Part shown: positions 1 to 64,000 of the stretch, piece by piece
Layout of the letters: the number at the start of each line of letters is the position of its first letter
Position numbering within the stretch: the stretch's first letter is position 1
Assembly: GCA_030688605.1 (NCBI GenBank)
Contig: JAUYJB010000051.1
Span: 304 to 64,303, forward strand
Source of the DNA: Hyphomicrobiales bacterium
GTDB taxonomy: Bacteria; Pseudomonadota; Alphaproteobacteria; Rhizobiales; NORP267
DNA length: 64,000 bases
Reading direction: 5' to 3'
Notes under the pieces: generated by a model
Seen by the model: only the letters and a program-made list of their open reading frames with translations
The model's database searches: none
Told to the model about the DNA's origin: nothing
Program-made: the position numbers and the translations under genes

Positions 1-184
1 AAAGATCGAGGCCGTTGTCGGCGGCGGCCTCCTGGTACCAGTTCGATAGGCAGTTGCGGCAAAAGCCGGAGAGTGTCATCAGGTCGATATTCTGCACATC
101 GGTCCGCTCGCGCAGGTGCTTGACCAGGCGGCGGAACACGGCCGCCTCCAGCTCGGTTCGGGTCTTGTCGTCGAATTGACTCAT
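1..184 (-). CDS. DUF1244 domain-containing protein (5' part only; gene runs off the left edge)
   Basis: Minus-strand ATG at 184-182 opens MSQFDDKTRTELEAAVFRRLVKHLRERTDVQNIDLMTLSGFCRNCLSNWYQEAAADNGLDL... I recognise this as the conserved DUF1244 family. It is absent from the ORF track because it is truncated by the window edge. Confidence 0.7.
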   Translation of the reverse strand, partial: MSQFDDKTRTELEAAVFRRLVKHLRERTDVQNIDLMTLSGFCRNCLSNWYQEAAADNGLDL

Positions 185-228
185 CACGCTCCTCGTCTCG
201 TTCGTCGTGTCCGTTCGTCGGCCGGCCA

Positions 229-1047
229 TCACTGAGTTTGAGAGCCGAAATCGCGGATCTCGCGCAAATCCGGCGAGAGCGCCAACCGCGACAGAATCGG
301 CGCCAAGCGCCCGGCCCAGTCCGTGACGCCTTCGGGCGCGGCGATCAGGTCCTGGCGCAACTCGATCAGCGCGTGGGCGAGGCCGCGCCCGGTCCCATGG
401 CGGTAGAGCGTATCGCCCCTGAGCCGGCCGGTATAGGGCTCATTGTCGCCGACGACGATATCGCCGTCGGCCCGTAGTGCCTCGATCAGCGGCGCGGCAA
501 GGCGCGGGTCGCGGTCCCAGAGGATTCCCACATGCCAGGGCCTCGGGAAGCCGCGCCAATTGGCGGTGAAGCTGTGAATCGAGACGATCGCCGGCACGAT
601 GTCGCGGGAAAGGGCGCGGTCGATCGCGCGCCCGATGGCGTCGTGATAGGGCCGGTAGTAGCGCGAGATCCGGTTCGCCCGCTCGCTGTCATCGATAAGG
701 GCATTGCCCGGCACCACCACCCCGTCGGACAGGCGCACGATCAGCGTCGGGTCGTCCTCGCCGCGATTGGGATCGATCAGAAGCCGCGAAAAAGAGGCGA
801 GCACGGCCGGCACGCCGAGGCGTCGGGCCAGCGTCCGGGCGAGCGCCCCGGCGCCGATGTCATAGGCGATGTGGCGCCCGAACGCCTCATCCGGCAACCC
901 GAGCCGGCCATATTGTTCGGGCAGCGCGTTTTCCGCATGGTCGCAGATCAGGATGAGCCCGGTCGAAAGATCGCCCGCGATCTCCTCCACCGGCTCGAAG
1001 CGGGCGGCAAGCGCCGTGTCGCGTGATTGCGCGTTCCTGTCCGCCAT
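229..1047 (-). CDS. N-formylglutamate amidohydrolase (FGase) family protein
   Basis: 272-aa ORF. LILICDHAENALP, HIAYDIGA and LIDPNRGEDDP segments are typical of the FGase family. The overlapping plus-strand ORFs look like high-GC shadows. Confidence 0.8.
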   Translation of the reverse strand: MADRNAQSRDTALAARFEPVEEIAGDLSTGLILICDHAENALPEQYGRLGLPDEAFGRHIAYDIGAGALARTLARRLGVPAVLASFSRLLIDPNRGEDDPTLIVRLSDGVVVPGNALIDDSERANRISRYYRPYHDAIGRAIDRALSRDIVPAIVSIHSFTANWRGFPRPWHVGILWDRDPRLAAPLIEALRADGDIVVGDNEPYTGRLRGDTLYRHGTGRGLAHALIELRQDLIAAPEGVTDWAGRLAPILSRLALSPDLREIRDFGSQTQ

Positions 1048-1165
1048 TCCGTGAGATACCGTGAGCCAAGCAACCGACTTTGAGACCGGCCCCGTGCATT
1101 GCGCCTTTGCGCGCGCCGGTCAAGGGGCATATGGCGCTTGTCGCGCGAAGAGGGAAGGGGCGTGA

Positions 1166-2455
1166 ATGGGAGCCGAGGCGAAGGCCCTGCTGCTGGAGCT
1201 GTTCGGGGCGGCGGTCGCCGCGGTGCGGCCGGAGGTGTGCCTGGCCGCCCACCTGCCGCCGCCGCCGCAAGGCCGGCTGATCGTGCTTGCGGCCGGCAAG
1301 GCGGCCGCATCGATGGCCACGGCGGCCCTGCGCCACTACCGCGACGCGTACGGTCTTAACGCGGCCAAGCTGAACGGCTTGGTGGTGACGCGGCCCGGCT
1401 ACGGCCTTGACACCGCGCCGCTGCCGCTGATCGAGGCCGGCCACCCGGTGCCCGACGCCGCGAGCCTTGAGGCGAGCGAGATGTGCCTGGCGCTTGCCCG
1501 CGCAGCCCGGCCCGGCGATCTGGTGCTGGTGCTTCTGTCGGGCGGCGGCTCGGCGCTGTGGACGGCCCCGCTTGAGCCGCTCGACCTTTCCGGCAAACAG
1601 GCGGTGACGCGCCAACTGCTGCGCTCGGGAGCCACCATCTCCGAGCTCAATTGCGTGCGCAAGCACTTGTCGAGCATCAAGGGCGGAAGGCTCGCCCGCG
1701 CCGTTTACCCGGCGCCGCTCCTGACGCTCGCCATCTCCGACGTTGCCGGCGACGACCCGTCGGTGATCGCCTCCGGCCCGACGGTGCCCGACCCGACAAG
1801 CCTTAAGGACGCGCTCGCCATCTGCCGCCGCCATCATGTCGAGCTTCCGGCGGAAGCCGAGGCGGTGCTTGCCGACCCGAAAAACGAAAGCGCCAAACCC
1901 GGCGAGCCGTGCTTTGCGGCGGCCCGCTATAGCCTCGTGGCGACGCCCGCCATGGCGCTGGCGGCGGCCGGCAGGATCGCCCGCGAAAGGGGTTATGAGG
2001 TGGTCGAGCTCGGCGCGGCGCTGGAGGGCGAGGCGCGCGACCTTGCCCGCGACCATGCCGCCCGCGCGCTTGCCGCGCGCCGGACCGGCCGGCCGACATT
2101 GCTCATCTCCGGCGGCGAGGTCACGGTGACACTCAAGGGCGAGGGCCGGGGCGGGCCGAACCAGGAATTTGCCCTGGCGCTCGCCATCGCGCTTCATGGT
2201 GCCGATGGCATCTCGGGCATCGCCTGCGACACCGACGGTACCGACGGCGGCTCGGGGGCCGCCACCGATCCTGCCGGCGCCGTGATTACGCCCGACACCT
2301 TGTCCCGCGCAACCGCCCTCGGTCTCGACCCCGCGGCCCATCTCGCCGAAAACGATTCCGGCTCGTTCTTCGCCGGCCTAAGCGACCTCGTCGTTCCCGG
2401 CCCGACCTTTACCAACGTCAACGATTTCCGCGCGATTTTGGTCAGCGGGAGATGA
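1166..2455 (+). CDS. glycerate 2-kinase / hydroxypyruvate reductase-like protein (DUF4147 + MOFRL domains)
   Basis: 429-aa ORF. The N-terminal LxAGKAAxxMA and the C-terminal GGEVTVTLKGEGRGGPNQEFALA...DTDGTDG are characteristic of the MOFRL-type glycerate kinase family. Confidence 0.8.
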   Translation: MGAEAKALLLELFGAAVAAVRPEVCLAAHLPPPPQGRLIVLAAGKAAASMATAALRHYRDAYGLNAAKLNGLVVTRPGYGLDTAPLPLIEAGHPVPDAASLEASEMCLALARAARPGDLVLVLLSGGGSALWTAPLEPLDLSGKQAVTRQLLRSGATISELNCVRKHLSSIKGGRLARAVYPAPLLTLAISDVAGDDPSVIASGPTVPDPTSLKDALAICRRHHVELPAEAEAVLADPKNESAKPGEPCFAAARYSLVATPAMALAAAGRIARERGYEVVELGAALEGEARDLARDHAARALAARRTGRPTLLISGGEVTVTLKGEGRGGPNQEFALALAIALHGADGISGIACDTDGTDGGSGAATDPAGAVITPDTLSRATALGLDPAAHLAENDSGSFFAGLSDLVVPGPTFTNVNDFRAILVSGR

Positions 2456-2755
2456 GGGGGGCAAGTACCGCCCCTCAGGCCATCGCTCCCCGGTCCGCGC
2501 GGCAAAGGAGACGCCGCGCAGGCTCGCCCCTTGACCGCCAGGCACATCTTGCGGATAAGGGACGGGCCGATTCTTCGCTTCGGGTGGGAAGATTGGTCGC
2601 ATTGGAGGCGGGCTTCCGAAATGTTAACAAACGCCGGGGCAGTATGGTAACCGGACGGTTAAGAAAGCGGACCGTAGCCTCGTTTCAGCCATATTGATCT
2701 GCGAGAGTGGATATAGCCTTTGGAACGAGCAGTTCTCCATCAAAGTGGCGTGCGT

Positions 2756-3208
2756 ATGGGACCGAGGGGGGCATTCTTCAATCATATCGGAGCCGCAATA
2801 TGCGGCGTGGGTCTTCTTATCGCCGTTCCGGACGAAGCCGCGGCGGACTTCAGGCTGTGCAACAAGTCCGCCAGCAATATCGGCGTCGCCATCGGCTATA
2901 AGGACAGGACCGGCTGGAAGACGGAAGGCTGGTGGAACCTTCCCCCGCGCGCCTGCGAGGTGCTGCTAGGCGGGAACCTGGTATCGCGCTATTATTATAT
3001 TTATGCCGTCGATTACGACCTCGGCGGCGAATGGCGCGGCGAGGCCTTCATGTGCACCCAGGACCGTGAATTCACCATCCGCGGCGTTGCCGATTGCGAA
3101 AAGCGCGGCTTGCAGCCGACCGGCTTCTTCGAGATCGACACCGGCGACGCCGAGACCTGGACCGTTCAACTGACAGAACCCAGCGATCGAGGAACCGGCG
3201 GTCGATGA
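2756..3208 (+). CDS. DUF1036 domain-containing protein (secreted/periplasmic)
   Basis: FRLCNKSASNIGVAIGY...GWKTEGWWNL...YYYIYA matches the DUF1036 family, and a signal-like N-terminus is present. The start is uncertain (TTG 2720, GTG 2750 or ATG 2756). The stop overlaps the pyk start (ATGA at 3205-3208). Confidence 0.75.
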   Translation: MGPRGAFFNHIGAAICGVGLLIAVPDEAAADFRLCNKSASNIGVAIGYKDRTGWKTEGWWNLPPRACEVLLGGNLVSRYYYIYAVDYDLGGEWRGEAFMCTQDREFTIRGVADCEKRGLQPTGFFEIDTGDAETWTVQLTEPSDRGTGGR

Positions 3209-4647
3209 AGCGCGACCGCCGGACCAAGATCGTCGCCACGATCGGTCCGGCATCATCGTCACCCGACATGATCGGGCGCCTGTTCAAGGCCGGCACCGAC
3301 GTTTTCCGCATCAATATGAGCCATACCGGCCATGACGCCTTGCGCGAGCTGGTGGCCGCAATTCGCGCCGTGGAGACCAGCTTCGAGCGGCCGATCGGCA
3401 TCCTCGTCGATCTGCAGGGGCCGAAGCTGAGGATCGGCACCTTCGCCGGCAGCGAGGTGACCCTCGAACAGGGAGCGAGCTTCACGCTCGATTCGGACAA
3501 GGCGCCCGGCGATGCGCGCCGCGTCCATTTGCCGCATCCGGAGATCTTCCGCAGCGTCGAGCCCGGACACGCGCTTCTCGTCGACGACGGTAAGATCCGC
3601 CTGCGGGTCAAGCGCGCCACCAAGACGAAGATAGAGGCCGACATCGAGGTCGGCGGCCCCCTGTCGGCGCGTAAGGGGGTCAATCTGCCGGACACGGTGC
3701 TGCCGCTCACCGCGATGACGCGCAAGGACCACAGCGATCTCGAGTATGCGCTGGACCAGAGCGTCGACTGGATCGCGCTGTCCTTCATTCAGCGGCCGGA
3801 GGACGTGGCCGAGGGCCGCAAGATCGCCCGCGGGCGCGCCTCGATCATGGCCAAGATCGAAAAGCCGGCCGCCATCGACCATCTCGATGAAATCATCGAG
3901 GCATCGGACGGTCTGATGGTGGCGCGCGGCGACCTCGGCGTCGAGATGCCGCTGGAAAAGGTTCCGGGCCTGCAGAAGCGGATGATCGGGGCGTGCCGCC
4001 GCGCCGGCAAGCCGGTGGTCGTGGCGACGCAAATGCTGGAATCGATGATCCACGCGCCGGTGCCGACCCGCGCCGAGGTCTCCGACGTCGCCACCGCCGT
4101 GTTCGAGGGCGCCGACGCGGTGATGCTGTCGGCGGAATCCGCCGTCGGCGAGTTTCCCGCAGACGCGATCGCCACCATGAGCCGCATCGCCGAGGAGGTC
4201 GAGCGCGACCCCAACTACCGGCTGTTCATAAACGCCCAGCGCCCCGAGCCGCAGGCGACCGGCGCCGACGCCATCTCCGCCGCGCTGCGCCAGGTTGCCG
4301 AGACGCTGAATCTGGCTGCCATCGTCTGCTACACCTCTTCCGGCGCCACGGGGTTGCGCGCCGCGCGCGAGCGCCCGCAGCCGCCGCTCATCGCGCTGAC
4401 CCCGCGGCCCGAGACCGGCCGCAGGCTCGCCGTCGTTTGGGGGCTGCATTGCGTGTTGACGGAGGATGCCAAGGACCAGGACGACATGGTCGACCGCGCC
4501 TGCCGGCTGGCCTTTCGCGACGGCTTCGCCAAGCCGGGCGAGCGCATCATCATCTCCGCCGGCGTGCCGTTCGGAACGCCCGGGACGACAAATATGATCC
4601 GCCTCGCCTTCGTCGGCGCGGACGGCGCGGCGAGCCATTCTTCGTAA
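3205..4647 (+). CDS. pyk: pyruvate kinase
   Basis: MKRDRRTKIVATIGPASSSPDMI...FRINMSHTGH...MVARGDLGVEMP is canonical pyruvate kinase. The ATG at 3205 is preferred over the track start at 3094, whose extension is Arg-rich junk. Confidence 0.95.
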   Translation: MKRDRRTKIVATIGPASSSPDMIGRLFKAGTDVFRINMSHTGHDALRELVAAIRAVETSFERPIGILVDLQGPKLRIGTFAGSEVTLEQGASFTLDSDKAPGDARRVHLPHPEIFRSVEPGHALLVDDGKIRLRVKRATKTKIEADIEVGGPLSARKGVNLPDTVLPLTAMTRKDHSDLEYALDQSVDWIALSFIQRPEDVAEGRKIARGRASIMAKIEKPAAIDHLDEIIEASDGLMVARGDLGVEMPLEKVPGLQKRMIGACRRAGKPVVVATQMLESMIHAPVPTRAEVSDVATAVFEGADAVMLSAESAVGEFPADAIATMSRIAEEVERDPNYRLFINAQRPEPQATGADAISAALRQVAETLNLAAIVCYTSSGATGLRAARERPQPPLIALTPRPETGRRLAVVWGLHCVLTEDAKDQDDMVDRACRLAFRDGFAKPGERIIISAGVPFGTPGTTNMIRLAFVGADGAASHSS

Positions 4648-4768
4648 CGTGCGATCCGGTTCTCTGCCGCTCCGCCTCGATGGGCAAATGCGCTAGGCTA
4701 AGCCGGGTGAGGCGTTGGAGCCGTCGGCACGGATGGTGTTGCGGCCGGTCAAAGCCGGTCGGTTCGGC

Positions 4769-5377
4769 TCAGATTCCGCGGCCTTCGAGCTCCTCGGAGA
4801 GCTTTTTCTCGGCCTTGCGCACCACCGACAGATAGGGGTGAACGGCAAGCGCCCGGCGGAACGCCTTCAGCGCGCGTTCGTGGTGGCCGAGTTCCTCCAG
4901 GATCAGTCCGAGCCCTGCCAACGCACCAAAGTGGCGCGGCTCCAGGCTCAAGGTCCGCTCCACGTCGTGCAGGGAGCTTGCATAATCGTGCAAGTAAAAG
5001 AACACCGTCGCCCGCTTGTTCCAACCCTCCGCATAGCCAGGCCTGATCGTGACGACGTGGTTCAAAAGCTCGAGCGCGAGCGAATAGTCGTCCGCCTTCA
5101 TCGCCGCAATCACCCGGCTCATCAACAGATCGACCGTGTCGCTGCCCGAGTGCAGCCATAGCTGCCAGACGGCCTCCTCGATCACCGAGGCGGCCTTCTC
5201 GTCGGTGGCTGCCTTGAGCTGCTTGAGCAGCGCGTCGAGGGCGATCTCCCTGTCGTCGGCGGGTGCGGTCTGCTTGGCCGAGTCGGGTTGCTCCTCCGGC
5301 TCCGCGGCACGCGCCGCGGATGGGGCCGTCAGCAACAGCGCAAAGCAAAGTGCACAGATTCGTCTCATGCCGGTCAT
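4769..5377 (-). CDS. tetratricopeptide-repeat protein with signal peptide
   Basis: Signal-like MTGMRRICALCFALLLTAPSAARA followed by TPR-like helices (AEGWNKRATVFFYLHDYASSLHDVERTLSLEPRHFGALAGLGLILEELG). The start is 5377 or 5368. Confidence 0.7.
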   Translation of the reverse strand: MTGMRRICALCFALLLTAPSAARAAEPEEQPDSAKQTAPADDREIALDALLKQLKAATDEKAASVIEEAVWQLWLHSGSDTVDLLMSRVIAAMKADDYSLALELLNHVVTIRPGYAEGWNKRATVFFYLHDYASSLHDVERTLSLEPRHFGALAGLGLILEELGHHERALKAFRRALAVHPYLSVVRKAEKKLSEELEGRGI

Positions 5378-5461
5378 TGTGAAAAAGCCCGCCGGAGCGG
5401 TCAAATAAATTATCCGGGATAAGCGATGACGCGGGACAGCCGGCATGCGGCCGCCCGGAGA

Positions 5462-5587
5462 TCAGCCCTGGCGCGCCTTGAAGCGGCGATTGGTTTTGTT
5501 GATCACATAGACCCGGCCGCGGCGGCGCACGACGCGATTGCCGCGATGCCGGGCGCGCAGGGAACGTAGGGAATTTCTTATTTTCAT
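5462..5587 (-). CDS. rpmJ: 50S ribosomal protein L36 (Cys-less form)
   Basis: The internal ATG at 5587 gives the 41-aa [41 protein letters not shown], which has the L36 length and sequence. The upstream part of the track ORF is unlikely to be coding. Confidence 0.9.
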
Positions 5588-5759
5588 CGCTCTATCCTCG
5601 CCGGCCATGCCGCGCAATGCGGCCACGACCCGAGCCGGCGCGGACCTTATTGAGCCCATACCGCCCTGTCAACCCAAAGCGGTTCCCGCTCATGCGGAAC
5701 CATTTGACCGCGAACCACTCCAGCCGCCGGAGGGGCTTGCCAACGCCGCGCTGTCGGGA

Positions 5760-5785
5760 CTATCCTATCCAGGGGGATAGGATAG
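5760..5785. promoter_or_regulatory. operator-like perfect inverted repeat with central G-tract, immediately upstream of dmeR
   Basis: CTATCCTATCC (5760-5770) / AGGG / GGATAGGATAG (5775-5785). The arms are a perfect 11-bp inverted repeat and end 5 nt before the ATG at 5791. The architecture (AT-containing arms flanking a G/C tract) resembles RcnR/DmeR-type operators. Confidence 0.55.
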
Positions 5786-5790
5786 GAAGA

Positions 5791-6045
5791 ATGTTGCACG
5801 CGAGCCACCCGAACATCATCAACCGCCTCAAGCGGGCCGAGGGGCATCTGCGCTCGGTAATCGAAATGTTCGCTCAGGGGCGCAGCTGCAACGATCTCGC
5901 GCAGCAGCTCCATGCCGTCGAGAGCGCCGTGTCGAGCGCCAAGCGGGAACTCATTCACGACCATATCGAGAATTGCCTCGACGATCCGCGCGCCAACGAC
6001 AAGGGCACGTTGAGAGAGCTGAAGGCGCTGGCGAAATATCTGTAA
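5791..6045 (+). CDS. dmeR: metal-sensing transcriptional repressor, CsoR/RcnR/FrmR (DUF156) family, DmeR-like
   Basis: 84-aa MLHASHPNIINRLKRAEGHLRSVIEMF...CNDLAQQLHAVESA...LIHDHIENC is typical of the RcnR/CsoR family. Its stop overlaps the start of the CDF gene (TAATG at 6043-6047). Confidence 0.8.
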   Translation: MLHASHPNIINRLKRAEGHLRSVIEMFAQGRSCNDLAQQLHAVESAVSSAKRELIHDHIENCLDDPRANDKGTLRELKALAKYL

Positions 6046-7031
6046 TGCGGTTCGTGCTCGGCAGAATGGGAGACTGGCTCGGCCTTTCGGGCGGCGGACA
6101 CGACCGCGCCCATCACCATGGTAGCGCCCACGGCGATCATAGTCACGCCCACGGCGTCGTCGACCCGTCGATCGCCGCCACCGAGCGCGGCATATGGGCC
6201 GTCAAATGGTCGTTCGTGCTGCTGGTCGCGACCGCGGCCCTGCAGGCCATCGTCGTCGTCGTCTCGGGGAGCATCGCGCTCCTGGCCGACACCATCCACA
6301 ATGTCGGCGATGCCGGCACGGCGATCCCGCTCTGGATCGCCTTCGTGCTGGCGCGGCGCAAGCCGAGCGCGCGGTTTCCCTACGGGCTTGGCCGGGTCGA
6401 GGACCTGGCCGGCGTCGCCATCGTCCTGATCATTCTCGCCAGCGCCCTCGTTGCCGGCTACGAGGCGATCGACCGGCTCGTCCACCCGCAGGTCATTCTC
6501 AACCTCGGCTGGGTCGCCGTGGCCGGCGTCATCGGCTTTCTCGGCAATGAGGCGGTTGCGGTCTTCCGCATCCGCGTCGGCCGCCAGATCGACAGTACGG
6601 CGCTGATCGCCGACGGCTATCACGCGCGCACCGACGGCCTGACCAGCCTCGCCGTGGTCCTCGGCGCGGCGGGCGTCTGGTTCGGCTATCCCCTCGCCGA
6701 CCCCGTCGTCGGCCTCGTCATCACCGCGGTCATCTTCGTCATCGTCTGGCAGTCGGCGAGAGCGGTCCTCACCCGCATGCTGGATGGCATCGACGCGGCG
6801 GTGCTCGACTTGCTTCGTCACTCGGCCGAAACCCAGCCGCGCGTCCGCTCGGTCGTCGGCGCCCGGGCGCGCTGGATCGGCCACCGGCTGCACGGCGAGC
6901 TGACGCTGAGGCTCGACGCCGCGGTGACGGCGCACGAGATCGCCGAGATCGGCGAGGCGATCCGCGCCCGTGCGCGCGGCCGTCTGCCGGCGCTGGAACG
7001 CCTGGTCATCGAGGCGGTGCCCGCCGAGTGA
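6045..7031 (+). CDS. dmeF: cation diffusion facilitator (CDF) family metal efflux transporter, DmeF-like
   Basis: His-rich N-terminus (HDRAHHHGSAHGDHSHAHG), then the CDF signature SGSIALLADTIHNVGDA and a C-terminal cytoplasmic domain. Pairing with an RcnR-like gene mirrors the rhizobial dmeRF Co/Ni efflux operon. Confidence 0.85.
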   Translation: MRFVLGRMGDWLGLSGGGHDRAHHHGSAHGDHSHAHGVVDPSIAATERGIWAVKWSFVLLVATAALQAIVVVVSGSIALLADTIHNVGDAGTAIPLWIAFVLARRKPSARFPYGLGRVEDLAGVAIVLIILASALVAGYEAIDRLVHPQVILNLGWVAVAGVIGFLGNEAVAVFRIRVGRQIDSTALIADGYHARTDGLTSLAVVLGAAGVWFGYPLADPVVGLVITAVIFVIVWQSARAVLTRMLDGIDAAVLDLLRHSAETQPRVRSVVGARARWIGHRLHGELTLRLDAAVTAHEIAEIGEAIRARARGRLPALERLVIEAVPAE

Positions 7032-7116
7032 GCTTGTTGCGGCCGCGGCCGGCCGCGAACTCCCGCATCGGCGTTGCGGTCATTTGCCGCCCGCCGGCCG
7101 CCGCCCCAAGATCTCC

Positions 7117-7132
7117 ATTTCAATCCTGAAAT
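7117..7132. promoter_or_regulatory. candidate upstream activator sequence: palindrome ATTTCA-N4-TGAAAT
   Basis: ATTTCAatccTGAAAT lies about 100 bp upstream of the sigma-54 promoter. Nearly the same 20-mer (CCATTTCAnnnnTGAAATCG) recurs at 12139-12158. A further TTTCA...TGAAA palindrome sits at 7154-7172. Confidence 0.5.
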
Positions 7133-7226
7133 CGTTTTTCAGTTCGGGGCGCTTTTCAATGCAATGTTGAAATGCGTTCCGGGTCAGCGGCGGCGAGATG
7201 CGCCGGTTTCCCGCCCCTTTGGCGCC

Positions 7227-7241
7227 TGGCATGCATGTTGC
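7227..7241 (+). promoter_or_regulatory. sigma-54 (-24/-12) promoter upstream of ubiX
   Basis: cTGGCATgcatgTTGCg has GG (7228-7229) and GC (7240-7241) separated by exactly 10 nt, close to the consensus TGGCAC-N5-TTGCW. A sigma-54 activator is encoded at the end of the same cluster. Confidence 0.65.
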
Positions 7242-7402
7242 GTTCCGGTGATGCGGCGCTGACTTCCACGAAAAACGGCTCGTTTCCGCCGCCGACCATT
7301 GGTTGCAAATGCCCCCGGGTGTCGGTATGGAAAGTGAAGATCATAAAGAGCCCGAGCCGCACGCGCGGTCATCGTCGCCATAAGAAATCGTTGGGAGGAC
7401 CA

Positions 7403-7999
7403 ATGAAGAAACTCGTGGTTGGTATGACCGGTTCGACCGGCGCCATTTTCGGCGTCCGCCTGTTGCAGGTTCTGGCCGATACCGATTGCGAGACCCATCT
7501 CATCATCTCCAAATGGGCGCAGCGGACCGTCGAGCACGAGACCTCCATGACCGTTGCCGACCTCAGGGCGCTCGCCACCGAGACCTACGGCATTGCCGAC
7601 ATGGGCGCCAAGGTCTCCTCGGGCTCGTTCCGCACCGACGGCATGGTCGTCGTGCCCTGCTCGATGCGCACGGTCGCAGCCATCGCCCACGGCAATGGCG
7701 ATCACCTGGTGCACCGCGCCGCGGACGTGATCCTGAAGGAGCGGCGCAAGCTGGTGCTCGTAGCCCGCGAGACGCCGCTCAACGATATCCACCTGGAAAA
7801 CCTGCTCAAGCTGTCGCGCATGGGCGTCACCATCCTGCCGCCCATGCCGGCCTTCTACAATCAGCCGAAATCGCTCGCGGACATGGTCGACCACATCGTC
7901 ATGCGCATCCTCGACCAATTCGACATGCCGCGGGACCTGATGAAGCGCTGGGACGGCAAGGTCCGCAGCCGCAGCCAGCGCGTCCGGCCGATCAAATGA
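7403..7999 (+). CDS. ubiX: UbiX family flavin prenyltransferase (prFMN synthase)
   Basis: MKKLVVGMTGSTGAIFGVRLLQVL...MVVVPCSMRTVAAIAHG...LVLVARETPL is canonical UbiX/Pad1. A GGGAGGA Shine-Dalgarno lies just upstream of the ATG at 7403. The track start at 7172 adds an implausible leader. Confidence 0.9.
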   Translation: MKKLVVGMTGSTGAIFGVRLLQVLADTDCETHLIISKWAQRTVEHETSMTVADLRALATETYGIADMGAKVSSGSFRTDGMVVVPCSMRTVAAIAHGNGDHLVHRAADVILKERRKLVLVARETPLNDIHLENLLKLSRMGVTILPPMPAFYNQPKSLADMVDHIVMRILDQFDMPRDLMKRWDGKVRSRSQRVRPIK

Positions 8000-8074
8000 T
8001 CCGGTCGGCGGACGAACGAAGAGCCAAAGCCATCTGAAACCGAGATCGTCACAGCAAGCCAGAGAGACCACCCC

Positions 8075-9649
8075 ATGAACATCAACGCACCGAAGAAAGT
8101 GGCTAAGTCCGGTGAGATTACCAGCCTGCGCTCCACCGTCGAGTGGCTGCGCGCCAACGGCGATCTCATCGAGACCTCCAAGGAGGTCAATCCCGATTTG
8201 GAGATCACCGGACTGCAGAAGCATTTCGACGGCGGCCCGCCGATGCTGTTCGAGAATGTGAAGGGCTATCCGCACGCGCGCGCGATCACCAACCTGTTCT
8301 CCGACATGAACGTGGTCAACCGCATGTTCGGCTTCGAGAGCCCGGCCGACCGGACCCGCAAGATCGCAGCCGCCTTCAAGAAGCCGCTGCCGACCGTCGA
8401 AGTCAGCCAGAACAAGGCACCGTGCCAGGAGCATGTGATCACCGACGATGTCGACGTCAACAAGTGGATCGTGGCGATCCGCCACACGGCGCTCGAGAGC
8501 GAATTGACCATCGGCTCCGGCATCCGCTGCGTGGTCGGCGACTATTTCGACGGCGGCGCCGATGTCGGCTACAACCGAATGAACTTCCGCTGGGGCAATG
8601 TCGGCACCTTCCAGATCTCCCCCGGCTCGCATATGTGGCAGGTTATCACCAAGCACTATCGCGACGAGGAGCCGATCCCGATTACCATGTGCTTCGGCGT
8701 GCCGCCGGCATGCACGCTGCTCGCCGGCGCCGCGTTCGACTATGTGATCCTGCCCAAGGGGGCCAACGAGCTGGCGGTCGCCGGCGCCATCCAGGGCGAG
8801 CCGGTGAAGCTGGTCAAGGCGCGCACGGTCGACGCCTGGGCGATCGCCGAGTCGGAATATGTGCTGGAAGGCTATATCCACCCGCGCGACAAGCGCTACG
8901 AGACGGCCGAGTCCGAGAAGGCCGGCGTACAGGGCCGTTTCCATTTCCATCCCGAATGGGCCGGCTATATGGGCAAGGCTTACAAGGCGCCGACCTTCCA
9001 CGTCACCGCGATCACCATGCGCAAGCCGAAATCCAAGCCGATCATCTTCCCGCTCGGCGTGCACACGGCCGACGACAACAATATCGATACCACGGTGCGC
9101 GAGGCGGCGATCTTCGAGCTGTGCGAGCGGCTGCAGCCGGGCATCGTCGTCGATGCGCACATCCCCTACTGCATGACCGACTGGGGCGGCTGCATCATCC
9201 AGGTGAAGAAGCGCAACAAGATCGAGGAGGGATGGCAGCGCAACTTCCTGTCCGCGATCCTGTCCTGCTCGCAGGGCATGCGGCTGGCCATCGCCGTCAG
9301 CGAGGATGTCGACATGTATTCCATGGACGACATCATGTGGTGCCTGACGACCCGCGTGAACCCGCGCGCCGACATCCTCAATCCGCTACCGGGCGGCATC
9401 GGCCAGACCTTCATGCCGTCCGAACGGCTGACCGCCGGCGACAAGCAATGGACCGCGTCCAACACCGAGTTCGAGGGCGGCATGGGCATCGACGCCACGG
9501 TGCCGTTCGGCTACGAGTCGGACTTCCACCGGCCCGTCTATCCGGTCGACAAGGTGGACCCGGCCGACTTCTTCTCGCCCGAGGACATCGCCAACGCCAA
9601 GAGCCGCATGCATGGCTGGATGTTGTCGCTGGCGCGGACCGGCCGCTAG
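8075..9649 (+). CDS. UbiD family (prFMN-dependent) decarboxylase, 524 aa; possible acyl-CoA decarboxylase
   Basis: The N-terminal LRSTVEWLRANGDLIETSKEVNPDLEITGLQKHFDGGPPMLFENVKGYPHARAITNLF is the typical UbiD N-terminal domain. The length and the neighbours (ubiX, two CoA-transferases) fit an accessory decarboxylase rather than the ubiquinone UbiD. Confidence 0.9.
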   Translation: MNINAPKKVAKSGEITSLRSTVEWLRANGDLIETSKEVNPDLEITGLQKHFDGGPPMLFENVKGYPHARAITNLFSDMNVVNRMFGFESPADRTRKIAAAFKKPLPTVEVSQNKAPCQEHVITDDVDVNKWIVAIRHTALESELTIGSGIRCVVGDYFDGGADVGYNRMNFRWGNVGTFQISPGSHMWQVITKHYRDEEPIPITMCFGVPPACTLLAGAAFDYVILPKGANELAVAGAIQGEPVKLVKARTVDAWAIAESEYVLEGYIHPRDKRYETAESEKAGVQGRFHFHPEWAGYMGKAYKAPTFHVTAITMRKPKSKPIIFPLGVHTADDNNIDTTVREAAIFELCERLQPGIVVDAHIPYCMTDWGGCIIQVKKRNKIEEGWQRNFLSAILSCSQGMRLAIAVSEDVDMYSMDDIMWCLTTRVNPRADILNPLPGGIGQTFMPSERLTAGDKQWTASNTEFEGGMGIDATVPFGYESDFHRPVYPVDKVDPADFFSPEDIANAKSRMHGWMLSLARTGR

Positions 9650-9660
9650 GACGGCGCAAA

Positions 9661-10884
9661 ATGCAGGCCCGGCCGGAGAGGGACCCCATGCTTGCTGGTA
9701 TCAGGGTTCTCGATCTCAGCAGCCGCTTGGGTTGGCCGGCCGGGCACATCCTCACCGACCTTGGCGCCGACGTCATCAAGATCGAACCGCCGGGCGCCGA
9801 TCTTGATGACGCGGACTGGCGCCCCTTCAACGTCTCCAAGCGGCTGTTGCAGATCGACCCGGCGAGCAAGGCCGGCCGCCGGGCGATATTGGCGATGATC
9901 ACCCGGGTTGACATTCTCATCGAGACCGCCGAGCCCGGCGATCCGGCGAGCGACTGGCTTGCCCCGGAGCGGATCAGGGCGCTCAATCCCGACCTCATTC
10001 ATGTTTCCATCACCCCTTACGGGCATACCGGCCCGCGCGCCGGCTGGCGCGGCACGGACCTGGAAATCATGGCCGCCGGCGGCGCCATGGGGCTCGCCGG
10101 CGAGCCCGACGGGGAGCCTTTGCGCATCTCCGTGCCGCAGGCTCATTCATGGGCCGGCGCGCATGCCGCGAGCGGCGCCCTCATGGCGCTGTTGCACCGC
10201 CAGGCGGGCGGCGGCGGCCAGCATGTCGACGTCTCCGCCCAGGCTTCGATCATCATCGCGCTCGCCCACGCGCCGGCCTTCGCCGACATGCTGGGCGTGG
10301 CGCCGAGCCGGGCAGGCTCGCGCCTTACCGGCCGCTCGGTGCACGGCGCCGTGTTCCGCGCCTTCTGGCGCTGCAAGGACGGCTATATCAACTTCGTCCT
10401 CTATGGCGGGGTGGCGGGCTGTCGAACCAATGAGGGCCTCACCGCGTGGATGCGCGCGAAGGGGTTCGACCTCGGTCCGCTCGCAGACCTCGACTGGAGG
10501 ACCTTCGACCCGACGAGAGTTACGCAGGAAGAGGTCGATCGGATCGAGGCGGCGCTCACGGCATTCTTCGCAAGCCTGTCCAAGTTCGAGTTCCTGCAGG
10601 GCGCCTGCGAGCGCGAGATGCTCGGCTATCCGGTCTCGAACGTCGCCGACATCGCCGCCGACCCGCAGCTCGACGCGCGCGGCTTCTGGCAGGATCTGGC
10701 CTTGCCCGGCGGCGGCAGCGAGCGCCACTGCGGCGCGTTCTACATCGCCGACGGCGCGCGCCCCGGCTTGCGCAATCCGGCGCTCGACGGCAGCGGAGAG
10801 CCCCACGAAATCCTCAAGGACCTTGAATTTTCGGATGCCGAGATCGAGGTCCTGCTCGACAAGAGCGCGGCGGGCGCGGCATGA
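9661..10884 (+). CDS. CaiB/BaiF family III CoA-transferase, subunit/paralogue 1 (catalytic Asp apparently replaced)
   Basis: The C-terminal third of the chimeric track ORF 8143..10884. GIRVLDLSSRLGWPAGHILTDLGADVIKIEPPG is the family III N-terminal motif. The start is ATG 9661 (AGGA upstream) or ATG 9688. The stop overlaps the next gene (ATGA at 10881-10884). Confidence 0.85.
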   Translation: MQARPERDPMLAGIRVLDLSSRLGWPAGHILTDLGADVIKIEPPGADLDDADWRPFNVSKRLLQIDPASKAGRRAILAMITRVDILIETAEPGDPASDWLAPERIRALNPDLIHVSITPYGHTGPRAGWRGTDLEIMAAGGAMGLAGEPDGEPLRISVPQAHSWAGAHAASGALMALLHRQAGGGGQHVDVSAQASIIIALAHAPAFADMLGVAPSRAGSRLTGRSVHGAVFRAFWRCKDGYINFVLYGGVAGCRTNEGLTAWMRAKGFDLGPLADLDWRTFDPTRVTQEEVDRIEAALTAFFASLSKFEFLQGACEREMLGYPVSNVADIAADPQLDARGFWQDLALPGGGSERHCGAFYIADGARPGLRNPALDGSGEPHEILKDLEFSDAEIEVLLDKSAAGAA

Positions 10885-12101
10885 GCGACACGCCACAGGC
10901 GCTGGCGGGCGTCAAGGTCGTCGAGTTCGGCGCCTATGCCGCGGGCCCGCACATCGGCAAGCTGCTCGGCAATTTCGGCGCCGTCGTCGCGCACGTGGAA
11001 TCGTTCCAGCGCCCGGACGGCTTTCGACTGCAATATCCGCCCTACAAGGACGGCGTCGTCGGGGTCAACCGCAGCGGCTGCTTCTCGATATTCAACGATT
11101 CCAAATATGGCGTCACCGTCGACGTCAAGAACCCGGCGGGCCTCGAGATCGCGCGGCGGCTGATGGACTGGGCCGACGTGGTGATCGAGAATATGCGACC
11201 CGGGGTCATGGACCGCATCGGCCTCGGCTATGCGGTGGCGTGCAGGACGAACCCCGGCCTCGTCATGCTTTCGACCTGCAATATGGGCCAGACCGGCCCG
11301 CGCGCCCAGACGCCGGGATTCGGCACCCAATTGTCGTCGCTGGCCGGATTCTGCGGCGCCATCGGCGAGCCGGACGGCTCGCCGATGCTTCTCTACGGCC
11401 CCTATATCGACTTCGTCGCCTCGATGATGGGATCGTCCGCCGTGCTCGCCGCGCTGGCGCGCCGCCGGGCCACCGGCAAGGGGACGCTGATCGATCTTTC
11501 GCAATATGAGACCGGCCTTCATTTCATGGCCGGCGCACTGTTGGCCTATCACCGCGACGGCGTCATCGCCGAGCGCCGGGGAAACCGCGACGACAAGGCC
11601 GCCCCGCACGGCGCCTACCGCTGCCGCGAGGACCGCTGGCTCGCTCTGTCGTGCTGGTCGGACGCCGAGTTCTCGGCCCTTGCCGAAACGCTCGGCAAAC
11701 CGGCGCTTGCCGCGGATGCGCGCTTCGCCGGCGCCGAAGAAAGGCTCAAAAATGTCAAGGCGCTCGATGCCGCTCTTGCGCCCCTGTTGCGCGAGCGCGA
11801 CGCGGAAGCCGCCGCCGAGACGCTGCAGGGGGCGGGCATCGCCGCCTATCCGGTGAACAGCATGGCCGACCTCTTCACCGACCCGCAGCTTGTCGAGCGC
11901 AGGCTCTGGCGCCGGCGCGAGCATGCGGAAATCGGCCAGCAGAGCTATGAAATGCCGGGCTTCGCGCTCACCGCGACCCCCGGCGACGTGACCCGCGCCG
12001 CGCCCATTCTCGGCGGCGACAACGAAACCGTGTTCAAACGGTTTCTCGGCCTGTCCGACGCCGAGTATGCCGCCTACGCCGAAAAGGGCGCCTTCGATTA
12101 G
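10881..12101 (+). CDS. CaiB/BaiF family III CoA-transferase, subunit/paralogue 2 (retains Asp in the GPYIDF context)
   Basis: 406-aa ORF. GVKVVEFGAYAAGPHIGKLLGNFGAVVAHVE, MRPGVMDRIGLGY and LLYGPYIDFVASMMGSSAVLAAL are typical of family III CoA-transferases. Confidence 0.9.
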   Translation: MSDTPQALAGVKVVEFGAYAAGPHIGKLLGNFGAVVAHVESFQRPDGFRLQYPPYKDGVVGVNRSGCFSIFNDSKYGVTVDVKNPAGLEIARRLMDWADVVIENMRPGVMDRIGLGYAVACRTNPGLVMLSTCNMGQTGPRAQTPGFGTQLSSLAGFCGAIGEPDGSPMLLYGPYIDFVASMMGSSAVLAALARRRATGKGTLIDLSQYETGLHFMAGALLAYHRDGVIAERRGNRDDKAAPHGAYRCREDRWLALSCWSDAEFSALAETLGKPALAADARFAGAEERLKNVKALDAALAPLLRERDAEAAAETLQGAGIAAYPVNSMADLFTDPQLVERRLWRRREHAEIGQQSYEMPGFALTATPGDVTRAAPILGGDNETVFKRFLGLSDAEYAAYAEKGAFD

Positions 12102-12140
12102 GCGGCGACCGGCGAACGGGCCCTTTCGAACCCCGCGGCC

Positions 12141-12156
12141 ATTTCAGATCTGAAAT
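12141..12156. promoter_or_regulatory. perfect 16-bp palindrome ATTTCAGATCTGAAAT (same motif as 7117-7132)
   Basis: Located between the CoA-transferase stop (12101) and the activator gene start. It is AT-rich, so it is not a GC-stem terminator. Its flanks CC...CG are shared with the 7115-7134 copy. Confidence 0.45.
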
Positions 12157-12246
12157 CGGCGCCCGCAACATGTCCCCGCCACACCGCGATTTTAGGCGGT
12201 TTTCCACATAGGATTGAATCCGGTCCCTGCCGCGCCTAGACTGGCC

Positions 12247-12262
12247 TTTTCAAACGTGAAAA
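12247..12262. promoter_or_regulatory. third copy of the TTTCA-N4-TGAAA palindrome (TTTTCAaacgTGAAAA)
   Basis: Perfect 6-bp arms with a 4-nt spacer, ending 12 nt upstream of the ATG at 12274 of the sigma-54 activator. This position suggests autoregulation. Confidence 0.45.
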
Positions 12263-12273
12263 AGGTTCCGGCC

Positions 12274-13881
12274 ATGGCTGACGGCAAGGAGGGGGTGGAG
12301 GTTCTGCGCCGCGCGCTGCCTTTGATCTCGGATGTGGCGGGCGGCGTGGCGATGGTGACCGACGGCGAGGGGTGCTGTCTTCACGCGGTCGATTTCGACG
12401 GCGACCCGCGCCCGGATCTCATTGGCCAGGTCAACGCGACCTGCCGCGACGCGGCGGCAAAGGGCAAGCCCATCGGCGCCGTCTCCGGCGAGTTCAATCA
12501 CCGCTTCTTCGCCATACCCATAGGCGGCTGTGTGCTCGCCGCCTCCAATGAGCGCCGCGCCGACCGCCAGAGCCGGCTGTTCGAGACCCTGAAGGAGACG
12601 TTGCCGCTGATCGCCACGGTGGCCGGCGGCGAGGCGGTGCTGTTCGACCATGGCGGCCGCCGCCTGCTTGCCGCCAATCCGCGCATGAAGGAGGCAAGCC
12701 CCGGCACCGGCGAAGTCTCGGAAAGCTGCCTCAAGGTGATGCGCTCGGGCAAGCCGGACATCAGCCCGTCGACGACCGAGATCGGCGCCACCGCGGTGCG
12801 CATCCCGATCTGCGCGGCCTTCGGCTTCGGCTTCAACAACGCCGAGTCGATCCGCCAGCGGGCCAAGCTCCTGAGCCAGGTCAGGCGCGAGCGGGCGGCG
12901 AAATATTCATGGGACGACGTGGTCGGCATCGACGGCGCCTTGAGGGCTCCCTTCGACGCGGCACGGCGAGCGGCGGCAACCCGTTCGCCGGTGATCATCT
13001 ACGGCGAAAGCGGCACCGGCAAGGAGCTGTTCGCCCAGGCGATCCACAATTCCTCGCCGCGCGCAGACAAGCCGTTCGTTGCCATCAACTGCGCGGCGCT
13101 GCCGGAAACGCTCGTGGAGACCACCTTCTTCGGCTATCTGGAAGGCGCGTTTACCGGCGCCCGGCGCGGCGGCCAGAAGGGCCTGTTCGAGCAGGCCGAC
13201 GGCGGCACGCTGCTGCTCGACGAGGTCAGCGAGATGCCGCTCGAGTTCCAGGCCAAGCTGTTGCGCACCTTGCAGGAGCGCGAGGTCACCCCTATCGGTG
13301 GCGCCAGGCCCGTTGCGGTCGACGTCCGGGTTATCTGCACCAGCAACCGGGACCTTGCCCAATGCGTCGCCGACGGCACCTGGCGGCCCGACCTGTTCTA
13401 CCGGCTCAACGTGGTCGACATTCACCTGCCGCCCCTGCGTGCGCACAAGGAGGATATCCCGGTGCTGGTCGAGGCGATCCGCGCCAAGCTGTCGGACCGC
13501 GACGGGCGGACCCTGGCGCCGATCCCGGCGCCGGTCGTGGAAAACCTCAAGGGCTATGACTGGCCGGGCAATGTACGCGAGCTGCAGAACGTGCTCGACC
13601 GGGCCTATAATCTCGCGGGCGACGGGCCGATCGCTATCCCGCACCTGCCGGTCTTTCTGGCCGCCCGGGCGCAGGCGGCGCCCGCCGGCGCGAGCGGCGA
13701 GGCCGACACAAGGCTGAGCACGCTGCTTTCGGCGACCGAGCGGCAGCTTCTGCTCGGCACGCTTGAGCGCTGCAACGGCAACCGCACCCGCGCGGCCAAG
13801 CAGCTGGGGATCAGCGTCACCACCCTGTGGCGCAGGCTGCGCAAGATCGAGCGGGCAGGGGGACGCCCGGCGCCGCGCTGA
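12274..13881 (+). CDS. sigma-54-dependent transcriptional activator (bEBP) with duplicated N-terminal sensor module
   Basis: AAA+ core with Walker A GESGTGKE, the sigma-54 contact loop GAFTGA (YLEGAFTGARRG), DEVSEMP, WPGNVRELQN, and a C-terminal Fis-type HTH (RTRAAKQLGISVTTLWRRLRK). The ATG at 12274 is preferred over the TTG at 12214. Confidence 0.9.
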   Translation: MADGKEGVEVLRRALPLISDVAGGVAMVTDGEGCCLHAVDFDGDPRPDLIGQVNATCRDAAAKGKPIGAVSGEFNHRFFAIPIGGCVLAASNERRADRQSRLFETLKETLPLIATVAGGEAVLFDHGGRRLLAANPRMKEASPGTGEVSESCLKVMRSGKPDISPSTTEIGATAVRIPICAAFGFGFNNAESIRQRAKLLSQVRRERAAKYSWDDVVGIDGALRAPFDAARRAAATRSPVIIYGESGTGKELFAQAIHNSSPRADKPFVAINCAALPETLVETTFFGYLEGAFTGARRGGQKGLFEQADGGTLLLDEVSEMPLEFQAKLLRTLQEREVTPIGGARPVAVDVRVICTSNRDLAQCVADGTWRPDLFYRLNVVDIHLPPLRAHKEDIPVLVEAIRAKLSDRDGRTLAPIPAPVVENLKGYDWPGNVRELQNVLDRAYNLAGDGPIAIPHLPVFLAARAQAAPAGASGEADTRLSTLLSATERQLLLGTLERCNGNRTRAAKQLGISVTTLWRRLRKIERAGGRPAPR

Positions 13882-13902
13882 CTTGGGGCCCATTGCGACC
13901 GG

Positions 13903-14718
13903 CTACGGCCTTGCGACGACGATGTGGGCGCGGGTCGGCAGCGTGACGCCTTCGCCGGTCAGGTAAGGGCCGAGGATCGCTTCGACATCGGCGAGGAAGT
14001 CGCGCTTGCGCGCCTCGAGAAGCTGAGCGAGCGCGTGGCGCGATGCAGGGGCACCTGCCGCGACGCCGTCCACGAAAGCGGAAACGGAGGGAAAACGCGC
14101 CTGCCGCTCTTCCGCGTGCACCGTAATTCCGCGGAACCCAGCCTGAAGCATCAACGCCTTGACCCTTTCCTTCTCGCCGAGGGAGAAGGGGCGCGATGCC
14201 GGCGCGATGTTCTGCCGCTCCAGCGCCCGGGCGATCGCGTAATGGCCCTTATTGTGCTCGATCGAGCACCACATGCTCGCGATGAGCCGGCCCGAGGGCT
14301 TGAGGACGCGGCGCAGATCGCTCAGGCCCGCGGCCGGGTCGGAGAAGAATTGCGGACCCTGCAGGCACAGGCAGAGATCGAAGGTCCGATCGGCGAAGGG
14401 AAGTTCGAGCACACTTTCGCAATGCCATTCGGCAACGATCCCCTCTTGCTCCGCGATCCGGCGCGCCACCGCGACCATGCCCGGGTCGTTGTCGACGCCC
14501 ACCAGCCGGCCCGCCGGCATGACGTGCGGCGCGGCGAGGCGGACGCCGATGCCGGTCCCGCAGGGCGCATCGAGCACCGTCTCGCCAGGCTCGGGCGCGG
14601 CGATGTCGACGGCGCGCGCCGCCCAGGGGCCGAAAATCCGCGTTACCAGATGGGTTTCATAGGCTTCGGCCGCCGCTTCCGCCGCACCGATCGCGCTCGC
14701 CGTCTCGCCGTCCCGCAT
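13903..14718 (-). CDS. class I SAM-dependent methyltransferase
   Basis: Motif I VLDAPCGTGIG, followed by VGVDNDPGMV and RVLKPSGRL, as in Methyltransf_11/25-like proteins. Confidence 0.8.
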   Translation of the reverse strand: MRDGETASAIGAAEAAAEAYETHLVTRIFGPWAARAVDIAAPEPGETVLDAPCGTGIGVRLAAPHVMPAGRLVGVDNDPGMVAVARRIAEQEGIVAEWHCESVLELPFADRTFDLCLCLQGPQFFSDPAAGLSDLRRVLKPSGRLIASMWCSIEHNKGHYAIARALERQNIAPASRPFSLGEKERVKALMLQAGFRGITVHAEERQARFPSVSAFVDGVAAGAPASRHALAQLLEARKRDFLADVEAILGPYLTGEGVTLPTRAHIVVARP

Positions 14719-14823
14719 ATTGCCCTCGTAGGGTCTTGCCCGCTCCTTGCCGGGGGCCGCCCCCCTGTCCCGGTGAAGGTCTCCATAGCCACCGGGATTC
14801 CGCCAATTTCTGCATTTTCAGCG

Positions 14824-14841
14824 CAAAAAACGATTTTTGCA
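14824..14841. promoter_or_regulatory. palindrome GCAAAAA-acga-TTTTTGC in the divergent methyltransferase/enolase-family intergenic region
   Basis: Perfect 7-bp arms with a 4-nt spacer. It is a candidate operator (possibly for the neighbouring GntR regulators). No binding data are available. Confidence 0.3.
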
Positions 14842-14949
14842 GCCGAAGCCCAAAGATGGAAGTAACGCCGTTTCCTTGAGGATTGACAAGAAATGGCTTA
14901 GCTCATAGCCTAAAGTTGCATTTTATAAGCAAAAAAACCAGGGGAGACG

Positions 14950-16149
14950 ATGAAGATCAAGGACATCCGGGCAAGCGTGCACCGGCTGCCCATCTATCTG
15001 CCCCTGTTCGACGCGCCCATCGATCATCGCGACCACGTTTTCTGCGAGGTCGAGACCGACGAGGGCGTGGTCGGCTTCGGCATGACGACGCGTTTCGTGG
15101 CCGGCGCCGTCGTCAGCATCCTCACCCGCGACATATTTCCGGCGGTCAAGGACATGGACCCGCGGGATCTTGAGCGGATCCACGAGCGGGTGCGCGCCGT
15201 TGTCAGCGAGCGCGGCTTCGTCACCGGCGCCAATCTCGCCGCCGCATCCTGCTTCGACCTGGCGCTGTGGGACATCATCGGCATCGAGGCCAACCGCACC
15301 GTGGCGCAGCTTCTCGGCGGCTACCGCGACCACGCCACCGTCTACGTGACCTACGGCTTCGGCAACTACGACAAGGACCAGCTTGTCGAACTGGCGCGCC
15401 GGCTGATCGCGCAAGGCCACACGCGGCTGAAGATGCTGGTCGGGGTGCCGGGACTGGGCTGGCGCGAGGACGCAGCCCGGGTACGCCATGTCCGCGACGC
15501 CATTGGCGCCGACATCGATCTCGCGCTCGACGCCAACGAATCCTATTCGTTGGCCGAGGCCATGAAGCTTTGCCGCGCGGTCGAGGATTGCGACATTGCC
15601 TGGCTCGAGGACCCCGTCCACCGCAACGAAGTCAGGGACCTCGCCCATCTGCGCCGGCACAGCACCATCCCGCTCGCCGCCGGACAGATGGAGGGCTACG
15701 CCCTGCGCTTCCGCGAGTTCATCGAGAACGACGCCATCGATATCCTGCTGGCGAACCCGATGTTCAATGGCGGCATGACCGAGACTCGCAAAGTGGCGGC
15801 TCTGGCGCAGATCTACAACAAGCCGCTGTCCGACGCTGGCGGCGCGACCTATTTCAGCCTCCACCACGTGGCGGCGTTCCGCAACGGGACCCACGTGGAA
15901 TGCCATTTCAAGTCCCAATTCATGGAGGAGAATCTATTCGTTGACGCGCCGAAGCCGACGCAGGGAAAAATGAAAGTACCAAATGCCCCCGGTTTCGGCC
16001 TCAAGGTCAACCGGGATCTGTTGAAGGATAGCCGCATCGACAAGCCATCGGTGCCAAAAGCCGCGCGGCGCGCCCCGGCCGCCGAAGCGGCTCCGGAAGC
16101 CCCGGATCAGGACATCGCTCGAGTGGGAGCAAATGGGAGGAGACAGTGA
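14950..16149 (+). CDS. mandelate racemase/muconate lactonizing enzyme (enolase superfamily) protein
   Basis: MKIKDIR...EVETDEGVVGFG capping domain. Barrel metal-ligand contexts LALDANESY, AWLEDP and AAGQMEG, plus DILLANPMFNGGMTE. The Ala/Pro-rich C-terminal tail and the stop overlap the dctP GTG (GTGA at 16146-16149). Confidence 0.85.
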   Translation: MKIKDIRASVHRLPIYLPLFDAPIDHRDHVFCEVETDEGVVGFGMTTRFVAGAVVSILTRDIFPAVKDMDPRDLERIHERVRAVVSERGFVTGANLAAASCFDLALWDIIGIEANRTVAQLLGGYRDHATVYVTYGFGNYDKDQLVELARRLIAQGHTRLKMLVGVPGLGWREDAARVRHVRDAIGADIDLALDANESYSLAEAMKLCRAVEDCDIAWLEDPVHRNEVRDLAHLRRHSTIPLAAGQMEGYALRFREFIENDAIDILLANPMFNGGMTETRKVAALAQIYNKPLSDAGGATYFSLHHVAAFRNGTHVECHFKSQFMEENLFVDAPKPTQGKMKVPNAPGFGLKVNRDLLKDSRIDKPSVPKAARRAPAAEAAPEAPDQDIARVGANGRRQ

Positions 16150-17150
16150 TCACTTATCTGAAGAAGACCGCTTTGCTGGTGGCGCTTGTGACCGCCGCCG
16201 CACTCATCGCCGCGCCGGAGGCCTCTGCGCAGGCCTTGAAATTGAGGCTTTCGGTGGAAAGCACGCCCGGCGCATCCACCCAGCACATGCTGGCCCAGTT
16301 CCGCGACTTTCTGAAGCAGGAGCTCGGCGACGGCGTCGATATCGAGTTCTTCGACAGCGGGACCCTGGGCGACGAGATCGTCCATATGCAGCAGGTGCGC
16401 ACCGGGCAGCTCGACGTCATCCCGATCGGTTCCGACGCCGTCCAGCTCGACTCGAAATTCGCCGTATTCGACATTCCCTTCCTGTTCTCCAACCGCGACG
16501 AGGTTGTCGCGGTGCTGGACGGAGAGATCGGCGAGCAGCTCGACAAGTCGTTTCAGGAAAAGGCCGGCCTCAAGGTCATCGGCTTCGGCGAGATCGGCTT
16601 TCGCCACATCTCCAACAATGAGCGGCCGGTCCGGGTGCCGGATGACCTGAAAGGTCTGAAATTGCGGACGCCGGGCAGCAAGACGCGCGTCCTGTCCTTC
16701 GAGATGCTCGGCGCTTCGCCGATCTCGATGAACATCGGCGAGGTGTATCTCGCCCTGCAGCAAGGCGTCATCGACGGCCAGGAGAACCCGCTCAGCAACA
16801 TCCGCAAATGGTCTTGGTTCGAGGTGCAAAAATACATTTCCATGTCGAACCACGTTTACACGCCGATTACGCTCGTCATGAACCTCAAGCGCTATGACTC
16901 TCTGACCGACGAGCAGCGCAGCGCGGTCCTCCGCGCCGGTGCGAAGGCGGCCGTGGCAAGCCGCCAGTACGGTGCCGACAACGACGCCAAGCTCCTGGAC
17001 GAGATCAAGACGCTCTCCAAGGGCCAGGTGGAGTTCAACGACATCGATTCTGCGGCCTTCAAGGCGGCAACCAAGCCGATCGCGAAGGAAATCGCCAAGA
17101 TCGCCGGCGAGGACTTTACCGACGCGGTAATGGCCGCCGTCAGCAAATAA
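16146..17150 (+). CDS. dctP: TRAP transporter substrate-binding protein (DctP family)
   Basis: Signal peptide (LLVALVTAAALIAAPEASA), then LRLSVESTPG...QVRTGQLDV...FDIPFLF...LKLRTPGS...VIDGQENPL, typical of DctP. GGGAGGAG Shine-Dalgarno precedes the GTG at 16146. Confidence 0.9.
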   Translation: MITYLKKTALLVALVTAAALIAAPEASAQALKLRLSVESTPGASTQHMLAQFRDFLKQELGDGVDIEFFDSGTLGDEIVHMQQVRTGQLDVIPIGSDAVQLDSKFAVFDIPFLFSNRDEVVAVLDGEIGEQLDKSFQEKAGLKVIGFGEIGFRHISNNERPVRVPDDLKGLKLRTPGSKTRVLSFEMLGASPISMNIGEVYLALQQGVIDGQENPLSNIRKWSWFEVQKYISMSNHVYTPITLVMNLKRYDSLTDEQRSAVLRAGAKAAVASRQYGADNDAKLLDEIKTLSKGQVEFNDIDSAAFKAATKPIAKEIAKIAGEDFTDAVMAAVSK

Positions 17151-17162
17151 GCACCGCCTTGC

Positions 17163-17201
17163 AAGTGGCGGCATGCAACGGGACGCATGCCGCCACTTTT
17201 T
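17163..17201 (+). terminator. intrinsic terminator/attenuator hairpin between dctP and dctQ
   Basis: AAGTGGCGGCATGC (17163-17176) pairs perfectly with GCATGCCGCCACTT (17185-17198) across an 8-nt loop and is followed by a T-run. It starts 13 nt after the dctP stop. Confidence 0.6.
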
Positions 17202-17334
17202 CCGACATTGCCCCGCAAGCGGGCATGTGCCGTCCTTCGCCGGTCGCGGCGGCCGTGCGAGCGGAGCAAAGCGTTAGACAAGGAGGCGCTTTGGTGTTGA
17301 ATCCAGCAAGGCCAGGGAAAAAGAGGGGCAGATC

Positions 17335-17934
17335 ATGAGCGACGAACCGCAGGGCGAGGCGGGCGCCGCCGCGCCGAAAGCCGGCGCGCTTGCCGACCGG
17401 ATCGCCGAAGCGACTCGTCGGTTTGAACTCTACGACCCGGACCAGGGCCTGCCGCTCATCGAGCGCCTGGTCAACCGAGCTGTCGAGGCCATCGGCGCGT
17501 TGGCCTTGTGCGGCATCGTCGCCGTTGTGTTTTCGAACGCGCTGGCGCGCTACCTGTTGAACACCAGCTTCCTGTGGGCCGAGGAGGTGGTGCTGCTTCT
17601 GGTGCCGTGGCTGGCGATGACCGGCGTCTTCCTGTCGGTGCGCCGCGGCTCCATGATCCGCATCGACTTCTTCTTCGAGAAACTGCCGGCCAAGTGGCGC
17701 CGCCCGATCGGTGCCGCCGGCTATGCGATCAGCATCGCCGTCCTCCTCTTCATGGGCTGGGTCTCATTCGATTTCCTGCGGCTGTTCGGCGGCGACGTCG
17801 CCGTCTATCTGAACATCCGCATTGGATGGTCGACCTCGGCGCTCAGCTTCGGCGCCTTCGGCGCGGCGCTCGCCTTCCTGGTCGCGTTCCACCATGAGCG
17901 TCGCAGGGAAAAGCGCAGGGCGTTGCGGTCATGA
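17335..17934 (+). CDS. dctQ: TRAP transporter small permease (DctQ family)
   Basis: 199-aa ORF with four hydrophobic segments (NALARYLLNTSFLWAEEVVLLLVPWLAMTG). Its position between dctP and dctM fits. The stop overlaps the dctM start (ATGA). Confidence 0.85.
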   Translation: MSDEPQGEAGAAAPKAGALADRIAEATRRFELYDPDQGLPLIERLVNRAVEAIGALALCGIVAVVFSNALARYLLNTSFLWAEEVVLLLVPWLAMTGVFLSVRRGSMIRIDFFFEKLPAKWRRPIGAAGYAISIAVLLFMGWVSFDFLRLFGGDVAVYLNIRIGWSTSALSFGAFGAALAFLVAFHHERRREKRRALRS

Positions 17935-19211
17935 CCGGCGCGCTCATCTCGATCGCGTTTCTGTGCGGGCTTTTGGTGCTGCGCGTGCCGATGCTGGTCT
18001 CCATCGCCGCCGCGGTGATCCTCAATTTCTACTTCTCCGGCGCCTGGGCGCTGACCCTGCCGCAGACCATGATGTCGGGAATGAACCGCTTCGTGCTCAT
18101 CGCCTTGCCGCTGTTCGTGCTCGCCGGCGGGCTGATGAACGCCGGCGGCATATCGGCGCGGCTGTTCGAGTTCGCCCGCGCCATCGTCGGGCCGCTGCGC
18201 GGCGGGCTCGCCCACGTCAACGTGGTGACCAGCATGTTCTTCGGCGGCATGATCGGCTCCTCGACGGCCGATCTCGCCGGCACCGGCTCGATCGTGATTC
18301 CGGCGATGAAGGAGAACGGCTACCCGGCCGCCTTCTCCGCCGCGGTTACCGCGTCGTCGGCCGGCATCGGGCCGATGATCCCGCCAAGCTCGCCGATGAT
18401 CCTCTATTCGGCGGTGACCGGCGTGTCGCTCGGCGCGCTGTTCCTCGCCGGCCTCATTCCCGGCATCCTGCTCGGCCTGTCGCAGATGCTGATCATCGCC
18501 TATCTGGCGCGGCGGCGCGGCTGGAAGCCCTATTCCGCCTTCGCCTTCGCGGAGGTCTTGCGGACGGGAAAGCGCGCCTTCCTGTCATTCGGCCTGCCGG
18601 TGATCATCGTCGGCGGGCTCGTCGTCGGGGTGTTCACGCCGACGGAAGCGGGCTCCTTCGCGGTCATGTACGCCTTTGTCCTGGCAACTTTCGTTTACGG
18701 CCATCTCGATCTGAAGGCGCTCTACCGCGTCGTCGTCAACTCCGTGCAGCTCACCGGCGAATTGCTGATCATCGTCAGCCTGTCTTTCGCGCTCGGCGCG
18801 GGCCTCACCAACGCCCACGTTCCCGAGGCGCTGGTTCACCTCATCGACTTTTTCGTCGTCGGCGAGAGCGAGTATCTGCGCCTCCTGGCGCTGGTGTTCC
18901 TGGCCATCCTTGCCGGCATGATCCTCGACCCGCTGATCCCGGTGCTGGTGCCGATCATCCTGCCGACGCTCCTCGCCTTCAATGTCGACCTCATCCATTT
19001 CGGCGTGCTGATGGTGATCGCGGTGGTGATCGGGCAGGTGACGCCGCCGATGGCCATCGCGCTGATCATTGCCGGGCGCATCGCCGATGTCGACCAGATG
19101 GAGGTGCTGAAGGCCAACATGCCCTTCTTCTGGGGCATCGTCGTCTTTTTGCTGCTCGCCATCGCCGTGCCGGGGGTGGCGACCTGGCTGCCCTCGCTGA
19201 TGCGGGGGTGA
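17931..19211 (+). CDS. dctM: TRAP transporter large permease (DctM family)
   Basis: 426-aa polytopic membrane protein. PLFVLAGGLMNAGGIS, MFFGGMIGSSTADLAGTGSIVIPAMK and IHFGVLMVI are typical of DctM. Confidence 0.9.
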   Translation: MTGALISIAFLCGLLVLRVPMLVSIAAAVILNFYFSGAWALTLPQTMMSGMNRFVLIALPLFVLAGGLMNAGGISARLFEFARAIVGPLRGGLAHVNVVTSMFFGGMIGSSTADLAGTGSIVIPAMKENGYPAAFSAAVTASSAGIGPMIPPSSPMILYSAVTGVSLGALFLAGLIPGILLGLSQMLIIAYLARRRGWKPYSAFAFAEVLRTGKRAFLSFGLPVIIVGGLVVGVFTPTEAGSFAVMYAFVLATFVYGHLDLKALYRVVVNSVQLTGELLIIVSLSFALGAGLTNAHVPEALVHLIDFFVVGESEYLRLLALVFLAILAGMILDPLIPVLVPIILPTLLAFNVDLIHFGVLMVIAVVIGQVTPPMAIALIIAGRIADVDQMEVLKANMPFFWGIVVFLLLAIAVPGVATWLPSLMRG

Positions 19212-19226
19212 GGCGTTTGCCGCGGT

Positions 19227-20180
19227 CTAAAGATGCAGCTCGCCGAGCGGCGCGGCGGCGCGGCTGGTCTCGCGCAGGCGCATCGCCGCGCGCGAGGCGT
19301 CGCCGAGATGCTCGCGCATGATCTCGGCGGCGCGCTCATTCTCGCCTGCCTCCAACAGGTCGATGATGCGCAGATGCTCGCGGCACTGGCGCGCGAGCCT
19401 GTCGGTGTCGATGGCGCCCTGATGCTCGATTAGCCGGCGCAGCCGGTTCTGCCGCTTTAATGCCTCGAGATAGAACGGGTTGCCCGAGCAGCGCATCAGC
19501 ATCTCGTGAAAGGCCGCGCCGGTCTCGAACACCTCCTCGCGGCTTGCCCGGCTCGCATCTTCGGCCAGCAGCCGTTCCTGGGCCAGGCGGGCCTCGGCGA
19601 AGGCCCGTCTGTCGACTTTGAATGCAGGTTCCAGCAACGCCGCCGGCTCGATCCCCATGCGAAACTGGTAGCTCTGGGCGTAGGCCTTCTGCGAGGTAAG
19701 GACAGGCAGGAAGGCCCAGCCATAGCCCGGCTTGCGCTCGATCCAGCCATTCTGCTCGATCTTCAACAGCATGGCCTGAAGCTGCGAGCGGGAGATGTTG
19801 TAGTGGCGCATCAGGTCGGCCTCCCGGAACGCCTCCGGGAGGCGCCCGGCAAGCCGGTCGGCGACCAGCGACAGAAAGCTCTCATCGTCGGCATCGAGCG
19901 GCTTGAGGGCATCGCGCGCGCGGGCAAGACCGGCCCTGTCGGCGGTCAGGAAGAAGCCGCGATTGGGCCTGCTCTCGACGATGTCCAGGCGCTTCAGAAG
20001 CTCGAGCGCCTCGCGGATCGGCGACGGCGATACGCCGAACGCCTGCGCCAGGCGCGAGGCCGGCAGATGATCGCCGACGGTCCACTCGTTATCGCGCGCC
20101 TGTTCGACGATCCGGCGGGCAAGTTCCGGCGCCAATCCTGCCGGGGCGAGATTTGTGGGCGGCCGCATGGCTTTGCTCAT
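19227..20180 (-). CDS. GntR family transcriptional regulator (two wHTH modules + FCD-like domain)
   Basis: The N-terminal LPASRLAQAFGVSPSPIREALELLKRLDIVESRPNRGFFL is a GntR wHTH. A second wHTH-like segment follows (LMRHYNISRSQLQAMLLKIEQNGWIERKPGYGWAF), then a helical FCD-like C-terminus. Confidence 0.85.
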   Translation of the reverse strand: MSKAMRPPTNLAPAGLAPELARRIVEQARDNEWTVGDHLPASRLAQAFGVSPSPIREALELLKRLDIVESRPNRGFFLTADRAGLARARDALKPLDADDESFLSLVADRLAGRLPEAFREADLMRHYNISRSQLQAMLLKIEQNGWIERKPGYGWAFLPVLTSQKAYAQSYQFRMGIEPAALLEPAFKVDRRAFAEARLAQERLLAEDASRASREEVFETGAAFHEMLMRCSGNPFYLEALKRQNRLRRLIEHQGAIDTDRLARQCREHLRIIDLLEAGENERAAEIMREHLGDASRAAMRLRETSRAAAPLGELHL

Positions 20181-20189
20181 CGCGCCGCG

Positions 20190-21128
20190 TCAAAGGTTAG
20201 CCGGCGCCGGCGGCGGCAGCGGGTGCTCGTCGTGATACTTGGCCTTCACGTAACCGGAAATGTCCAGGTGCCGGCGCATCAGCTCCGCCGCCCCGGGGCA
20301 GTCGCCGGCCTCGATCCGATCGATGATCTCCAGATGCTCCCGGCACTGGCGCTGAATCCGATCCTTGTCCAGCGTGATGCGATATTCCATGAGCCGCCGC
20401 AGCCGGTTCTGGCGCCTGAGCTCATCCAAGGCATAGGGGTTGCCGGAGCAGCCGACCACCGTCTCGTGGAAATCGCAACCGAGCTCGAACACGTGCACCG
20501 GCGTCAACCGCTCCATGTCGGCACCCAATAGCTCGGACTGCTGGGCCCGACAGTGAAGGTAGATCTTCTCATCCATGTGATAGCCCGGCTCGAGGATCGC
20601 CGCTGGCTCCACCGCCTTGCGGAAGGAATAGCTCTGAAACACCGCTTCGCGGGAGGTGAGCACCGGCAGGAACTGCCATCCATAGCCGGGCTTGCGGGCA
20701 ACCCACCCTTCCTTGGCCATGCGCGCCAGCATGCGCCGGAGTTGCGACCGGGTGACCGGGTAGCGGCGCGCCAGCTCAGCCTCGGTGACGCGGTCGGCAA
20801 GCCGGCCGATCAGCCGGTCCTGGGCGACGCCTAAATATAGCTCGTCCTCCAAAGGCACGGAGATGAGCCGCCGCACCTCCGGCAATGCCGATCGCGCGGC
20901 GGCGAGAAAGAAACCGCGGTTCCTGTGCGCCTCGACCACATTGAGGCTCGACAGCTTGAGCAGGGCGTTACGCACCGGCGAACGGGAGACCTTGAAAGCG
21001 TCGGCGAAGCGCTGGGCGGCAAGATGCTCGCCGCGCTGCAGATGGTTGCGCTCGATATAGTCGACGATCCTCAGCGCCACCTGATTCGTCAGGCTGGCAT
21101 TGATCTCTCTTTCCGATACGACCGTCAT
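20190..21128 (-). CDS. GntR family transcriptional regulator, paralogue of 19227-20180
   Basis: Same architecture as its neighbour: LAAQRFADAFKVSRSPVRNALLKLSSLNVVEAHRNRGFFL, then LARRYPVTRSQLRRMLARMAKEGWVARKPGYGWQF, then an FCD-like C-terminus. The two proteins are collinear along their whole length. Confidence 0.85.
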   Translation of the reverse strand: MTVVSEREINASLTNQVALRIVDYIERNHLQRGEHLAAQRFADAFKVSRSPVRNALLKLSSLNVVEAHRNRGFFLAAARSALPEVRRLISVPLEDELYLGVAQDRLIGRLADRVTEAELARRYPVTRSQLRRMLARMAKEGWVARKPGYGWQFLPVLTSREAVFQSYSFRKAVEPAAILEPGYHMDEKIYLHCRAQQSELLGADMERLTPVHVFELGCDFHETVVGCSGNPYALDELRRQNRLRRLMEYRITLDKDRIQRQCREHLEIIDRIEAGDCPGAAELMRRHLDISGYVKAKYHDEHPLPPPAPANL

Positions 21129-21259
21129 TGTCCTTGTTCACCGTCGTGAGCGCGGCGGGGCCGGCCCCACGATACCGGCCCGCACGCAAATGGCAATCAA
21201 ATCCTCGACTTACGATAACCTCGCCGGTCTCCCACCCGTCGCCGCCATCTCTCTTTCGA

Positions 21260-21280
21260 GCCATGCAGCGCCTGCATGGC
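21260..21280. promoter_or_regulatory. perfect palindrome GCCATGCAG-cgc-CTGCATGGC
   Basis: 9-bp arms, located 130 bp upstream of the GntR gene start (21128, minus) and upstream of the small ORF at 21389. Its function is unknown. Confidence 0.3.
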
Positions 21281-21388
21281 TGGCATCCGCAATTGCACAT
21301 TGTGCAGCGCAGCGCAAAACGTCATCTATCAACCAACAAAGAAACGCAAATAGGCATCCATCGAACAACAATACAAAGGAGACCACCC

Positions 21389-21601
21389 GTGTCGCATACC
21401 CTTGGCCTAACCCATTTCGGCGCCGCAGGCCGCAGCGCGTGGGGCAATATCTTCTCGCTGATCGGCCCGGCTATCCGCGTTGCCCGCGCCGTCGAGCAGC
21501 GCAACAGGCCCAGCGAGGCAGACCTGCGCGCCCTCAGCCTCAAGCCGAGCGATTTCGACCGCGTTCTGGCGGCCGAGCGCTCAGTCCCGGCCGTCGAATA
21601 A
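21389..21601 (+). CDS. hypothetical small protein (70 aa)
   Basis: GTG at 21389 preceded by AAGGAG (21376-21381). The frame has strongly G/C-biased third codon positions by my hand reading. Product: SHTLGLTHFGAAGRSAWGNIFSLIGPAIRVARAVEQRNRPSEADLRALSLKPSDFDRVLAAERSVPAVE. I recognise no family. Confidence 0.45.
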   Translation: MSHTLGLTHFGAAGRSAWGNIFSLIGPAIRVARAVEQRNRPSEADLRALSLKPSDFDRVLAAERSVPAVE

Positions 21602-21993
21602 TCGGCACCAAACAGACACGGAGCAAGAACACCAGCCCCGACGGCCCGCGAGCCGGCCCCGGCCGGCCGCGAAGGGCCATGATCGTATCCGCCCGGCAAA
21701 AATCGTCCCAGATCCACCATCGAGGCGGCCGGCGCGCAGGCACAAGACCGGAAACCGCGCCGGCGACGACCTCTCCTCCAGTCCTTGTTCAAGCATGATC
21801 GGCCGATAGGGCATCAGGGTATCGATCCGGTCCGTCGGATCGATATCGTATGGCCGGGAAATCGCCCGCATCGGGGAGCCGACGGACCGCCGCAGAGGTG
21901 GCGCCCCGTCCTCGCCGAGCTTGTAGCAGCGTATCAACAGCCTCCCGTTATCCATAAGCATCGTTGACAAATCTGTGGCATAGTTCCGCCGTG

Positions 21994-22012
21994 ATTCGCA
22001 CCATGTGCGAAT
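21994..22012. promoter_or_regulatory. operator-like palindrome ATTCGCAC-cat-GTGCGAAT upstream of the first microprotein gene
   Basis: Perfect 8-bp arms. It lies 25 nt downstream of a TTGACA hexamer (21964-21969) and 27 nt upstream of the ATG at 22039. Confidence 0.35.
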
Positions 22013-22038
22013 TAGGGGAAATAGTGAGGGAATACATC

Positions 22039-22266
22039 ATGGAGATCATGAAACGAACCAGCACTGTTATTGGTCAGCTGATCGAAATCGGTATCGCCTT
22101 GCTGGCCTTGGCAATCGTGCTGTCGTTGCTCATAGGCGGAACTTTGCCGTTCTTCGGTTCCGTCGTAGACAACCTCATGGCCCTCGTCGGCTCGCTGGGC
22201 GGTAACGGGCTTGTCGGGCTGATCGTCCTTGGCATCATTCTGTGGCTGTTTGGCAGGTACACCTGA
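22039..22266 (+). CDS. small two-TM membrane protein (75 aa), paralogue A
   Basis: GAGGGA Shine-Dalgarno at 22026-22031 and ATG at 22039. Product: MEIMKRTSTVIGQLIEIGIALLALAIVLSLLIGGTLPFFGSVVDNLMALVGSLGGNGLVGLIVLGIILWLFGRYT. It has two hydrophobic helices. Confidence 0.55.
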   Translation: MEIMKRTSTVIGQLIEIGIALLALAIVLSLLIGGTLPFFGSVVDNLMALVGSLGGNGLVGLIVLGIILWLFGRYT

Positions 22267-22297
22267 GGGACTCTAAAGCCCAAGTAGTCGTTTCGAG

Positions 22298-22320
22298 GTG
22301 AGGGGCCAATTGCCCCTCAC
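22298..22320 (+). terminator. GC-rich hairpin between the two microprotein genes
   Basis: GTGAGGGGC (22298-22306) / caatt / GCCCCTCAC (22312-22320) forms a perfect 9-bp stem. The trailing T-tract is weak (ttctc), so it may be an attenuator or RNA-stability element rather than a full terminator. Confidence 0.35.
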
Positions 22321-22334
22321 TTCTCGGAGGCGAA

Positions 22335-22568
22335 ATGGACAACATTGCCAAGATCGCCCAGATCGCATGGCGTGTCATCGAATTGCTCGTCCAGGCGATC
22401 CTCATTCTGACTCTCCTCGCCATACTTATCGGCGACCAGGCCGGCAGCGTCGCAAATTCCGTATATCTGAACGTCAGCGTCTTTTTGGCCGGACTGCCGC
22501 CGTCATCCATCGCGGTGGCCGTTCTGATTGCGGTCCTGATTTGGTGGAACAAGAAAGCCGTCACTTGA
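22335..22568 (+). CDS. small two-TM membrane protein (77 aa), paralogue B
   Basis: GGAGG at 22326-22330 and ATG at 22335. Product: MDNIAKIAQIAWRVIELLVQAILILTLLAILIGDQAGSVANSVYLNVSVFLAGLPPSSIAVAVLIAVLIWWNKKAVT. Its layout is collinear with paralogue A. Confidence 0.55.
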   Translation: MDNIAKIAQIAWRVIELLVQAILILTLLAILIGDQAGSVANSVYLNVSVFLAGLPPSSIAVAVLIAVLIWWNKKAVT

Positions 22569-22745
22569 AAATTGGTTTTGGCGCGGTCGCTCGGCCCTCG
22601 TGGCCGTGCTTGATTGCGAGAGTCGGGTGATTTGGGAGGACAGATCGTCCTCGTTCGAGGCCGCTCTGAAGGGTGGGGTTGACGCAATTTCCGTCGCGCC
22701 CGCGCCGGTTCCCGAAAAATTGGAATCGTAAGACCGGCAATCGGT

Positions 22746-25337
22746 CTAGGCCGCCGCAACCTTGCGCAGGAATGTCCCGACCACGCCGCTCAGGCGCCGG
22801 GTTTGGGCGGCAACTTCGGCGGACGCCTGGGCCAGCTGCGCGGCCGAGCCGTTGGTTTCCACTGTGGCGTCCTGAACCCTGGAAATATTGCTGGCCACGC
22901 CGCGCGTGCCGGCGGCCGCCTCGTGCACGTTCTGCGAAATTTCGTTTGTCGCCATGCCCTGCTCCTCGACCGCCGCGGCAATCGACAGGGTGTAGTGATT
23001 GACCTCTTCCATGGTCGCGGCGATCGCCTGGATTCCGCCGACGGCGTCCTCGGTCGACATCTGGATTGCCGATATCTGCGAGGCGATCTCCTCGGTGGCC
23101 TTGGCCGTCTGGTTGGCCAGCGACTTGACCTCCGCGGCGACGACCGCGAAGCCCTTGCCCATTTTGCCGGCCCGTGCCGCCTCGATCGTGGCGTTGAGAG
23201 CGAGCAGGTTCGTCTGTTCGGCGATCTCCTTGATCAGGGTGACAACCTCGCCGATCTTGGATGTGGCCTCGACGAGGCTTGCGACCTTGTGGTTGGTTGA
23301 ATGCGCGCCGCTGGTCGCCGCGGCGACGATCTCGGAAGCCCTGACCGCCTGCTTGCCGATCTCCGTGATCGACGAACTCAGCTCTTCTGCGGCCGAGGCA
23401 ACGGTTTCGACATTGATCGAGGCGGCCTTCGAGGCCGCGGCCGCATTCGACGCCTGGCCGGAGGTCTCGTCGGAGGTGCGGGAGAGCGCTGTCGCGGTCG
23501 CCTGCATCTCATCCATGGTGGTCCCGACCTTGTGGATCAGTTCCTCCGTTTCAGCGCGGAATTCGTTCACCAGCGCATCGATGCTTTCCTGCCGCCGAGC
23601 TTTGCCGGCCTGATCGCGGCGGGCTGCTTCCTCGAGGCGATTGCGGACCAGGGCGTTCTCGCGAAATATGGCAACCGCGTCGATCATGTCGCCGACCTCG
23701 TCGCGGCGGGTGTTGGCGTCGAGTTCAACCGAAAGATCGCCCTGCGCCATGCGACGCATATTGGCCACGAGTTGCGCCAATGGCTTGGCCATGCCGCGAT
23801 CGACGACGAAGATGCCGATGGCCACCGCGATCGCGAAACTCGCGACCCCGACCAGGATCAAGGCCCATCCGCTGCCCTTGAACTGCCGCTCGATGCCGAT
23901 GGCCTGCACCTCAATCCGGCCACGCTCGAAATCGATCAGCCGGTCGATCTGGCGCCCAAGCTCTTCGCCGGCAACAAACACGGTTCGGACGATGAACTTG
24001 GCTCGCTCGGCGGCATCGAATTCCGAGAGACGCAGCCCGAGAAGGCCCCGGTCCGGATCGGCGAAATCGATCAGATCCTCCACCAGGCCGGCGATCTCAT
24101 TGTTCATGATGACCCGCATTGCCCGCCGCATCCGCGCGGCTTCCAGGGTCACCTTGTCCTGCAACGGCGCGATCCGGCGGCGGTCCTCGGCGAGCGCACC
24201 TTGGACGACGAGGGCGACATAATGGTGAAGGCTCGTGTCCGCCTCCAGGGTGGCCCTTATCTTTCCGAGCTGGTTGTCGAGCAGATCGGCCATCGCCGCG
24301 CTGTTGGACTCGATCGCGCTGTCCGCGGCGCTGGTCAGCTTGAAGATCTGATCGTCGATGGCCTTCAACAGCGCATTGTCGACCGACTGCTGCAGATCGA
24401 TCACCTTGGCCAATGTGTGACTTGGGTCGGAGGCGTCGGCCCCGGCGAGAGACAGCCTGCCCTTGCCGCTCAGTTCCTCCTCGGCCAGGGCCAGAAGGTT
24501 CTTGATGCCGGCCTCCGCGTCGGCCGCGGTGGCGTCCTGCGGCAACCTCCCCAGGAACGCGGTGAGGTGCCCGCGGACGGCGGTCAATTTGCTTTCGAGG
24601 CTCATTGCCCGTTGTGGGTCATCGGCCAGCGCGTGCGAGGTGATGAGGCCGGCCAGCAGGCTGATCTGCGGACGCGATTCGAACAATGACCACAGGCCAA
24701 CCATCTCCTTGTTGACCAGTGTGTTGACGATCTCGTTGCTGTTTTGCGCCGCGGCTTTGCCGCCCTCGATCAGCGAGGAATAGGCGTCGTCGACCATCGG
24801 TCCGAGCTTGGCGGTGGCGGCCACGTGATAGGCGAACAGCTTGTGCAGCCAGTCGAGCTTCTGGCGGCGCAGGGCGAGCCACGCCTTGGTGACGTCGTCG
24901 AGCGCATCGAGTTTCGCGGCGAAGGAACTGGCGCCGGCTTTCAGGTCCTCGAGCACGAAGGTGGCGGCGGCGTTCATTTCGATCTTCGCGGTGTCGGCCT
25001 GCAACTTTCCGATGGCCTCGCGCAGTCGCGCACTCGCCGCTGCCCGCGCTTCCTCGGCTTCGGCCGCGGCGAGATCGGCCGCGGCGATCGTCACGTCGGT
25101 GCTGCGGATGGCCAGCGCCGCGGCGCTGCGGATGGCCGGGATTTCCTGTTTCGACAGGTGAGAGAACGCGATGGCGACCGCCTGGAAGGAATAAATGCCG
25201 ATCGCGACCGCCGACAAGGTCAGCATGGCGCTGGCGCCGAAGGCGGCAAATAGCTTGCCCCGCACACCCATTCGCCACATCCAGCCAAATACGATTGACC
25301 GGCCCAATGCCCGATTGCCGCCCTTGTCCATGCTCAC
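22746..25337 (-). CDS. methyl-accepting chemotaxis protein with a very large (about 450 aa) helical periplasmic sensor region
   Basis: TM1 ([23 protein letters not shown]), TM2 ([22 protein letters not shown]), HAMP ([18 protein letters not shown]) and the MCP signalling hairpin [39 protein letters not shown]. Confidence 0.9.
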
Positions 25338-25645
25338 ATCACGTTTCTATTGGCCCAACGGGTAAAGCCGGTGCCACGTGCCCGATTGAGCCGTTTGACC
25401 GCGACACATGCTCTTCTCCTGCCCATCCCCCCGTTCCGGTCGCTTGCCCAGGACAACCGACAGCCGGGAGCCTCGCTAAGGAAGGTTGACGCAACACGGG
25501 ACGGACAGACGGAGGCCGCTCGGTTCGCCCCGCCTCACCCGAGCCGGTCGCCGCCGCCACTATGCGGAGCGGAGATGAATGGTTGGTAAAATGCGTGCGC
25601 GATTGCCGGCCGAACGGCTTGCGCCCTCCCCTGCGGCATGGTTTC

Positions 25646-28564
25646 ATGATCGGGTGCCGGCGCGAGCGGCCCGCCGGCGCAGCGTCGAAGGGCGATACGG
25701 GGCGAATTCCGTTGCGTTTTTTCGCAAAGATCGTGTTGCTCCTGGCATTGCTCGCGGGAGCGTTGCGCGTCGAGGCGGCGGATCGGGTGGCGCTCGTCAT
25801 CGGCAACAACGCCTACTCGGGAACGGCCGCGCTCGCCAACCCGGTGCGCGACGCCACCGCGCTTGCCGCCACGCTCGAAGAGCTCGGCTTTTCGGTGCTG
25901 CTGGCCACCGACATCGACCGCCGCAAGGCGATCGCGGCCATCGACGAGTTCGGCCGCAGGCTCACCGACCAGGCAACGGCGCTGGTCTTTTACGCCGGCC
26001 ACGCGGTGCAGATCGGCGGCCGCAATTTCCTCCTGCCGACGGACGTTTCGGTCGATAGCGAGCGCGCCCTGCGTTACAGCTCCATCGACATCCAGGAAGT
26101 CGTCGCCGAGATGGAGCGCCGCGCCGGGGTGAGCATCGTCATCCTCGATTCCTGCCGCGACAACCCGTTCCTCGACCAATTGCCGGATCGTGCCGCCAGC
26201 CGTTCGACCCAGGTGCAGCGCGGCCTCGGGCCGATGGAGCTGCGCGGCCGCGGCGCCATCATCGCCTATGCCGCGGCGTCGGGCGCGGTGGCCAGCGACG
26301 GCGACGCCGAGCACAGCCCTTACACGGCGGCGCTGCTCGAGGAGATCGGCGCGCCGGGCGTCGAGGTCGGGCTGATGTTCCGCCGCGTCTCCAAGCGGGT
26401 CATCGATGCAACCCGCGGCCAGCAGCGCCCGGAGCTTCTGGTGCGGCTGGTCGACGAGGTCTATCTCAATCCCGGCGAGGCGATCGCGGAGGCGCATCCC
26501 GCCGCGGCCTTCCCGGCCGTGACCGCGCCTGGCGCGGCCGGGGCCGCCGCGACGACGCCCGCAGAAGGCACGGCGGAGGCGCAAACCGGGCTGGCGACGG
26601 CAAAGGTCGCTGCGGCCGGAAACGGAAAGCCGCGCGGCGGCGCGCGCGCCGACGACCGCTTCTTTGGCCAGAGGGTGATCTTCCACCCCGCTTGGGCCGG
26701 CAGCGTCGCGGTGCCGCAACCGACCGGCTTCCGGCCGGCGCCGTCGCGCGGCATTGGCGAAGCGGCGGCAAACGACTCATACGGGACGGCGCAGCCGGTG
26801 CCGCTCGCCGCCGACGTCACGGCGCGGATCACGCCGCGTGGCGATACCGACTGGTATCGGATCAACGTTCCGGTCGCCGGCGAATTGCACGTTTTCGCGG
26901 AACGATCGCCCGAGCAGATCGACCTGTTCGCGCGGGTCTGGAACGACGACCACATGGTGGTCGCCGATTGGCAGGGCGCCGGACGTCCCGGCGGCGCGCT
27001 CGACGGGCGCTATCCCCTGCCGGGCCCCGGCAATTACTGGATCGAGATGAGCGACGGCCGCAGCGATGCCGAGAGCGCCGATCCCTTCACCTTCAAGGTC
27101 GATTTCGCCGCCGCCGACGACCCCTTCGAGCCCAACAACGCCATCGGGGCGGCGCACCCGGTGCCGGTGCCGTCGAAGTTTTTGGCGACGATCTATCCGC
27201 GCGGCGATACCGACTGGTACCAGGTCTGGGTCGGCGAGCCTGGCCTCCTGTCCGTTCTTGCGGAGAAGGTGCCCGAACAGCTCGACATCGCCATTCGCGT
27301 CTGGAACCTCGACGGCAAGGTGGTCCGCGACTGGGCGGTGCCGGCGCGTCCGGGGGGCGACACCTTGCACGAGACGGAGCTGGCCGAGCCCGGCGTCTAT
27401 ATCATCGAGACCGCGGACAGCCGCAGCGACGCCGCCACCGTGGATCCGTTGCAATTGTCGTTCGATTTTCACCCCGTCCCCGATGTGGCCGAGCCCAATA
27501 ATTCCTTCGGCGCCGCGGCCGCGGTCGAGCCGACGAGCGCCCACAAGATCGCCATCTTCCCGCGCGGCGATACCGACTGGCTGAGCATCGATGTAGACCA
27601 TCCCGGCGAGATGCGCCTGGCGGTCACCAATTCGCCCCAGGATCTCGACATCTATATGCGCGTCTGGACGTTGGAAAAGGACGTGCTGCGCGACTGGTTC
27701 GGTCCGCTGCGCGTGGGCGGCGACGTCGACGACTTCGCCGACCTGCCGGGGCCGGGACGCTATTTCATCGAGATCTCCGACGGCCGCTCCGACGCGGCGA
27801 GCCCGGAGCGGTTCGACCTGGTGCTCGCCTTCACGCCGCAGCCCGACCAGTACGAACCCAATAACAGTGCGGCGGAGGCCGCGGCGCTGTCGCCGGGTGG
27901 CGAAATCCTGTTCAACATCCTGCCGCGCGGCGACACCGACTGGTTCCGCGTCGAGACCGCGTCCGCCGGCGAGCTTGCCGCGGTCATCGACGAGGGGCCG
28001 GACAATCTCGACTTGCACTACCGGGTCTGGAACGCCGATCAGAAGGTGATCCGCGACTGGGTAGCCCCCTACCGCAAGGGTGGCGTCACCGAGGGTTTCG
28101 CCGATCTGCCCTCAGCCGGCGTCTACTTCATCGAGGTCAGCGACGGGCGCAGCGACGAACGTTCGGTCCAGCACGCCACCTTGGCAACCAAATTCATCGC
28201 GACGGACGACCCGCTGGAGCCGAACGACAGTTTCGGCGCCGCAAAGCCGCTCGAGCTCGGCACCCCGCATGACGCCCACATCCTGCCGCAAGGCGACACC
28301 GACTGGTACCTGCTGGAAGCGCCGCGCAGCGGCGAGTTCACCGTCATCGTCGACGAGGTCGACCCCGCCCTCGATATCTGGGTCAGGCTGTGGAATGCCG
28401 AGGCGCAGGTGATCCGCGACTGGGTCGGCCCGCCGCGGCCCGGCGGCGTCACGGAAGCGGCCATCGCCGTTCCGGGCGCCGGCACATACCGGCTGGAAGT
28501 CAGCGACGGCAGAAGCGATTCCCGCTCGCCGAAGCCGTTCCGGATCCTGGTCGATTTTCGCTAG
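25646..28564 (+). CDS. secreted caspase-family (peptidase C14) protein with five tandem PPC-like C-terminal repeats
   Basis: Signal peptide (FFAKIVLLLALLAGALRVEAA). Caspase domain RVALVIGNNAY...FYAGHAVQ (His)...ILDSCRDNPF (Cys). An Ala/Pro linker precedes five ~118-aa repeats, each with EPN(N/D)...P(R/Q)GDTDW(Y/F/L)...RVWN...RDW...PGG...SDGRSD. The ATG at 25646 is preferred over 25562. Confidence 0.85.
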   Translation: MIGCRRERPAGAASKGDTGRIPLRFFAKIVLLLALLAGALRVEAADRVALVIGNNAYSGTAALANPVRDATALAATLEELGFSVLLATDIDRRKAIAAIDEFGRRLTDQATALVFYAGHAVQIGGRNFLLPTDVSVDSERALRYSSIDIQEVVAEMERRAGVSIVILDSCRDNPFLDQLPDRAASRSTQVQRGLGPMELRGRGAIIAYAAASGAVASDGDAEHSPYTAALLEEIGAPGVEVGLMFRRVSKRVIDATRGQQRPELLVRLVDEVYLNPGEAIAEAHPAAAFPAVTAPGAAGAAATTPAEGTAEAQTGLATAKVAAAGNGKPRGGARADDRFFGQRVIFHPAWAGSVAVPQPTGFRPAPSRGIGEAAANDSYGTAQPVPLAADVTARITPRGDTDWYRINVPVAGELHVFAERSPEQIDLFARVWNDDHMVVADWQGAGRPGGALDGRYPLPGPGNYWIEMSDGRSDAESADPFTFKVDFAAADDPFEPNNAIGAAHPVPVPSKFLATIYPRGDTDWYQVWVGEPGLLSVLAEKVPEQLDIAIRVWNLDGKVVRDWAVPARPGGDTLHETELAEPGVYIIETADSRSDAATVDPLQLSFDFHPVPDVAEPNNSFGAAAAVEPTSAHKIAIFPRGDTDWLSIDVDHPGEMRLAVTNSPQDLDIYMRVWTLEKDVLRDWFGPLRVGGDVDDFADLPGPGRYFIEISDGRSDAASPERFDLVLAFTPQPDQYEPNNSAAEAAALSPGGEILFNILPRGDTDWFRVETASAGELAAVIDEGPDNLDLHYRVWNADQKVIRDWVAPYRKGGVTEGFADLPSAGVYFIEVSDGRSDERSVQHATLATKFIATDDPLEPNDSFGAAKPLELGTPHDAHILPQGDTDWYLLEAPRSGEFTVIVDEVDPALDIWVRLWNAEAQVIRDWVGPPRPGGVTEAAIAVPGAGTYRLEVSDGRSDSRSPKPFRILVDFR

Positions 28565-28576
28565 CGCACGCGCCTG

Positions 28577-30385
28577 CTACCGGCCGACGATCCTTGCCAG
28601 CATCCCGCGGATCGCCCGCCATTCCTGAACCGCCTCGGCGCTGTTCGGCCGGCCGGCGAGCTCGGCCAGCGCGCGGTCGACCGTGCTGAACGCCGCTTCC
28701 CCCTTGGCGCGGGCGAGCGTCAGCGCCGACATCGCCACCGGGCCGTTGCACCGCACTGCGTCGAACACCCAATAGCGGCCGCGCGGGGCGGCCAGCGGCT
28801 GCAAACCGCAGCGTCCTTCGGGTGCTGCGTCCTTCCAGAACAGCCACAGAATGTCGGTCAGCGCCGAGGTATCGTTGGCGAAATAGCTGTGGCCGAGCAT
28901 GTCCTCGCCGAGCGCCGACATGTCGATGGAGTCGATCTCATCGGCGATCAGGATCTTCTCTCCCGCCTCGCCGGCGCGCGGCGCGTCGCCATGCAGCTCC
29001 CGCGAGGCGGCGAGCGCCCAGTCCTGGTCCGAGGTGTAGAGCGTGAGCCGGCGGGCCAGCGGCCGCACCGAGCGGATCATTTCCGCGAACAGGCCGGCAT
29101 CCTCGTCGGGCGCGGTGAAGATGATCTGCTCGAACATCGGGGACACGCCGTCCGCCATGCCGCGGCGTTCCGCGGCGATCAGCTCCAGCGCGTCGATCAG
29201 CGCCCGGTTGCCCATCGAATGGGCGATGAGGTGGACCCGTTTGGCGCCGGACCGGGCGACGACATCCTCCAGAAAGCCGCGCAGGCGCCGGCCGCTGAGC
29301 CGCACGACCGCCTCGTCGGAGAGATAGAACAAGAGGTTTGCCCGCGACGGCCAGGAATAGAGGATCGGCGCGCCCTCGAAGTTCAGATCATAGGCGATCT
29401 GGGCTGTGCGCTTGGCGGCGTCGGCAAAGGAGACATTGTAGCCGTGGATGAAAACGAAGGCCTCCTCGGCGCCGCGTCCGCCAAGGGTCCGGGCCATGTC
29501 GGCGAACAGCTCGTCGCCGCTCATGGTCTCGAGCCTCATGATGACGATGTGGCGCTCCGGGTTCTCCCGCCATTCCAGCTTGGTGAGCGACGGGGCCTCG
29601 AGGGCACCGGGCTTGTGGATGCGCGGCACGGTGACGTCCAGCGTGCCGAAGTCGAGGTCGCCCCGCGCGCCGCCATAGAAATCGTTGGGCCGGTCGCTGC
29701 CGGTGCGCGCCCGGTCGGTGGCATAGAAAACCTTGACCCGGGTGAAGCTATCGCGGTCAGCGGCGGCGAATTCGCTGGTGACGACGATGCCGCGCGTGCC
29801 CGATGCGGCGCCGGGCTCGGCGCAGCGCAGGCCAGCGTCTTCTGAAAGCCTGCGGTGGCGGCTGGCCTTTTCGGTTTCGTTCAGCGCGCCATAGGCCCGC
29901 GCCAGCCGCTCGTGGAGGCGCGCCGTCGCGTTTCCGGCGCAGTCGCCGTAAAGCATGTCGATGCGCAGCGCTTCTTCGAAAAAATGGATCGCCTTGCGGG
30001 CGTCTCCGGCCCGCGCATAGGCATCGCCCGCCGACTCGTAGATTTTGAACAGGCGCGGGTCGGCGGCGCCGTTGAGCCGCGCTGTCAGCTCCGCCTCATA
30101 GGCGAAGGCCTCGCCGGCGTCGGCGAACTTGCCGGCGGAAAGATAGAGCGGCGCCAGCTCTCCCAGCAGGGCAAGGCGCACTTCCGCGCGGGCGCCTTGA
30201 TCCTTGACCGCCGCTTCGAGCAGCACGATGGCGTTCCCGGTCGCGCCGCGCGTGATTTCCGCCCGCACCCGCGACATCAGCAGAATGTCGGCGGCGGCCG
30301 CGCGCGCCGACATGCAGCCCAGCACCAGGAACAGGATGGCAAGGGCGACTGCGGCAAAGGCTGCAGCGAATGTGCGCTCGGGCAC
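28577..30385 (-). CDS. secreted TPR-repeat / DUF900-type alpha/beta hydrolase fusion protein
   Basis: N-terminal signal/TM (AAFAAVALAILFLVLGCMSARAAAA) and TPR-like helices. The core is VKVFYATDR...FVFIHGYNVSFADAAKRTAQIAYDL...ILYSWPS...HLIAHSMGNRAL (nucleophile elbow), typical of DUF900 hydrolases. Confidence 0.8.
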   Translation of the reverse strand: MPERTFAAAFAAVALAILFLVLGCMSARAAAADILLMSRVRAEITRGATGNAIVLLEAAVKDQGARAEVRLALLGELAPLYLSAGKFADAGEAFAYEAELTARLNGAADPRLFKIYESAGDAYARAGDARKAIHFFEEALRIDMLYGDCAGNATARLHERLARAYGALNETEKASRHRRLSEDAGLRCAEPGAASGTRGIVVTSEFAAADRDSFTRVKVFYATDRARTGSDRPNDFYGGARGDLDFGTLDVTVPRIHKPGALEAPSLTKLEWRENPERHIVIMRLETMSGDELFADMARTLGGRGAEEAFVFIHGYNVSFADAAKRTAQIAYDLNFEGAPILYSWPSRANLLFYLSDEAVVRLSGRRLRGFLEDVVARSGAKRVHLIAHSMGNRALIDALELIAAERRGMADGVSPMFEQIIFTAPDEDAGLFAEMIRSVRPLARRLTLYTSDQDWALAASRELHGDAPRAGEAGEKILIADEIDSIDMSALGEDMLGHSYFANDTSALTDILWLFWKDAAPEGRCGLQPLAAPRGRYWVFDAVRCNGPVAMSALTLARAKGEAAFSTVDRALAELAGRPNSAEAVQEWRAIRGMLARIVGR

Positions 30386-30480
30386 GTTGCGCTCCTCCGG
30401 TTCGACCGACTAAGAGGTTACTAGACGATTGCACCCCCTGTCACGCGGGCAGGAAGCTGCTTTGAACGGAAGCTGGACTC

Positions 30481-31341
30481 ATGCGCCTTTGCCGCTTCGA
30501 CGACAACCGCCTCGGGCTCTTTCTGGGCGAGGACATCCGCAACGTTACGCCCGCGCTCGACGTCCTTCCCGCGGTGCGCTGGCCGCTGCCGCGCGGCGAT
30601 CTGATGATCGCCAATCTGGGCGCGCTGCGGAAACGGATCGCGGAGCTGGTGGCGAACGCGCGCAGCGTTGAGCCTGAGGCCGTGAAACTGCTCAGCCCCG
30701 TCGCCAATCCCGGAAAGATCATCGCCGCGCCGGTCAACTATCAAGCGCATCTCGACGAGGCGCGGGCCGACGCGGGCATCAATTTCGGACAGCCGGTCAA
30801 GACCATCGACGATTATGGCCTGTTCCTGAAAGCGTCGAGCTCGCTTGTCGGCTGCGACGAGGGCGTCGTCGTGGGGCACGGCGAGCGGCGCATCGACCAT
30901 GAAGTCGAGCTTGCCGTCGTCATCGGGCCCGGCGGGCGCGATATCGCGGAGGAAGACGCGCTGTCCCACGTCGCCGGCTACACGATCGGCCTCGACATGT
31001 CGGTGCGCGGCACCGAGGACCGCTCCTATCGCAAGTCGCTGGACACCTTCACGGTGCTCGGGCCGCATCTCGTCACCGCGGACGAGATCGACGATCCGGG
31101 CGCGCTCGATTTGGGGCTTTCCGTCAATGGCGAGGTGCGGCAGGCCTCCAACACGAGCCATCTCATCTACACGATCCCGAAGCTCATCGCCTATGCGTCC
31201 GCCGCCTACACGCTCGATCCCGGCGACGTGATCCTGACCGGAACGCCGGCGGGCGTCGGCCCGGTCCGTCCCGGCGACGTGCTGTCGGCCTGGGTCGAGG
31301 GCATCGGCCGGATGGACATCGCGGTTCGAGGAACGCCTTGA
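30481..31341 (+). CDS. fumarylacetoacetate hydrolase (FAH) family protein
   Basis: KIIAAPVNYQAHLDE...FLKASSSLVG...IDHEVELAVVIG...GYTIGLDMSVR...LTGTPAGVGPVRPGD is the canonical FAH fold signature. Confidence 0.9.
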   Translation: MRLCRFDDNRLGLFLGEDIRNVTPALDVLPAVRWPLPRGDLMIANLGALRKRIAELVANARSVEPEAVKLLSPVANPGKIIAAPVNYQAHLDEARADAGINFGQPVKTIDDYGLFLKASSSLVGCDEGVVVGHGERRIDHEVELAVVIGPGGRDIAEEDALSHVAGYTIGLDMSVRGTEDRSYRKSLDTFTVLGPHLVTADEIDDPGALDLGLSVNGEVRQASNTSHLIYTIPKLIAYASAAYTLDPGDVILTGTPAGVGPVRPGDVLSAWVEGIGRMDIAVRGTP

Positions 31342-31398
31342 AGTGGGACGCGACTGGGTTGATCGGATGGATGCATAGAGCTGCGGCATGCCTAATCT

Positions 31399-31590
31399 CC
31401 TTCTCCCCCCTTGCGGGGGAGAAGGCAAAATCAAGGCGTTAGCCGAGCCGTAGCGAGGCTAACCCTTGAATTTTGCAAGAGGGGGGTGGTCGGCACCCCC
31501 CCTTCTGAGAAATCTAACGCTTGGCACCGCCTGCGCGCCGCCAAGTCGTTGATTTCTCTTCCTCCGCCACCAAGGGGGAGGAGGTATGAT
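31399..31590. repeat. cluster of REP-like palindromic units (intergenic mosaic)
   Basis: CCTTCTCCCCC (31399-31409) pairs with GGGGGAGAAGG (31415-31425), and GTTAGCC...GGCTAAC lies at about 31438-31463. The G-rich and C-rich tracts GAGGGGGGTGgtcggCACCCCCCCTTCT and TTCCTCCgccaccaaGGGGGAGGAGG follow. The style is that of rhizobial intergenic repeat elements. Confidence 0.5.
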
Positions 31591-31592
31591 TT

Positions 31593-31674
31593 GGGCGTCG
31601 GCCCGGTGCGCCCGGGCGACACCCTGTCCGCCTGGGTCGAGGGCATCGGCCGCATGGACGTCGCGGTGCGTTAA
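31593..31674 (+). pseudogene. relic 3' end of an FAH-family gene (second, diverged copy of 31251-31332)
   Basis: Encodes GVGPVRPGDTLSAWVEGIGRMDVAVR*, versus GVGPVRPGDVLSAWVEGIGRMDIAVRGTP* at the end of the intact gene. By my hand count 68 of 80 aligned nucleotides are identical, and most differences are at synonymous positions. Confidence 0.6.
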
Positions 31675-31714
31675 CAGAAAGAATCCGACGGATGGTACCG
31701 ACAGGAGCCGCCTG

Positions 31715-32246
31715 ATGACCTTCGACTACCGCAAATTCTACGATCTCGAAAAATACCTGCTCGCCGAGGTCGGCCCCCGCTTTAGAGAGACCAGGGTCAT
31801 CTGCCCAATCGATTTCTACCTGATTATTATCTGGAAGGCTAACCGGGCCAAAACGCGGATCCGTGACCGGCTGAATAAGCAGCCGGGTGGCTTTGCTGAA
31901 GCTGTCGAAGGTATAGCCGCATCTCTGCACACAAGCGCCTGCCCGATGGGCAGGCTCGAAGTACTGATGAAGAAGTGGGGGGTTCCTCCTTCCCATGGCT
32001 TCCGCCATTCTGACAGTGTTCTATCCTGACGATTTTGGCGTCTATGACGTTCGCGTTTGCGAGCAACTGGGAGCGTTCAAGGAACTTGCTGGCAGGCAAT
32101 TTTCAGACGGTCTTTGGAAAGATTATCAGAGATTTCTGAATACCGTAAAAGCCACTGCACCCGGAGGATTCAACCTGCGCGACAAGGATCGCTACCTTTG
32201 GGGGCGTTCGTTCTATGAAGCCACAATGAGGGATCTCGGGGGCTGA
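31715..32246 (+). pseudogene. frameshifted hypothetical gene (visibly lower G+C); two track ORFs are halves of one gene
   Basis: The ORF from ATG 31715 (MTFDYRKFYDLEKYLL...LMKKWG) and ORF 31995-32246 (MASAILTVFYPDDFGVYDVRV...) are in adjacent frames. Deleting one G from the G6 run at 31977-31982 fuses them as ...KKWGFLLPMASAILTVFY..., a 176-aa product. Confidence 0.6.
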
Positions 32247-32315
32247 GAAACGCCACTGCCGCCGGAAGCCCACGATGCGAAATCCATCGGCGGCCACTCG
32301 GTCTGGACTTGACCG

Positions 32316-33758
32316 CTAGATCCGCCCGTAAATGTCCTCGTAGCGGACGATGTCGTCCTCGCCCAGATAATCGCCGAATTGCACCTCGACGATCTCGGCC
32401 GGCTCGTCGGTGAGGTTCTCGATCCGGTGCCGGGCACCGAGCGGGATGAAGATATGCTCGTTTGCCCCAAGCTCGCGTGCGATCTCGCCGCAGGTGACGC
32501 GCGGTCTGCCGCGCACCACGACCCAATGCTCCGCGCGATGCTGGTGGCTCTGCACGGACAGGCGTCCGCCGGGCTTGACGAGGATGCGCTTGATCTGGAA
32601 GCCGGGACCGGCGGCGACATTGGTGAAGCTGCCCCAGGGGCGGAGTACCGTCGTGCCGGCGCGGGCCTCGGGACGGCCTGAGCGATTGAGCGCGGCTACC
32701 AGCTCGCTCACCTCCTGTGCCCGCCCGCGCCCTGCCACCAGCACGGCGTCGTCGACCGCGATGACGGCGAGGTCCTCGATCCCGAGGGTCGCGACCAGCC
32801 GGTCCTCGGCCCAGATCACTGATTTCCTCGTGTCGACCGCAATGACCTCGCCATGGATGGCATTACCGCCTTCGTCGTGCGGCATGATCTCGCCGATGGC
32901 CGCCCACGAGCCGAGATCGCTCCAGCCGATCGCCGCCCGGGCGACAAGGCCGCGGCTCGTATGCTCAATGACCGCGCGGTCGAGGGAGATGGCTTCGAGC
33001 GCGGCTAAGGCGCGCGGCTCCAGGGTCCAGAACGGCGCGGCGACGGTTGCCTCGCCATAGGCCGCCCGGCAGCCTGCGACGATGTCGGGCTTGAGGCGTT
33101 CGGCCTCGGCGAGAAGCGTTTCGGGAGAAAACAGGAAAATGCCGGCGTTCCAGACGAAGTCGCCCGCTTCGACAAACTCGCGGGCGGCGTTCTCGTCGGG
33201 CTTTTCGATGAACCGGCCGACGCGAAACACACTTCCCCCGCCATCGGTGTCCGGAATCGGCGCGCCGCAGCGCACATAGCCATAGCCGGTCTCGGGACGC
33301 TCAGGCGTCATGCCGAGAAGGCCGATCCCGCCCTCGGAGACGACCGAAGCGGCCAATCCGGCGACTGCGGCGCGAAAGCCCTCGGCATCGGCGATGTGGG
33401 CATCGGACGGCAGCAGAAGCACCAGCGCGCCGGGTGCCGCCTTCTGCGCATGCAGGGCGGCGGTCACGGCAACCGCCATGGTGTTGCGGCCGACGGGCTC
33501 CAAGAGATAGGCACTGGGCTCGACGCCGACGCCGGCGGCCTGATCGGCGACGATGAATTTCTGCGCCGTGTTGCACGCCAGGACCGGCGCCAGGAAGCCA
33601 TCCGAACGGACGCGCAGCAGGGTCTGCTGAAGCAGGGTTCGATCCGCCGACAGGGCGCAGAACTGTTTGGGAAGGTCTTGCCGCGAGACCGGCCACAGGC
33701 GCGTGCCGGAGCCCCCGCACATGATCACCGGCTGAACCGGTTGAGAAAACTCGGCCAT
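32316..33758 (-). CDS. manC: mannose-1-phosphate guanylyltransferase / mannose-6-phosphate isomerase (bifunctional)
   Basis: N-terminal VIMCGGSGTRLWPVSRQDLPKQF nucleotidyltransferase motif. C-terminal cupin RPWGSF...KRILVKPGGRLSVQSHQHRAEHWVVV...IPLGARHRIEN...EVQFGDYLGEDDIVR. Confidence 0.9.
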   Translation of the reverse strand: MAEFSQPVQPVIMCGGSGTRLWPVSRQDLPKQFCALSADRTLLQQTLLRVRSDGFLAPVLACNTAQKFIVADQAAGVGVEPSAYLLEPVGRNTMAVAVTAALHAQKAAPGALVLLLPSDAHIADAEGFRAAVAGLAASVVSEGGIGLLGMTPERPETGYGYVRCGAPIPDTDGGGSVFRVGRFIEKPDENAAREFVEAGDFVWNAGIFLFSPETLLAEAERLKPDIVAGCRAAYGEATVAAPFWTLEPRALAALEAISLDRAVIEHTSRGLVARAAIGWSDLGSWAAIGEIMPHDEGGNAIHGEVIAVDTRKSVIWAEDRLVATLGIEDLAVIAVDDAVLVAGRGRAQEVSELVAALNRSGRPEARAGTTVLRPWGSFTNVAAGPGFQIKRILVKPGGRLSVQSHQHRAEHWVVVRGRPRVTCGEIARELGANEHIFIPLGARHRIENLTDEPAEIVEVQFGDYLGEDDIVRYEDIYGRI

Positions 33759-33801
33759 CCCCGCCTCGAATTCCGGTCAATGCTGCCTTGCGATTAGAGC
33801 A

Positions 33802-35766
33802 TTATCCGGACTTCGCGGCCATTGCCTTGACCAGAATGTCGGTCAACCGGTTGCAGAAGGCTGCGGCGTCGTGCGGCCCCTCGCCCTCGGCGATGCGCGC
33901 CTGGTCGAAAAGCATCCACACGGCGCTTTTCACCGGCTCGGCGTTGCCGCCGGCGGCGGCCGATTCGGCGAGCGCCGCGATCAGCGCGTGATCCGGGTTG
34001 ATCTCCAGCACCGGGGCCGACAGCGCCGCTTGGCCTGCATGGCGCGCCAAGAGCTTTTCGAGCTGGCGGTCCGGGCCGCCTGCGGGTGCCACCAGGCAGC
34101 AGGGGCTCGACGTCAGCCGCTGCGACAGGGCGACGTCGCTCACAGCGCTACCCAGCGTCTCCTTGACCATGGCGATCAGGGTCGCAAGCTTCGCCTTGCC
34201 GGGCTCCGCCTTCTTGTCCTTGCTCTCGTCTTTCGCCGCGCTCTCCTTAAGCGGGATGGCGTCCAGGTCGGCTGCGCCCTGGGTCACCGAGCGAAACGGC
34301 TTGCCGGCAAAGCCGAGTGCGGTGGCGGTCCAAAAGCTGTCGACCGGATCGCTCAACAGCAGCACCTCGATCCCGCGGGCGCGGAAACCTTCAAGCTGCG
34401 GGCTTGCCGCTAGCTGGTCGAGCGATTCGCCGGCGATGGTATAGATCGCCGTCTGGTTGTCCTTCAGATCGGCGACATAGTCCTTCAGGCTGCGCCAGCC
34501 CTCGGGCTTACGGGTGGTGCGGAAGCGGGTCAGCTCGTAAAGCTCGTCGCGGCGCTCGGCGTCCTCGTAAAGGCCTTCCTTGATGACAGCGCCGAAAGAC
34601 TCCCAGATCTTGATGAATTTCTCGGGCTCTGCCTCGGCAAGCCTGCCGAGCTCGCTCAAGACCCGGTTGGTCACCGCCTTGCGGATCTGTTCCACCAGCG
34701 GGTTGTTCTGCAGCATCTCGCGCGAGATGTTGAGCGGCATGTCCTCCGAATCGATGACGCCGCGGACAAAGCGCAGATAGGGGGCCAACAGCTCCGCCTG
34801 GTCGGTGATGTAGACCCGGCGCACATAGAGCCGCACCCGGCCGCGGCGCTCCGGGTCGAACAGATCGAAGGGGGGTGCGGAGGGAACGAACAGCAGCACC
34901 GCATATTCGTGCCTTCCTTCGGCGCGGTAGTGGATGGCCAGAGCCGGTTCGTCGAACTGGCCGCTGACATGGCCGTAGAATTCCTTGTACGCCTCGGGGC
35001 TCACCTGGCTCTTCGGCTTGCGCCACAGGGCGGACGCATCGGTCACGGCGCGAGCCTCGCCGGGCTTGCCCTCCTTGACCTCGACGAGCGAGATCGGAAC
35101 CGGCACGTGGCCGGAATAGGTCTTGATGACGCGCTCGATGCGGGGAACTTCGAGAAACTCGGCGGCATCCTCGGCAAGATGCAGCGTCACTCGGGTGCCG
35201 CGCCGGTGCATCCTGGCCCGTTCTCCGGTCACCGGTTCGACCGAAAAACTCTCGCCGCCCGCCGAAAGCCAGCGCCAAACCTCGCCGGAACCGGCCGCCC
35301 GGCTCACCACCTCGACTTCGCGGGCCACCATGAAGGCGGCATAGAAGCCGACGCCGAACTGGCCGATCAGGTTCCCGCCCTCTCCGGCGGCCGCGATCCT
35401 GTCGATGAAGGCGCGGGTCCCGGAGCGCGCGATGACGCCGAGATCAGCGACCAGCGCGTCATGGTCCATGCCGACGCCGTTATCCTCGACGCTCAACGTC
35501 TTGGCCGCCGGGTCGACAATGATGTTGATGCGAAAATGCGGCTCGTCCTCGGTGAGCTTCGGGTTTTGGATTGCCTCGTAACGCAGCCTGTCGCAGGCGT
35601 CGGCGGCATTGGAGATCAGTTCGCGCAGGAACACCTCGCGGTCGGAATAGACGGAATGAATCAGGAGCTGCAGAAGCCGCGCCGTCTCGGCCTTGAACGC
35701 GTGATTCTCCGCCTTTGCGACGGTCTTCGAAGATGCAGCCTTTGGTGATTTGCGTGGCTTGCTCAT
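33802..35766 (-). CDS. htpG: molecular chaperone HtpG (Hsp90)
   Basis: FKAETARLLQLLIHSVYSDREVFLRELISNAADACDRLRY...IGQFGVGFYAAFMVA is the canonical Hsp90 N-domain. The ATG at 35766 (MSKPRKS...) is preferred over the track start at 35913. Confidence 0.95.
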   Translation of the reverse strand: MSKPRKSPKAASSKTVAKAENHAFKAETARLLQLLIHSVYSDREVFLRELISNAADACDRLRYEAIQNPKLTEDEPHFRINIIVDPAAKTLSVEDNGVGMDHDALVADLGVIARSGTRAFIDRIAAAGEGGNLIGQFGVGFYAAFMVAREVEVVSRAAGSGEVWRWLSAGGESFSVEPVTGERARMHRRGTRVTLHLAEDAAEFLEVPRIERVIKTYSGHVPVPISLVEVKEGKPGEARAVTDASALWRKPKSQVSPEAYKEFYGHVSGQFDEPALAIHYRAEGRHEYAVLLFVPSAPPFDLFDPERRGRVRLYVRRVYITDQAELLAPYLRFVRGVIDSEDMPLNISREMLQNNPLVEQIRKAVTNRVLSELGRLAEAEPEKFIKIWESFGAVIKEGLYEDAERRDELYELTRFRTTRKPEGWRSLKDYVADLKDNQTAIYTIAGESLDQLAASPQLEGFRARGIEVLLLSDPVDSFWTATALGFAGKPFRSVTQGAADLDAIPLKESAAKDESKDKKAEPGKAKLATLIAMVKETLGSAVSDVALSQRLTSSPCCLVAPAGGPDRQLEKLLARHAGQAALSAPVLEINPDHALIAALAESAAAGGNAEPVKSAVWMLFDQARIAEGEGPHDAAAFCNRLTDILVKAMAAKSG

Positions 35767-35851
35767 GGGCGCTCGTGCATGGAAGAACGCCCTTGATATT
35801 GCCCACTGAAGGCGTGGTTTCAAGCCTGCGGAAGCCTGCGGAAATCGGCCG

Positions 35852-35881
35852 AAAAAAATCGGGCCGGCGAACCGACCCGAT
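35852..35881 (-). terminator. orphan intrinsic terminator on the minus strand, upstream of htpG
   Basis: The minus strand reads ATCGGGTCGG-TTCG-CCGGCCCGAT followed by T7. That is a 10-bp stem with one mismatch, a UUCG tetraloop and a U-run. No protein gene ends here. Confidence 0.55.
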
Positions 35882-36336
35882 TTGTACCCGATCTTTGATT
35901 TCTCAAAGGTCACTTGAAAACGGCGACCCGGTTCATCGGAGCAGCCCCGGGGGGCTTGGGGGGCTGAGAGTTCCGAGGCACTCCTCGAACCGGGTCACAG
36001 GGGCAACGGTCGAGACTATCGGGTGTGTTTTGGGCGTGCCAAAGGCCGAACTTGGGCGAAAATATGATTTCGTTGGGACAAGTTCGCGGCCCGAGGCCCG
36101 TTTACGGTTATCTTGCTAGGTCTGGATTGCGCCAAATCCTGCGGGGACGGGCCCCACTTTCCCGACCGCGGCGTCGCAGACGCCTTGTGGCGGGCCGGCA
36201 CCACGGCGGCGCCTGCTCCCGGCGGGCGGAAAAATTGGCTCCCGCCCGATCCGCAACATAGCTGTAAACAGGCCCTGGGGCTTGCAATCCGCGCAAACGC
36301 GGAGGAACATTGAGCCAGACGCGACAAGGAGGCGCC

Positions 36337-36717
36337 ATGAGCGAAACTGATCCAATAGTGCTTCCGCGCGGCATCGCCGCCAGGGCGAAAGCCGCGCACG
36401 GCCCGGTTCTTCCCGCCGGAAGAACCTCTTTCAGCAGGGGTGAACTGGACCAGATCCTGCAAGTTTACGGCCGTAAGGTCGCCGCCGGCGAATGGCGCGA
36501 TTATGCCATCGACATGCTGGGAGAGCGCGCCGTCTTTTCGGTGTTCCGCCGGGCCTGCGAGTTTCCGCTGTTCCGCATCGAGAAAAACCCGCGTCTGGCG
36601 CGCCGCCAGGGTGCCTACGCGGTGGTTGCCGCCTCCGGCGTCATCGTTCGGCGCGGCCACAGTCTGGAGAATGTCCTGAAGGTTCTGGACAGGCGGCTGC
36701 GCCTGGTCGAAGCCTAG
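36337..36717 (+). CDS. DUF2794 domain-containing protein
   Basis: AAGGAGG Shine-Dalgarno, then ATG at 36337. FSRGELDQILQVYGRKVAAGEWRDYAIDMLGERAVFSVFRR matches the conserved alphaproteobacterial DUF2794 family. Confidence 0.8.
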   Translation: MSETDPIVLPRGIAARAKAAHGPVLPAGRTSFSRGELDQILQVYGRKVAAGEWRDYAIDMLGERAVFSVFRRACEFPLFRIEKNPRLARRQGAYAVVAASGVIVRRGHSLENVLKVLDRRLRLVEA

Positions 36718-36734
36718 GCGCGAAGGCAGGCGGT

Positions 36735-37262
36735 TCAGTCGTCGGGCGGCGCCGAAGCGCCTTTGCCGAGCGGACGCTGCATGACGACGGAATCCAGCCA
36801 GCGGTCGAACTTGTAGCCGACGTCCCTGATCGTTCCCACCATTTCGAAGCCGAGCCCATGGTGCAGGTCGATCGAGGCTGAGTGGCGCGAATCGCCGATG
36901 ATGGCGATCATCTGGCGGAAGCCGCGCGCCGTGCAGGCCTCGATCAGCCTGAGGAGGAGGGCGCGGGCCAGCCCCAGCCGGCGCGCCCAGTCGGCGACAT
37001 AGACGGAATCCTCCACCGTATAGCGGTAGGCGGGACGTGGCCGGTATGGCCCGGCATAGGCGTAAGCTGCAAGCCTGCCAGATAATTCGGCCACGAGATA
37101 GGGATAGCCGCCGTGCACGAGCTGCGCGCGACGGCGCGCCATTTCGATTTCGTCAGGGGCGACCAGCTCGAAGGAGGCGGTACCGGATTCGACCGCGTCG
37201 CGGTAGATCGCCGTGATGTCCGCGATGTCCTCATCCACGCTGTCGCGAATGACCAGACTCAT
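36735..37262 (-). CDS. GNAT family N-acetyltransferase (phosphinothricin/YncA-like subgroup)
   Basis: IRDSVDEDIADITAIYRDAVESGTASFE...YRYTVEDSVYVADWARRLGLARALLLRLIEACTARGFRQMIAII...HHGLGFEMVG is the PAT/YncA-type pattern. Confidence 0.85.
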   Translation of the reverse strand: MSLVIRDSVDEDIADITAIYRDAVESGTASFELVAPDEIEMARRRAQLVHGGYPYLVAELSGRLAAYAYAGPYRPRPAYRYTVEDSVYVADWARRLGLARALLLRLIEACTARGFRQMIAIIGDSRHSASIDLHHGLGFEMVGTIRDVGYKFDRWLDSVVMQRPLGKGASAPPDD

Positions 37263-37316
37263 GCCCCTGCCCCAGCCGCCATCCCTTCAGCGCGCCGATC
37301 CTAGCGCCAAATGGCC

Positions 37317-37347
37317 AAAGACAAAGGCCCCGGCTCTCGCCGGGGCC
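37317..37347 (-). terminator. intrinsic terminator after the BI-1 family gene
   Basis: The minus strand reads GGCCCCGG-cgagag-CCGGGGCC followed by TTTGTCTTTGG. It lies 29 nt downstream of the stop at 37376. Confidence 0.55.
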
Positions 37348-37375
37348 CAAGGTCAATTGGTGCTGCGATTGACCC

Positions 37376-38107
37376 TTAGTTTCGGTTGCCGAACAGTTGC
37401 AGCAACATCAGGAACAGGTTGATGAAGTCGAGATAGAGCCTGAGCGCGCCCATGACCGCCTTGCGACCCGCGACCGTGCCGTCGTCGCCGACATAATACA
37501 TTTCTTTGATCTGCTGGGTGTCGTAGGCGGTAAGGCCGGCAAACACCAGGACGCCGATGACGGAGATGGCGAATTGCAGCGCCGAACTCACCAGGAACAG
37601 ATTGACCAGCATGGCGATGATGATGCCGATCAGCCCCATGAACAGGAACGAGCCCCAGCCGGACAGGTCCTTCTTGGTCGTATAGCCGTAAAGGCTCAGC
37701 GCGCCGTAAGTGGCGGCGGTGATGAAAAACACCCGGGTGATGCTGGTCGTCGTGTAGACGAGGAAGATCGACGACAGCGACAGGCCGACCATAGCCGCGT
37801 AGACCCAGAAGGTCGTCTGCGCCGCTGCGACGCTCATCCGGTTGATTCTGAAGCTCAGCAGGAAAACCATGGCCAGAGGCGCCAGGATGATCACCCAGCG
37901 CAGCGGGCTCACATAGATCAGCTCGGCGAAAGCCTGATTGTTGAGGGCGAGCGTGAACGTCCCCAGCGCCGCCACGCCGGTGAGCCCCAGGCCGATAGCC
38001 ATGTAATTGTAAACGCGCAGCATATAACCGCGCAGGCCTTCGTCGACGGCCTGAATCTCGCCGACGCGACCAGCAGCGCGCGCGTAATTTCTTTCAAACT
38101 CTGCCAT
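37376..38107 (-). CDS. Bax inhibitor-1/YccA family membrane protein
   Basis: 243-aa protein with seven hydrophobic segments. N-terminal DEGLRGYMLRVYNYM and C-terminal GALRLYLDFINLFLMLLQLFG are typical of the BI-1/UPF0005 family. Confidence 0.9.
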   Translation of the reverse strand: MAEFERNYARAAGRVGEIQAVDEGLRGYMLRVYNYMAIGLGLTGVAALGTFTLALNNQAFAELIYVSPLRWVIILAPLAMVFLLSFRINRMSVAAAQTTFWVYAAMVGLSLSSIFLVYTTTSITRVFFITAATYGALSLYGYTTKKDLSGWGSFLFMGLIGIIIAMLVNLFLVSSALQFAISVIGVLVFAGLTAYDTQQIKEMYYVGDDGTVAGRKAVMGALRLYLDFINLFLMLLQLFGNRN

Positions 38108-38234
38108 TTTTTCGGACCCTCGTTCGAAATTTCGTGACGAATCCGTTATCGTCGCCCCAATATGGGCATTTTGTCACCGCCGCACAAGGGTATGCGGTGC
38201 TGAGTGGCATTTGCCGGCCGAATTCCACCGAATC

Positions 38235-40817
38235 TCAAAGCGTCCGCAGGATTGGCGCCGGTTTGAGGCCGAGAACGCGCCAATTGGCAGCAAGGCCAAG
38301 GGCGATCAGCGCCAGGGTGGCGCCCGCCGCCGTGCCGATTGCCACGGTGGGGGCGAAAATGAAGCTCGCATGCATCACCTGGGTCAGCACCAGATAGGCG
38401 GCGGCCGTGCCGACGAAAACGGCAAAAATGGCGGTCGCAAGCGCCAGCAGCAGGAATTCGAGCGCGAAGGCGGCCATCAGCCGCCTGCGGGTGGCGCCGA
38501 AGGTTTTCAGGATCGCCGCCTCACGGATGCGCCCGCGCTGACCCGCGGCCAGCGCGCCGGCCAGCACGAGCACGCTGGCGACGATGGTGATGCTGCTGGC
38601 GCCGCGGACCGCCCACATGATCTGGCTGAGCAGCGCGCTCGCGGTATCGAGGGCTTCCTTGACGCCAATGATGGTGACGTGAGGAAAGGCGCGAGCGACC
38701 GCGCTCATCACTTCACCCTCGCGGTCGTTGCCCGGGGTTTCCGGCAGAGTCAGCGTCGACAGGATCATGTGAGGCGCTTCGGCGAACGTATTGGGCGAAA
38801 AGATCATGACGAAGTTGATGCCGAGAGATTGCCAGTCGACGGTGCGCAGATTGGCGAGTTTGGCGGTTACCTGACGGCCGAGCACGTTGACGGTGACCTC
38901 GTCGCCGGGCGCCAGGTCGAGCGCCCGGCCAAGCTCGGCGTCGAAGGAGACCTGCGGCTCGCCCCGATAGTCGGGCGGCCACCATTGGCCGACGACAAGC
39001 CGCGAGCCTTCCGGAATGGTGTCCGAATAGGTGATGCCGCGATCGCCGTTGAGCACCCAGCGGGCCTCCGGCGGCGGGTCGATATTTTCCGCCCGCACGC
39101 CGGCAAGCGAGATGATCCGCCCGCGCAGCATCGGCACGGTCTCGATGGTGCCGTCGGGCGCGATTGCGGCAAGTAGGCGGGTGAAGGCCGACGTTTCGTC
39201 GCGTTGCACGTCGACGAAGAAGAAGCTCGGCGCCTGCTCGGGGATCTCCGAGGTCAGCTCGCGGACCAGATTGCGGTCGATCAAGGCCAGCGCCACCAGC
39301 AGTGCAAGTCCCAGCCCCAGCGACAGGACGACGGAAGGCGTCAGCGCACCTGGCCGGTGGATGTTGCCGAGCGCAAGTCGCGCCTCTGCGCTTCCAAGCG
39401 CCGGTGCGCGGCGGGCGAGCGCCATGACCGCCAACGCGACCAGCCGCAACAGCACGATCGCGCCTGCCGCGACGGCGATATAGATGTGGGCAATGCGCGA
39501 TTCAGCGGCGGTGGCGACGGCGAGCAGGAGGAGCGCGCCGACAGCAACCGCGATGCCGACGAGATAGCGCGCGCGCGGCCATCGGCGCTCCGGGGCGACG
39601 AGGTCACGGAACAGGGCCGCCGGCGGCACGTCGCGGGCTGAGCCGAGCGGCCAAAGGGAAAAGGAGAGCGCCGTCAATAATCCGTAGACGGCCGCCAGCA
39701 GCAACGGCTCCAGATACAGACCCTCCACCAGCCTGAGCGGCACCAGCTTTGCGATCAGCGGCCCGCCGGCGAGCGGAAGGGCGGCGCCGAAGGCGAGGCC
39801 GATTCCGATGCCGGCGATGGCGATCAGGACGATCTCGATAAGATAGATGAGGAATATGGCGCCGGCCGGCGCCCCCAGACATTTGAGAATGGCGATGGTC
39901 TGGCGCTTGGACTCGAGATGGCCGCGCACCGCATTGGCGACGCCGACGCCGCCGACGATCAGGGCGGTCAGCCCGACCAGCGTCAGCACCTGGGTGAAGC
40001 GGTCAATGGACGTCTGCAACCTGGGCGAGGAATGGGCGCGGTCACGGATTTGCCAGCCCGCCGACGGCGCCGCCGCGGTCGCTTGCGCGACGAAGCGCTC
40101 AAGCGCGGTATCGCCGCGCTGGCCCTCGGGAAGGCGGACACGATAGTGCCAGTGGACAAGGCTGCCCGGTCGCAACAGACCTGTCTCGGCGAGCGCCGCG
40201 CTGTAAATCATCAGGCGCGGGCCGAAGGTAAGACCGGAGGACAGCCGGTCCGGCTCTTGCGTGATGACGGCGCGAATCTCCAGTGCAATGTCGCCGACAC
40301 TGATGCGTGCGCCCGGCGCCAGTTGAAGGCGCTCGAGAAGGGCAGGTTCGGCTGCAGCACCCCAGACGCCGTCGCGCCTGGCGAGCACGGAGGCAAGGTC
40401 CGCGCCGTCTCGAAGCCGGAAGTCGCCGTAAAGCGGATAGGCGCCGTCGACCGCCTTGATCTCGACCAGCGCCTGATCGGAGAGGTCGGGGACGCGCGCC
40501 ATGGCGCGCACCGTTGCGACCTCGTTGACGTCGCCGGAGCGGGCGAGGAAGGCCCGCTCTTCGGCGTTGGCGCGGCGATGGATGAGCTCCAGCGCGACGT
40601 CGCCGCCGAGGATCGCCTGCCCCTGGGAGGCCAAGCCCTCGGACAGGGACCGCGCCAGCGAGCCGACGCCGGCGATCGCCGCGACCCCGAGCGCCAAGCA
40701 GGCTAGAAACACGTAAAATCCGCGCAGTCCGCCGCGCAATTCGCGCAACGCCATGCGCCACGCCAGGCCGAATATGCGCGGGCGCCGTATCGGCTCCGGA
40801 GCGTCAAACGCGCGCAT
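38235..40817 (-). CDS. ABC transporter permease, FtsX-like double-domain (YbbP-like)
   Basis: 860-aa protein with two FtsX-type 4-TM modules and large extracytoplasmic loops. It overlaps the upstream ATPase gene by 14 nt, matching the ybbA-ybbP arrangement. Confidence 0.9.
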   Translation of the reverse strand: MRAFDAPEPIRRPRIFGLAWRMALRELRGGLRGFYVFLACLALGVAAIAGVGSLARSLSEGLASQGQAILGGDVALELIHRRANAEERAFLARSGDVNEVATVRAMARVPDLSDQALVEIKAVDGAYPLYGDFRLRDGADLASVLARRDGVWGAAAEPALLERLQLAPGARISVGDIALEIRAVITQEPDRLSSGLTFGPRLMIYSAALAETGLLRPGSLVHWHYRVRLPEGQRGDTALERFVAQATAAAPSAGWQIRDRAHSSPRLQTSIDRFTQVLTLVGLTALIVGGVGVANAVRGHLESKRQTIAILKCLGAPAGAIFLIYLIEIVLIAIAGIGIGLAFGAALPLAGGPLIAKLVPLRLVEGLYLEPLLLAAVYGLLTALSFSLWPLGSARDVPPAALFRDLVAPERRWPRARYLVGIAVAVGALLLLAVATAAESRIAHIYIAVAAGAIVLLRLVALAVMALARRAPALGSAEARLALGNIHRPGALTPSVVLSLGLGLALLVALALIDRNLVRELTSEIPEQAPSFFFVDVQRDETSAFTRLLAAIAPDGTIETVPMLRGRIISLAGVRAENIDPPPEARWVLNGDRGITYSDTIPEGSRLVVGQWWPPDYRGEPQVSFDAELGRALDLAPGDEVTVNVLGRQVTAKLANLRTVDWQSLGINFVMIFSPNTFAEAPHMILSTLTLPETPGNDREGEVMSAVARAFPHVTIIGVKEALDTASALLSQIMWAVRGASSITIVASVLVLAGALAAGQRGRIREAAILKTFGATRRRLMAAFALEFLLLALATAIFAVFVGTAAAYLVLTQVMHASFIFAPTVAIGTAAGATLALIALGLAANWRVLGLKPAPILRTL

Positions 40818-41496
40818 GGGTCTTCAGCGGGCGGACGCGCCCATCCGCCATCTCCATGACCCGATCGCACTGCCGGGTCAGGCTGGCATCGTGGGTGACC
40901 AGCAAGAAGGTCGCATCATGTTCGCGGCGCAGATCGAACATCAATTCGGTTATCAGCCGGCCGGTGTCGCCGTCGAGGTTGCCGGTCGGTTCGTCGGCGA
41001 GCAGGATCGCAGGCTCGGAAGCGAGCGCCCGGGCGAGCGCCACGCGCTGTTGCTCGCCGCCGGAAAGCTCGACCGGATAGTGGGCTTGTCGGTCGGATAG
41101 ACCGACCCTGGCAAGCATCGCCTCGGCGCGGGCGAATGCGTCGCGCGAGCCGGCGAATTCGAGCGGCACGGCCACGTTCTCCAGCGCCGTCATGTTGGCG
41201 ATGAGGTGGAAGGATTGAAAAACGATGCCTATATGACGGCCACGAAAAAGCGCAAGACGGTCCTCGTCGAGGTCGGTAATGTCCTGGCCGGCGATCCGCA
41301 CGCTGCCGCTATCGGGCCGCTCCAGACCGGCGATAACCGATAGCAGGGTGGACTTGCCCGAGCCGCTGGGACCGATCAGGCCGACCGCTTCGCCGGGCGC
41401 AAGCCGCATGTTGGTTCCGCGCAGAATATGCACCCGTCCCGCACCGCTGCCGAGGCTCAAATGCACATTCGCAAGATCGATCGCCGCCTCGGGCAC
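40804..41496 (-). CDS. ABC transporter ATP-binding protein (YbbA-like)
   Basis: Walker A GPSGSGKST, signature LSGGEQQRVALARAL and Walker B ILLADEPTGNLD. The start codon is GTG. Confidence 0.9.
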   Translation of the reverse strand: MPEAAIDLANVHLSLGSGAGRVHILRGTNMRLAPGEAVGLIGPSGSGKSTLLSVIAGLERPDSGSVRIAGQDITDLDEDRLALFRGRHIGIVFQSFHLIANMTALENVAVPLEFAGSRDAFARAEAMLARVGLSDRQAHYPVELSGGEQQRVALARALASEPAILLADEPTGNLDGDTGRLITELMFDLRREHDATFLLVTHDASLTRQCDRVMEMADGRVRPLKTHARV

Positions 41497-42258
41497 GTGA
41501 CAGGATACCCTCTATTGCGCCTGCCGCTGCCCGGTCGCGGCACGCGGCAACTGACCTCAGATAAGGCGGTTTGCGGCAATGTCCAGTCACATCGTCGCAG
41601 GTACCGCCTGGCACGGCCAGTCGCAATACTGGCGATGCTACTGGCCCTGCTTCTGATGGCGGTGGCGCAGGGAGCAAGTGCGCGCGCCGAGACGCTCAAA
41701 ATCCTCGCCTTCGGCGACAGCCTGACGACAGGGCTCGGCTTGGCCGGGGAAGAGGCCTTTCCGGCGCAGCTTCAGGCCGCCCTGCGGGCCAAGGGCCATG
41801 ACGTCCGGATCGTCGATGCCGGGGTGTCGGGAGATACCGCGGCAGCCGGACTTGCGCGCCTCGACTGGTCGCTCGGCGAAGGCGCCGACGGGGTCATTCT
41901 CGAACTCGGCGCCAACGATGCGTTGCGCGGCATCGATCCCGCCGCCACCCGCGCCGCACTCGAAAAGACAATTGCGCGACTGAAGGCGCGCGGCATCGAG
42001 ATTCTGCTCGCCGGGATGCGGGCGCCGCCTAATATGGGGCCGATCTACAGCGCCGCCTTCGATGCCGTCTACCCGGCGCTTGCGCAAGAGCACGGCCTAT
42101 TGCTGTATCCCTTCTTTCTTGACGGCGTGGCGGCGCGCGAGGAGCTCAATCAGTCGGACGGCATGCATCCGAACGCCGCCGGCGTCGCGGTCGTCGTTAA
42201 GCGTATTCTGCCCAAGGTCGAGGCACTGATCGCCCGCATCCGGGCCAACGGCTCATAG
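41497..42258 (+). CDS. SGNH/GDSL hydrolase, arylesterase / TesA-like
   Basis: Block I ILAFGDSLTTG, block III ELGANDALRG and block V DGMHPNAAG. It is divergent from the ybbA-like gene, as in the E. coli tesA-ybbAP arrangement. The start is uncertain (GTG 41497, TTG 41515 or ATG 41635). Confidence 0.8.
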   Translation: MTGYPLLRLPLPGRGTRQLTSDKAVCGNVQSHRRRYRLARPVAILAMLLALLLMAVAQGASARAETLKILAFGDSLTTGLGLAGEEAFPAQLQAALRAKGHDVRIVDAGVSGDTAAAGLARLDWSLGEGADGVILELGANDALRGIDPAATRAALEKTIARLKARGIEILLAGMRAPPNMGPIYSAAFDAVYPALAQEHGLLLYPFFLDGVAAREELNQSDGMHPNAAGVAVVVKRILPKVEALIARIRANGS

Positions 42259-42290
42259 GTCCGGTCCACGAATAAGGAGGGGAAGCCGTC

Positions 42291-42827
42291 ATGCCGCGCC
42301 TGTTCACCGGCATTGAGATACCGGACGAGATCGCCGACAGGCTGAGCGGGCTGCGCGGCGGCCTGCCTGGGGCCCGCTGGATCGACCCGGAGAATTACCA
42401 CATTACCCTGCGCTTTCTCGGCGACATCGACGTCGCCCGCGCCCACGACGTTGCGGACCTTCTCGCCCGCATCCGGCGGCGTGCCTTCACCCTTGCGGTC
42501 GACGGGCTCGGCACCTTCGGCGGCTCCAGGCCGCGGCAGGTCTGGGCGCGGGTGCCGGCGACGCCCGCGCTGATGGCGCTGCAGAGCGAGAACGAACAGC
42601 TCATGCAACGCGCCGGCCTGCCGCCGGAGACGCGCAAATTCACCCCGCACGTGACGTTGGCTCGGCTCAGAGACACCAAGAGTCGTTCGCTCGCCGAATA
42701 TTTGGAAAGCCGCAGCTTTCTGGGCACGCCGTTCGAAGTGACGCGCTTCGTATTGTTTTCTTCCCAGCCGTCGCGCGGCGGCGGCCCCTATATCGTCGAA
42801 CAGGCCTATCCGCTGTTTGGGGACTGA
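42291..42827 (+). CDS. thpR: RNA 2',3'-cyclic phosphodiesterase (2H phosphoesterase, ThpR/LigT)
   Basis: Two HxT/Sx motifs (NYHITLRFLG and TPHVTLARL) at the spacing typical of LigT/ThpR. 178 aa. Confidence 0.85.
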   Translation: MPRLFTGIEIPDEIADRLSGLRGGLPGARWIDPENYHITLRFLGDIDVARAHDVADLLARIRRRAFTLAVDGLGTFGGSRPRQVWARVPATPALMALQSENEQLMQRAGLPPETRKFTPHVTLARLRDTKSRSLAEYLESRSFLGTPFEVTRFVLFSSQPSRGGGPYIVEQAYPLFGD

Positions 42828-42887
42828 TTTTGCGGCACAATGTCTGATTGTGTTGAACGATCACGAAAAAGAGGGGGAGAGGAGAGG

Positions 42888-43178
42888 ATGACCGAGAGAC
42901 TGGAAGGCGCGGCGCGCAGGCAGGCGCTGGGCGCATTGAGCGGCTGGAGCGAGGTTGAGGGCCGCGACGCCATAACCAAGACGTTCACGTTTCAAGACTT
43001 CAACCAGGCATTCGGCTGGATGAGCCGGGTCGCGCTGGTGGCCGAAAAAATGGACCATCACCCGGAATGGCAGAACGTCTACCGTACGGTCGAGGTGACG
43101 CTTGCGACCCACAGCGCTGGCGGGGTGACGCAACGCGACATCGCGCTTGCCAAAGCCATGGACGAATTTGCGGCGTAA
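42888..43178 (+). CDS. phhB: 4a-hydroxytetrahydrobiopterin dehydratase (pterin-4-alpha-carbinolamine dehydratase)
   Basis: 96-aa MTERLEG...[39 protein letters not shown] is the PCD/DCoH signature. GGAGAGGA Shine-Dalgarno precedes the ATG at 42888. Confidence 0.9.
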
Positions 43179-43226
43179 CCGCAGACTTGCGTCGAACAGC
43201 CATTGGTCCCATCTTGATCCTAAGCA

Positions 43227-43664
43227 ATGGCCATAGAGGACCAAACGATGACGACCGACCGGACGTTTGACCGGGATCTTGAGGAGAATGCGGAAAAGAC
43301 GCTGCTCGGCAGCGCCTTGCCGATGGTCGTGGCGCGCAACGAAGCGCGGGTGAAGCGGGATTTCTGGAGCAAGGTCAAGCGCTATCTCGGGCGCATTCCC
43401 TTCGCCGAGGATCTGCTCGCCGCCTATTACTGCGCCACCGACGGCGAGACGCCGATTCGGGCCAAAGGGCTCCTGTTCGCGGCGCTCGCCTATTTCATCC
43501 TGCCGACCGACTTCATTCCGGACTTTCTGGCCGGCCTCGGCTTTTCCGACGACGCCACCGTGCTGATGATGGCGGTGGCGATGATCCGCAGCCATATGAA
43601 ACCGGAGCATCGCCACGCCGCGCGCAAGGCGCTCGACGACCTCGAAAAGGACGCCGCGGCTTGA
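43227..43664 (+). CDS. YkvA/DUF1232 family membrane protein
   Basis: LLFAALAYFILPTDFIPDFLAGLGFSDDATVLMMA is the DUF1232 core motif. Confidence 0.75.
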   Translation: MAIEDQTMTTDRTFDRDLEENAEKTLLGSALPMVVARNEARVKRDFWSKVKRYLGRIPFAEDLLAAYYCATDGETPIRAKGLLFAALAYFILPTDFIPDFLAGLGFSDDATVLMMAVAMIRSHMKPEHRHAARKALDDLEKDAAA

Positions 43665-43685
43665 CGCAGGACAGGTCGCTACCGG

Positions 43686-44216
43686 ATGTCGGCACCGGCG
43701 AGCGAATCGTTGTCGATCAAGCCCGTCAGAGGCTATTTCGCGATCGGTGCGGAAGGCATTTCCAAGCCGATGAATCTGGGCAACCCGATGCGCTCGGCGC
43801 GCGCCTTCGGCGCCAGCTTCATCTTTACCGTCGGCGCTCATTCCACGGCACGCCGGGCCCGGCCCGACACCTCCAAGGCGCCGCACCATTTGCCCCATTA
43901 TGCCTGGGACACCGTCGCCGAGATGCAGCTTCCCAAGGACTGCCGCCTTGTCGGAGTCGAGTTGACCGAAGACGCGATCGACCTGCCGAGCTTCCGCCAC
44001 CCGTCGCGCACGGCCCACTTGCTCGGCCGGGAGAGGGGCTCATTGTCGCCGCAGATGCTGGAGGGCTGCGAATTCGTGGTAGGGATTCGGACCGCCTTCT
44101 GCATCAATCTCGCGACCGCCGGCGCCATCATCATGTATGACCGGCTGTGCACACTCGGCTCCTTCGCCGAACGGCCGGTGCGCGCCGGCGGCCCGATGCC
44201 CCCGAGACGGCCATAA
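43686..44216 (+). CDS. SpoU/TrmH family RNA 2'-O-methyltransferase
   Basis: YFAIGAEGISKPMNLGNPMRSARAFG, LLGRERGSLS and FCINLATAGAIIMYDR correspond to SPOUT motifs 1-3. Confidence 0.8.
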   Translation: MSAPASESLSIKPVRGYFAIGAEGISKPMNLGNPMRSARAFGASFIFTVGAHSTARRARPDTSKAPHHLPHYAWDTVAEMQLPKDCRLVGVELTEDAIDLPSFRHPSRTAHLLGRERGSLSPQMLEGCEFVVGIRTAFCINLATAGAIIMYDRLCTLGSFAERPVRAGGPMPPRRP

Positions 44217-44323
44217 CGGTGCCGACAACCGCGCCAAATTCTCGCCGCATTGGCCGGCAGGCTGGAAATTGAGAGAGACAATATGATGATATGGAATTGA
44301 AGCCTTCCGACGCGGCGAATTGA

Positions 44324-44339
44324 TTAACGGTGTATTAAC
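44324..44339. promoter_or_regulatory. CtrA-box-like motif TTAA-N7-TTAAC
   Basis: TTAAcggtgtaTTAAC matches the alphaproteobacterial CtrA consensus exactly. It lies in an AT-rich intergenic region 19 nt upstream of the ATG at 44358. Confidence 0.35.
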
Positions 44340-44357
44340 AAATCCGGCGCATATGGA

Positions 44358-44897
44358 ATGATTATGATTTCGAAGCCTCTTGATCGCGTTCAACAGCTAC
44401 GAATTCTGCTGGCCGCTGCGGTTGCCCTGGCACTCGGCACCACCGGCGCGGCGGCGCAGACGCCAACGCTTCTCGGCCAGGACAAGGACTGGGGCGCCTA
44501 TACCGCCGAGGTGGACGGCGGCACCACCTGCTACGTCCTGTCCCGCCCCAAGGACCAGAGCCCGAAGAATGTGCGCCGCGACCCGGTCTATTTCTTCGTC
44601 ACCGCCCGGCCCAAGGACAATATCCGCAACCAGATCAGCGTCATCACCGGCTATCCCTACAAGAATGACAGCCGCGCCACCATCGAGATCGGTTCGGCCA
44701 AGTTCACCCTGTTCACGCGCGACGACAAGGCGTGGATCGAGGATGTCAGCGAGCAGGACAAGCTGGTCGAGGCGATGAAGGGGGGGGCGACCATGATCGT
44801 GCGCGGCACCTCGCAGCGCGGCACAAACACGACGGATCAGTACTCGCTGGCGGGCGTCTCCGCCGCGCTCGAACGAATGGCCAAGGCCTGCCCGTAA
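44358..44897 (+). CDS. periplasmic protein, invasion-associated locus B (IalB)-like
   Basis: Signal peptide (LLAAAVALALGTTGAAAQ), then DWGAYTAEVDGGTTCYVLS...KFTLFTRDDKAWIED...MKGGATMIVRGTS.RGT.T.D.YSLAGVSAALERM. I recall this pattern and the position upstream of rlmN from IalB-like proteins. The family assignment is from memory. Confidence 0.55.
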   Translation: MIMISKPLDRVQQLRILLAAAVALALGTTGAAAQTPTLLGQDKDWGAYTAEVDGGTTCYVLSRPKDQSPKNVRRDPVYFFVTARPKDNIRNQISVITGYPYKNDSRATIEIGSAKFTLFTRDDKAWIEDVSEQDKLVEAMKGGATMIVRGTSQRGTNTTDQYSLAGVSAALERMAKACP

Positions 44898-44993
44898 ATC
44901 ATTCAATTGCAGATTCTCCGGCCCGCGGCGGGGCTCGCGCGCAGTGCACCGCGCGTGCTATGAGGCGGAGAACCTGAACGACACGAGACCCTA

Positions 44994-46190
44994 ATGGCGT
45001 TGACGCTCGACATTCCCGAGGCCCGGGATGAGGCGGCGGTATGCTCTATTCCCGCCAAGCCGTCCCTTGCGGGGCTGACGCGCGCCGAGATCCGCGTGGC
45101 GCTCGCCGCCCTCGGCGTGCCGGAGAGGCAGCTCAACATGCGCCTCGGACAGCTCTGGAAATGGGTCTATGGCCGCGGCGCGCAGTCGTTCGACGAGATG
45201 ACCGACATGGGCAAGGTGTTGCGCCAGGCCCTGGCCGGGCGTTGGTCGCTTGACCGGCCCGAGATCGTCATGACGCAAAAATCCGCCGATGGCACCCGCA
45301 AATGGCTGTTGCGCGTTGCCCCCGCCACTCCGGCCGGGCCGCCCGGCGAAGTCGAATGCGTCTATATCCCCGAGGCCGACCGCGGCACTCTGTGCATCTC
45401 CAGCCAGATCGGGTGCACGCTCAACTGCACCTTCTGCCACACCGGCACGCAGCGCCTGGTGCGCAACCTGACCGCGGCCGAGATTGTCGGCCAAATCCTG
45501 GTGGCCCGCGATGCGCTCGGCGAATGGCCGGGCGCCACGCGGCCTGCCGACGATTCCCTGCCGGACGCGGAGCGGGCGATCACCAACATCGTTCTGATGG
45601 GAATGGGCGAACCGCTCTATAATTTCGATAATGTGCGCGACGCGGTCGCTATCGCCGCCGATCATGAGGGCTTAAGCCTGTCGAAGCGGCGCATTACGCT
45701 TTCGACCTCCGGCGTCGTGCCGGAGATCGTCCGCTGGGGCGCGGAGGCCGGCACCATGCTGGCGATCTCGCTGCACGCGACCCGCGATGCGCTGCGCGAC
45801 GAACTGGTGCCGATCAACCGAAAATATCCGATATCGGCACTGCTCGACGCCTGCCGCGCCTATCCCGGCCTTTCCAACGCCAAGCGCGTCACCTTCGAAT
45901 ATGTGATGCTCAAGGGCGTCAATGACGGTATCGAGGATGCCAAGGCATTGGTGCGGCTGCTCGCGGGCATCCCGGCCAAGATCAACCTGATCCCGTTCAA
46001 CCCGTGGCCGGGCGCCCCTTACGAATGCTCGGACTGGGATGTGATCGAGCGCTTCGCCGAGGTCGTCAACCGGGCCGGCTATGCGAGTCCGGTGCGCACG
46101 CCCCGCGGCCGTGACATCATGGCCGCCTGCGGCCAGCTCAAATCGGCTTCGCAAAGGCTTAGCGCCCGGGCACGCCAAGCCGCGTCATGA
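44994..46190 (+). CDS. rlmN: 23S rRNA (adenine2503-C2)/tRNA methyltransferase RlmN (radical SAM)
   Basis: [20 protein letters not shown] radical-SAM cluster motif, [15 protein letters not shown] and ACGQL near the C-terminus. Confidence 0.95.
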
Positions 46191-46711
46191 TTTTCTTCCG
46201 CCTCCTCGGCCGTCTGATCCTGATTGCATGCGGTTTTTTCCTGGCGAGCCTCGCCGCGGCGCTGACCGCCACCGCCGGCCTTGAACGCGCCTATGGCATT
46301 GCCATCGCCACCGGCGAACCGTTCGGCGATTTTGTCGTCACCTGGGTGCTGTCGGTACTGGTCTCGGCGATGGCGATCAGCCAGTTCTCGCTGACATTGG
46401 CAGCGATCGCGATCATCGTCGCGGAGAGTTTCGCCCTTCGCTCCTGGCTCTATTACGCGGCGGCCGGCGCGCTCATCGGCGTGCTCGCCCTGGTCGCGCT
46501 CGAAAGCGAGCGCGGGCCTGCGGGGAGTTCACAAATGGCCGATCTCGAAGCGCTCATATTCATCGCAGCCGGCCTTGTCGGCGGTCTCACCTATTGGCTC
46601 ATCGTAGGCCGCAGCGCCGGCGCGGTGACGCTGCCCTTGTTTCGCGCAACGGCGGGGACGGATGACAAGGACGGACCTGCCGCTCCCGCCGGCCGGAACG
46701 GCACTAATTGA
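46187..46711 (+). CDS. hypothetical membrane protein
   Basis: 174-aa ORF with 4-5 hydrophobic segments. Its start overlaps the rlmN stop (ATGA). I recognise no family. Confidence 0.5.
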
Positions 46712-47015
46712 CGACAACGCCGGAGAGCCTGCGCCGGCGGCCGATATAGTAGAGGACGGCGCCGAGAACCGCGAACACGATCCAGCTTGGCAGGAACAGA
46801 ACCGAGACGAAGACCGGATCCCAGAGGAACCGGAAGGTGTAGCGCTCAATCACCGCCTGGGTGAGGTTGAGGCTTGCCGGATGGACATTGAACCAGGCTT
46901 GGCCGAGCGGCGTCATCACGAGACTTCCCGAAGCGATGCTCGCCACGCCGTCGACCACCAGGGAAACGAAGCCGCCAGCCAAGAACAGAAAACCGAGTAT
47001 GCGCAGGACGATCAT
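46704..47015 (-). CDS. hypothetical small membrane protein (103 aa)
   Basis: Three hydrophobic segments (ILGFLFLAGGFVSLVV; VFVSVLFLPSWIVFAVLGAVLYY). It converges on the preceding gene. I recognise no family. Confidence 0.5.
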   Translation of the reverse strand: MIVLRILGFLFLAGGFVSLVVDGVASIASGSLVMTPLGQAWFNVHPASLNLTQAVIERYTFRFLWDPVFVSVLFLPSWIVFAVLGAVLYYIGRRRRLSGVVVN

Positions 47016-47229
47016 TGGAGCGGCCTCTTCTTGAATGTCGATGGCGGCCCGCTCCTGCCGCTGACCGGATGCAGGCGCGGACGCCGCCGCTTCCCCTTAT
47101 AGGCCCTGCAAGACCTTCCTGCCAAGGTCGGGCAATGGGCGTTGGGGACGGCCGTTGGATCTGGGTCTGTCCGGCTTGCACCGTGGGAAGCCTCGGCTAT
47201 ATTGCCCCGCGCTGAGGCGTTCTCTATGC

Positions 47230-47319
47230 GGAGGGGTGGCCGAGTGGTTGAAGGCGCACGCCTGGAACGCGTGTATACGGGACACCGTATCGAGGGTTCG
47301 AATCCCTCTCCCTCCGCCA
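47230..47319 (+). tRNA. tRNA-Ser (anticodon GGA)
   Basis: GGAGGGG acceptor pairs with TCCCTCC, followed by G-CCA. Anticodon stem CACGC/GCGTG with loop CTGGAAC (anticodon GGA). Long variable arm (TACGG..CCGTA) and T-arm GAGGG-TTCGAAT-CCCTC. Confidence 0.9.
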
Positions 47320-47529
47320 AATATCGCCAATAACAGCCAAAAATTCAATGATCGGCGGATCACCGGAATTCACCGGCCCGCCGGCATATCCTCAGGGAAA
47401 CCGCCAGCTTGCGGGCTTTAAGGCACCGGCACCCCCGAACCGTGCCTTGTGGGTCGAACTGTGGGTTCTAGACTGGACTAGGCCCGCCATCGAAGCTAGT
47501 GTCGCCCTCCCTCACCAGAGGATCGACCC

Positions 47530-48810
47530 ATGCCCAATGCCCCGCTCACGGCGGCGCAAGTCGCCGACCTAGCCGACCCCAACACCGAGGCCGCCGTGGG
47601 TGTGTTCCGCGTCGACCACGGCCTCTATGTCCAAGTGAAGGGGAACGGAGCCCGCTCCTGGCTCCTGAGGTACCAGATCAACGGGCGCGCGCGGCAAATG
47701 GGTTTGGGGGCGCTGCGCTTGATCTCCTTGACCGAGGCCAAGCGCCGGGCCCTGAAGGCCCAGCGGCTTGTGCTTGACGGCATCGATCCCATCGAGGCGA
47801 GGCGGGCCGAGAAGGCCGCTGCGGCCGAAGCGAAGAGGCAGCCCGTGCCGGCCATCGCGGCATCGCCTGCACGGTTGCCAACCGCCTCTTCAACAGCGGT
47901 GAGCACGCCGACGTTCGCCGAGTGCGCCGGCGAATACATCGCCGAACAGGAGCCAAGCTGGCGCAACGAAAAACACGTTGCGCAGTGGCGGCAGACGCTC
48001 CGCGATTATGTCCACCCGAAGATCGGCAAGGTGCCCGTCAGCGACATCACCTTGGATCACATCGTTGACGTGCTGAAGCCGATCTGGCGCCAGAAGAACG
48101 AAACAGCTCGACGGCTGCGCGGGCGCATAGAACGGATTCTCAACTGGGCCGAGGCGCACGGGCACCGCACCGGCGCGAACCCGGCTGCGTGGCGCGGGCC
48201 ACTCCCTGTCCTACTCGGTGGAGCAGCTCGCACGCGCAGCGTCCAGCATCACAAGGCAGTGCCCTGGCAGCAGATGCCTGCGTTTTGGAAGAAGCTGAAT
48301 CGGCTCGACAGCACGAGCGCCAAGGCGCTCCGGTTCCTAGTCTTGACGGCGGCCAGGACCGGCGAGGTCACCGGTGCTCGGTGGAGCGAGATCGACCTTG
48401 AAGCGAAGATCTGGACGTGCCCCGTGAGCCGGATGAAAGCGGGACGTGAACATCGGGTGCCCTTGAGCGACGCAGCGGTTGGGGTTCTGCGCTTTCTAGA
48501 TCGCGAAAATGATCTGGTGTTCCCCGGCGCACGGGCGGGGGCGTCCCTCTCGAACATGGCCATGCCCATGGTGTTGCGCGGGCTGCGGGACGACGGCGCA
48601 ACGGTACATGGGATGCGCTCCAGCTTTTCAGATTGGGCATCGGAGGCGACTAGCTTCCCTGCCGAGGTCCGCGAGATGGCGCTGGCGCACACGATCAGAA
48701 ATCGCGCGGAGGCCGCGTATCGGAGGGGTGACTTGCTGGAGAAGCGGCGGGAGTTGATGCGCGACTGGGCGCGGTACTTGGCGAACGCGTCGGCCGAGGA
48801 GCCCGATTGA
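47530..48810 (+). CDS. int: tyrosine-type site-specific integrase (P4-like, DUF4102 N-terminus)
   Basis: GNGARSWLLRYQINGRARQMGLG (DUF4102), catalytic HGMRSSFSDWA and AEAAYRRGDLLEKRRELM. It lies 210 nt downstream of tRNA-Ser, the classic island integration arrangement. Confidence 0.9.
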   Translation: MPNAPLTAAQVADLADPNTEAAVGVFRVDHGLYVQVKGNGARSWLLRYQINGRARQMGLGALRLISLTEAKRRALKAQRLVLDGIDPIEARRAEKAAAAEAKRQPVPAIAASPARLPTASSTAVSTPTFAECAGEYIAEQEPSWRNEKHVAQWRQTLRDYVHPKIGKVPVSDITLDHIVDVLKPIWRQKNETARRLRGRIERILNWAEAHGHRTGANPAAWRGPLPVLLGGAARTRSVQHHKAVPWQQMPAFWKKLNRLDSTSAKALRFLVLTAARTGEVTGARWSEIDLEAKIWTCPVSRMKAGREHRVPLSDAAVGVLRFLDRENDLVFPGARAGASLSNMAMPMVLRGLRDDGATVHGMRSSFSDWASEATSFPAEVREMALAHTIRNRAEAAYRRGDLLEKRRELMRDWARYLANASAEEPD

Positions 48811-49170
48811 GAGGGCACAGGGCGGCGCTGTGGCCGAATTACCTTATCAGCGGGCATCCGTGGCGGGTCTCCCATTGGTAATTAAACGGGCTAGGGAAAT
48901 AGTTGGTTGACGACTGTGTGATATTCATCCGTCAATAGCCGCACGGATGCTTGGGGACCGCGAGAGTTTTATTGAGTTCCGGCCCGATCCCCAAGCAAGC
49001 CGGAATACAGCGGTGGCGGTCGGAGTTTCTCCAACTGCTCTGGCCGCCACCGCACAAGTTGGAGATGTGTTCATGACATCCGTTGAGAGACCACAACGCC
49101 CACCGCATGAGCTTAACTCATGGCCGGCGACTGCCGAGATGCGCGACCCGTTTAGCGATGCGGTGAAATC

Positions 49171-49449
49171 ATGACTTCAGTCGAGAAACCCCCAAGCGAC
49201 TATAAGCAAATAGCCGATGTTTTGCGAGAGATCGGCGACAAGAATCGCTCGGCATTATTCGATCCGGAGAACCTGAAAGGTTTAGCTATCCTGAAGCTCA
49301 GAGCCCGCGCAGCATTCGAGGATTTGATGGATCACTGGCGAGGCCTTGGGTATGATGTTCGAGGGCTGCGTGGAGAGGTCAGCAAAACTGCGAAGGCCCT
49401 CGAACTAGACGACGGTCAGGACGATGACCCGGGTGCCGTCCGGGAAGTG
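49171..49449 (+). pseudogene. hypothetical island gene truncated by the IS256-family insertion
   Basis: The ORF (MTSVEKPPSDYKQIADVLREIGDK...DDDPGAVREV) reads straight into the IS left end at 49450. The remaining residues of the track ORF are IS-derived. Confidence 0.4.
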
Positions 49450-50845
49450 GTTGGAATTGAAAGTTGGCGTAGTCTCCGGGGTGTTCAACCTCGAATCATC
49501 CGGCCTTGTGGTGCCGGAAAGGAGACTACGCCATGACAAGGACTACCATGAATGCCGCTGCCGTTCATCCCGAGGCTGAGGCTACGGACTATCTTTTCGA
49601 CAACTGGTTTGATCCGATCGAAGCTGGCCTGCGCGAGCGGGTGCGCGGCTTCATCGAGACGATGCTCGAGAGCGAGCTGGATGCGGTGCTTGCCCGTCCC
49701 CGGTATGGCCGGCAGCCGGCGGCGCGCAGTGATGAGACCACCGGTGTCGCTGGCCACCGCCACGGCCGTCGAACGCGCCGGCTTACGGGAACCTTCGGCA
49801 CGACCGAGATCACGGTGCCGCGGGCACGCCTCGATGCCGGCGACAGCCAGACGGTGGAGTGGAAGAGCAAGGCCCTGCGCGCCTACCAGCGGCGCACGAT
49901 GGCCGCCGACGCGCTGATTGCCTCGGTCTATCTTGCCGGCACCAACACGCGCCGTGTGCGGCGGGCGCTTGCCGCGCTGTTCGGCGGCGCGATCGGCAAG
50001 GATGTCGTCAGCCGCACCTGGCGCAAGGTCAAGACCGACTGGGATGCCTGGAATGCCCGCCAGCTTACCGACGAGCCGATCGTGCGCCTGATCCTCGATG
50101 GCACGGTGGTTCGTGTCAGGCTCGACCGCAAGGCGACCTCGATCTCGCTGCTGGTGGTCATTGGCGTGCGCGCCGACGGCCAGAAGATCCTGCTCGCGGT
50201 CAAGAACATGGGTGGCGAGACGACTGAGGCCTGGCGGGCCATCCTCGACGATCTCGTCGGGCGCGGCCTGCGCCAGCCGGAGTTCCTCATCGTCGACGGC
50301 GCGCCGGGCCTGGACAAGGCGATTGTCGCCCTGTGGGACGGGGTACCGGTTCAAAGATGCACGGTTCACAAGCACAGGAACCTGCTCGCTCATGCTCCCG
50401 AGCGCCTGCACGAGGAGATCAGCGCCGATTACACCGACATGATCTACGCGGCCACGCCCGAGGAGATCGAGACCCGCCGCAAGGCCTTCCTGCGCAAATG
50501 GCGGCTCAAATGCCGCGCGGTGGCCGACAGCCTGGAGGAGGCCGGCGAGCGCCTCTTCGCCTTCACGCGGCTGCCGCCGAGCCAGTGGAAGAGCGCCAGG
50601 ACAACCAACGCGATCGAGCGTCTGCACGAGGAGTTCAAGCGGCGCATCAAGACCCAGACCGTTCTGCCTTCGGCGGAAACTGCGGCAATGCTGTTTTGGG
50701 CGCTGATGGCATCCGGCCAGATCTCGATGCGCAAGATCGACGGCTGGCAGACGCTTCCCGTCAAACCACTCGATCAGCAGATTGACCTCGCCGCATGAAC
50801 CGATAATCTCAACCTACCGGAGGCTGCTCCGCCGAATTCCAACAC
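49450..50845 (+). mobile_element. IS256-family insertion sequence (about 1.4 kb)
   Basis: Termini GTTGGAATT (49450-49458) and AATTCCAAC (50837-50845) are perfect inverted 9-mers. Further imperfect matches follow (..CTCCGG). They bracket a single mutator-type transposase gene. I saw no target-site duplication. Confidence 0.7.
49533..50798 (+). CDS. IS256 family (Mutator-type) transposase
   Basis: DYLFDNWFDPIEAGLRERVRGFIETMLESELDAVL...ISLLVVIGVRADGQKILLAV...FLIVDGAPGL...VQRCTVHKHRNLL...TTNAIERLHEEFKRRIKTQ is canonical for the IS256 family. Confidence 0.9.
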   Translation: MTRTTMNAAAVHPEAEATDYLFDNWFDPIEAGLRERVRGFIETMLESELDAVLARPRYGRQPAARSDETTGVAGHRHGRRTRRLTGTFGTTEITVPRARLDAGDSQTVEWKSKALRAYQRRTMAADALIASVYLAGTNTRRVRRALAALFGGAIGKDVVSRTWRKVKTDWDAWNARQLTDEPIVRLILDGTVVRVRLDRKATSISLLVVIGVRADGQKILLAVKNMGGETTEAWRAILDDLVGRGLRQPEFLIVDGAPGLDKAIVALWDGVPVQRCTVHKHRNLLAHAPERLHEEISADYTDMIYAATPEEIETRRKAFLRKWRLKCRAVADSLEEAGERLFAFTRLPPSQWKSARTTNAIERLHEEFKRRIKTQTVLPSAETAAMLFWALMASGQISMRKIDGWQTLPVKPLDQQIDLAA

Positions 50846-51165
50846 GATCTGCTACGGCACCCGCGGGAGGCGGGTTGCATTGATCGTATGAGAACGTATG
50901 AGTGTGGATCAGCACGAATGCGTGACCCCGGGCCAATCGCATCTAAGTCATTGAACATCTGAGGAAAGCGACGACAGCAGAGGGGTCCCGATCGGCGCCG
51001 ACGGGAACCCCGTGTCTCTTACCAATGTTGCCGTAATTTCAATGGCTTTACCTGAAAGCTGGGCGGGGTCCCGCTTCGGCGCTGTTTCACAAGTCTGACA
51101 GTGCCCGCCGCCGACGTTGACGATCAGTGAATGGGCCGATGCCAAACGTCGCGTAAGTTCCGAGG

Positions 51166-54100
51166 TCAGCGCCGCAGGCGTGCGGTGACGCGGCGTTCCA
51201 TTCCGCCTGTCGGGATGGCAATACAATCGCCGCCTACAGGGCGCCCATCTACCGCAAGCTCGACGCGGCCGGTGCCGATCCGTTCGGGATCCTCGATGGT
51301 GATAATCAGAATCCCGTCGGGGCCGTTGACCCTGACCTCCGCACCGCCCCAGTTCCTCGGGATTCGAGGGGCAATCCTGACTGAACCGCGCTGGAGGCTC
51401 AGGCCGAGAATGCCCTCGACGGCAAGTTGCCAGGTCCAGCCGGCCGCACCCGTGTACCAAGTCCAGCCGGCCTGACCGATCCCGGGTTCGGCGCCGCGCA
51501 CATCGGCGGCCAGGACATAGGGTTCGGCTCGGTAGAGTTCGGCGTCGGCGAGGCCGACGGTGTGACGGATCGGGTTGATCAGATCGAAGATCTCGTAGGC
51601 ACGGTCGCCATCGCCCAGCCGCGCATGGGCCAGGCCCAGCCAGGCCGCCGCATGGGTGTACTGGCCGCCATTTTCCCGCACACCTGGCGGATAGGCGCGA
51701 ATATAGCCCGGATCGCGCGGTGTCCGGTCGAACGGCGGCGTCAACAGACGCACCAGCCGCGCGTCATGATCGACGAGACGCTCGGTCGCAGCGGCGACGG
51801 CCGTGGCGGTTCGCTCGGGCGAAGGTCCGCCGGCCAATGCCGCCCAGGACTGGGATATGCTGTCGATCTGGCATTCGTCGGAATCTTTCGAGCCCCACGG
51901 CAGACCGTCATCCGCGAAGGCCCGCGCGTACCATGCGCCATCCCAGCCGGCTGCGTCGGCGGCCCGACGCAGATCATCGGCGCGCGCATTCCAGATGCCA
52001 TTGATATCGTTGCGCCCGAAGTCCTTGGCGAGGTCAGCGAAGGCGTCGGCGCAGACCGCGGCGAACCAGGCGAGCCACACGCTTTCGCCATGTCCCTCGT
52101 TGCCGACCCGGTCCATGCCGTCGTTCCAGTCGCCTGTGCCGATAAGTGGCAGCCCATGAGCGCCCATGGTGACGCCACGATCCAGCGCCCGCCGGCAATG
52201 CTCGAACAGGGTCGCGTGCTCCGCGCCAGCCTCGAACAAGGCGTAGCGGTCTTCCTCGTCGATCCCCAGCGGCGGGGCGGACAGAAATGGAACTTCCTCG
52301 GCAAGGATGGAGACGTCGCCGGTGGCGCCGACATATCGGCCGGTTGCATAGACGAGCCACAGCAAATCGTCCGAGCAGCGCGTTCGCACGCCTCTTCCCA
52401 AAGGCGGATGCCACCAGTGCAGCACGTCGCCCTCCTCGAACTGCCGCGACGCGCAGTCCAGAATATGCGCGCGCACACGCTGCGGCTCGGTGAAAAGAAG
52501 CGCCACCATGTCCTGAAGCTGGTCACGGAAACCGAAGGCACCGCCAGCCTGCTGAAACCCCGCCCGTGCGAATATGCGCGACGCAAAGATCTGGTTGATG
52601 AGCCAGCGGTTGACCATGAGGTCGAAAGCCGGATCCGGGGTGGTGACCCTGACGGCGTCGAGCCGCCGCTTCCAGGCGGCATCGCTTTCGGCGAGCGCCT
52701 TTCTTGCCTTCTCGACGTCACTCCAATGCAGGGCGAGGTGTGCCGCCTCGGCGAGGTCGCTCCCCTCGCCGAGCACGAAGACGACCTCCTCCGTCTCGCC
52801 GGAGGCCAGATCGATGTGGACCTGAAACGCCGCGCAGATATCGGCGATGCCGTCGAGCGCTCCATCGAGGTTCCAGGCCGTGAGGCCGGCCGGTCGGGCT
52901 GGATCACCCCGGAGGCCGAGAAACGCCGCGCGGTCACAGGTCAGGCTGTGCGGCGGTCGGCTCGCAGCAAGAAACGCCGTGCGGTCGCCGAATTCGGGAT
53001 TCCAGCCATTACGCGCGATCAGCGCCCGGCTTTCGACATCATAGCCGCAAACCAGATGCGGTCGCGCCATGCTGGACATCGAGCCAAGCAGCCATTCGGC
53101 ATAATAGGTCGCTGTAAACCGGCGGCCGCGGTCGCCTGGGTTGGACAGGGTGAGGAGCGCCAGCTTCACGGGGGCATCGGGTGGAACGAAGACTGTGAGA
53201 CGCTGCTCCAGTCCCTCCTCGTTGCGCTGCCAGGTTGTGGCGCCGGCACGGTGGCGGACCTGGCAGGGCGCATTGCCGCCCGCAGGCAGCGGGGTCAGCG
53301 TCCAGATGCCGGCGGTTTCCTCGTCGCGCAGGTAGAGCGCCTCTGTCTGCGGATCGACCACCGGGTCGTTCGACCATGGCGTGAGGCGATGCTCGCCGCT
53401 GTTGATGCACCAGCTGAAGCCCAGTCCCGCTTCCGAGACGATCGATCCAAAGCTCTCATTCGCCAGCACGTTGCACCAGGGCGCCGGTGTCACGCGTCCG
53501 CCTTCGAGATGGATCGCATAGTCTCCTTCTTCCGGGGTGAACCCGCCAAGGGAGTTGTCGAAGACGAGGTTTTCGGGGCGCAGGAGTGGCGGCGCGGTGC
53601 GCGAGGGCGTCGGTGGTCCGACCGGCTGGAAACGGGGCGGTGGGATGCGTCCCGGCTGCGGCGCGGTCATCGCCTCGGCGAGCGATCCCGCCGCTCCGTC
53701 GAGCGATACGCGCGCCGTAGCCTCAAGCGCCCGCCGCTCCGCCGCGCCGAACTGGTCCGCCGCCAGGAGATGAACGCCTCCCGGTCCGCCCAGACCCTCG
53801 GGCACGAAAGCTTCGCGAAGAGCGGCGGACAGCAAGTCGCGGATCGGCTCCTGATAGCCGGAAGCGCCCTCGCGCAGGATTACCAGGTCCGCGCGAAGGC
53901 CCCGCCTGAGCCACCACTGATGTGCCCGGACGATAATCGGGAGAAGCTGCGCATGTGCATCGTCGACAACCCGCACGAGGACGATCGGCAGATCCCCGGA
54001 CAGCCCCATGCCCCAGAGCTGCGGCTGGGCCGGAAGAGCCGTCTCCGACGCCGCCGCCAATACGAGCGGCGGCGTTCGGGGATAGACGAGATCGCGGCAC

Positions 54101-57100
54101 AGTGCCTGCGCCTCAGCCAGCGCGCGGGAATCGAGCCCGAGGCGTCGCGCTTCGAGCGCGGCAGATCGCAGCGCGTCTTCCATCGCCCAGTCGAGAGCCG
54201 GCGCGGTTGCGTAGCGCTCGGCGATATCAAGCGCCGTCTCGCGTGAACCTGCCGCAACCGTCACGAAATCGACCTGCGCGCGCGCCCCAGGCGCCAGGAT
54301 AACGCGCGCCCGCAAGGCCATGACCGGATCGAGCGTCCATCCGACGGCGCCATCCAGCGGGTCGATCGCGCCCGGCGGTCGTTCGGGGTCGCCGTGCCGG
54401 CCGAGAAACCTTCTGCGGTCTGTCTCGAAACCGGCTGGCGTCACCGCGGCATCGGTCGGCAGAAGGCCATGAATGAGGACCGGCGGTCGATCGGCAGGTC
54501 GTCTCGGGCGGCGCTTGAAGACAAGCGCGTTCTGGGCATCCAGCCGCTCGCTGTGGACGAAGAGCTTGCTGAAGGCGGGGTGCCGCTCATGGGCGGCCGC
54601 AGGCGCAAGCACGACCTCCGCATAGCTCGTCACATCAATCTCGCGCGCCCGGTCGCTGTCGTTGAAGATCGTGACGCGGCGGATCTCGACGTCGTCGCTC
54701 GGCGCAATCGCGATTTCGAGGTTTGTCGACAAACCTTCCACACGCTCGTGAAACTCGATCTTGTGGGCGTGGAAGTTCGTGTCCGACGACCGATTCGAGG
54801 CGTGTCCGCCGAGCGACCAGACCGCGCCGCTTTCGCGCTCGCTGACATAGATACGCGTGTCGCCGCCTCGGCTGACGTCGTCGCCAGTCCAGCGCGTGAG
54901 CGCCTGGTTGCGCCACCAGAGCGCCCCGCCTCCGGCGTCGCTGATCCAGGAGGCGAGGCTTCCATTGCCCATGACGTGGAGCTGAAGGTCCGGCTGGTTC
55001 GGTGCCGTCCAACCATGCAGCGCCGGCGTCGGTATACGTGCGAGGTCGGGCGCTGCGGTTTCGGCCTCTGTCGCCTGCTCGGGCGGGAACTCCCACGGGA
55101 CGCGCTCCTGCAGCAGCAGCTCGGTGGCGCGCATGCGCGGATCGCGGCCGAAACGCCTGATCAGGATGTTATCGTTCAGCGCGTTGCCGATCGCGGCGGA
55201 AATCATACCCTGGTGGTGGGCCATATAGGCGCGCACGGGCGTGAAGCCGCCTTTTGCCGGCCGCCGGTCCGGCGTGAAATCGGCTGCCTCGAAGAATCCG
55301 TACCGCTCACGCAGGCCGAGCTTGTCCAGCCGACGGAGGTTGGATGTGGCGAGGGTCGGCGCGACGGCCAGTGCCAGCGCGCTTGCATAGGGCGCGACCA
55401 CATAGTCCCCGGACAGGCCGCGCTTGAGGCCCAGCCCGGGAACCCCGAATGCCTGGTACTGGTAGCGATGCGCGGCATCCCGGGCGGCATAGCCGGATTC
55501 CGAAACACCCCAGGGCAGGCCGAGTTTCTCCCCATAGCGCCGTTGCACGGACACCGCCGCACGTTCGCTCTGACCGAGCAGCCGCCCTGCCTCGCTCGGC
55601 AACAGCAGAGCCGGCATGAGATATTCGAACATCGACCCGTTCCACGACAGCGTCGTGAGCGCACCGCCCGCCTGGGTGATCGGGCGCCCGAGGTGAAACC
55701 AATGTTCGACGGGCACGTCGCGCTTGGCGATCGCGAAATAGCTGGCCAGCCGCGCCTCGCTCGCCAGCAGGTCGTAGTGGTGCTGGTCGAGCTGGTCGGA
55801 GCCGAGATTGTAGCCGATGAAGAAGGTTCTGGTCTCCGCGTCATAGAGCGGGTGGAAATCCATGCCGAAGGCGCGTGCCTCCGCCCGGACCGCGCATTGC
55901 TCGAGGCTCTCGCGGAGATTGCCGCAAGCGGCCTCTCCCCGGTCGAGTGCCGCAATCACCTCCGAAACCCAACGTCGGCTCTCTGCATCGACCGGAGCAA
56001 ATCCCGAAAGCGCGCTGCGCGCCTGGCCGATCCTGTCGGCTATCCGGGCGAGGGGGGTATCGGGTCGGGGCAGCGCCTCGAGCAGCGCCGACACGCCTTC
56101 AAGCCCGGCCGGCGGCGTATCGGTCAGGGCACACCAGGGTTCCAGCGCGTCAAGATCCCGCCGCATATTCATCAAATGGTGATCGGCACGCTCCAGCCAG
56201 AGATAGACCTCGTGCGGATCGGCCTCGACGTCGGTCGCGGGCGCTTTGGCGACGAGCACGTGAAGCTGCCGCCAGTCTTCCGTGCCGATCTCCACCAGTG
56301 CGGACCGCCAGTCTTGCGGCGCGCTCCGGATTGCGGGGAGCCGGCCGAGAATCGCATCGAGCTGATCGCAAATCACCCTTCGATCGGTCTCGGGCAGTGC
56401 GGATACGGCCTCACGCAAAAGATGGAGTGCATCCTCAAAGCCACTCCACAGCGTTGGAGACAGCACTGGACCCCTCGCGGCCTCCCTGCAACCTTCGCGC
56501 AGCGTTAGCAGGCTTACGGCCAGATTGCCGCTGTCGACCGTCGAGACGTAGCGCGGCTCGAGCGACTTGAGTGTCTTCGTGTCGAACCAGTTCAGCGTGT
56601 GGCCGGCATAGCTCTCCAACCGACCGAGCGAGTCCAGCGAGGCGGTCATCCGCGCGGCAAGGTCACGGAGGCCTATGTGGCCCAAATCCCACGCCGTCAG
56701 CGCCGACAGGAAGAGCATCCCGACATTGGTCGGGGAGGAGCGGTGCGCGATTTCCTCGTGCGGGCTCGCCTGATAGCTGTCAGGCGGCAACCAGTTGTCG
56801 TCGGGGCCGGCAAACGTCTCGAAGAACAGCCAGGTGCGTCGCGCGACCAGGCGCAGGTAGAGCCGGTCTTCCGCCCGAAGGGTCTCCGACACCGCCTGCC
56901 TCTTCCTGCTGATGAGCCGCGCGATCTCGGGCGAGGCGAGCCACAAGAGCAGCAGCGGCGCGGCCCCGGGCAGGGCGGCGGGTTTCAGCAAAGCGAGGAT
57001 CAGTGCGATCGCGACCGCAAGCATGGGCGCGGCGGCCATTTCGCGCCAGGTTCCGGACCGAGTTTGCGAATCCTCCGCCGCGGAATGGGCTGCCGACGTC

Positions 57101-59637
57101 CATTCCAGCAGACGGCGGCGCGAGACATACACGCGCCACGAAGTGCGCGCGACCGCTTCGCTCGCTACCGCGGCCTTGTATGCCAGGAAGATGATCGCCA
57201 GCAGCCAGCGTCCGCCATGATCGGCCAGCTGGCGCAGAATGCTGCGCGCGGCCCCCCGCCTGCGTCCGCGCGCCAGGCTGGTGACGAGGTCGGTAAAGAG
57301 ATATGCGCCCGGTCCGACCACCGTCAGCGCCGTCCAGATCAGGGCTTGTCCCGGCAGCGCCAGCCATCCCGCAACCGCAAATGCGACAAGTGCCGGGGGG
57401 ATGAGGCTGCGGCGCAGATTGTCGAACATTTTCCATCGGTCGAGCGCCGAAAGCCGGTTGGGCGCGCACTTCTCGTCGCGGACTGGCGCCGTTCCGCCCA
57501 GCCAAGGCAGAAGCTGCCAGTCGCCCCGGATCCAGCGAAAGGCGCGGCGCGCATAGGCGAGATAGTTGGCGGGGAAATCCTCGTAGAAGACGATGTCGCT
57601 GGCGAGTGCCGCGCGGCCGTGAAGTCCCTCGAACAAATCGTGGCTGACGATCGCGTTCTCCGGTACGCGGCCGTGCAGGCATTTGTGGAACGCGACGACG
57701 TCGAAGGCGCCCTTGCCGGTGAATATCCCCTCGCCGAACAGGTCCTGATAGACGTCCGAGACCGCCCGGCTGTAGATGTCGATGGCGGTGTCTCCGGTAT
57801 AGAGGCGGGTGAACAGAGAGCGGTCGCCGGCATCAGGCGAAATCTCGACCCTGGGCTGGATGAAGGTGTAGCCGCGGCGCGGTCTTGCCGTCGCCGGGTC
57901 GAATTCGACCCGGTTCAGCGGATGGGCCAGCGTCCCCAGGAGCCGGTTGATGCCGTTGGGCTGCGCCTTGGTGTCGGCGTCGAGCGTGACGACGAAGCGC
58001 GCGCGTCGCAGCGCGTCGACATCGCCCTCGCGCAAGGCAAAGGCGTCGGGCAGGTGGCCGAGTATCAGGCCGGTGAGTTCTTCGAGCTTGCCGCGCTTGC
58101 GCTCCCAGCCCATCCAGCAGCCTTCGGCGGCATTCCAGCGGCGCCCCCGGTGGAGGAGCACGAACGGTGCATGGTCGGCGTAGCGCGCGTTGAGGCGGCG
58201 CACGCCTGCCACTAGAGCTGCCTCGATCGCCGCATCTTCCGGCATACGCTCCCTATCCGCGTCCGCGAGGTCGCTCAGCAGCGCCATGCGGATGAGCGGA
58301 TCGGGGTTCGACAGCCAATGCGTTTCCAGCCGCTCGACGAGCGGTGCAACTTCGGCCTGTTTGCGCAGGATCACCGGCATCACCAGCGCCGCATCGCAGC
58401 CGGCGCCCAGACCGTGCTCGACGTCGAGCTTCGGCAGCACCCGAGGGGGGACGAGCCTGGTGACGATCCAGTCCGTGAAAGTGACGCTAATGATCATGGC
58501 GGGTGTGAGCGACAGCACAAGCCCCACCACCCACGCCGCCGCGCCGGCGTCGTAGATGGCGAGCAGCAGCGCAGGCACGATCAGTGCGGCAATGGCGAAG
58601 CCCGCCAGCGCCCCGGCATAGCTCCTGCCGGGATGAGCCATGATCCAGCGGCGCGGTGTGGCGGCCCACTTGGCGCGAAAGCCGACCTTCTGCTCGAGCT
58701 CCGCCCGGCCCTCCGCGACCAGCCAGCATCCGACATGCCCGAAGCGCCGTGCGCCGGCATGGGCGCGCGTCAGTTTCAGCGCGGCCTCGGCGACTTCCCA
58801 CTCGGACGCAGGCGCGTCGTCCGCGATTTCCTCGACGGCCTTGCGGTATCGGTCTCGCGTGTCGAAATCCATGGCCGAATAAACGCCGGCGGGATCGTCC
58901 TGCAGGATCGCTTCGACACGGCTCACCTGCTCGAAGAACGCCTTCCAGGAGGTGTTCGACACCGCCATGAGGGCCGAAATCGCGCGTGAGACGCCTTCGG
59001 TCGGGTCAAGCGTCTCGTGACGCGTCAATCGGGGCGTCGGTTCGAATGGCGGGGTAAGTTCGGGCAAGAGTTCGGAAAACGACTGAACGAGCGCCTCCAG
59101 GCAGGCGAGGCGAAGCATCGCCGGAAACGCCCAAAGCTCGGCAATCGTCAGCGGCCCGTCCTGCTGATACGCCTTGACGAACTCCACCGCGCCGGCGATG
59201 CTGACCTGCATATGCGCGACGTCGAGCATGCCTTGCGCCAGCGCCATGACGCGCGGGATTCCCCGATATTCGGGCGCGGCGAGCCGCGGCAATCGACGGT
59301 AGAAGGCGGTGGGTAGATCCTCGCGCACCTGTCGAATGGCGCGACGCACCTGAAACTCGTTGTCGAGCAGCCACTCCGAGGCCTTGGCTGCATGCGGCGG
59401 CGGCTCGGTGCAATGGCGGCGTGCGCGATCCAGCCAGGGAAAGATGGCGGAGAGTCTCCGCCAGACGGGGGCCGGCTCGGGCAGGCCCCTGTCGATGTCA
59501 TGACGCGACCGGATCGCGACGGCGGCGACCGCAAACCCGCCGTCCGGCGCGATGGCGTCTTGCACTGGCGCGGAAAGTGTCACATCAGCGCCCGGCTCGG
59601 CAGCCTCACGGCCATGGCTTCGCCTGATCTCCTGCAA
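51166..59637 (-). CDS. ndvB: cyclic beta-1,2-glucan synthase (NdvB/ChvB/Cgs type; GT84 + GH94 domains)
   Basis: 2823-aa ORF, the size typical of Cgs/NdvB. N-terminal EWLLDNEFQVRRAIRQV, six TM segments, a glycosyltransferase core with FVVTLDADT, and a C-terminal GH94 phosphorylase-like region with GTGDWNDGMDRVG. An alternative GTG start at 59583 overlaps the usp stop (GTGA). Confidence 0.9.
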   Translation of the reverse strand: MQEIRRSHGREAAEPGADVTLSAPVQDAIAPDGGFAVAAVAIRSRHDIDRGLPEPAPVWRRLSAIFPWLDRARRHCTEPPPHAAKASEWLLDNEFQVRRAIRQVREDLPTAFYRRLPRLAAPEYRGIPRVMALAQGMLDVAHMQVSIAGAVEFVKAYQQDGPLTIAELWAFPAMLRLACLEALVQSFSELLPELTPPFEPTPRLTRHETLDPTEGVSRAISALMAVSNTSWKAFFEQVSRVEAILQDDPAGVYSAMDFDTRDRYRKAVEEIADDAPASEWEVAEAALKLTRAHAGARRFGHVGCWLVAEGRAELEQKVGFRAKWAATPRRWIMAHPGRSYAGALAGFAIAALIVPALLLAIYDAGAAAWVVGLVLSLTPAMIISVTFTDWIVTRLVPPRVLPKLDVEHGLGAGCDAALVMPVILRKQAEVAPLVERLETHWLSNPDPLIRMALLSDLADADRERMPEDAAIEAALVAGVRRLNARYADHAPFVLLHRGRRWNAAEGCWMGWERKRGKLEELTGLILGHLPDAFALREGDVDALRRARFVVTLDADTKAQPNGINRLLGTLAHPLNRVEFDPATARPRRGYTFIQPRVEISPDAGDRSLFTRLYTGDTAIDIYSRAVSDVYQDLFGEGIFTGKGAFDVVAFHKCLHGRVPENAIVSHDLFEGLHGRAALASDIVFYEDFPANYLAYARRAFRWIRGDWQLLPWLGGTAPVRDEKCAPNRLSALDRWKMFDNLRRSLIPPALVAFAVAGWLALPGQALIWTALTVVGPGAYLFTDLVTSLARGRRRGAARSILRQLADHGGRWLLAIIFLAYKAAVASEAVARTSWRVYVSRRRLLEWTSAAHSAAEDSQTRSGTWREMAAAPMLAVAIALILALLKPAALPGAAPLLLLWLASPEIARLISRKRQAVSETLRAEDRLYLRLVARRTWLFFETFAGPDDNWLPPDSYQASPHEEIAHRSSPTNVGMLFLSALTAWDLGHIGLRDLAARMTASLDSLGRLESYAGHTLNWFDTKTLKSLEPRYVSTVDSGNLAVSLLTLREGCREAARGPVLSPTLWSGFEDALHLLREAVSALPETDRRVICDQLDAILGRLPAIRSAPQDWRSALVEIGTEDWRQLHVLVAKAPATDVEADPHEVYLWLERADHHLMNMRRDLDALEPWCALTDTPPAGLEGVSALLEALPRPDTPLARIADRIGQARSALSGFAPVDAESRRWVSEVIAALDRGEAACGNLRESLEQCAVRAEARAFGMDFHPLYDAETRTFFIGYNLGSDQLDQHHYDLLASEARLASYFAIAKRDVPVEHWFHLGRPITQAGGALTTLSWNGSMFEYLMPALLLPSEAGRLLGQSERAAVSVQRRYGEKLGLPWGVSESGYAARDAAHRYQYQAFGVPGLGLKRGLSGDYVVAPYASALALAVAPTLATSNLRRLDKLGLRERYGFFEAADFTPDRRPAKGGFTPVRAYMAHHQGMISAAIGNALNDNILIRRFGRDPRMRATELLLQERVPWEFPPEQATEAETAAPDLARIPTPALHGWTAPNQPDLQLHVMGNGSLASWISDAGGGALWWRNQALTRWTGDDVSRGGDTRIYVSERESGAVWSLGGHASNRSSDTNFHAHKIEFHERVEGLSTNLEIAIAPSDDVEIRRVTIFNDSDRAREIDVTSYAEVVLAPAAAHERHPAFSKLFVHSERLDAQNALVFKRRPRRPADRPPVLIHGLLPTDAAVTPAGFETDRRRFLGRHGDPERPPGAIDPLDGAVGWTLDPVMALRARVILAPGARAQVDFVTVAAGSRETALDIAERYATAPALDWAMEDALRSAALEARRLGLDSRALAEAQALCRDLVYPRTPPLVLAAASETALPAQPQLWGMGLSGDLPIVLVRVVDDAHAQLLPIIVRAHQWWLRRGLRADLVILREGASGYQEPIRDLLSAALREAFVPEGLGGPGGVHLLAADQFGAAERRALEATARVSLDGAAGSLAEAMTAPQPGRIPPPRFQPVGPPTPSRTAPPLLRPENLVFDNSLGGFTPEEGDYAIHLEGGRVTPAPWCNVLANESFGSIVSEAGLGFSWCINSGEHRLTPWSNDPVVDPQTEALYLRDEETAGIWTLTPLPAGGNAPCQVRHRAGATTWQRNEEGLEQRLTVFVPPDAPVKLALLTLSNPGDRGRRFTATYYAEWLLGSMSSMARPHLVCGYDVESRALIARNGWNPEFGDRTAFLAASRPPHSLTCDRAAFLGLRGDPARPAGLTAWNLDGALDGIADICAAFQVHIDLASGETEEVVFVLGEGSDLAEAAHLALHWSDVEKARKALAESDAAWKRRLDAVRVTTPDPAFDLMVNRWLINQIFASRIFARAGFQQAGGAFGFRDQLQDMVALLFTEPQRVRAHILDCASRQFEEGDVLHWWHPPLGRGVRTRCSDDLLWLVYATGRYVGATGDVSILAEEVPFLSAPPLGIDEEDRYALFEAGAEHATLFEHCRRALDRGVTMGAHGLPLIGTGDWNDGMDRVGNEGHGESVWLAWFAAVCADAFADLAKDFGRNDINGIWNARADDLRRAADAAGWDGAWYARAFADDGLPWGSKDSDECQIDSISQSWAALAGGPSPERTATAVAAATERLVDHDARLVRLLTPPFDRTPRDPGYIRAYPPGVRENGGQYTHAAAWLGLAHARLGDGDRAYEIFDLINPIRHTVGLADAELYRAEPYVLAADVRGAEPGIGQAGWTWYTGAAGWTWQLAVEGILGLSLQRGSVRIAPRIPRNWGGAEVRVNGPDGILIITIEDPERIGTGRVELAVDGRPVGGDCIAIPTGGMERRVTARLRR

Positions 59638-60605
59638 ACCATCGGCGGACTTCCCTCATGTCCCCGCACGAGCAGGACAGGGATGTTCATGTGGTTGATC
59701 AGATAGTCGGCGACACTGCCCACGGACATGTCCGGATGTCCGCTCTGGCCGGTGGAGGAAAGAACCATGAGATCGGCGTGCTCTTCCACTGCCGCGCGCG
59801 CGAGCGCATGGCGCGGATCGCCGCTCGGCAATACCCGTATTCTGGTCGCCGGGGTGGGGGGCAACCGGGATCGGACCCGCTTCAAATGCCGCTCGGCGGC
59901 GCGCTCGTTGCGACGGCGCAGCCGGTCGCGCAACATGATGGCCTCAGCTTCGAGTGGATCTGCCTCGGTGAGATCGATATTCGGGGCCGCATGGACGAGC
60001 ACCATCTCGGCGCCGTGGGCGGCCGCAATTCCCAAGCCGAGCGGCAAGGCGCATTCCGATCGCGGAGAGCCGTCGAGCGGTATCAGCACCCTGCGATAGC
60101 GTATCGGAGCGTCACCGACCTGTGGCGACGGGACGAGCAGTACCGAACCGTTGACGACCTCCGCCACCCGACGCGCGGTGCCGCCCAATCCCACGAAGGG
60201 CCAGTTGCCCTCGCCACCTCCGCCCAGCACGGTCAGGTCCACCGCATTGTCGCGCGCCCAGGCGCAGATGCGTTCGGCGGCCGGTCCGTCGACGACCACG
60301 GCATCGGCTTGAAGGTCGCCAAAGCGCGACGCGCGCTCGCGCAAGTCAGCCTCCACATCGCGGTGGCGCAGCGTCCACTCCACCGGGTCCATCGGCACCT
60401 GAACCGCCGGCGTCTCGAGAACGCGCATGACGGTCATTTGTGCATCGGCCGCGATGGCCACCGCGGCCGCGTGCGCCAACACGGCATCCGCAAAGGGAGA
60501 CGCATCGACACAGACCAGGACATGGCGAAGGATTTGGTGCTCGGCTTGCTGGCATGGCGGCGGAGCCCCCGTCTTGTTATGCTTCAGGAGCTCAGGCTCA
60601 GACAT
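59580..60605 (-). CDS. universal stress protein, tandem UspA domains
   Basis: Two Usp modules: ILRHVLVCVDASPFADAVLAHAA...VVDGPAAERICAWARDNAVDLTVLG and YRRVLIPLDGSPRSECAL...GDPRHALARAAVEEHADLMVLSSTGQSG...IPVLLVR. Confidence 0.85.
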   Translation of the reverse strand: MSEPELLKHNKTGAPPPCQQAEHQILRHVLVCVDASPFADAVLAHAAAVAIAADAQMTVMRVLETPAVQVPMDPVEWTLRHRDVEADLRERASRFGDLQADAVVVDGPAAERICAWARDNAVDLTVLGGGGEGNWPFVGLGGTARRVAEVVNGSVLLVPSPQVGDAPIRYRRVLIPLDGSPRSECALPLGLGIAAAHGAEMVLVHAAPNIDLTEADPLEAEAIMLRDRLRRRNERAAERHLKRVRSRLPPTPATRIRVLPSGDPRHALARAAVEEHADLMVLSSTGQSGHPDMSVGSVADYLINHMNIPVLLVRGHEGSPPMVCRRSGEAMAVRLPSRALM

Positions 60606-60921
60606 GGGACACTCCCTGCCAGATGATGCGACAGTCCACGATCAAGCGAATGCCTCGGTCCCGCTCCACGGAATTAACGGTCTGACGCCGCCTAGGTTCC
60701 ATCGCTCAACAAAGAGCGGCAGTCTCCGGACATCGCCGGCGCCTTGCCGTTGCGCACGGGTTTCTCTAAAACCGCCGATTTTACTTCACGTTGACCAACT
60801 GGATTTGGAGTTGATCCAAACATATGGCGGCGACTATCGTGGCTCCACCTTCTCAAGAGTTGGAGCCTCCGGCAAAACCCGACAGCGTTCAAACCATATC
60901 GCAAACTAGGTTGAAGCGGCA

Positions 60922-61133
60922 GCCGTGTCCAGCGGGCAGCAGGAAGCGTCGTGATCGGTCCAGTGCCGGTTCGCTGGGCGGTGCTTGAGCCGGCGCGTCC
61001 ACAGCGCGTAGGTCATTGATGCGGTGCCCAACGGGAGGCCTGGATGGCCGCTGCTGGCGTACTGCACCATGTCCACCGATAGAAAGCGAAGCGTGTTGAT
61101 GCATTGCTGGTCGAGTGGGTCGGATATGAGGGT
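60922..61133 (-). pseudogene. transketolase N-terminal fragment (frameshifted and truncated)
   Basis: The minus strand reads ..DPLDQQCINTLRFLSVDMVQYASSGHPGLPLGTASMTYALWTRRLKHRPANRHW, which is the transketolase TPP-binding signature. It then shifts frame to DRSRRFLLPAGHG, and homology stops there. I saw no canonical start. Confidence 0.65.
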
Positions 61134-61145
61134 TCCTTCAATCAG

Positions 61146-61403
61146 TTAAGGGTTGGCCAGCGCCGCGTCGACGAGGCTCTGCGCTTCTTGCAGGATACGT
61201 TGGAGATGTTCTTTGCCGTTGAAACTTTCCGCGTAGATCTTGTAGATCGCCTCGGTGCCGGATGGTCGTGCGGCAAACCAGCCGCTGGCGGCGATCACCT
61301 TGATGCCGCCGATAGCCACTTTGTTGCCGGGCGCGTGATCGAAAACTCGTTCGATCCTCTCGCCGGCCAACCGGTCGCTGTGCAATTGGTCGGGCGACAG
61401 CTT
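61146..61403 (-). pseudogene. phosphoglucomutase C-terminal fragment (5' part removed at the IS5 junction)
   Basis: KLSPDQLHSDRLAGERIERVFDHAPGNKVAIGGIKVIAASGWFAARPSGTEAIYKIYAESFNGKEHLQRILQEAQSLV aligns from memory with the last ~85 residues of alpha-D-phosphoglucomutase (GGLKV..GWFAARPSGTE..YKIYAESF). The upstream frame closes at the IS end. Confidence 0.7.
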
Positions 61404-61424
61404 AGAGTCCGTTTGAGAATTGCA

Positions 61425-62222
61425 TCAATGGCCGATCCTTCGCAGCAGCAGGCTTCCCATGGCGACGTGGATCATGGCTTCGGAGACGTCGATGCGCTGC
61501 TCGTAGTCGCGCACGAGGCGACGCCAGCGGGTCATCCAGCCGAAGGTCCGCTCGACCACCCAGCGGCGCGGCAGCACCTTGAAGCCAGGTTCGGCGTCGA
61601 TGCGGCGGATGACCTCGATGACGAAGTCGAGGAAGGCGGCCTTGTCCATGAGTTGCGTCCTGTCATAGGCCCCGTCGGCGAACAGGTGCTTGAGCCACGG
61701 CCATCGCTTGCGGATGGCATCGAGGATCATCTGCGCGCCGGCGCTGTCGGAGAGGTCCGCCGGGGTGAGATTGACCATCAGCAGGCGACCATCGGTATCC
61801 ACCGCCACATGCCGCTTGCGCCCGACCGTCTTCTTGGCGGCGTCGTAGCCGCGCGGCGCTCCCGGCGCCGGCGCCTTGACCGTCTGGCTGTCGACAACAC
61901 CGGCGCTCGGGCTCGCCTCGCGTCCCTGCCGCTCGCGGTCCATCATCAGCGCGATGTCGTGGATGGTGCGGAACAGCATCAGCCGCACAAAGCGGCGGAA
62001 CCACCAGTAGACCGTCTGCCACGGCGGAAAATCCTTCGGCAGCATGCGCCAGCCGCCGCCCGAGCGGGTCATATAGCGGATGGCGTTCAGCACCTCGCGC
62101 AGATCCACCTCCCGCTTGCGCCCTCGCTTCGCTGGATTGGGCAGCAGCGGCGCAATCCGCTCCCATTCTTCATCGGTGAGATCGGTCGGATAACGCTTCG
62201 TCTTCCGCTCGATCGCGGCCAT
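61425..62222 (-). CDS. IS5 family transposase (DUF4096 + DDE_Tnp_1)
   Basis: RYPTDLTDEEWERIAPLLP...GRKREVDLREVLNAIRYMTRSGGGWRMLPKDFPPWQTVYWWFRRF...VVDSQTVK...GRKRHVAVDTDGRLL...FADGAYD...RWVVERTFGWM..RRL.RDYE. The ATG at 62222 is preferred over 62249. Confidence 0.85.
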   Translation of the reverse strand: MAAIERKTKRYPTDLTDEEWERIAPLLPNPAKRGRKREVDLREVLNAIRYMTRSGGGWRMLPKDFPPWQTVYWWFRRFVRLMLFRTIHDIALMMDRERQGREASPSAGVVDSQTVKAPAPGAPRGYDAAKKTVGRKRHVAVDTDGRLLMVNLTPADLSDSAGAQMILDAIRKRWPWLKHLFADGAYDRTQLMDKAAFLDFVIEVIRRIDAEPGFKVLPRRWVVERTFGWMTRWRRLVRDYEQRIDVSEAMIHVAMGSLLLRRIGH

Positions 62223-62282
62223 GCGGCCTCGCGTCTCTCGTGTCCACATCCAGAGTGTGAATCACGAATGCCGCGCCAAGGG

Positions 62283-62310
62283 AATCTGGAGGGTTCAATC
62301 TGGAGGGTTC
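62283..62310. repeat. perfect tandem duplication of a 14-mer (AATCTGGAGGGTTC x2)
   Basis: Positions 62283-62296 and 62297-62310 are identical. The repeat sits just outside the IS5 transposase start, so it could be an IS end or a junction artefact. Confidence 0.6.
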
Positions 62311-62652
62311 TGTGAGGTCGCGCGGCGGAAGCGGCGGGCATACGGGGGCGCGACCTCATTGAAGCCGGATTGAGCGAAGCCGCGGAATGGTTGGCGCGCT
62401 ATGGGGATTGTAGGTTGGCCGGCGGCCCCGAGATTGCGGAGCGGACGTGCTGCATGGCGCCTCTGATGGGTGGCACGAGAGCGGGACCGTCGGCGGCAAG
62501 CCAGCGATACGGAACAGAAGCGGCCAACCTGGTTCCGATGCCGCCGTGCTGCGGCCGGGCCGCAGCGGCGCTGACGTCAGAGACAACGCCTTCCTGTCCT
62601 GCGGGGATGGCGTCCGGTATCGACAAGCCGGTGGTGTCGCGGTTCGGGTTGC

Positions 62653-63831
62653 TCATGAGGTATCGTGCCAGAAGGATGGGCGGCGCGGTTGTGGCCGCGG
62701 CAGGGTGACGAGAGTGATCATTGCGCCGCCACAGCAGGAGCAGCGATCGGGTCTGTGCAACGGAGCAGTATCCTGGGCTTGTTCGGCGGTCGGTTCTGCA
62801 GACGCTACCTCCAGCAGCCCGCGGCAGAGCGCCAGCTTCGCCGCGCGATGGCCGTTGGCGAGGAAGCCGTAGTGGCGGATGCGATGGAAGCCATCCGGCA
62901 GGGTGTGCAGGAGAAAGCGTCGAATGAACTCGTGTGCGTTGAGGGTCATGACCTTCGACTTGCTGTGGTGGCGGTAGTCCTTCCAGCGGAAGGCGACTTC
63001 ATCGTCTGTCATGCTGATCAAACGCGCATTGGCGATGGCAACCCGATGCGTATATCGGCCGAGATAGGCCAGGACTTGCGCGGGTCCGCCGAAGGGTGGC
63101 TTGGCATAGACTGCCCATTCGACGCCACAAAGCTCGCGGAGCCGGCGGGAGAATGCGGCGGGCTCGGCGAGGCCAGCGAGCGCGCCGAAGAAGCCGAGTT
63201 CACCCGCTTCGAAGTCGGCGCGCAGTTGGTCGAGGAACAGCCGGCGAAAGAGGCGCGAGAGCACGCGAACCGGCAGGAAGAATCCTGGTCGGCAGCTGAC
63301 CCAGCGGGTGCCGTCGAGCGATGGGCCGCCGCCCGGCACGACGCAATGGACATGGGGATGGTGGTGCAGCGTCTGACCCCAGGTATGGAGCACGGCGACG
63401 AATCCGATCTCGGCGCCGAGATGCTTGGGATCGGCGGCGATGGTGTGCAGCGTCTCGGCGGCGGCTCGGAACAGAATGGCGTAGACCGTCTCCTTGTTCT
63501 GGAACGCAATCTCGGCGACCGGAGCCGGCAGGGTGAAGACGACGTGGAAATACGGCACCGGCAGCAACTCGGCCGCTCGCGCCGCAAGCCAATCGGCGCG
63601 GGCCGATCCCTGGCACTTGGGGCAGTGCCGGTTGCGACAGGAGTTATAAGCGCAGCGAACCAATCCACAATCCGAGCAAGCCTCGATGTGGCCACCCAGT
63701 TCGGCGGTTCGGCACAGCTCGATGGCGCTCATGACCCGACGTTCGACGCGGCTCAGATGACCGTCATGCACCCGTCGATAAGCATCGCCGTGGTGGCGGA
63801 AGACATCCGCCACTTCCAGACCGGCCGGCAT
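62653..63831 (-). CDS. IS91 family (HUH/Y2 rolling-circle) transposase
   Basis: Zn-finger CSDCGLVRCAYNSCRNRHCPKCQ, YFHVVFTLP, the HUH motif in LHTWGQTLHHHPHVHCVVPGG, and the C-terminal YLGRYTHRVAIAN...RIRHYGFL. Confidence 0.9.
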   Translation of the reverse strand: MPAGLEVADVFRHHGDAYRRVHDGHLSRVERRVMSAIELCRTAELGGHIEACSDCGLVRCAYNSCRNRHCPKCQGSARADWLAARAAELLPVPYFHVVFTLPAPVAEIAFQNKETVYAILFRAAAETLHTIAADPKHLGAEIGFVAVLHTWGQTLHHHPHVHCVVPGGGPSLDGTRWVSCRPGFFLPVRVLSRLFRRLFLDQLRADFEAGELGFFGALAGLAEPAAFSRRLRELCGVEWAVYAKPPFGGPAQVLAYLGRYTHRVAIANARLISMTDDEVAFRWKDYRHHSKSKVMTLNAHEFIRRFLLHTLPDGFHRIRHYGFLANGHRAAKLALCRGLLEVASAEPTAEQAQDTAPLHRPDRCSCCGGAMITLVTLPRPQPRRPSFWHDTS

Positions 63832-63843
63832 GGCGCGGTCCGA

Positions 63844-64000
63844 TCAGGCGGGCGGCACCACCTCCAAGGTCAGCCGGTCGAGCGGGCTCTCGGTCCGCCG
63901 GATCAACCCGTTCGAGACCCGCGTGTAGCGCGCCGTGCTCGACAGATTACTGTGGCCCAGGAGCACCTGGATGATGCGGATATCGGTGCCGCTCTCCAGG
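63844..64000 (-). CDS. tyrosine recombinase/integrase, C-terminal end only (runs off the right edge)
   Basis: The minus strand reads ..LESGTDIRIIQVLLGHSNLSSTARYTRVSNGLIRRTESPLDRLTLEVVPPA*, which contains the LLGH...RY catalytic box. The stop is 12 nt upstream of the IS91 transposase start. I recall this pairing from IS91-related elements. Confidence 0.75.
   Translation of the reverse strand, partial: LESGTDIRIIQVLLGHSNLSSTARYTRVSNGLIRRTESPLDRLTLEVVPPA

Follow-up and report, generated by a model that had tools for sequence, protein, structure and literature searches.

o-Phthalate is a breakdown product of plasticisers. The gene clusters described for its oxygenase-independent degradation encode an ortho-specific succinyl-CoA:o-phthalate CoA-transferase (SptAB), a phthaloyl-CoA decarboxylase (Pcd), and the flavin prenyltransferase UbiX (PMC13040137, section 2.4; PMC8269228; bioRxiv 10.1101/2022.07.29.502009). 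Examples from denitrifying Betaproteobacteria are those of Aromatoleum aromaticum EbN1, Thauera chlorobenzoica 3CB-1, and Azoarcus sp. PA01, and both the use of succinyl-CoA as CoA donor and the specificity for the ortho isomer are known for the CoA-transferases of EbN1 and PA01 (PMC13040137). The EbN1 cluster has the gene order ubiX-pcd-CoA-transferase-CoA-transferase and is located on a conjugative plasmid (plasmid 2), among transposase and transfer genes. Its transporter comprises a TAXI binding protein and a fused permease.

We analysed a 64-kb stretch of DNA (the window) from an uncultured alphaproteobacterial host. The window contains five intact open reading frames, ubiX, pcd, sptA, sptB, and an activator gene (Table 1), which quite probably constitute the known oxygenase-independent o-phthalate module, placed under sigma-54 control through the activator encoded downstream. 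The original prediction had correctly placed the five genes, the upstream palindromes, the GG-N10-GC promoter, and the GAFTGA motif.

Table 1. Predicted features of the locus, with positions in the 64-kb window
Feature	Position	Strand	Description
Candidate activator site 1	7118-7131		TTTCAATCCTGAAA, TTTCA-N4-TGAAA; centre ~105 bp upstream of the -24 GG
Second inverted repeat, wider spacing	7154-7172		TTTCAATGCAATGTTGAAA, TTTCAA-N7-TTGAAA; flanked by site 1 and the promoter
Sigma-54 (-24/-12) promoter	7227-7242	+	TGGCATGCATGTTGCG; GG 7228-7229, GC 7240-7241
ubiX	7403-7999	+	Flavin prenyltransferase; Pfam Flavoprotein, NCBIfam TIGR00421 (260 bits)
pcd	8075-9649	+	Phthaloyl-CoA decarboxylase, UbiD family, prFMN-dependent; 524 aa, UbiD_N/UbiD/UbiD_C
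sptA	9661-10884	+	Succinyl-CoA:o-phthalate CoA-transferase, more divergent subunit; CoA_transf_3 (198 bits)
sptB	10881-12101	+	Probable catalytic subunit of the CoA-transferase; CoA_transf_3 (340 bits)
Operator palindrome (putative)	12142-12155		TTTCAGATCTGAAA; sptB-activator intergenic region
Operator palindrome (putative)	12248-12261		TTTCAAACGTGAAA; ends 12 bp ahead of the activator ATG
Activator gene	12274-13881	+	Sigma54_activat + AAA_lid_14 + HTH_8; GAFTGA in translation
DctPQM TRAP transporter	16146-19211		

The layout of the catabolic genes resembles that of the EbN1 cluster. In particular, the gene order is the same, and in each cluster there is a 4-bp overlap between the two CoA-transferase genes, here through an ATGA shared by the sptA stop and the sptB start. 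A GGGAGG ribosome-binding site is located ahead of the ubiX ATG, and the intergenic gaps along ubiX-pcd-sptA-sptB are 75, 11, and −4 bp. A promoter and terminator scan of positions 6900-15000 returned only a weak sigma-70-like site within pcd and a terminator-like site in the wrong orientation. These short gaps, together with the absence of a predicted terminator, fit a single ubiX-pcd-sptA-sptB operon. The true start of sptA is probably the ATG at 9688, rather than position 9661: the ATG at 9688 has a GGAGAGG ribosome-binding site and gives an N-terminus that agrees with the EbN1 protein and with the protein of L002, a related locus from a member of the Rhodospirillaceae.

All three Pfam domains of the UbiD family (UbiD_N, UbiD, and UbiD_C) are found in Pcd at scores exceeding their cut-offs. 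In a search of PDB sequences, Pcd matched the entries named 'Phthaloyl-CoA decarboxylase' from T. chlorobenzoica (8pmk and 8oz5) with 953 bits (E = 1e-286), as compared to 167 bits for AroY, the next UbiD subfamily. The alignment to the T. chlorobenzoica enzyme is gapless over 508 positions, with 76.8% identity overall and with long stretches of the central region identical or near-identical to the solved enzyme; identity to the EbN1 protein is 76%. UbiX, encoded directly upstream of pcd, is 66% identical to the UbiX of the EbN1 cluster. The UbiD protein thus matches Pcd and is clearly apart from the other UbiD subfamilies, and the description of the substrate as unknown in the original prediction does not hold. 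Many alphaproteobacterial Pcd-like genes (74-76% identity) are found without adjoining sptAB, and a high identity in Pcd is therefore no guarantee of an identical pathway context.

The first CoA-transferase of the EbN1 cluster shares 61% identity with SptA, and the second shares 63% identity with SptB over the full length of the latter; in L001 and L012, two related loci that have no true SptB, the SptB query finds only a match of ~27% identity, to the SptA region. In an alignment to an approximate Frc reference sequence, which gives a lead only, SptB residue Asp177 and SptA residue His162 fall at Asp169 of Frc, the catalytic Asp of family III CoA-transferases. SptB, which would bear this Asp, is probably the catalytic subunit, and SptA probably does not have a catalytic Asp. 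The best match among solved structures is BbsEF, the benzylsuccinate CoA-transferase (PDB 9fn0; SptA matching chain A and SptB matching chain B), which is likewise a heteromeric family III enzyme made up of two paralogues and using succinyl-CoA, but which acts on a different substrate and, because the matches are just 118 and 195 bits for SptA and SptB, respectively, is distant and not orthologous. Judged from these alignments, the predicted UbiX, Pcd, and SptAB are straightforward orthologues of the characterised proteins (61-77% identity, with gene order kept), and the cluster corresponds to the ubiX-pcd-sptA-sptB module already known for o-phthalate. The enzyme logic first proposed for the locus, with UbiX supplying prFMN and a two-subunit family III CoA-transferase feeding a UbiD decarboxylase, is upheld, and the choice of anaerobic o-phthalate degradation as the closest known system is borne out.

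An alternative is that the same enzymes act on another substrate, either a substituted phthalate or another ortho-dicarboxylated (hetero)aromatic acid, the alphaproteobacterial clade having diverged in specificity. Such divergence would be consistent with the identity of just 61-63% between SptA/SptB and the EbN1 enzymes, with a regulator and sensor wholly unlike the IclR type found in the strains studied so far, and with the lack of benzoyl-CoA genes nearby. We nevertheless consider it unlikely, given the gapless alignment of Pcd to the solved enzyme with its near-identical central stretches, the presence of orthologues of the same activator beside clusters of equal conservation in hosts that are very distant, and the use, in a metagenomic study, of 74-85% identity to the Pcd of EbN1, A. 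toluclasticus, and Thauera as a marker of Pcd (PMC8269228).

The o-phthalate module of the window differs from the EbN1 cluster in its regulation: a sigma-54 activator and a −24/−12 promoter are present here, whereas an IclR-type gene adjoins the cluster in EbN1 and in 11 other loci (12 loci in total). From the position of the promoter, a 5′ UTR of ~150 nt ahead of ubiX is predicted; an Rfam scan of this segment found no leader RNA, a promoter scan found no sigma-70-like site in the ubiX upstream region, and rpoN is not present within the window. Taken by itself, the promoter motif lacks significance, with 2.7 one-mismatch matches expected by chance in 64 kb; its significance derives from a comparison across loci. 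Specifically, we compared 80 related loci, comprising three with an orthologue of the activator (L002, L014, and L018) and 77 without. The exact core TGGCAY-N5-TTGC is present upstream of the cluster in 3/3 of the former and 0/77 of the latter (4/4 versus 0/77 when the window is counted), and occurs only seven times in total in 1.39 Mb of related loci. In L001, the closest relative without the activator, a divergent MarR-like gene is located upstream and the sigma-54 motif is absent.

The palindrome TTTCA-N4-TGAAA has three exact matches in the window, as compared to none in 100 shuffles. The copy upstream of the promoter, the predicted activator site, falls within the ~80-150 bp from the promoter expected of upstream activator sequences. 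In L002, the palindrome is likewise present both upstream of the sigma-54 promoter and before the activator gene, in the latter case at 14098, with 13 bp between it and the activator ATG at 14125. No match was found in 1.33 Mb of the 77 loci without the activator. The exact palindrome is also absent from the two Desulfuromonadales activator loci, which contain only related TTCA-N4-TGA repeats, and the operator assignment therefore rests on the two alphaproteobacterial loci. The repeat at 7154-7172 may be a second activator site, although the N4 sites are the stronger candidates: its spacing is different, and its analysis covers the window alone. The presence of two palindrome copies before the activator gene suggests autoregulation, for which the copy nearest the ATG is a likely site.

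These observations bear on the question of whether promoter and activator could be paired by chance, with the activator having another target and the catabolic genes being transcribed from an unrecognised sigma-70 promoter. The insignificance of the promoter motif taken alone and the gap of 172 bp between sptB and the activator gene would be compatible with such a coincidence. It is, however, very unlikely indeed in view of the joint occurrence of promoter and activator across loci, the recurrence, in two loci, of a single palindrome ahead of the promoter and again ahead of the activator gene, the lack of a sigma-70-like site ahead of ubiX, and the different upstream arrangement in L001. The predicted sigma-54 wiring of the o-phthalate module through a dedicated activator is upheld by this co-occurrence.

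The activator comprises an N-terminal sensor (residues ~1-215), an AAA+ domain with the GAFTGA motif, and a Fis-type HTH. In this layout, and in having putative activator sites ~100 bp above a −24/−12 promoter and a gene that adjoins its target operon, the activator resembles XylR, DmpR, and MobR (V4R type) and DhaR (GAF-PAS type). The sensor itself is different: it is not a V4R/XylR_N domain, and it resembles DhaR(N) at the level of fold only. In particular, the 215-residue sensor has no match in Pfam (E ≤ 10) or NCBIfam, and only two chance-level matches among PDB sequences (E = 0.11 and 0.86). A Foldseek search with an AF2 model of the sensor (pLDDT 92.4) retrieved tandem PAS sensors, the nearest being DhaR(N) and PpsR, again at fold level only, and on the basis of this model we confidently assign the sensor a tandem PAS-like fold. 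A word-indexed homologue search returned only two matches to the sensor, whereas an exhaustive HMMER search of 1.84 billion representative proteins recovered the family, with 48 relatives. The orthologues of the activator in L002, L014, and L018 adjoin phthalate clusters and have the sensor conserved at 55-64% identity, and more distant sensor relatives adjoin other catabolic clusters for aromatic or organic acids, including a phenylphosphate-carboxylase-like UbiD cluster. We suggest, tentatively and with some doubt, that the activator and its three orthologues define an unannotated family of tandem PAS-like sensors of which the phthalate-cluster branch binds o-phthalate directly. If true, this would be the first sigma-54-type sensor for o-phthalate, a xenobiotic, and its recruitment would be independent of that of the IclR and MarR regulators in other lineages; the promoter/operator/activator set would be usable for an o-phthalate biosensor.

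The TRAP transporter genes of the window, although located as originally described, do not support the phthalate module, and were rejected as a part of it: they encode DctP, DctQ, and DctM, and not the TAXI binding protein and fused permease of EbN1. They are ≤30% identical to the TRAP genes near other phthalate clusters, have no operator palindrome, and form a group with an MR_MLE (enolase-superfamily acid-sugar) dehydratase gene and two GntR regulator genes. Between them and the cluster stands a methyltransferase gene of opposite orientation. The DctPQM transporter is probably unrelated to the phthalate module. The operon contains no TAXI-TRAP or other transporter gene, and no obvious phthalate transporter was seen within the window.

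Genes of the benzoyl-CoA pathway (benzoyl-CoA reductase, box) are absent from the window, and this absence had been taken as an argument against phthalate. The argument fails, in that none are annotated in the ~36 kb around the EbN1 cluster either, and the window is for this reason uninformative on the benzoyl-CoA pathway. The same absence, together with the known movement of phthalate clusters via plasmids and transposons (PMC8269228), could be read as the mark of a remnant acquired horizontally and left isolated, which would be a dead end or serve detoxification and give no support for growth. A remnant is decidedly unlikely. Unlike the EbN1 cluster, which lies on a plasmid with IS elements around it, the present cluster is chromosomal, with no flanking IS and no flanking mobile-element genes seen within the window; its G+C content of 63-70%, as compared to 65.8% for the window, presents no anomaly pointing to recent transfer. 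The promoter, operator, and activator set is intact, as are all the open reading frames, and the EbN1 surroundings are no richer in annotated benzoyl-CoA genes.

We propose the following scheme for a functional o-phthalate module. By orthology, the heteromeric SptAB would transfer CoA from succinyl-CoA onto o-phthalate, and Pcd, using prFMN provided by the co-encoded UbiX, would immediately decarboxylate the labile phthaloyl-CoA to benzoyl-CoA, which would then feed a pathway whose genes lie beyond the window. Anatomy and comparison of the loci suggest that ubiX-pcd-sptA-sptB would be transcribed from the sigma-54 promoter, opened by the downstream-encoded activator bound at TTTCA-N4-TGAAA ~105 bp upstream, and that the activator may also be autoregulated through the two palindromes ahead of its own gene. 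The tandem PAS-like N-terminal domain would most likely be the sensor of the inducer, which could be o-phthalate or a CoA ester of the pathway.

The original view of the system as undescribed applies to the regulatory layer only, the enzymes being those of the known Pcd/SptAB/UbiX route and mechanistically nothing new. What is new is the regulation, by a sigma-54 activator with an unannotated sensor; no report of sigma-54 control of phthalate clusters was found in the literature searched, which does not prove that none exists. According to a recent review, an o-phthalate biosensor has still to be built, and the gene clusters are a resource for one (PMC13040137, section 3.4). In the sigma-54 version, promoter, operator, and sensor are clearly readable, and the pair of activator and promoter is a concrete candidate for such a biosensor. 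The catabolic core is joined to at least three types of regulator, namely IclR, MarR-like, and sigma-54 activator. Relatives of the route are present in 327 species-level genomes, many of them from soil and groundwater Alphaproteobacteria, indicating that the route is widespread beyond the groups in which it has been studied, namely denitrifying Betaproteobacteria and sulfate reducers, a point of relevance to estimates of anoxic phthalate turnover.

The five open reading frames of the original prediction lie exactly where it placed them, and the sigma-54 promoter, GAFTGA-containing activator, and upstream palindromes that it described are all found in the sequence. For sptA, the ATG at 9688 is a more probable start than 9661: it has a GGAGAGG ribosome-binding site ahead of it and agrees with where the orthologues begin.

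Features of the window, in window coordinates
Feature	Position	Strand	Basis or remark
UbiX flavin prenyltransferase (ubiX)	7403-7999	+	domain/family matches
UbiD protein, three-domain (pcd)	8075-9649	+	domain/family matches
Family III CoA-transferase (sptA)	9661-10884	+	domain/family matches
Family III CoA-transferase (sptB)	10881-12101	+	start codon overlaps sptA stop
Sigma-54 enhancer-binding protein (activator)	12274-13881	+	Sigma54_activat, AAA lid, Fis-type HTH; GAFTGA in translation
Sigma-54 promoter TGGCATGCATGTTGCG	7227-7242	+	upstream of ubiX
Inverted repeat, TTTCA-N4-TGAAA palindrome	7118-7131		~105 bp upstream of -24 GG
Inverted repeat	7154-7172		
TTTCA-N4-TGAAA palindrome	12142-12155		between sptB and activator gene
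TTTCA-N4-TGAAA palindrome	12248-12261		same sptB-activator gap; ends 12 bp before activator ATG
DctPQM TRAP transporter	16146-19211		
Two tandem GntR/FCD regulators	19227-21128	-	~315 aa
Caspase-domain gene and convergent neighbour	25562-30385		
tRNA-Ser (GGA), integrase, Mutator-family transposase	47230-50798		
Phage-type integrase	47530-48810		directly after tRNA-Ser
Cyclic beta-1,2-glucan synthase-like gene	51166-59637	-	2823 aa
IS5-type and IS91-type transposases	61425-63831		far end of window

The UbiD protein matches solved chains of phthaloyl-CoA decarboxylase (Pcd; 8pmk, 8oz5) over its full length with E = 1e-286 and 953 bits, versus 167 bits for the next UbiD subfamily, AroY (protocatechuate decarboxylase); 390 of 508 positions (76.8%) are identical with zero gaps, as counted from the alignment. 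A tblastn search of plasmids yields a single close relative, on plasmid 2 of Aromatoleum aromaticum EbN1, having the identical gene order (UbiX, UbiD, CoA-transferase, CoA-transferase) and pairwise identities of 66% for UbiX, 76% for Pcd, 61% for SptA, and 63% for SptB (full length). Clusters of this type, known from EbN1, Thauera chlorobenzoica, and Azoarcus sp., encode a succinyl-CoA:o-phthalate CoA-transferase specific for the ortho isomer, together with a UbiX-like prenyltransferase and a prFMN-dependent Pcd that captures the unstable phthaloyl-CoA (PMC13040137 section 2.4; bioRxiv 10.1101/2022.07.29.502009); in a metagenomic study, proteins were taken to be Pcd when 74-85% identical to these enzymes (PMC8269228). 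As judged from sequence, the Pcd match, the EbN1 identities and gene order, and the published cluster functions make the module orthologous to the known route for o-phthalate, rather than analogous to it with the substrate left open. The original prediction had named the right system, the anaerobic o-phthalate degradation cluster, as the closest match, but its reading of an analogous module with an unknown substrate is contradicted by the bit scores (953 versus 167), the EbN1 identities of 61-76%, and the shared order. The catabolic enzymes are thus of an already known kind, to which the module adds another member.

SptB residue Asp177 aligns with the catalytic Asp169 of formyl-CoA transferase, while SptA has His at this position, which suggests, as a lead only, that SptAB comprises one catalytic and one non-catalytic subunit. 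In a Rhodospirillaceae MAG (L002:11611-13983), sptA and sptB form one 790-aa open reading frame, an apparent natural fusion that fits both subunits acting as a single heteromeric enzyme.

The nearby TRAP transporter, which had been taken as support for the module, was rejected as part of it. In particular, an opposite-strand methyltransferase gene lies in between, the transporter is of the DctPQM type and not of the TAXI type that comes after the CoA-transferases in EbN1, its genes share no more than 30% identity with those of TRAP systems beside other phthalate clusters, and the operator palindrome is absent there. It probably belongs to a separate gene group, with an enolase-superfamily (MR_MLE) acid-sugar dehydratase before it and two GntR/FCD regulators after it, both of the latter having ~90 extra residues between the HTH and FCD domains. 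A locus from a Desulfuromonadaceae MAG (L018) has a Liv-type ABC transporter after the cluster where EbN1 has a TAXI system, indicating that the transporter is a swappable part. Benzoyl-CoA genes, the lack of which had been held to argue against phthalate, are absent from the 64-kb window; this carries little weight, since the ~36 kb inspected around the EbN1 cluster likewise has no such gene annotated.

The EbN1 cluster has an IclR-family gene in front of it, whereas the window has the sigma-54 activator instead. IclR orthologues stand beside 12 related loci, EbN1 counted. The activator has an orthologue over its full length (55-64% identical, the sensor domain too) next to the cluster in three loci only: downstream, as in the window, in L002, and divergent upstream in a Geobacter MAG (L014) and in L018. 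The closest relative (L001; 89% Pcd identity) carries a divergent MarR-like gene (L001:162-671, - strand) and, at L001:860-900, a palindrome, TTAGATATCTAA, where the window carries sigma-54 elements, indicating that the regulator has been swapped between close relatives.

TGGCAY-N5-TTGC was sought in the 500 bp preceding the first gene of the cluster in each of the 80 usable loci. All 3 loci with the activator have the motif (4 of 4 counting the window), as against 0 of the 77 without it, and both strands of the 1.39 Mb hold only 7 copies. Taken alone, the motif is unremarkable in 64 kb; given its association with the activator, the predicted promoter of the window is not a chance match. The palindrome TTTCA-N4-TGAAA has three copies in the window versus none in 100 shuffles. 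L002 repeats this layout: a copy lies upstream of its sigma-54 promoter, another just before its activator gene, and a third downstream. The 77 loci that lack the activator (1.33 Mb) have none, and in the two Desulfuromonadales loci the space between the divergent genes holds related TTCA-N4-TGA repeats. We read the palindromes as candidate binding sites of the activator: one or two would let it act on the catabolic promoter from upstream, and the two before the activator gene would be autoregulatory.

Residues 1-215 of the activator match no Pfam model even at E <= 10 and no NCBIfam model, and give two chance-level matches only among PDB sequences (E = 0.11 and 0.86). Searched exhaustively with HMMER, 1.84 billion cluster representatives yielded only 48 relatives, mostly sigma-54 activators 520-545 residues long that carry the domain at their N-terminus. 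An AlphaFold model from a 30-sequence alignment (mean pLDDT 92.4) has two tandem helix/beta-sheet modules. Foldseek comparison of this model with the PDB returns tandem PAS, GAF-PAS, and dCache sensors at E ~1e-6, among them the DhaR N-terminal region, PpsR, DctB, and chemoreceptor ligand-binding domains; the TM-scores are low, so the predicted likeness is at the fold level only. Distant relatives adjoin a TRAP/HpcH-lyase/PrpD cluster, clusters of glutamate-mutase, ICL, and PrpF type, and a phenylphosphate-carboxylase-like cluster that has a Phenyl_P_gamma protein and three UbiD paralogues; judging by these neighbourhoods, the family's ligands are apparently aromatic or other organic acids. 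The relative in L082:94-9641 (46% identical) is part of a sigma-54 activator ending a phenylphosphate synthase/carboxylase-like cluster that comprises PPDK_N, three UbiD paralogues, Phenyl_P_gamma, HAD, and NUDIX genes, which ties the sensor family more widely to anaerobic aromatic UbiD-type pathways. A literature search found, in the papers searched, no description of a sigma-54 version of phthalate-cluster regulation. The part that differs is the regulatory layer, a variant undescribed in that literature, in which a sigma-54 promoter and a readable operator are paired with a dedicated activator whose tandem PAS-like sensor is unannotated. In practice it is of use chiefly as a candidate part for o-phthalate-responsive regulation.

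The window derives from an uncultured organism, and look-ups of its proteins gave identical matches on short metagenome contigs only. The cluster has the G+C of its surroundings, and no flanking mobile-element genes are seen in the window, unlike the IS-rich plasmid context in EbN1. Elsewhere in the window are an IalB homologue and the giant cyclic beta-1,2-glucan synthase-like protein, both typical of Alphaproteobacteria; the latter lies in what is probably a genomic island, marked by the tRNA-Ser, integrase, and transposase genes. Also present is an unusual convergent pair, a caspase-domain (Peptidase_C14) protein of 1000 aa that also has a PPC domain, and a 602-aa TPR + DUF900 alpha/beta-hydrolase protein. 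EbN1 plasmid 2 has two ubiX-pcd pairs ~10 kb apart (L080:11321-13551 and L080:21446-25548) and a third UbiD gene, with the CoA-transferase pair after the second pair only and an ABC transporter after the first.

A scan of one genome per species yielded 327 stretches with Pcd relatives. The best 79 of these (73-89% identical) span Alpha-, Beta-, and Gammaproteobacteria, Desulfuromonadales, and others, the nearest to the window being alphaproteobacterial MAGs. In about half of the 79, sptAB orthologues directly follow pcd; many Xanthobacteraceae loci are without them there. Specifically, L028, L030-L033, L035-L037, L039-L045, and many other Xanthobacteraceae and alphaproteobacterial loci have Pcd-like genes (74-76% identity to the protein of the window) but no sptAB orthologue closer than 10 kb, and in them ubiX is often shifted 3-8 kb away. 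In these soil lineages the acid may be activated by other means, or the enzyme may be put to a different use. The distribution provides evidence that the o-phthalate pathway is common among Alphaproteobacteria.

Follow-up and report, generated by a model that had tools for sequence, protein, structure and literature searches.

Three copies of the palindrome TTTCA-N4-TGAAA in a gene cluster of a Hyphomicrobiales bacterium represent, with a probability of roughly 85 %, the DNA sites of a sigma-54 activator (bEBP) encoded in the same cluster (Table 1). The cluster is contained in the window, i.e., the whole analyzed DNA stretch of 64,000 nucleotides, and its predicted target operon would serve the anaerobic breakdown of o-phthalate, phthalate being known as plasticiser. 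The original prediction of a private bEBP regulon is supported by (i) the uniqueness of the motif in the genome, (ii) the presence of rpoN, (iii) the domains of the bEBP, and (iv) the motif travelling with relatives of the bEBP. The type of switch is ordinary; regulator and motif have not been described before, and TTTCA-N4-TGAAA was not found in the searched literature.

Table 1 Features of the o-phthalate operon, of its activator gene and of the putative regulatory sites (window coordinates)
Feature	Position	Strand	Remarks
UAS-d, distal upstream activating site (site 1)	7118..7131	.	TTTCA-atcc-TGAAA; perfect; putative
UAS-p, proximal site	7159..7172	.	ATGCA-atgt-TGAAA; degenerate N4 site, 2 arm mismatches; putative
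Sigma-54 (-24/-12) promoter of ubiX-pcd-sptAB, predicted	7227..7242	+	TGGCATGCATGTTGCG; GG 7228-7229, GC 7240-7241
ubiX-type flavin prenyltransferase	7403..7999	+	makes prFMN for Pcd; Pfam Flavoprotein, NCBIfam UbiX family
Phthaloyl-CoA decarboxylase (Pcd, UbiD family)	8075..9649	+	full-length match to 8pmk, 8oz5
Two family-III CoA-transferase subunits (sptAB)	9688-10884 and 10881-12101	+	overlapping; Pfam CoA_transf_3 in both
Site 2	12142..12155	.	TTTCA-gatc-TGAAA; 40 nt past sptB stop
Sigma-70-type promoter of activator gene, predicted	12214..12242	+	TTGAAT 12214-12219, 17-nt spacer, TAGACT 12237-12242
Site 3	12248..12261	.	T-TTTCA-aacg-TGAAA-A; over predicted activator-gene transcription start
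Sigma-54 activator (bEBP), 535 aa	12274..13881	+	tandem PAS/Cache-like sensor, AAA+, Fis-type HTH

Distribution of the palindrome

The three palindromes of the original prediction were recovered together with their outer flanks (ATTTCAatccTGAAAT at 7117-7132, ATTTCAgatcTGAAAT at 12141-12156 and TTTTCAaacgTGAAAA at 12247-12262), and the flanking bases reported as common to sites 1 and 2 (CCATTTCA....TGAAATCG) are indeed shared. A pattern search of the whole genome assembly (3,765,113 bp in 178 contigs, 64.7 % G+C) retrieved exactly three matches to TTTCA-N4-TGAAA, all in the window's cluster and within 5.2 kb of DNA. The motif is thus not frequent at random locations, and the proposal that it is confined to the regulatory regions of this cluster holds for the entire 3.77-Mb genome. 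The chance of three random matches in 3.77 Mb all falling within 5.2 kb is about 1e-5 (order-of-magnitude arithmetic of our own), and shuffles of the window yielded no match versus the three observed. Other spacers (N0-N15) between the same arms gave 0-4 scattered matches each in the whole assembly, and the 36 one-mismatch matches genome-wide are scattered on other contigs, none of them being located on the window's own contig. Pairs of a site with at most one and a site with at most two mismatches within 60 bp are represented by UAS-d/UAS-p and only one further, chance-looking pair on contig C99. Since the genome search revealed no further credible sites or site pairs, the regulon looks private to the cluster.

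The palindrome is present in 14 of 15 other loci with orthologues or paralogues of the bEBP, the motif being represented in Alphaproteobacteria, Desulfuromonadales and Negativicutes as well as on unbinned metagenome contigs. Fifteen perfect sites were found in 15 bEBP-bearing loci (208 kb) versus 0.1 expected from shuffles, whereas 77 pcd loci without bEBP (1.115 Mb) contain none, these loci being mostly MAG or metagenome contigs, some of them interrelated, such that the statistics overstate independence. In other loci, the sites are always located 5' of sigma-54 promoters or directly precede the activator gene, and relatives retain the arms but vary in the spacers, i.e., the sites are inherited together with the regulator. 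Hence, the motif tracks the regulator, not the enzymes. The distant paralogues in L092 and L096 are accompanied by the same motif beside other pathways, so the effector of this family is not necessarily phthalate.

Sigma-54 promoter of the o-phthalate operon

By its sequence, ubiX-pcd-sptAB is an anaerobic o-phthalate module corresponding to the pathway (SptAB, Pcd, UbiX) described in PMC13040137: (i) Pcd is a close orthologue of phthaloyl-CoA decarboxylase, matching chains of its solved structures (8pmk and 8oz5) over the full length (953 bits, E 2e-286), (ii) the pair of CoA-transferase genes is laid out like succinyl-CoA:phthalate CoA-transferase, and (iii) this pair is located behind pcd in many other loci as well, among them those of Aromatoleum, whose gene order matches.

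The centre of UAS-d, originally placed about 100 bp upstream of the -24/-12 promoter, is 102.5 bp away from the T of the -24 element TGGCA in TGGCATGCATGTTGCG and at about -128 from the predicted start. The additional palindrome TTTCA-N9-TGAAA is present at 7154-7172 as predicted, but the N9 spacing has three scattered matches genome-wide and is not significant alone; it is better read as harbouring a degenerate N4 site (UAS-p) at a conserved proximal position, its distance being 41 bp to UAS-d and 61.5 bp to the -24 T. With inverted repeats 102.5 and 61.5 bp in front of a GG-N10-GC element, the operon follows the usual arrangement of upstream activating sites (about 60-200 bp, usually at least two).

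The proposed enhancer-like placement is further supported by the good -24/-12 promoter downstream of site 1 and by the conserved position in relatives. The spacing of UAS-d is matched at two promoters of L005 (101.5 bp) and in L093 (102.5 bp), that of UAS-p by proximal sites in L005 (62.5 and 61.5 bp) and L085 (62.5 bp), and the window geometry (102.5 plus 61.5 bp) recurs twice in L005. TGGCA-N6-TTGC is found 3' of palindromes in L005, L017, L021, L085, L091, L092, L093 and L095 and in close variants in L094 and L096; at 11 other promoters, the sites are positioned 38-167 bp upstream of the sigma-54 promoter. Site-to-promoter distances are periodic (10.5-10.6 bp; Rayleigh R 0.81, n=26), as is also apparent from the proximal sites alone (n=10, p ~1e-4), with the interrelatedness of some loci again limiting the independence of these values.

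Very probably, bEBP dimers would bind UAS-d and UAS-p via the C-terminal Fis-type HTH, both sites lying on the helix face that also carries the -24/-12 promoter. A signal perceived by the tandem PAS/Cache-like sensor at the N-terminus would then lead to AAA+ assembly and remodelling of the sigma-54 RNA polymerase, which in turn would switch on ubiX-pcd-sptAB; o-phthalate or a closely related metabolite of the pathway is the most likely candidate for this signal.

The activator and the region upstream of its gene

Judged from its domains, the bEBP is complete. Its AAA+ domain (PF00158, Sigma54_activat; E 1.6e-64) carries GESGTGKE, LLLDE and GAFTGA, which are invariant in the bEBP alignment, and its C-terminal Fis-type HTH (PF02954, HTH_8; E 1.9e-13) comprises residues 487-524; the best relatives in the PDB are NifA, ZraR, FlrC and NtrC. 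The same genome harbours rpoN (PF04552, 233.6 bits) as a 519-aa open frame on contig C45. The HTH helix LGISVTTLWRRL is near-invariant, with LGIS(V/T)TTLWRR(L/M) across all 16 proteins, and due to this invariance co-variation between motif and protein cannot be shown.

The sensor (residues 1-215) is present as a single copy in the genome and matched neither Pfam nor any other sequence family. Its halves share 34 % identity over 74 aa and represent an internal duplication, and the predicted fold (mean pLDDT 89) corresponds to tandem PAS/Cache/GAF modules. The fold matches include the N-terminal region of DhaR as well as dCache ligand-binding domains, in line with PAS/GAF sensors of the DhaR, NifA and PpsR type; the duplicated halves, the low TM-scores (0.25-0.33) and the lack of a sequence-family match set the sensor apart from them.

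The predicted autoregulation of the activator gene is backed by the recurrence of an own-gene site in relatives and can be narrowed to probable autorepression from a predicted promoter. Site 3 begins 4 nt past the -10 box TAGACT of a sigma-70-type promoter scoring 8/12 to consensus (below the threshold of a simple promoter scan). Twelve nt ahead of the ATG, its right arm merges into the Shine-Dalgarno sequence AAAGG. By covering the start region of this conserved, predicted promoter, site 3 probably functions as negative autoregulatory operator, at which the bEBP would repress transcription of its own gene. Conservation in an alignment of the window with its close relative L089 is restricted to site 2, the -35 and -10 boxes and site 3; the palindromes keep their arms but differ in the spacers. 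L089, L005, L084, L085 and L086 likewise have an operator immediately 5' of the activator gene, in the order -10-like box, a gap of 3-4 nt, TTTTCA-N4-TGAAAA-GG, some 10 nt and start codon; in L090, the operator has one mismatch (TCTCA-ttca-TGAAA) and lacks a clear -10 box.

The centres of site 2 and of the downstream site 3 are 106 bp apart, and site 2 is located at about -102 from the predicted start of the activator gene. Its only counterpart is TTTCA-catc-TGAAATCG in L089, where the surrounding DNA has diverged, with indels. Site 2 is probably an auxiliary operator that may assist site 3 by cooperative binding or looping. Since no terminator was found between sptB and the activator gene, transcription initiated at the sigma-54 promoter could continue into the latter and thereby contribute positive feedback.

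Alternative explanations and known systems

The palindromes could also be operators of a factor encoded elsewhere, i.e., of CRP/FNR type or a phthalate-specific repressor, with the bEBP binding other, unrecognised DNA. Oxygen control would make sense for an anaerobic pathway with the oxygen-sensitive Pcd, a Crp-family gene is located near the related locus L095, and the geometry of a 14-bp palindrome, in which 4 bp separate two 5-bp arms, is that of FNR/CRP-family boxes. FNR boxes read TTGAT-N4-ATCAA, CRP boxes TGTGA-N6-TCACA, and both occur at many promoters per genome, as is expected for global regulators; in contrast, the arms here are TTTCA/TGAAA, and the three genomic sites are restricted to one cluster, for which reasons an FNR/CRP-type box was rejected. 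The motif co-occurs only with the bEBP, being missing from the 77 pcd clusters devoid of it and directly preceding the bEBP gene whatever the neighbours are, no other regulator gene is common to the motif-bearing loci, and the sites are in helical phase with sigma-54 promoters, rendering control by another factor improbable. A function as RNA hairpins, with site 2 stabilising the sptB 3'-end or acting as weak terminator and site 3 occluding the ribosome-binding site in the 5'-UTR of the activator mRNA, would agree with the overlap of site 3 with the Shine-Dalgarno sequence and with predicted folding energies of -10.4 kcal/mol (site 2 plus flanks) and -6.5 kcal/mol (site 3). However, site 1 lies upstream of its promoter and folds at only -2.4 kcal/mol, and the same sequence is used upstream of promoters, where it is untranscribed. 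Moreover, relatives keep the arm sequence itself rather than displaying compensatory pairing changes, and helical phasing pertains to DNA rather than RNA. An intrinsic terminator or structured RNA was rejected in view of the weak stems at sites 1 and 3, the lack of a terminator-like U-tract at the palindromes and the absence of Rfam matches to the sites at E<=0.1; altogether, the hairpin explanation is very improbable. A chance cluster of A+T-rich intergenic palindromes without function might be suggested by the shortness of the motif and the lower G+C of the intergenic DNA (0.60-0.61 versus 0.65 for the genome), but has a virtually negligible probability: it is effectively refuted by the lack of matches in shuffles, by all three genomic matches falling within 5.2 kb, by the comparison of 15 with 77 loci and by the occurrence of the motif at equivalent positions in 14 other loci of different phyla.

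If the palindromes are the sites of the cluster's own bEBP, the system joins the classical bEBP enhancer systems, i.e., NtrC at glnAp2, NifA (TGT-N10-ACA), DctD and XylR/DmpR. These are dimeric proteins with a C-terminal Fis-type HTH, acting from at least two inverted repeats about 60-170 bp upstream of -24/-12 promoters in a face-of-helix dependent manner. The predicted system of the window agrees with respect to HTH type, upstream inverted repeats and helix-face dependence. Differences concern the unclassified tandem PAS/Cache-like sensor in place of a receiver, GAF or V4R domain, the lack of an IHF consensus between UAS and promoter in the window, and the anaerobic xenobiotic pathway as target. 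XylR (Pu/Pr, TOL plasmid) and PspF lower their own transcription from own sites overlapping their sigma-70 promoter. L017 and L021 resemble this arrangement in that operon and activator gene diverge and the UAS array adjoins the promoter of the latter. In the window, L005, L084-L086, L089 and L090, by contrast, the activator gene is located 3' of the operon or of a transporter and is preceded by a dedicated single operator, placed immediately behind the -10 box wherever one can be recognised; a second site, 106-125 bp upstream, is present in the window and in L089.

TphR and IphR of Comamonas are pathway-specific regulators encoded beside phthalate-isomer catabolic genes and of interest as biosensor parts, TphR being described as RNA polymerase-recruiting activator and IphR as repressor at promoters of aerobic oxygenase pathways; a sigma-54 regulator is not mentioned in this 2026 review (PMC13040137). 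The regulator of the window differs from both as predicted sigma-54 AAA+ activator of an anaerobic CoA-dependent pathway. One may speculate, at somewhat less than even odds, that it is the first regulator of the anaerobic CoA-dependent o-phthalate pathway, directly sensing o-phthalate, phthaloyl-CoA or a monoester by an unclassified cytoplasmic tandem PAS/Cache-like module and representing a portable, horizontally spread switch. In that case, bEBP, 14-bp operator and strictly phased sigma-54 promoter would form a compact, tightly off and strongly on unit that spread with the xenobiotic pathway by horizontal transfer into Alphaproteobacteria, Desulfuromonadales and other lineages, and that could serve as ready-made part for an o-phthalate biosensor.

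Palindromes, genes and promoter geometry

The three TTTCA-N4-TGAAA palindromes of the original prediction, i.e., one upstream of ubiX (site 1) and two upstream of the gene for a sigma-54 activator (sites 2 and 3), were all found exactly where it had placed them, and their occurrence is far beyond chance: the window contains three vs none in each of 100 dinucleotide-preserving shuffles. A pattern search of the whole assembly (3.77 Mb, 178 contigs, 64.7 % G+C, 100 % complete by markers) returned three matches, all of them at these sites, which agrees with the claimed confinement of the motif to this cluster. Alternative spacer lengths gave only 0-4 scattered matches each across the assembly; the N9 form, also present at 7154-7172, has three scattered matches genome-wide and is not significant alone. 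The common flanks of sites 1 and 2 (CCATTTCA....TGAAATCG) are real.

Coordinates of regulatory elements and genes in the window
Feature	Position	Description
Site 1 palindrome	7117-7132	ATTTCAatccTGAAAT; core TTTCA-N4-TGAAA
Proximal degenerate N4 site	7159-7172	ATGCA-atgt-TGAAA; centre 61.5 bp from the T of the -24 element
-24/-12 element	7227-7242	TGGCATGCATGTTGCG; good
UbiX-type flavin prenyltransferase gene (ubiX)	7403-7999	
UbiD-family enzyme gene (pcd)	8075-9649	953 bits, E 2e-286, full length vs solved phthaloyl-CoA decarboxylase structures 8pmk/8oz5
Two family-III CoA-transferase genes (sptAB)	9688-10884 and 10881-12101	overlapping
Site 2 palindrome	12141-12156	ATTTCAgatcTGAAAT; core TTTCA-N4-TGAAA
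Predicted sigma-70-type promoter of the activator gene	12214-12219 and 12237-12242	TTGAAT, 17 nt, TAGACT; 8/12 to consensus
Site 3 palindrome	12247-12262	TTTTCAaacgTGAAAA; core TTTCA-N4-TGAAA
Sigma-54 activator gene, complete	12274-13881 (+)	535 aa; AAA+ domain with GAFTGA, Fis-type HTH
Sensor region of the activator	12274-12918	N-terminal 215 residues

The gene layout at 7403-12101 is by homology that of an anaerobic o-phthalate module consisting of succinyl-CoA:phthalate CoA-transferase, phthaloyl-CoA decarboxylase (Pcd) and UbiX, as known from Thauera, Aromatoleum and 'Azoarcus' (PMC13040137). Anaerobic degradation of o-phthalate is recently evolved and proceeds via phthaloyl-CoA, a very labile intermediate thought to demand very high Pcd levels (PMC13040137). 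The genome also contains rpoN.

Site 1, expected about 100 bp upstream of the promoter, indeed has its centre 102.5 bp before the T of TGGCA. The related N9 palindrome reported at 7154-7172 is present, but is better read as the proximal N4 site combined with an additional TTTCA, since the 61.5-bp position of the former matches the proximal sites of comparison loci L005 (sites at 101.5/62.5 bp from the ubiX promoter) and L085 (site at 62.5 bp). At every promoter examined, the sites are located 38-167 bp upstream of the -24 element. The distances of 26 sites form a lattice with a Rayleigh peak at a period of 10.5-10.6 bp (R = 0.81), equalling the DNA helical repeat; when each promoter contributes a single proximal site (n = 10), the Rayleigh test yields p ~1e-4, the phasing p-values being optimistic because related loci are not independent. 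An IHF consensus between the upstream activating sites and the promoter was not found in the window, which together with the phasing is compatible with a contact dependent on the face of the helix.

Two overlapping sigma-54-like elements are present at 7220-7242 with an offset of 7 bp, i.e., TGGCGCCTGGCATGCA at 7220 and TGGCATGCATGTTGCG at 7227. The former (7220-7235) is less likely to be the true promoter, since only the element at 7227 matches the site-promoter distances of L005. This locus also contains, at 13836-13960 and downstream of its activator gene, a second pair of sites (GTTCA-agtt-TGAAA and TTTCA-gaaa-TGAAA, 40 bp apart), followed at 101.5/61.5 bp by a sigma-54 promoter (TGGCACGGCAATTGCG), an arrangement scored as an exact match to the distances at the ubiX promoter. 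The target gene lies beyond the end of the contig, and the pair with its promoter points to a further operon in the regulon of L005.

Co-occurrence of motif and activator

Among 80 loci with Pcd relatives from reference genomes, only three (L005, L017 and L021) encode a relative of the activator, and each of these has the palindrome upstream of a TGGCA-N6-TTGC promoter; no perfect palindrome occurs in the 1.115 Mb of the 77 pcd loci without activator. A search with the sensor domain, which belongs to a small family (54 clusters among 5.8 billion proteins), added four metagenome loci, and eight further contigs of the family brought the number of activator-bearing loci to 15. These loci (208 kb) contain 15 perfect sites vs 0.1 expected from shuffles, and 14 of the 15 carry the motif at no more than one mismatch; the sole locus without it (L087) is a 3-kb contig that stops short of any target promoter. 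They originate from Rhodospirillaceae, Geobacter, Desulfuromonadaceae, Negativicutes MAGs and unbinned contigs, and their gene contexts vary (CoA-transferase type, CoA-ligase plus TAXI-TRAP type and two unrelated pathways). A second regulator gene common to them was not found, and all 16 activator proteins share a near-invariant recognition helix, LGIS(V/T)TTLWRR(L/M). Judged by this distribution, the motif follows the regulator and not the enzymes, since sites accompany the activator-bearing loci and are absent from the 77 pcd loci lacking it.

A chance cluster of palindromes is excluded by the location of three of three genome matches in the cluster together with the excess of sites in the activator-bearing loci. 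Recognition by another transcription factor, e.g., an FNR-like protein with its identical 5-4-5 box geometry, is disfavoured by the arm sequence, the genome-wide uniqueness of the sites and the exclusive co-occurrence of the motif with the activator. Likewise disfavoured is a function as RNA hairpins: site 1 is located upstream of its promoter, conservation concerns the sequence rather than the pairing, neither a U-tract nor an Rfam match is present, and helical phasing is a property of DNA.

The proposed binding of the palindromes by the sigma-54 activator corresponds to a standard enhancer circuit with autogenous control; where function is assigned beyond sequence, homology and comparative placement, it is what we infer. 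This arrangement resembles that of textbook systems and thus extends rather than changes current understanding. New are the motif and an activator subfamily with an unclassified sensor, their tie to anaerobic phthalate degradation, and the strictness of the phasing. Within the open literature, to which most subscription journals do not belong, we found neither a published description of the motif nor a sigma-54 regulator or other control of anaerobic phthalate genes, and a 2026 review of phthalate degradation names no sigma-54 regulator (PMC13040137). The finding names a regulator, an operator sequence, a promoter and their geometry in concrete terms, and hence supplies a testable circuit. Since o-phthalate biosensors are explicitly listed as a need (PMC13040137), its elements are candidate parts for such a device.

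In case of L004, the Pcd is 89 % identical to that of the window, but a different palindrome (TTAGATATCTAA, at 850-900) precedes ubiX, and neither a sigma-54 promoter nor TTTCA-N4-TGAAA is found there. Nearly identical enzyme clusters are thus served by different regulatory modules, indicating modularity. In L085 (542-6922) and L090 (1275-5870), which represent one lineage, the regulated operon comprises pcd, an AMP-binding CoA ligase and a TAXI-TRAP transporter without the CoA-transferase pair; this version corresponds to the route of ATP-dependent activation known from sulfate reducers (PMC13040137). Distant activator paralogues (N-terminal domain 35-41 % identical) are encoded in L092 (9630-10940) and L096 (2446-2615), loci from a Negativicutes MAG and from a metagenome contig, where TTTCA-N4-TGAAA is again found upstream of sigma-54 promoters, here preceding unrelated genes (MCP-signal protein, 2Fe-2S ferredoxin, B12-binding/PrpF/MutL-type cluster).

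Sites at the activator gene

Site 3 begins 4 nt past TAGACT and covers the transcription start of the activator gene that is predicted near 12249. Since it overlies this start, the activator probably represses its own gene via site 3, specifying the autoregulation originally predicted. Negative autogenous control is known from XylR and PspF, and site placement suggests the same here. A comparable order of elements, i.e., a -10-like box, 3-4 nt, TTTTCA-N4-TGAAAA-GG, ~10 nt and the start codon, is present in L005, L084, L085 and L086; in L090, a site with one mismatch occupies the equivalent position ahead of the gene, and no -10 box is clearly recognisable. Alignment of the 170-300-bp intergenic region with that of L089 (activator 87 % identical) reveals site 2, TTGAAT, TAGACT and site 3 as conserved islands, surrounded by substitutions and indels; in both palindromes, the spacers differ and the arms are kept.

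The distance from site 2 to site 3 is 106 bp in the window; in L089 it is 125 bp, and both values are near whole helical turns. A counterpart of site 2 was not found in loci more distant than L089, and its tentative interpretation is that of an auxiliary operator. The stretch separating site 2 from site 3 contains no sigma-54 promoter with correct GG-N10-GC spacing, and the other strand has none either. Since no terminator was found after sptB, read-through into the activator gene is possible.

The TTG at 12214, which as start codon would render site 3 coding, was rejected in favour of a -35 box, based on an in-frame TAG directly before the ATG in L005 and indels upstream of the ATG in the alignment with L089. 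In L086, a decayed operator (TTTCA-aatt-TGAAT, 5083-5096) with the same upstream flank as in L084 directly follows a transporter gene; ~1.9 kb of inserted DNA separate it from a fresh operator, which is located within a 28-bp perfect palindrome (6970-6997) directly before the activator gene.

Regulon boundaries and the sensor

The proposed privacy of the regulon was supported by a genome-wide check for co-occurrence of the motif with GG-N10-GC promoters, which revealed no convincing sites beyond the cluster. One-mismatch matches number 36 on other contigs and none on the window's contig, and all 36 lacked a convincing context upon examination for neighbouring promoters. Candidates on contigs C78, C130 and C132 were rejected for being within coding sequence or too near to the promoter-like element; the only other site pair of the genome (C99) overlaps a ribosome-binding site and start codon, without a sigma-54 promoter.

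A second pcd-like gene (68 % identical) is present on contig C151 (40773-42305), with no ubiX or spt neighbours found with the queries used. It appears to be outside the regulon, since neither motif nor sigma-54 promoter occurs within 6 kb. Many Xanthobacteraceae loci likewise harbour pcd-like genes without CoA-transferases, and on account of this absence the substrate of such genes may differ.

The genome encodes the sensor domain once, and 40 genomes from the same family or order all lack it; the protein family of the domain is scattered over several phyla, and this distribution suggests acquisition of the module by horizontal transfer. No Pfam family matches residues 1-215 of the activator even at E<=10. 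AlphaFold2 (16-sequence alignment) confidently predicts two alpha-beta-beta-alpha-beta-beta-beta modules (mean pLDDT 89.2), and internal tandem duplication is evident from the two halves, which share 34 % identity across 74 aa (E 1e-7). Foldseek places the model among tandem PAS/Cache/GAF sensors, with low TM-scores (0.25-0.33), its neighbours being dCache ligand-binding domains, the N-terminus of DhaR and PpsR; the predicted fold is tandem PAS/Cache-like. For the pcd-linked activators, the candidate effector that most readily suggests itself is o-phthalate. The distant paralogues in L092 and L096 adjoin other pathways.

Follow-up and report, generated by a model that had tools for sequence, protein, structure and literature searches.

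A probable tRNA-Ser-linked genomic island with a foreign cyclic β-1,2-glucan synthase gene coupled to a universal stress protein gene

Introduction

To our knowledge, cyclic β-1,2-glucan has been studied almost exclusively as a host-interaction factor of the Rhizobiaceae and Brucella, always together with an exporter. In the canonical systems (ChvB/ChvA, NdvB/NdvA, Cgs/Cgt), the synthase is served by a dedicated ABC exporter, often encoded by an adjacent gene. A universal stress protein (Usp) takes part in osmoadaptation in Halomonas elongata, in which TeaD, the Usp that accompanies the ectoine transporter TeaABC, exemplifies Usp-regulated osmoadaptation.

Here we describe a cyclic β-1,2-glucan synthase locus in a stretch of 64,000 nucleotides (hereafter, the window; positions are counted from its first letter) on contig JAUYJB010000051.1 (C93) of a Hyphomicrobiales bacterium, an environmental organism of the soil or sediment type. 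Its draft genome (G000; 178 contigs, 3.77 Mb) is scored 100% complete with 3.2% contamination and is probably a metagenome bin. Insertion sequence (IS) families were called with NCBIfam equivalog cut-offs, domains with Pfam and tRNAs with ARAGORN and Rfam. Comparisons were made with five genomes of the same family, which are distant from the host (66–75% RlmN identity), and, for cgs, with 35 genomes of the same order; the nearest relative used for synteny, L115, shows about 80% DNA identity and is not of the same genus.

Results

The locus holds an uninterrupted cgs open reading frame on the reverse strand (51166–59583) with GT2, PF10091 and GH94 domains. An earlier note, made from the letters of this DNA, had reported an intact synthase of 2823 residues; the gene is indeed complete, but initiation at GTG 59583, as in all close homologues, giving 2805 residues, is most likely, rather than at TTG 59637. 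Pfam places Glyco_trans_2_3 at residues 549–774, Glycoamylase at 1287–1496 and GH94 at 2051–2745; the N-terminal third holds hydrophobic segments, and the protein matches the solved Cgs of Agrobacterium tumefaciens (8rf0/8rf9) over its full length (phmmer, 1692 bits). Asp535, Asp537 and Asp649 align with the glycosyltransferase active-site residues Asp624, Asp626 and Asp739 of the A. tumefaciens enzyme, and Tyr604 with its autoglycosylated primer, Tyr694. Glu1362 and Glu1276 align with the nucleophile (Glu1442) and acid/base (Glu1356) of the GH189 cyclase of TiCGS, as do Glu1320 and His1456/His1457 with Glu1400 and His1536/His1537 (the offset of the TiCGS chain was checked by the 44/42/94 spacing), and Asp2354 and Asp2488 align with the catalytic Asp2393 and Asp2528 of the A. 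tumefaciens GH94 phosphorylase. All 11 experimentally defined catalytic or primer residues examined are thus conserved. From these alignments, Cgs is predicted to be complete and to combine three activities, those of a Tyr-primed GT84 polymerase, a GH189 cyclase and a GH94 phosphorylase that controls length; it would be expected to convert UDP-glucose into cyclic β-1,2-glucan.

Directly upstream of cgs lies a gene for a tandem Usp of 341 residues (59580–60605, reverse strand; two Pfam Usp domains, E=5e-41), whose TGA stop overlaps the GTG start of cgs by 4 bp (GTGA). The earlier note had passed over this translationally coupled gene, the only conserved partner of cgs. The identical arrangement, a 341-residue usp with a 4-bp overlap, occurs in L099–L104; a Usp lies upstream of cgs in 38 of 68 assessable loci, and usp–cgs is the only part of the block conserved in both alpha- and gammaproteobacterial relatives. 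This Usp is absent from the same-order genomes with canonical cgs. The ATP-binding motif G-2x-G-9x-G(S/T) is matched loosely in domain 1 and is shortened in domain 2. Cgs would be translated in step with the Usp, which may gate or stabilize Cgs under stress.

The synthase gene had also been described as having no exporter gene beside it, and this extends to the whole genome: no ChvA/NdvA/Cgt equivalog was found, the best match to TIGR01192 scoring 309 bits against a cut-off of 585. Canonical Rhizobiales used as positive controls scored 964 bits (G031, with the exporter adjacent to cgs) and 657 bits (G036). Scores in five further genomes with a Usp-type pair were about 290 bits, and in none was an exporter equivalog found. 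The glucan would then either stay in the cytoplasm or exit by a route other than ChvA/NdvA/Cgt.

The block formed by usp, cgs and two gene remnants is foreign. Upstream of usp lie an N-terminal transketolase remnant, tkt', of about 60 codons (60909–61145, reverse strand; Pfam Transketolase_N, E=1.4e-16), which is partly common to L099/L100 and only 43% identical to the host tkt on C162, and a 3′ piece of pgm (residues 465–550; 61149–61404, reverse strand; 89.5% identical to Chelatococcus PGM by tblastn). The pgm'–tkt'–usp–cgs block is 84–91% DNA-identical to Chelatococcus sp. GW1, including a non-coding spacer and the remnants themselves, and 75–88% identical over 9.4–10.3 kb to loci in Chelatococcus, Aquibaculum, Marinobacter and others. 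Cgs is far closer to the proteins of other carriers than RlmN is (79% vs. 48%, 78% vs. 51% and 83% vs. 62% identity), and its clade mixes three alphaproteobacterial orders with Gammaproteobacteria (local, SH-like, support 100). The host holds a single cgs; none of the five same-family genomes has one, and the copies found in 5 of 35 same-order genomes are only 41–43% identical to it. Pairs of usp and cgs were also found on conjugative plasmids, and in five other genomes the pair had no integrase or att site nearby. Neither in codon usage nor in GC3 do cgs, usp and the integrase gene (below) deviate from the host range, and the compositional deviation that the earlier note had proposed to look for is thus missing; either the acquisition is not recent or the donor was of similar composition.

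The 5′ border of the region is a tRNA-Ser(GGA) gene (47230–47319, forward strand; ARAGORN; Rfam tRNA, 57 bits). A P4-type tyrosine integrase gene begins 210 nt past it (47530–48810, forward strand); the product, of 426 residues, appears intact, with Arm-DNA-bind_3, Phage_int_M and Phage_integrase domains and all of the catalytic residues Arg276, His360, Arg363, His386 and Tyr397. Homologues (about 50% identity) have a patchy distribution, being present in 29 of 151 genomes of the order; three adjoin tRNA-Ser genes in other genomes. Collinearity of L115 with the window spans 43513–47319; beyond it the two are unrelated, L115 having different genes downstream of the tRNA, so that the break falls exactly at the tRNA 3′ end; the G001 contig stops 115 nt past the tRNA.

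The region runs on beyond C93. The two halves of pgm sit one on C93 and one on contig C151, and once a 3,429-bp element is taken out in silico together with one TTA, they join into an unbroken open reading frame, 91% identical to residues 242–550 of Chelatococcus PGM; the reconstituted gene shows that C93 continues into C151. The last 14 nt of the tRNA (CTCTCCCTCCGCCA; 47306–47319), taken as attL, recur exactly and in direct orientation on C151 (reverse complement of 1565–1578), 18,939 nt downstream of attL and 1.4 kb past the end of C93. This repeat has an ISL3 fragment on one side and ordinary genes for ABC transporters on the other, and the base that follows it, a G, matches the native sites of relatives. 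By composition, about 1e-3 copies of the 14-mer are expected by chance in 71 kb. We consider the C151 repeat likely to be attR, the evidence being moderate because the repeat is short. The earlier note had considered a distal border beyond the window probable, and this is supported; the direct repeat of the tRNA 3′ end that it had not found is present on the adjoining contig. The genes past attR, where the core genome may resume, have no close orthologue among the five family genomes. In the 3.77-Mb genome the 14-mer occurs three times; the third copy, on C146, is a tRNA-Ser 3′ fragment, and such tRNA 3′ fragments do occur elsewhere in this genome.

Between these borders the IS256, IS5 and IS91 elements, the second tyrosine recombinase, the IS-disrupted gene (pgm) and the two metabolic remnants (pgm' and the transketolase fragment) named in the earlier note were all recovered, as were the tRNA and the integrase. 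An open reading frame without Pfam or NCBIfam match (49171–49430, forward strand) runs into the left inverted repeat of an IS256-family element at 49431. This element (49431–50863, forward strand; Transposase_mut; imperfect inverted repeats of 28–29 bp), whose transposase gene lies at 49506–50798 (269 bits against a cut-off of 150), is single-copy in the bin, the sole other match being partial and 79% identical. No target-site duplication was found at its flanks; since these differ, the junction reflects a rearrangement rather than a simple insertion, and the half with the integrase and the half with the cargo may have been joined secondarily. Directly downstream of cgs is a MITE-like repeat of 195 bp (50903–51098), with imperfectly inverted termini (TGTGGATCAGC... 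and ...GCTGTTTCACA), no Rfam match and copies 86–94% identical on C150, C63 and C50. At the other end, a composite element of 3,429 bp (61405–64833, reverse strand, 833 bases of it past the window) is bounded by 18-bp inverted repeats (GAGTCCGTTTGAGAATTG/GAGCCCGTTTGAGAATGG) and a TTA duplication, at which the pgm piece ends (61402–61404). It contains, all on the reverse strand, an IS5 transposase gene (61425–62249; 241 bits against a cut-off of 110), an IS91 transposase gene (62653–63831; 442 bits against 125) and the gene for a second, XerC/D-like tyrosine recombinase (63847–64704, ending 704 bases beyond the window), and it is multi-copy, as its ends are identical to those of contigs C71, C49, C27 and C151. 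The IS5-ended element probably split pgm at codon 465/466, and the ISL3 fragment would have removed codons 1–241. Scrambling after arrival would also have joined unrelated flanks through IS256 and inserted the MITE behind cgs, the usp–cgs pair apparently surviving it intact.

Discussion

Taken together, the region is probably an integrative genomic island, now decayed, that takes up about 18.9 kb at the 3′ end of tRNA-Ser(GGA) and has a foreign pgm–(tkt')–usp–cgs cargo. The P4-type integrase would have inserted the element at the tRNA 3′ end by recombination, creating attL and attR, and we infer that this cargo arrived in the same way. Three other explanations have to be weighed. That the block is foreign but came separately, for example off a plasmid through IS256/ISL3-mediated recombination or composite transposition, and settled at a recombination hot spot beside an older integrase remnant, the 14-nt repeat being part of that older element or coincidental, seems to us unlikely. 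The inverted repeats of IS256 without target duplication do imply flanks that were not originally contiguous, both ends of the block are truncated by IS elements, the pair occurs without a nearby integrase in five other genomes and on conjugative plasmids, and C146 holds a further tRNA-Ser 3′ fragment; however, the tRNA and the sole nearby direct repeat enclose the entire block, and this repeat is hardly expected by chance and is found exactly where the IS debris stops. We regard it as very improbable that cgs has long belonged to this lineage, disappeared from the relatives sampled and had the integrase and IS elements gather around it later. Host-like codon usage and GC3, a single copy and the distance of the family genomes, among which losses are possible, would fit; against this, the identity to Chelatococcus extends over spacer and remnants, Cgs is far closer to gammaproteobacterial copies than the housekeeping protein is, its clade mixes classes, homology to the nearest relative stops at the tRNA and the imported tkt' is unlike the host tkt. 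Least probable of all is a chimeric contig that brings in the block from another organism of the metagenome through a shared IS: the 178-contig draft with its 3.2% contamination, graph overlaps of 137–141 nt at contig ends and the position of IS256 between cgs and the core-plus-integrase part would allow it, but a single-copy IS256 offers no repeat for a mis-join, the MITE and the IS5-ended element recur on other contigs of the bin and the composition is that of the host.

The horizontal acquisition and mobile context proposed in the earlier note are borne out by the DNA and protein identities, the tree, the break in L115 homology at the tRNA and the absence of cgs from all five same-family genomes searched. 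Of the two observations that the note had named as refuting, an unchanged gene order at this tRNA in close relatives lacking the integrase and IS elements, and a sole cgs conserved in synteny, neither was made. The suggestion of an extra copy falls, as this is the sole cgs of a genome scored as complete. Nor does a symbiosis/virulence determinant describe the gene well: its product is not of the Rhizobiaceae ChvB/NdvB type (41–43% identity), and its clade, Usp-coupled and ChvA-less, occurs in free-living bacteria of marine, sediment and wastewater settings, which makes stress or osmotic adaptation the more defensible role. Tentatively, and as a possibility that we would not yet favour, the Usp-coupled Cgs may be a functionally distinct, self-contained two-gene module rather than simply a divergent ChvB, a deep clade (Proteobacteria, Chloroflexota, Planctomycetota, Myxococcota) that crosses classes, travels on conjugative plasmids, lacks an exporter and carries a Usp switch. 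If so, the Usp would be a stress/energy switch, the glucan would have a cytoplasmic role or leave by another route, and the tRNA-Ser island would be the module caught in transit. The database labels of its synthase genes, "glucoamylase family" or "GH36-type hydrolase", make the module easy to miss.

As an object, the island is of an ordinary kind. Like the tRNA-linked P4-integrase islands of symbiosis and pathogenicity, it has an integrase directly 3′ of the tRNA, a repeat at the far border, cargo of foreign affinity, gathered IS elements and integrase relatives at other tRNA-Ser genes; it differs in its small size (18.9 kb), 14-nt repeat and lack of compositional deviation, a trait that is common in such islands but not strictly defining. 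No excisionase or transfer genes were recognized in it, and, being heavily eroded, it is probably immobile now.

Compared with the canonical and solved Cgs, the synthase has the same size and domain order, a full-length alignment and all tested residues, whereas it is only about 41–43% identical to the same-order copies, has no dedicated exporter in its genome, is preceded by an overlapping tandem usp gene wholly absent from canonical carriers and sits in a mobile context in a free-living environmental host. The locus thus presents a complete synthase of another lineage, exchanged among distant free-living bacteria, compact with a Usp and without an exporter, and raises the questions of where the glucan goes, which role the Usp has and to what extent gene transfer spreads glucan-based stress protection. 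The arrangement resembles TeaD/TeaABC in that a usp gene shares a transcript with machinery for osmoadaptation, whose activity the Usp could adjust to the energy or stress state of the cell; here, however, the partner is a biosynthetic enzyme and not a transporter, and the Usp has two domains and keeps the ATP motif loosely. The same usp–cgs order and orientation is found on plasmids pSF45436d of Sinorhizobium fredii CCBAU 45436 and pLA4 of Novosphingobium pentaromativorans US6-1, in neighbourhoods rich in stress genes, among them further usp genes and genes for P-type ATPases, with synthases annotated only as "glucoamylase family protein". Their Usp is only 38–43% identical to that of the window and their two genes lie about 140–180 bp apart, whereas here they overlap, within a tRNA-linked island rather than on a plasmid.

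A probable integrase-borne island at tRNA-Ser

The draft genome (3.77 Mb, 178 contigs, 64.7% G+C, 100% complete, 3.2% contamination) carries the window as positions 304-64303 of a 65,137-bp contig (C93). Every feature that the earlier note had listed from the sequence (tRNA, integrase, three transposase families, second recombinase, gene remnants and synthase) was found. The tRNA-Ser(GGA) gene, at 47230-47319, is the sole tRNA identified by ARAGORN in the window and the sole Rfam match between 46.5 and 64 kb, with no riboswitch upstream of the universal stress protein gene, usp. The gene for a 426-aa integrase starts 210 nt after the tRNA; the protein has Arm-DNA-bind_3, Phage_int_M and Phage_integrase domains, and the catalytic R276, H360, R363, H386 and Y397 are all present. 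Homologues at about 50% identity occur sporadically in the order, in 29 of 151 genomes, and three of these homologues are adjoined by tRNA-Ser genes.

The left border is seen in the closest available relative, a metagenome contig (L115, about 80% DNA identity), which keeps collinearity with the window between 43513 and 47319, where the tRNA ends, and is unrelated from there on; its sequence 3' of the tRNA has no counterpart in the draft genome. A stretch of the same contig on that side (4881-4930) gives a 31-49-nt match to many places in the draft (C64, C103, C163) and to contig ends (C161, C106, C96, C87), and probably belongs to a dispersed repeat of REP or MITE type. Of the family genomes compared for an empty site, only the nearest, G001, retains rlmN linked to tRNA-Ser(GGA), arranged as in the window (L106, contig C60, 3659-3864); that contig stops 115 nt past the tRNA, a hint that a repeat or a further island occupies the site. 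In three further metagenomic relatives (L116-L118) the contig breaks off at the tRNA or short of it.

[quoted passage not shown] Mobile elements now make up about 7 kb of it and cargo about 11 kb; within the cargo only usp-cgs is intact. On the integrase side of cgs, an IS256 element (49431-50863; transposase at 49506-50798, above the NCBIfam equivalog cut-off) has inverted repeats, lacks a target duplication and cuts off an unknown ORF, and therefore marks a rearrangement. The main rival, to which we give a clearly smaller though appreciable probability, is that the foreign block joined a pre-existing integrase remnant through IS- or plasmid-mediated recombination. An assembly chimera is unlikely.

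Between IS256 and the cgs stop, where homology to the most similar locus (89% identical) ends, lies a 195-bp MITE-like repeat (50903-51098) whose termini are imperfectly inverted (TGTGGATCAGC... and ...GCTGTTTCACA). It matched no Rfam family, and other copies, 86-94% identical, occur at C150:6266-6461, C63:25247-25439 and C50:3743-3951, the last of which contains a (TTGAC)n microsatellite.

Foreign origin of the cargo

Horizontal acquisition, as the earlier note had proposed, is borne out by the distribution and the relationships of cgs. None of the five same-family genomes has the gene, and in the 5 of 35 same-order genomes that do it is only 41-43% identical to the window's copy. DNA identity of 75-88% over 9.4-10.3 kb links the window instead to a JGI metagenome contig and to Chelatococcus, Aquibaculum and Marinobacter loci. 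Cgs identity exceeds that of the housekeeping protein RlmN in Marinobacter antarcticus (79% vs 48%), a gammaproteobacterial MAG (78% vs 51%), Aquibaculum sediminis (83% vs 62%) and Aurantimonas sp. (76% vs 68%), and in the tree the window Cgs falls within a clade of 13 members drawn from Rhizobiales, Rhodospirillales and Gammaproteobacteria. Homology to the Chelatococcus DNA runs upstream past usp, through a spacer and a transketolase N-terminal fragment (tkt', 60909-61145), into pgm, and ends exactly at the IS5 end; the pgm fragment on the adjoining contig, C151, is 91% identical to Chelatococcus DNA, and tkt' shares no more than 43% identity with the tkt of the host itself. Residence of cgs by ancestry is thus improbable, although codon usage and GC3 are host-like. 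The check for compositional deviation was uninformative: host-like composition is no argument against transfer from similarly G+C-rich donors, and gives no date.

Contig join and right border

C93 ends inside a repeat, its final 141 nt being shared with the ends of C151 and C27. PGM is split, with residues 465-550 encoded in the window (61149-61404) and residues 242-466 on C151. Between the two halves lie 3,429 bp (61405-64833) with 18-bp inverted repeats at the ends and a TTA duplication. When this stretch is removed in silico along with one TTA, pgm becomes continuous again (242-550), its product being 91% identical to that of Chelatococcus; C93 therefore runs on into the reverse complement of C151. 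C27 was rejected as the continuation, since it lacks pgm and carries genes of other kinds, two-component genes included. The 3.4-kb unit has IS5-type inverted repeats and holds an IS5 transposase (61425-62249, minus strand), an IS91 (Y2) transposase (62653-63831, minus strand), both above the NCBIfam equivalog cut-off, and, starting at 63847, a XerC/D-like tyrosine recombinase. The unit is multi-copy, since its two ends are both seen again at the ends of C71, C49, C27 and C151; it may move as a whole, or be an IS91 element nested in IS5.

Codons 1-241 of pgm are missing from C151, lost to an ISL3 transposase fragment; 45 nt beyond that fragment stands CTCTCCCTCCGCCA, which equals the 3'-terminal 14 nt of the tRNA and lies 18,939 nt after it in direct orientation. 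A repeat of the tRNA 3' end of at least 15 nt was not found across the draft genome; the 14-mer came from a short-word search. Its chance expectation in 71 kb, estimated from composition, is about 1e-3, and the genome has three copies (the tRNA, the C151 repeat and one on the small contig C146). The C151 repeat is followed by G, which is also the base next to the intact tRNA in both relatives; the window's own tRNA is followed by A. Ordinary ABC-transporter genes, with no close orthologue in family genomes, lie beyond. We identify the C151 repeat as attR with moderate confidence; the distal border would thus lie outside the window, as had been expected, and the direct repeat that had not been found is present on the adjoining contig. 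The C146 copy (about 1439-1480, minus strand) lies in a degenerate T-arm-like fragment (GGTTCGAGCC...CTCTCCCTCCGCCAG), which may be an att remnant of another tRNA-Ser-targeting element.

A complete synthase

The cgs ORF (51166-59637, minus strand) encodes GT2-like, PF10091 and GH94 domains, and its product matches the cryo-EM structures of Agrobacterium tumefaciens Cgs (8rf0/8rf9) along its length (1692 bits). Residues mutated or identified in the A. tumefaciens enzyme, D624, D626, D739, Y694, D2393 and D2528 (PMC10901819), have as counterparts D535, D537, D649, Y604, D2354 and D2488; those of the GH189 cyclase, E1356, E1400, E1442 and H1536/7 (PMC10834661), correspond to E1276, E1320, E1362 and H1456/7. 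Judged from its sequence, the synthase is complete, as had been claimed; its length is most likely 2805 rather than 2823 aa, all close homologues beginning where the GTG at 59583 stands. It is not an extra copy, as had been suggested: tblastn of the draft genome revealed one cgs only.

A Usp partner and no canonical exporter

A gene for a two-domain Usp (59580-60605, minus strand) precedes cgs, its TGA stop overlapping the GTG start in a GTGA junction. The identical arrangement, a 341-aa Usp gene with a 4-bp overlap, is found upstream of the four closest Cgs homologues (JGI metagenome contig, 89% identity; Chelatococcus sp. GW1, 85%; A. sediminis, 83%; M. antarcticus, 79%), and Usp is the only conserved partner, all other neighbours differing. 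In Chelatococcus sp. GW1 (L101, ALIQ01000030.1) the pair lies in a sugar-phosphate and stress cluster, with acetate kinase, phosphoketolase (XFP), a His-phosphatase and pgm upstream, and a P-type cation ATPase and a stand-alone PF10091 (beta-1,2-glucanase-like) gene downstream. More broadly, a tandem Usp ends 0-360 nt upstream of cgs in 38 of the 68 loci with sufficient upstream sequence, including loci of Chloroflexota, Planctomycetota, Myxococcota and Sphingomonadales; in a FastTree phylogeny, the sampled Usp-linked loci are all on one side of a branch with a local (SH-like) support of 100. The five same-order genomes with canonical (ChvB/NdvB-type) cgs have no homologue of the window Usp. 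In the literature, of which our coverage is incomplete, we found no account of a Usp-cgs operon. The pair would allow stress-gated synthesis of cyclic beta-1,2-glucan.

The lack of an adjacent chvA/ndvA exporter gene, previously noted, extends to the whole genome: the ChvA model TIGR01192, which has a cut-off of 585 bits, reaches no more than 309 bits, and about 290 bits in the genomes of five other carriers of a Usp-type pair, so that absence of the exporter is a trait of the clade and is not peculiar to this locus. Three same-order genomes with canonical cgs give scores of 964 (adjoining cgs), 657 and 529 bits. The RlmN of the host is nearest to that of Hyphomicrobium-like Rhizobiales, and the host appears to be a free-living environmental bacterium; a symbiosis or virulence determinant, as once suggested, is therefore not indicated.

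The island is unremarkable in kind; its cargo is unusual and intact, and the broader Usp-Cgs module is worth experimental work. The pair is also found on conjugative plasmids, pSF45436d of Sinorhizobium fredii (L132, 10914-20395) and pLA4 of Novosphingobium pentaromativorans (L133, 10941-20408), where the 8.3-kb synthase gene is annotated only as 'glucoamylase family protein' and the surroundings hold extra Usp genes and P-type ATPases. S. fredii would thus have the Usp-type pair besides any canonical ndvB.
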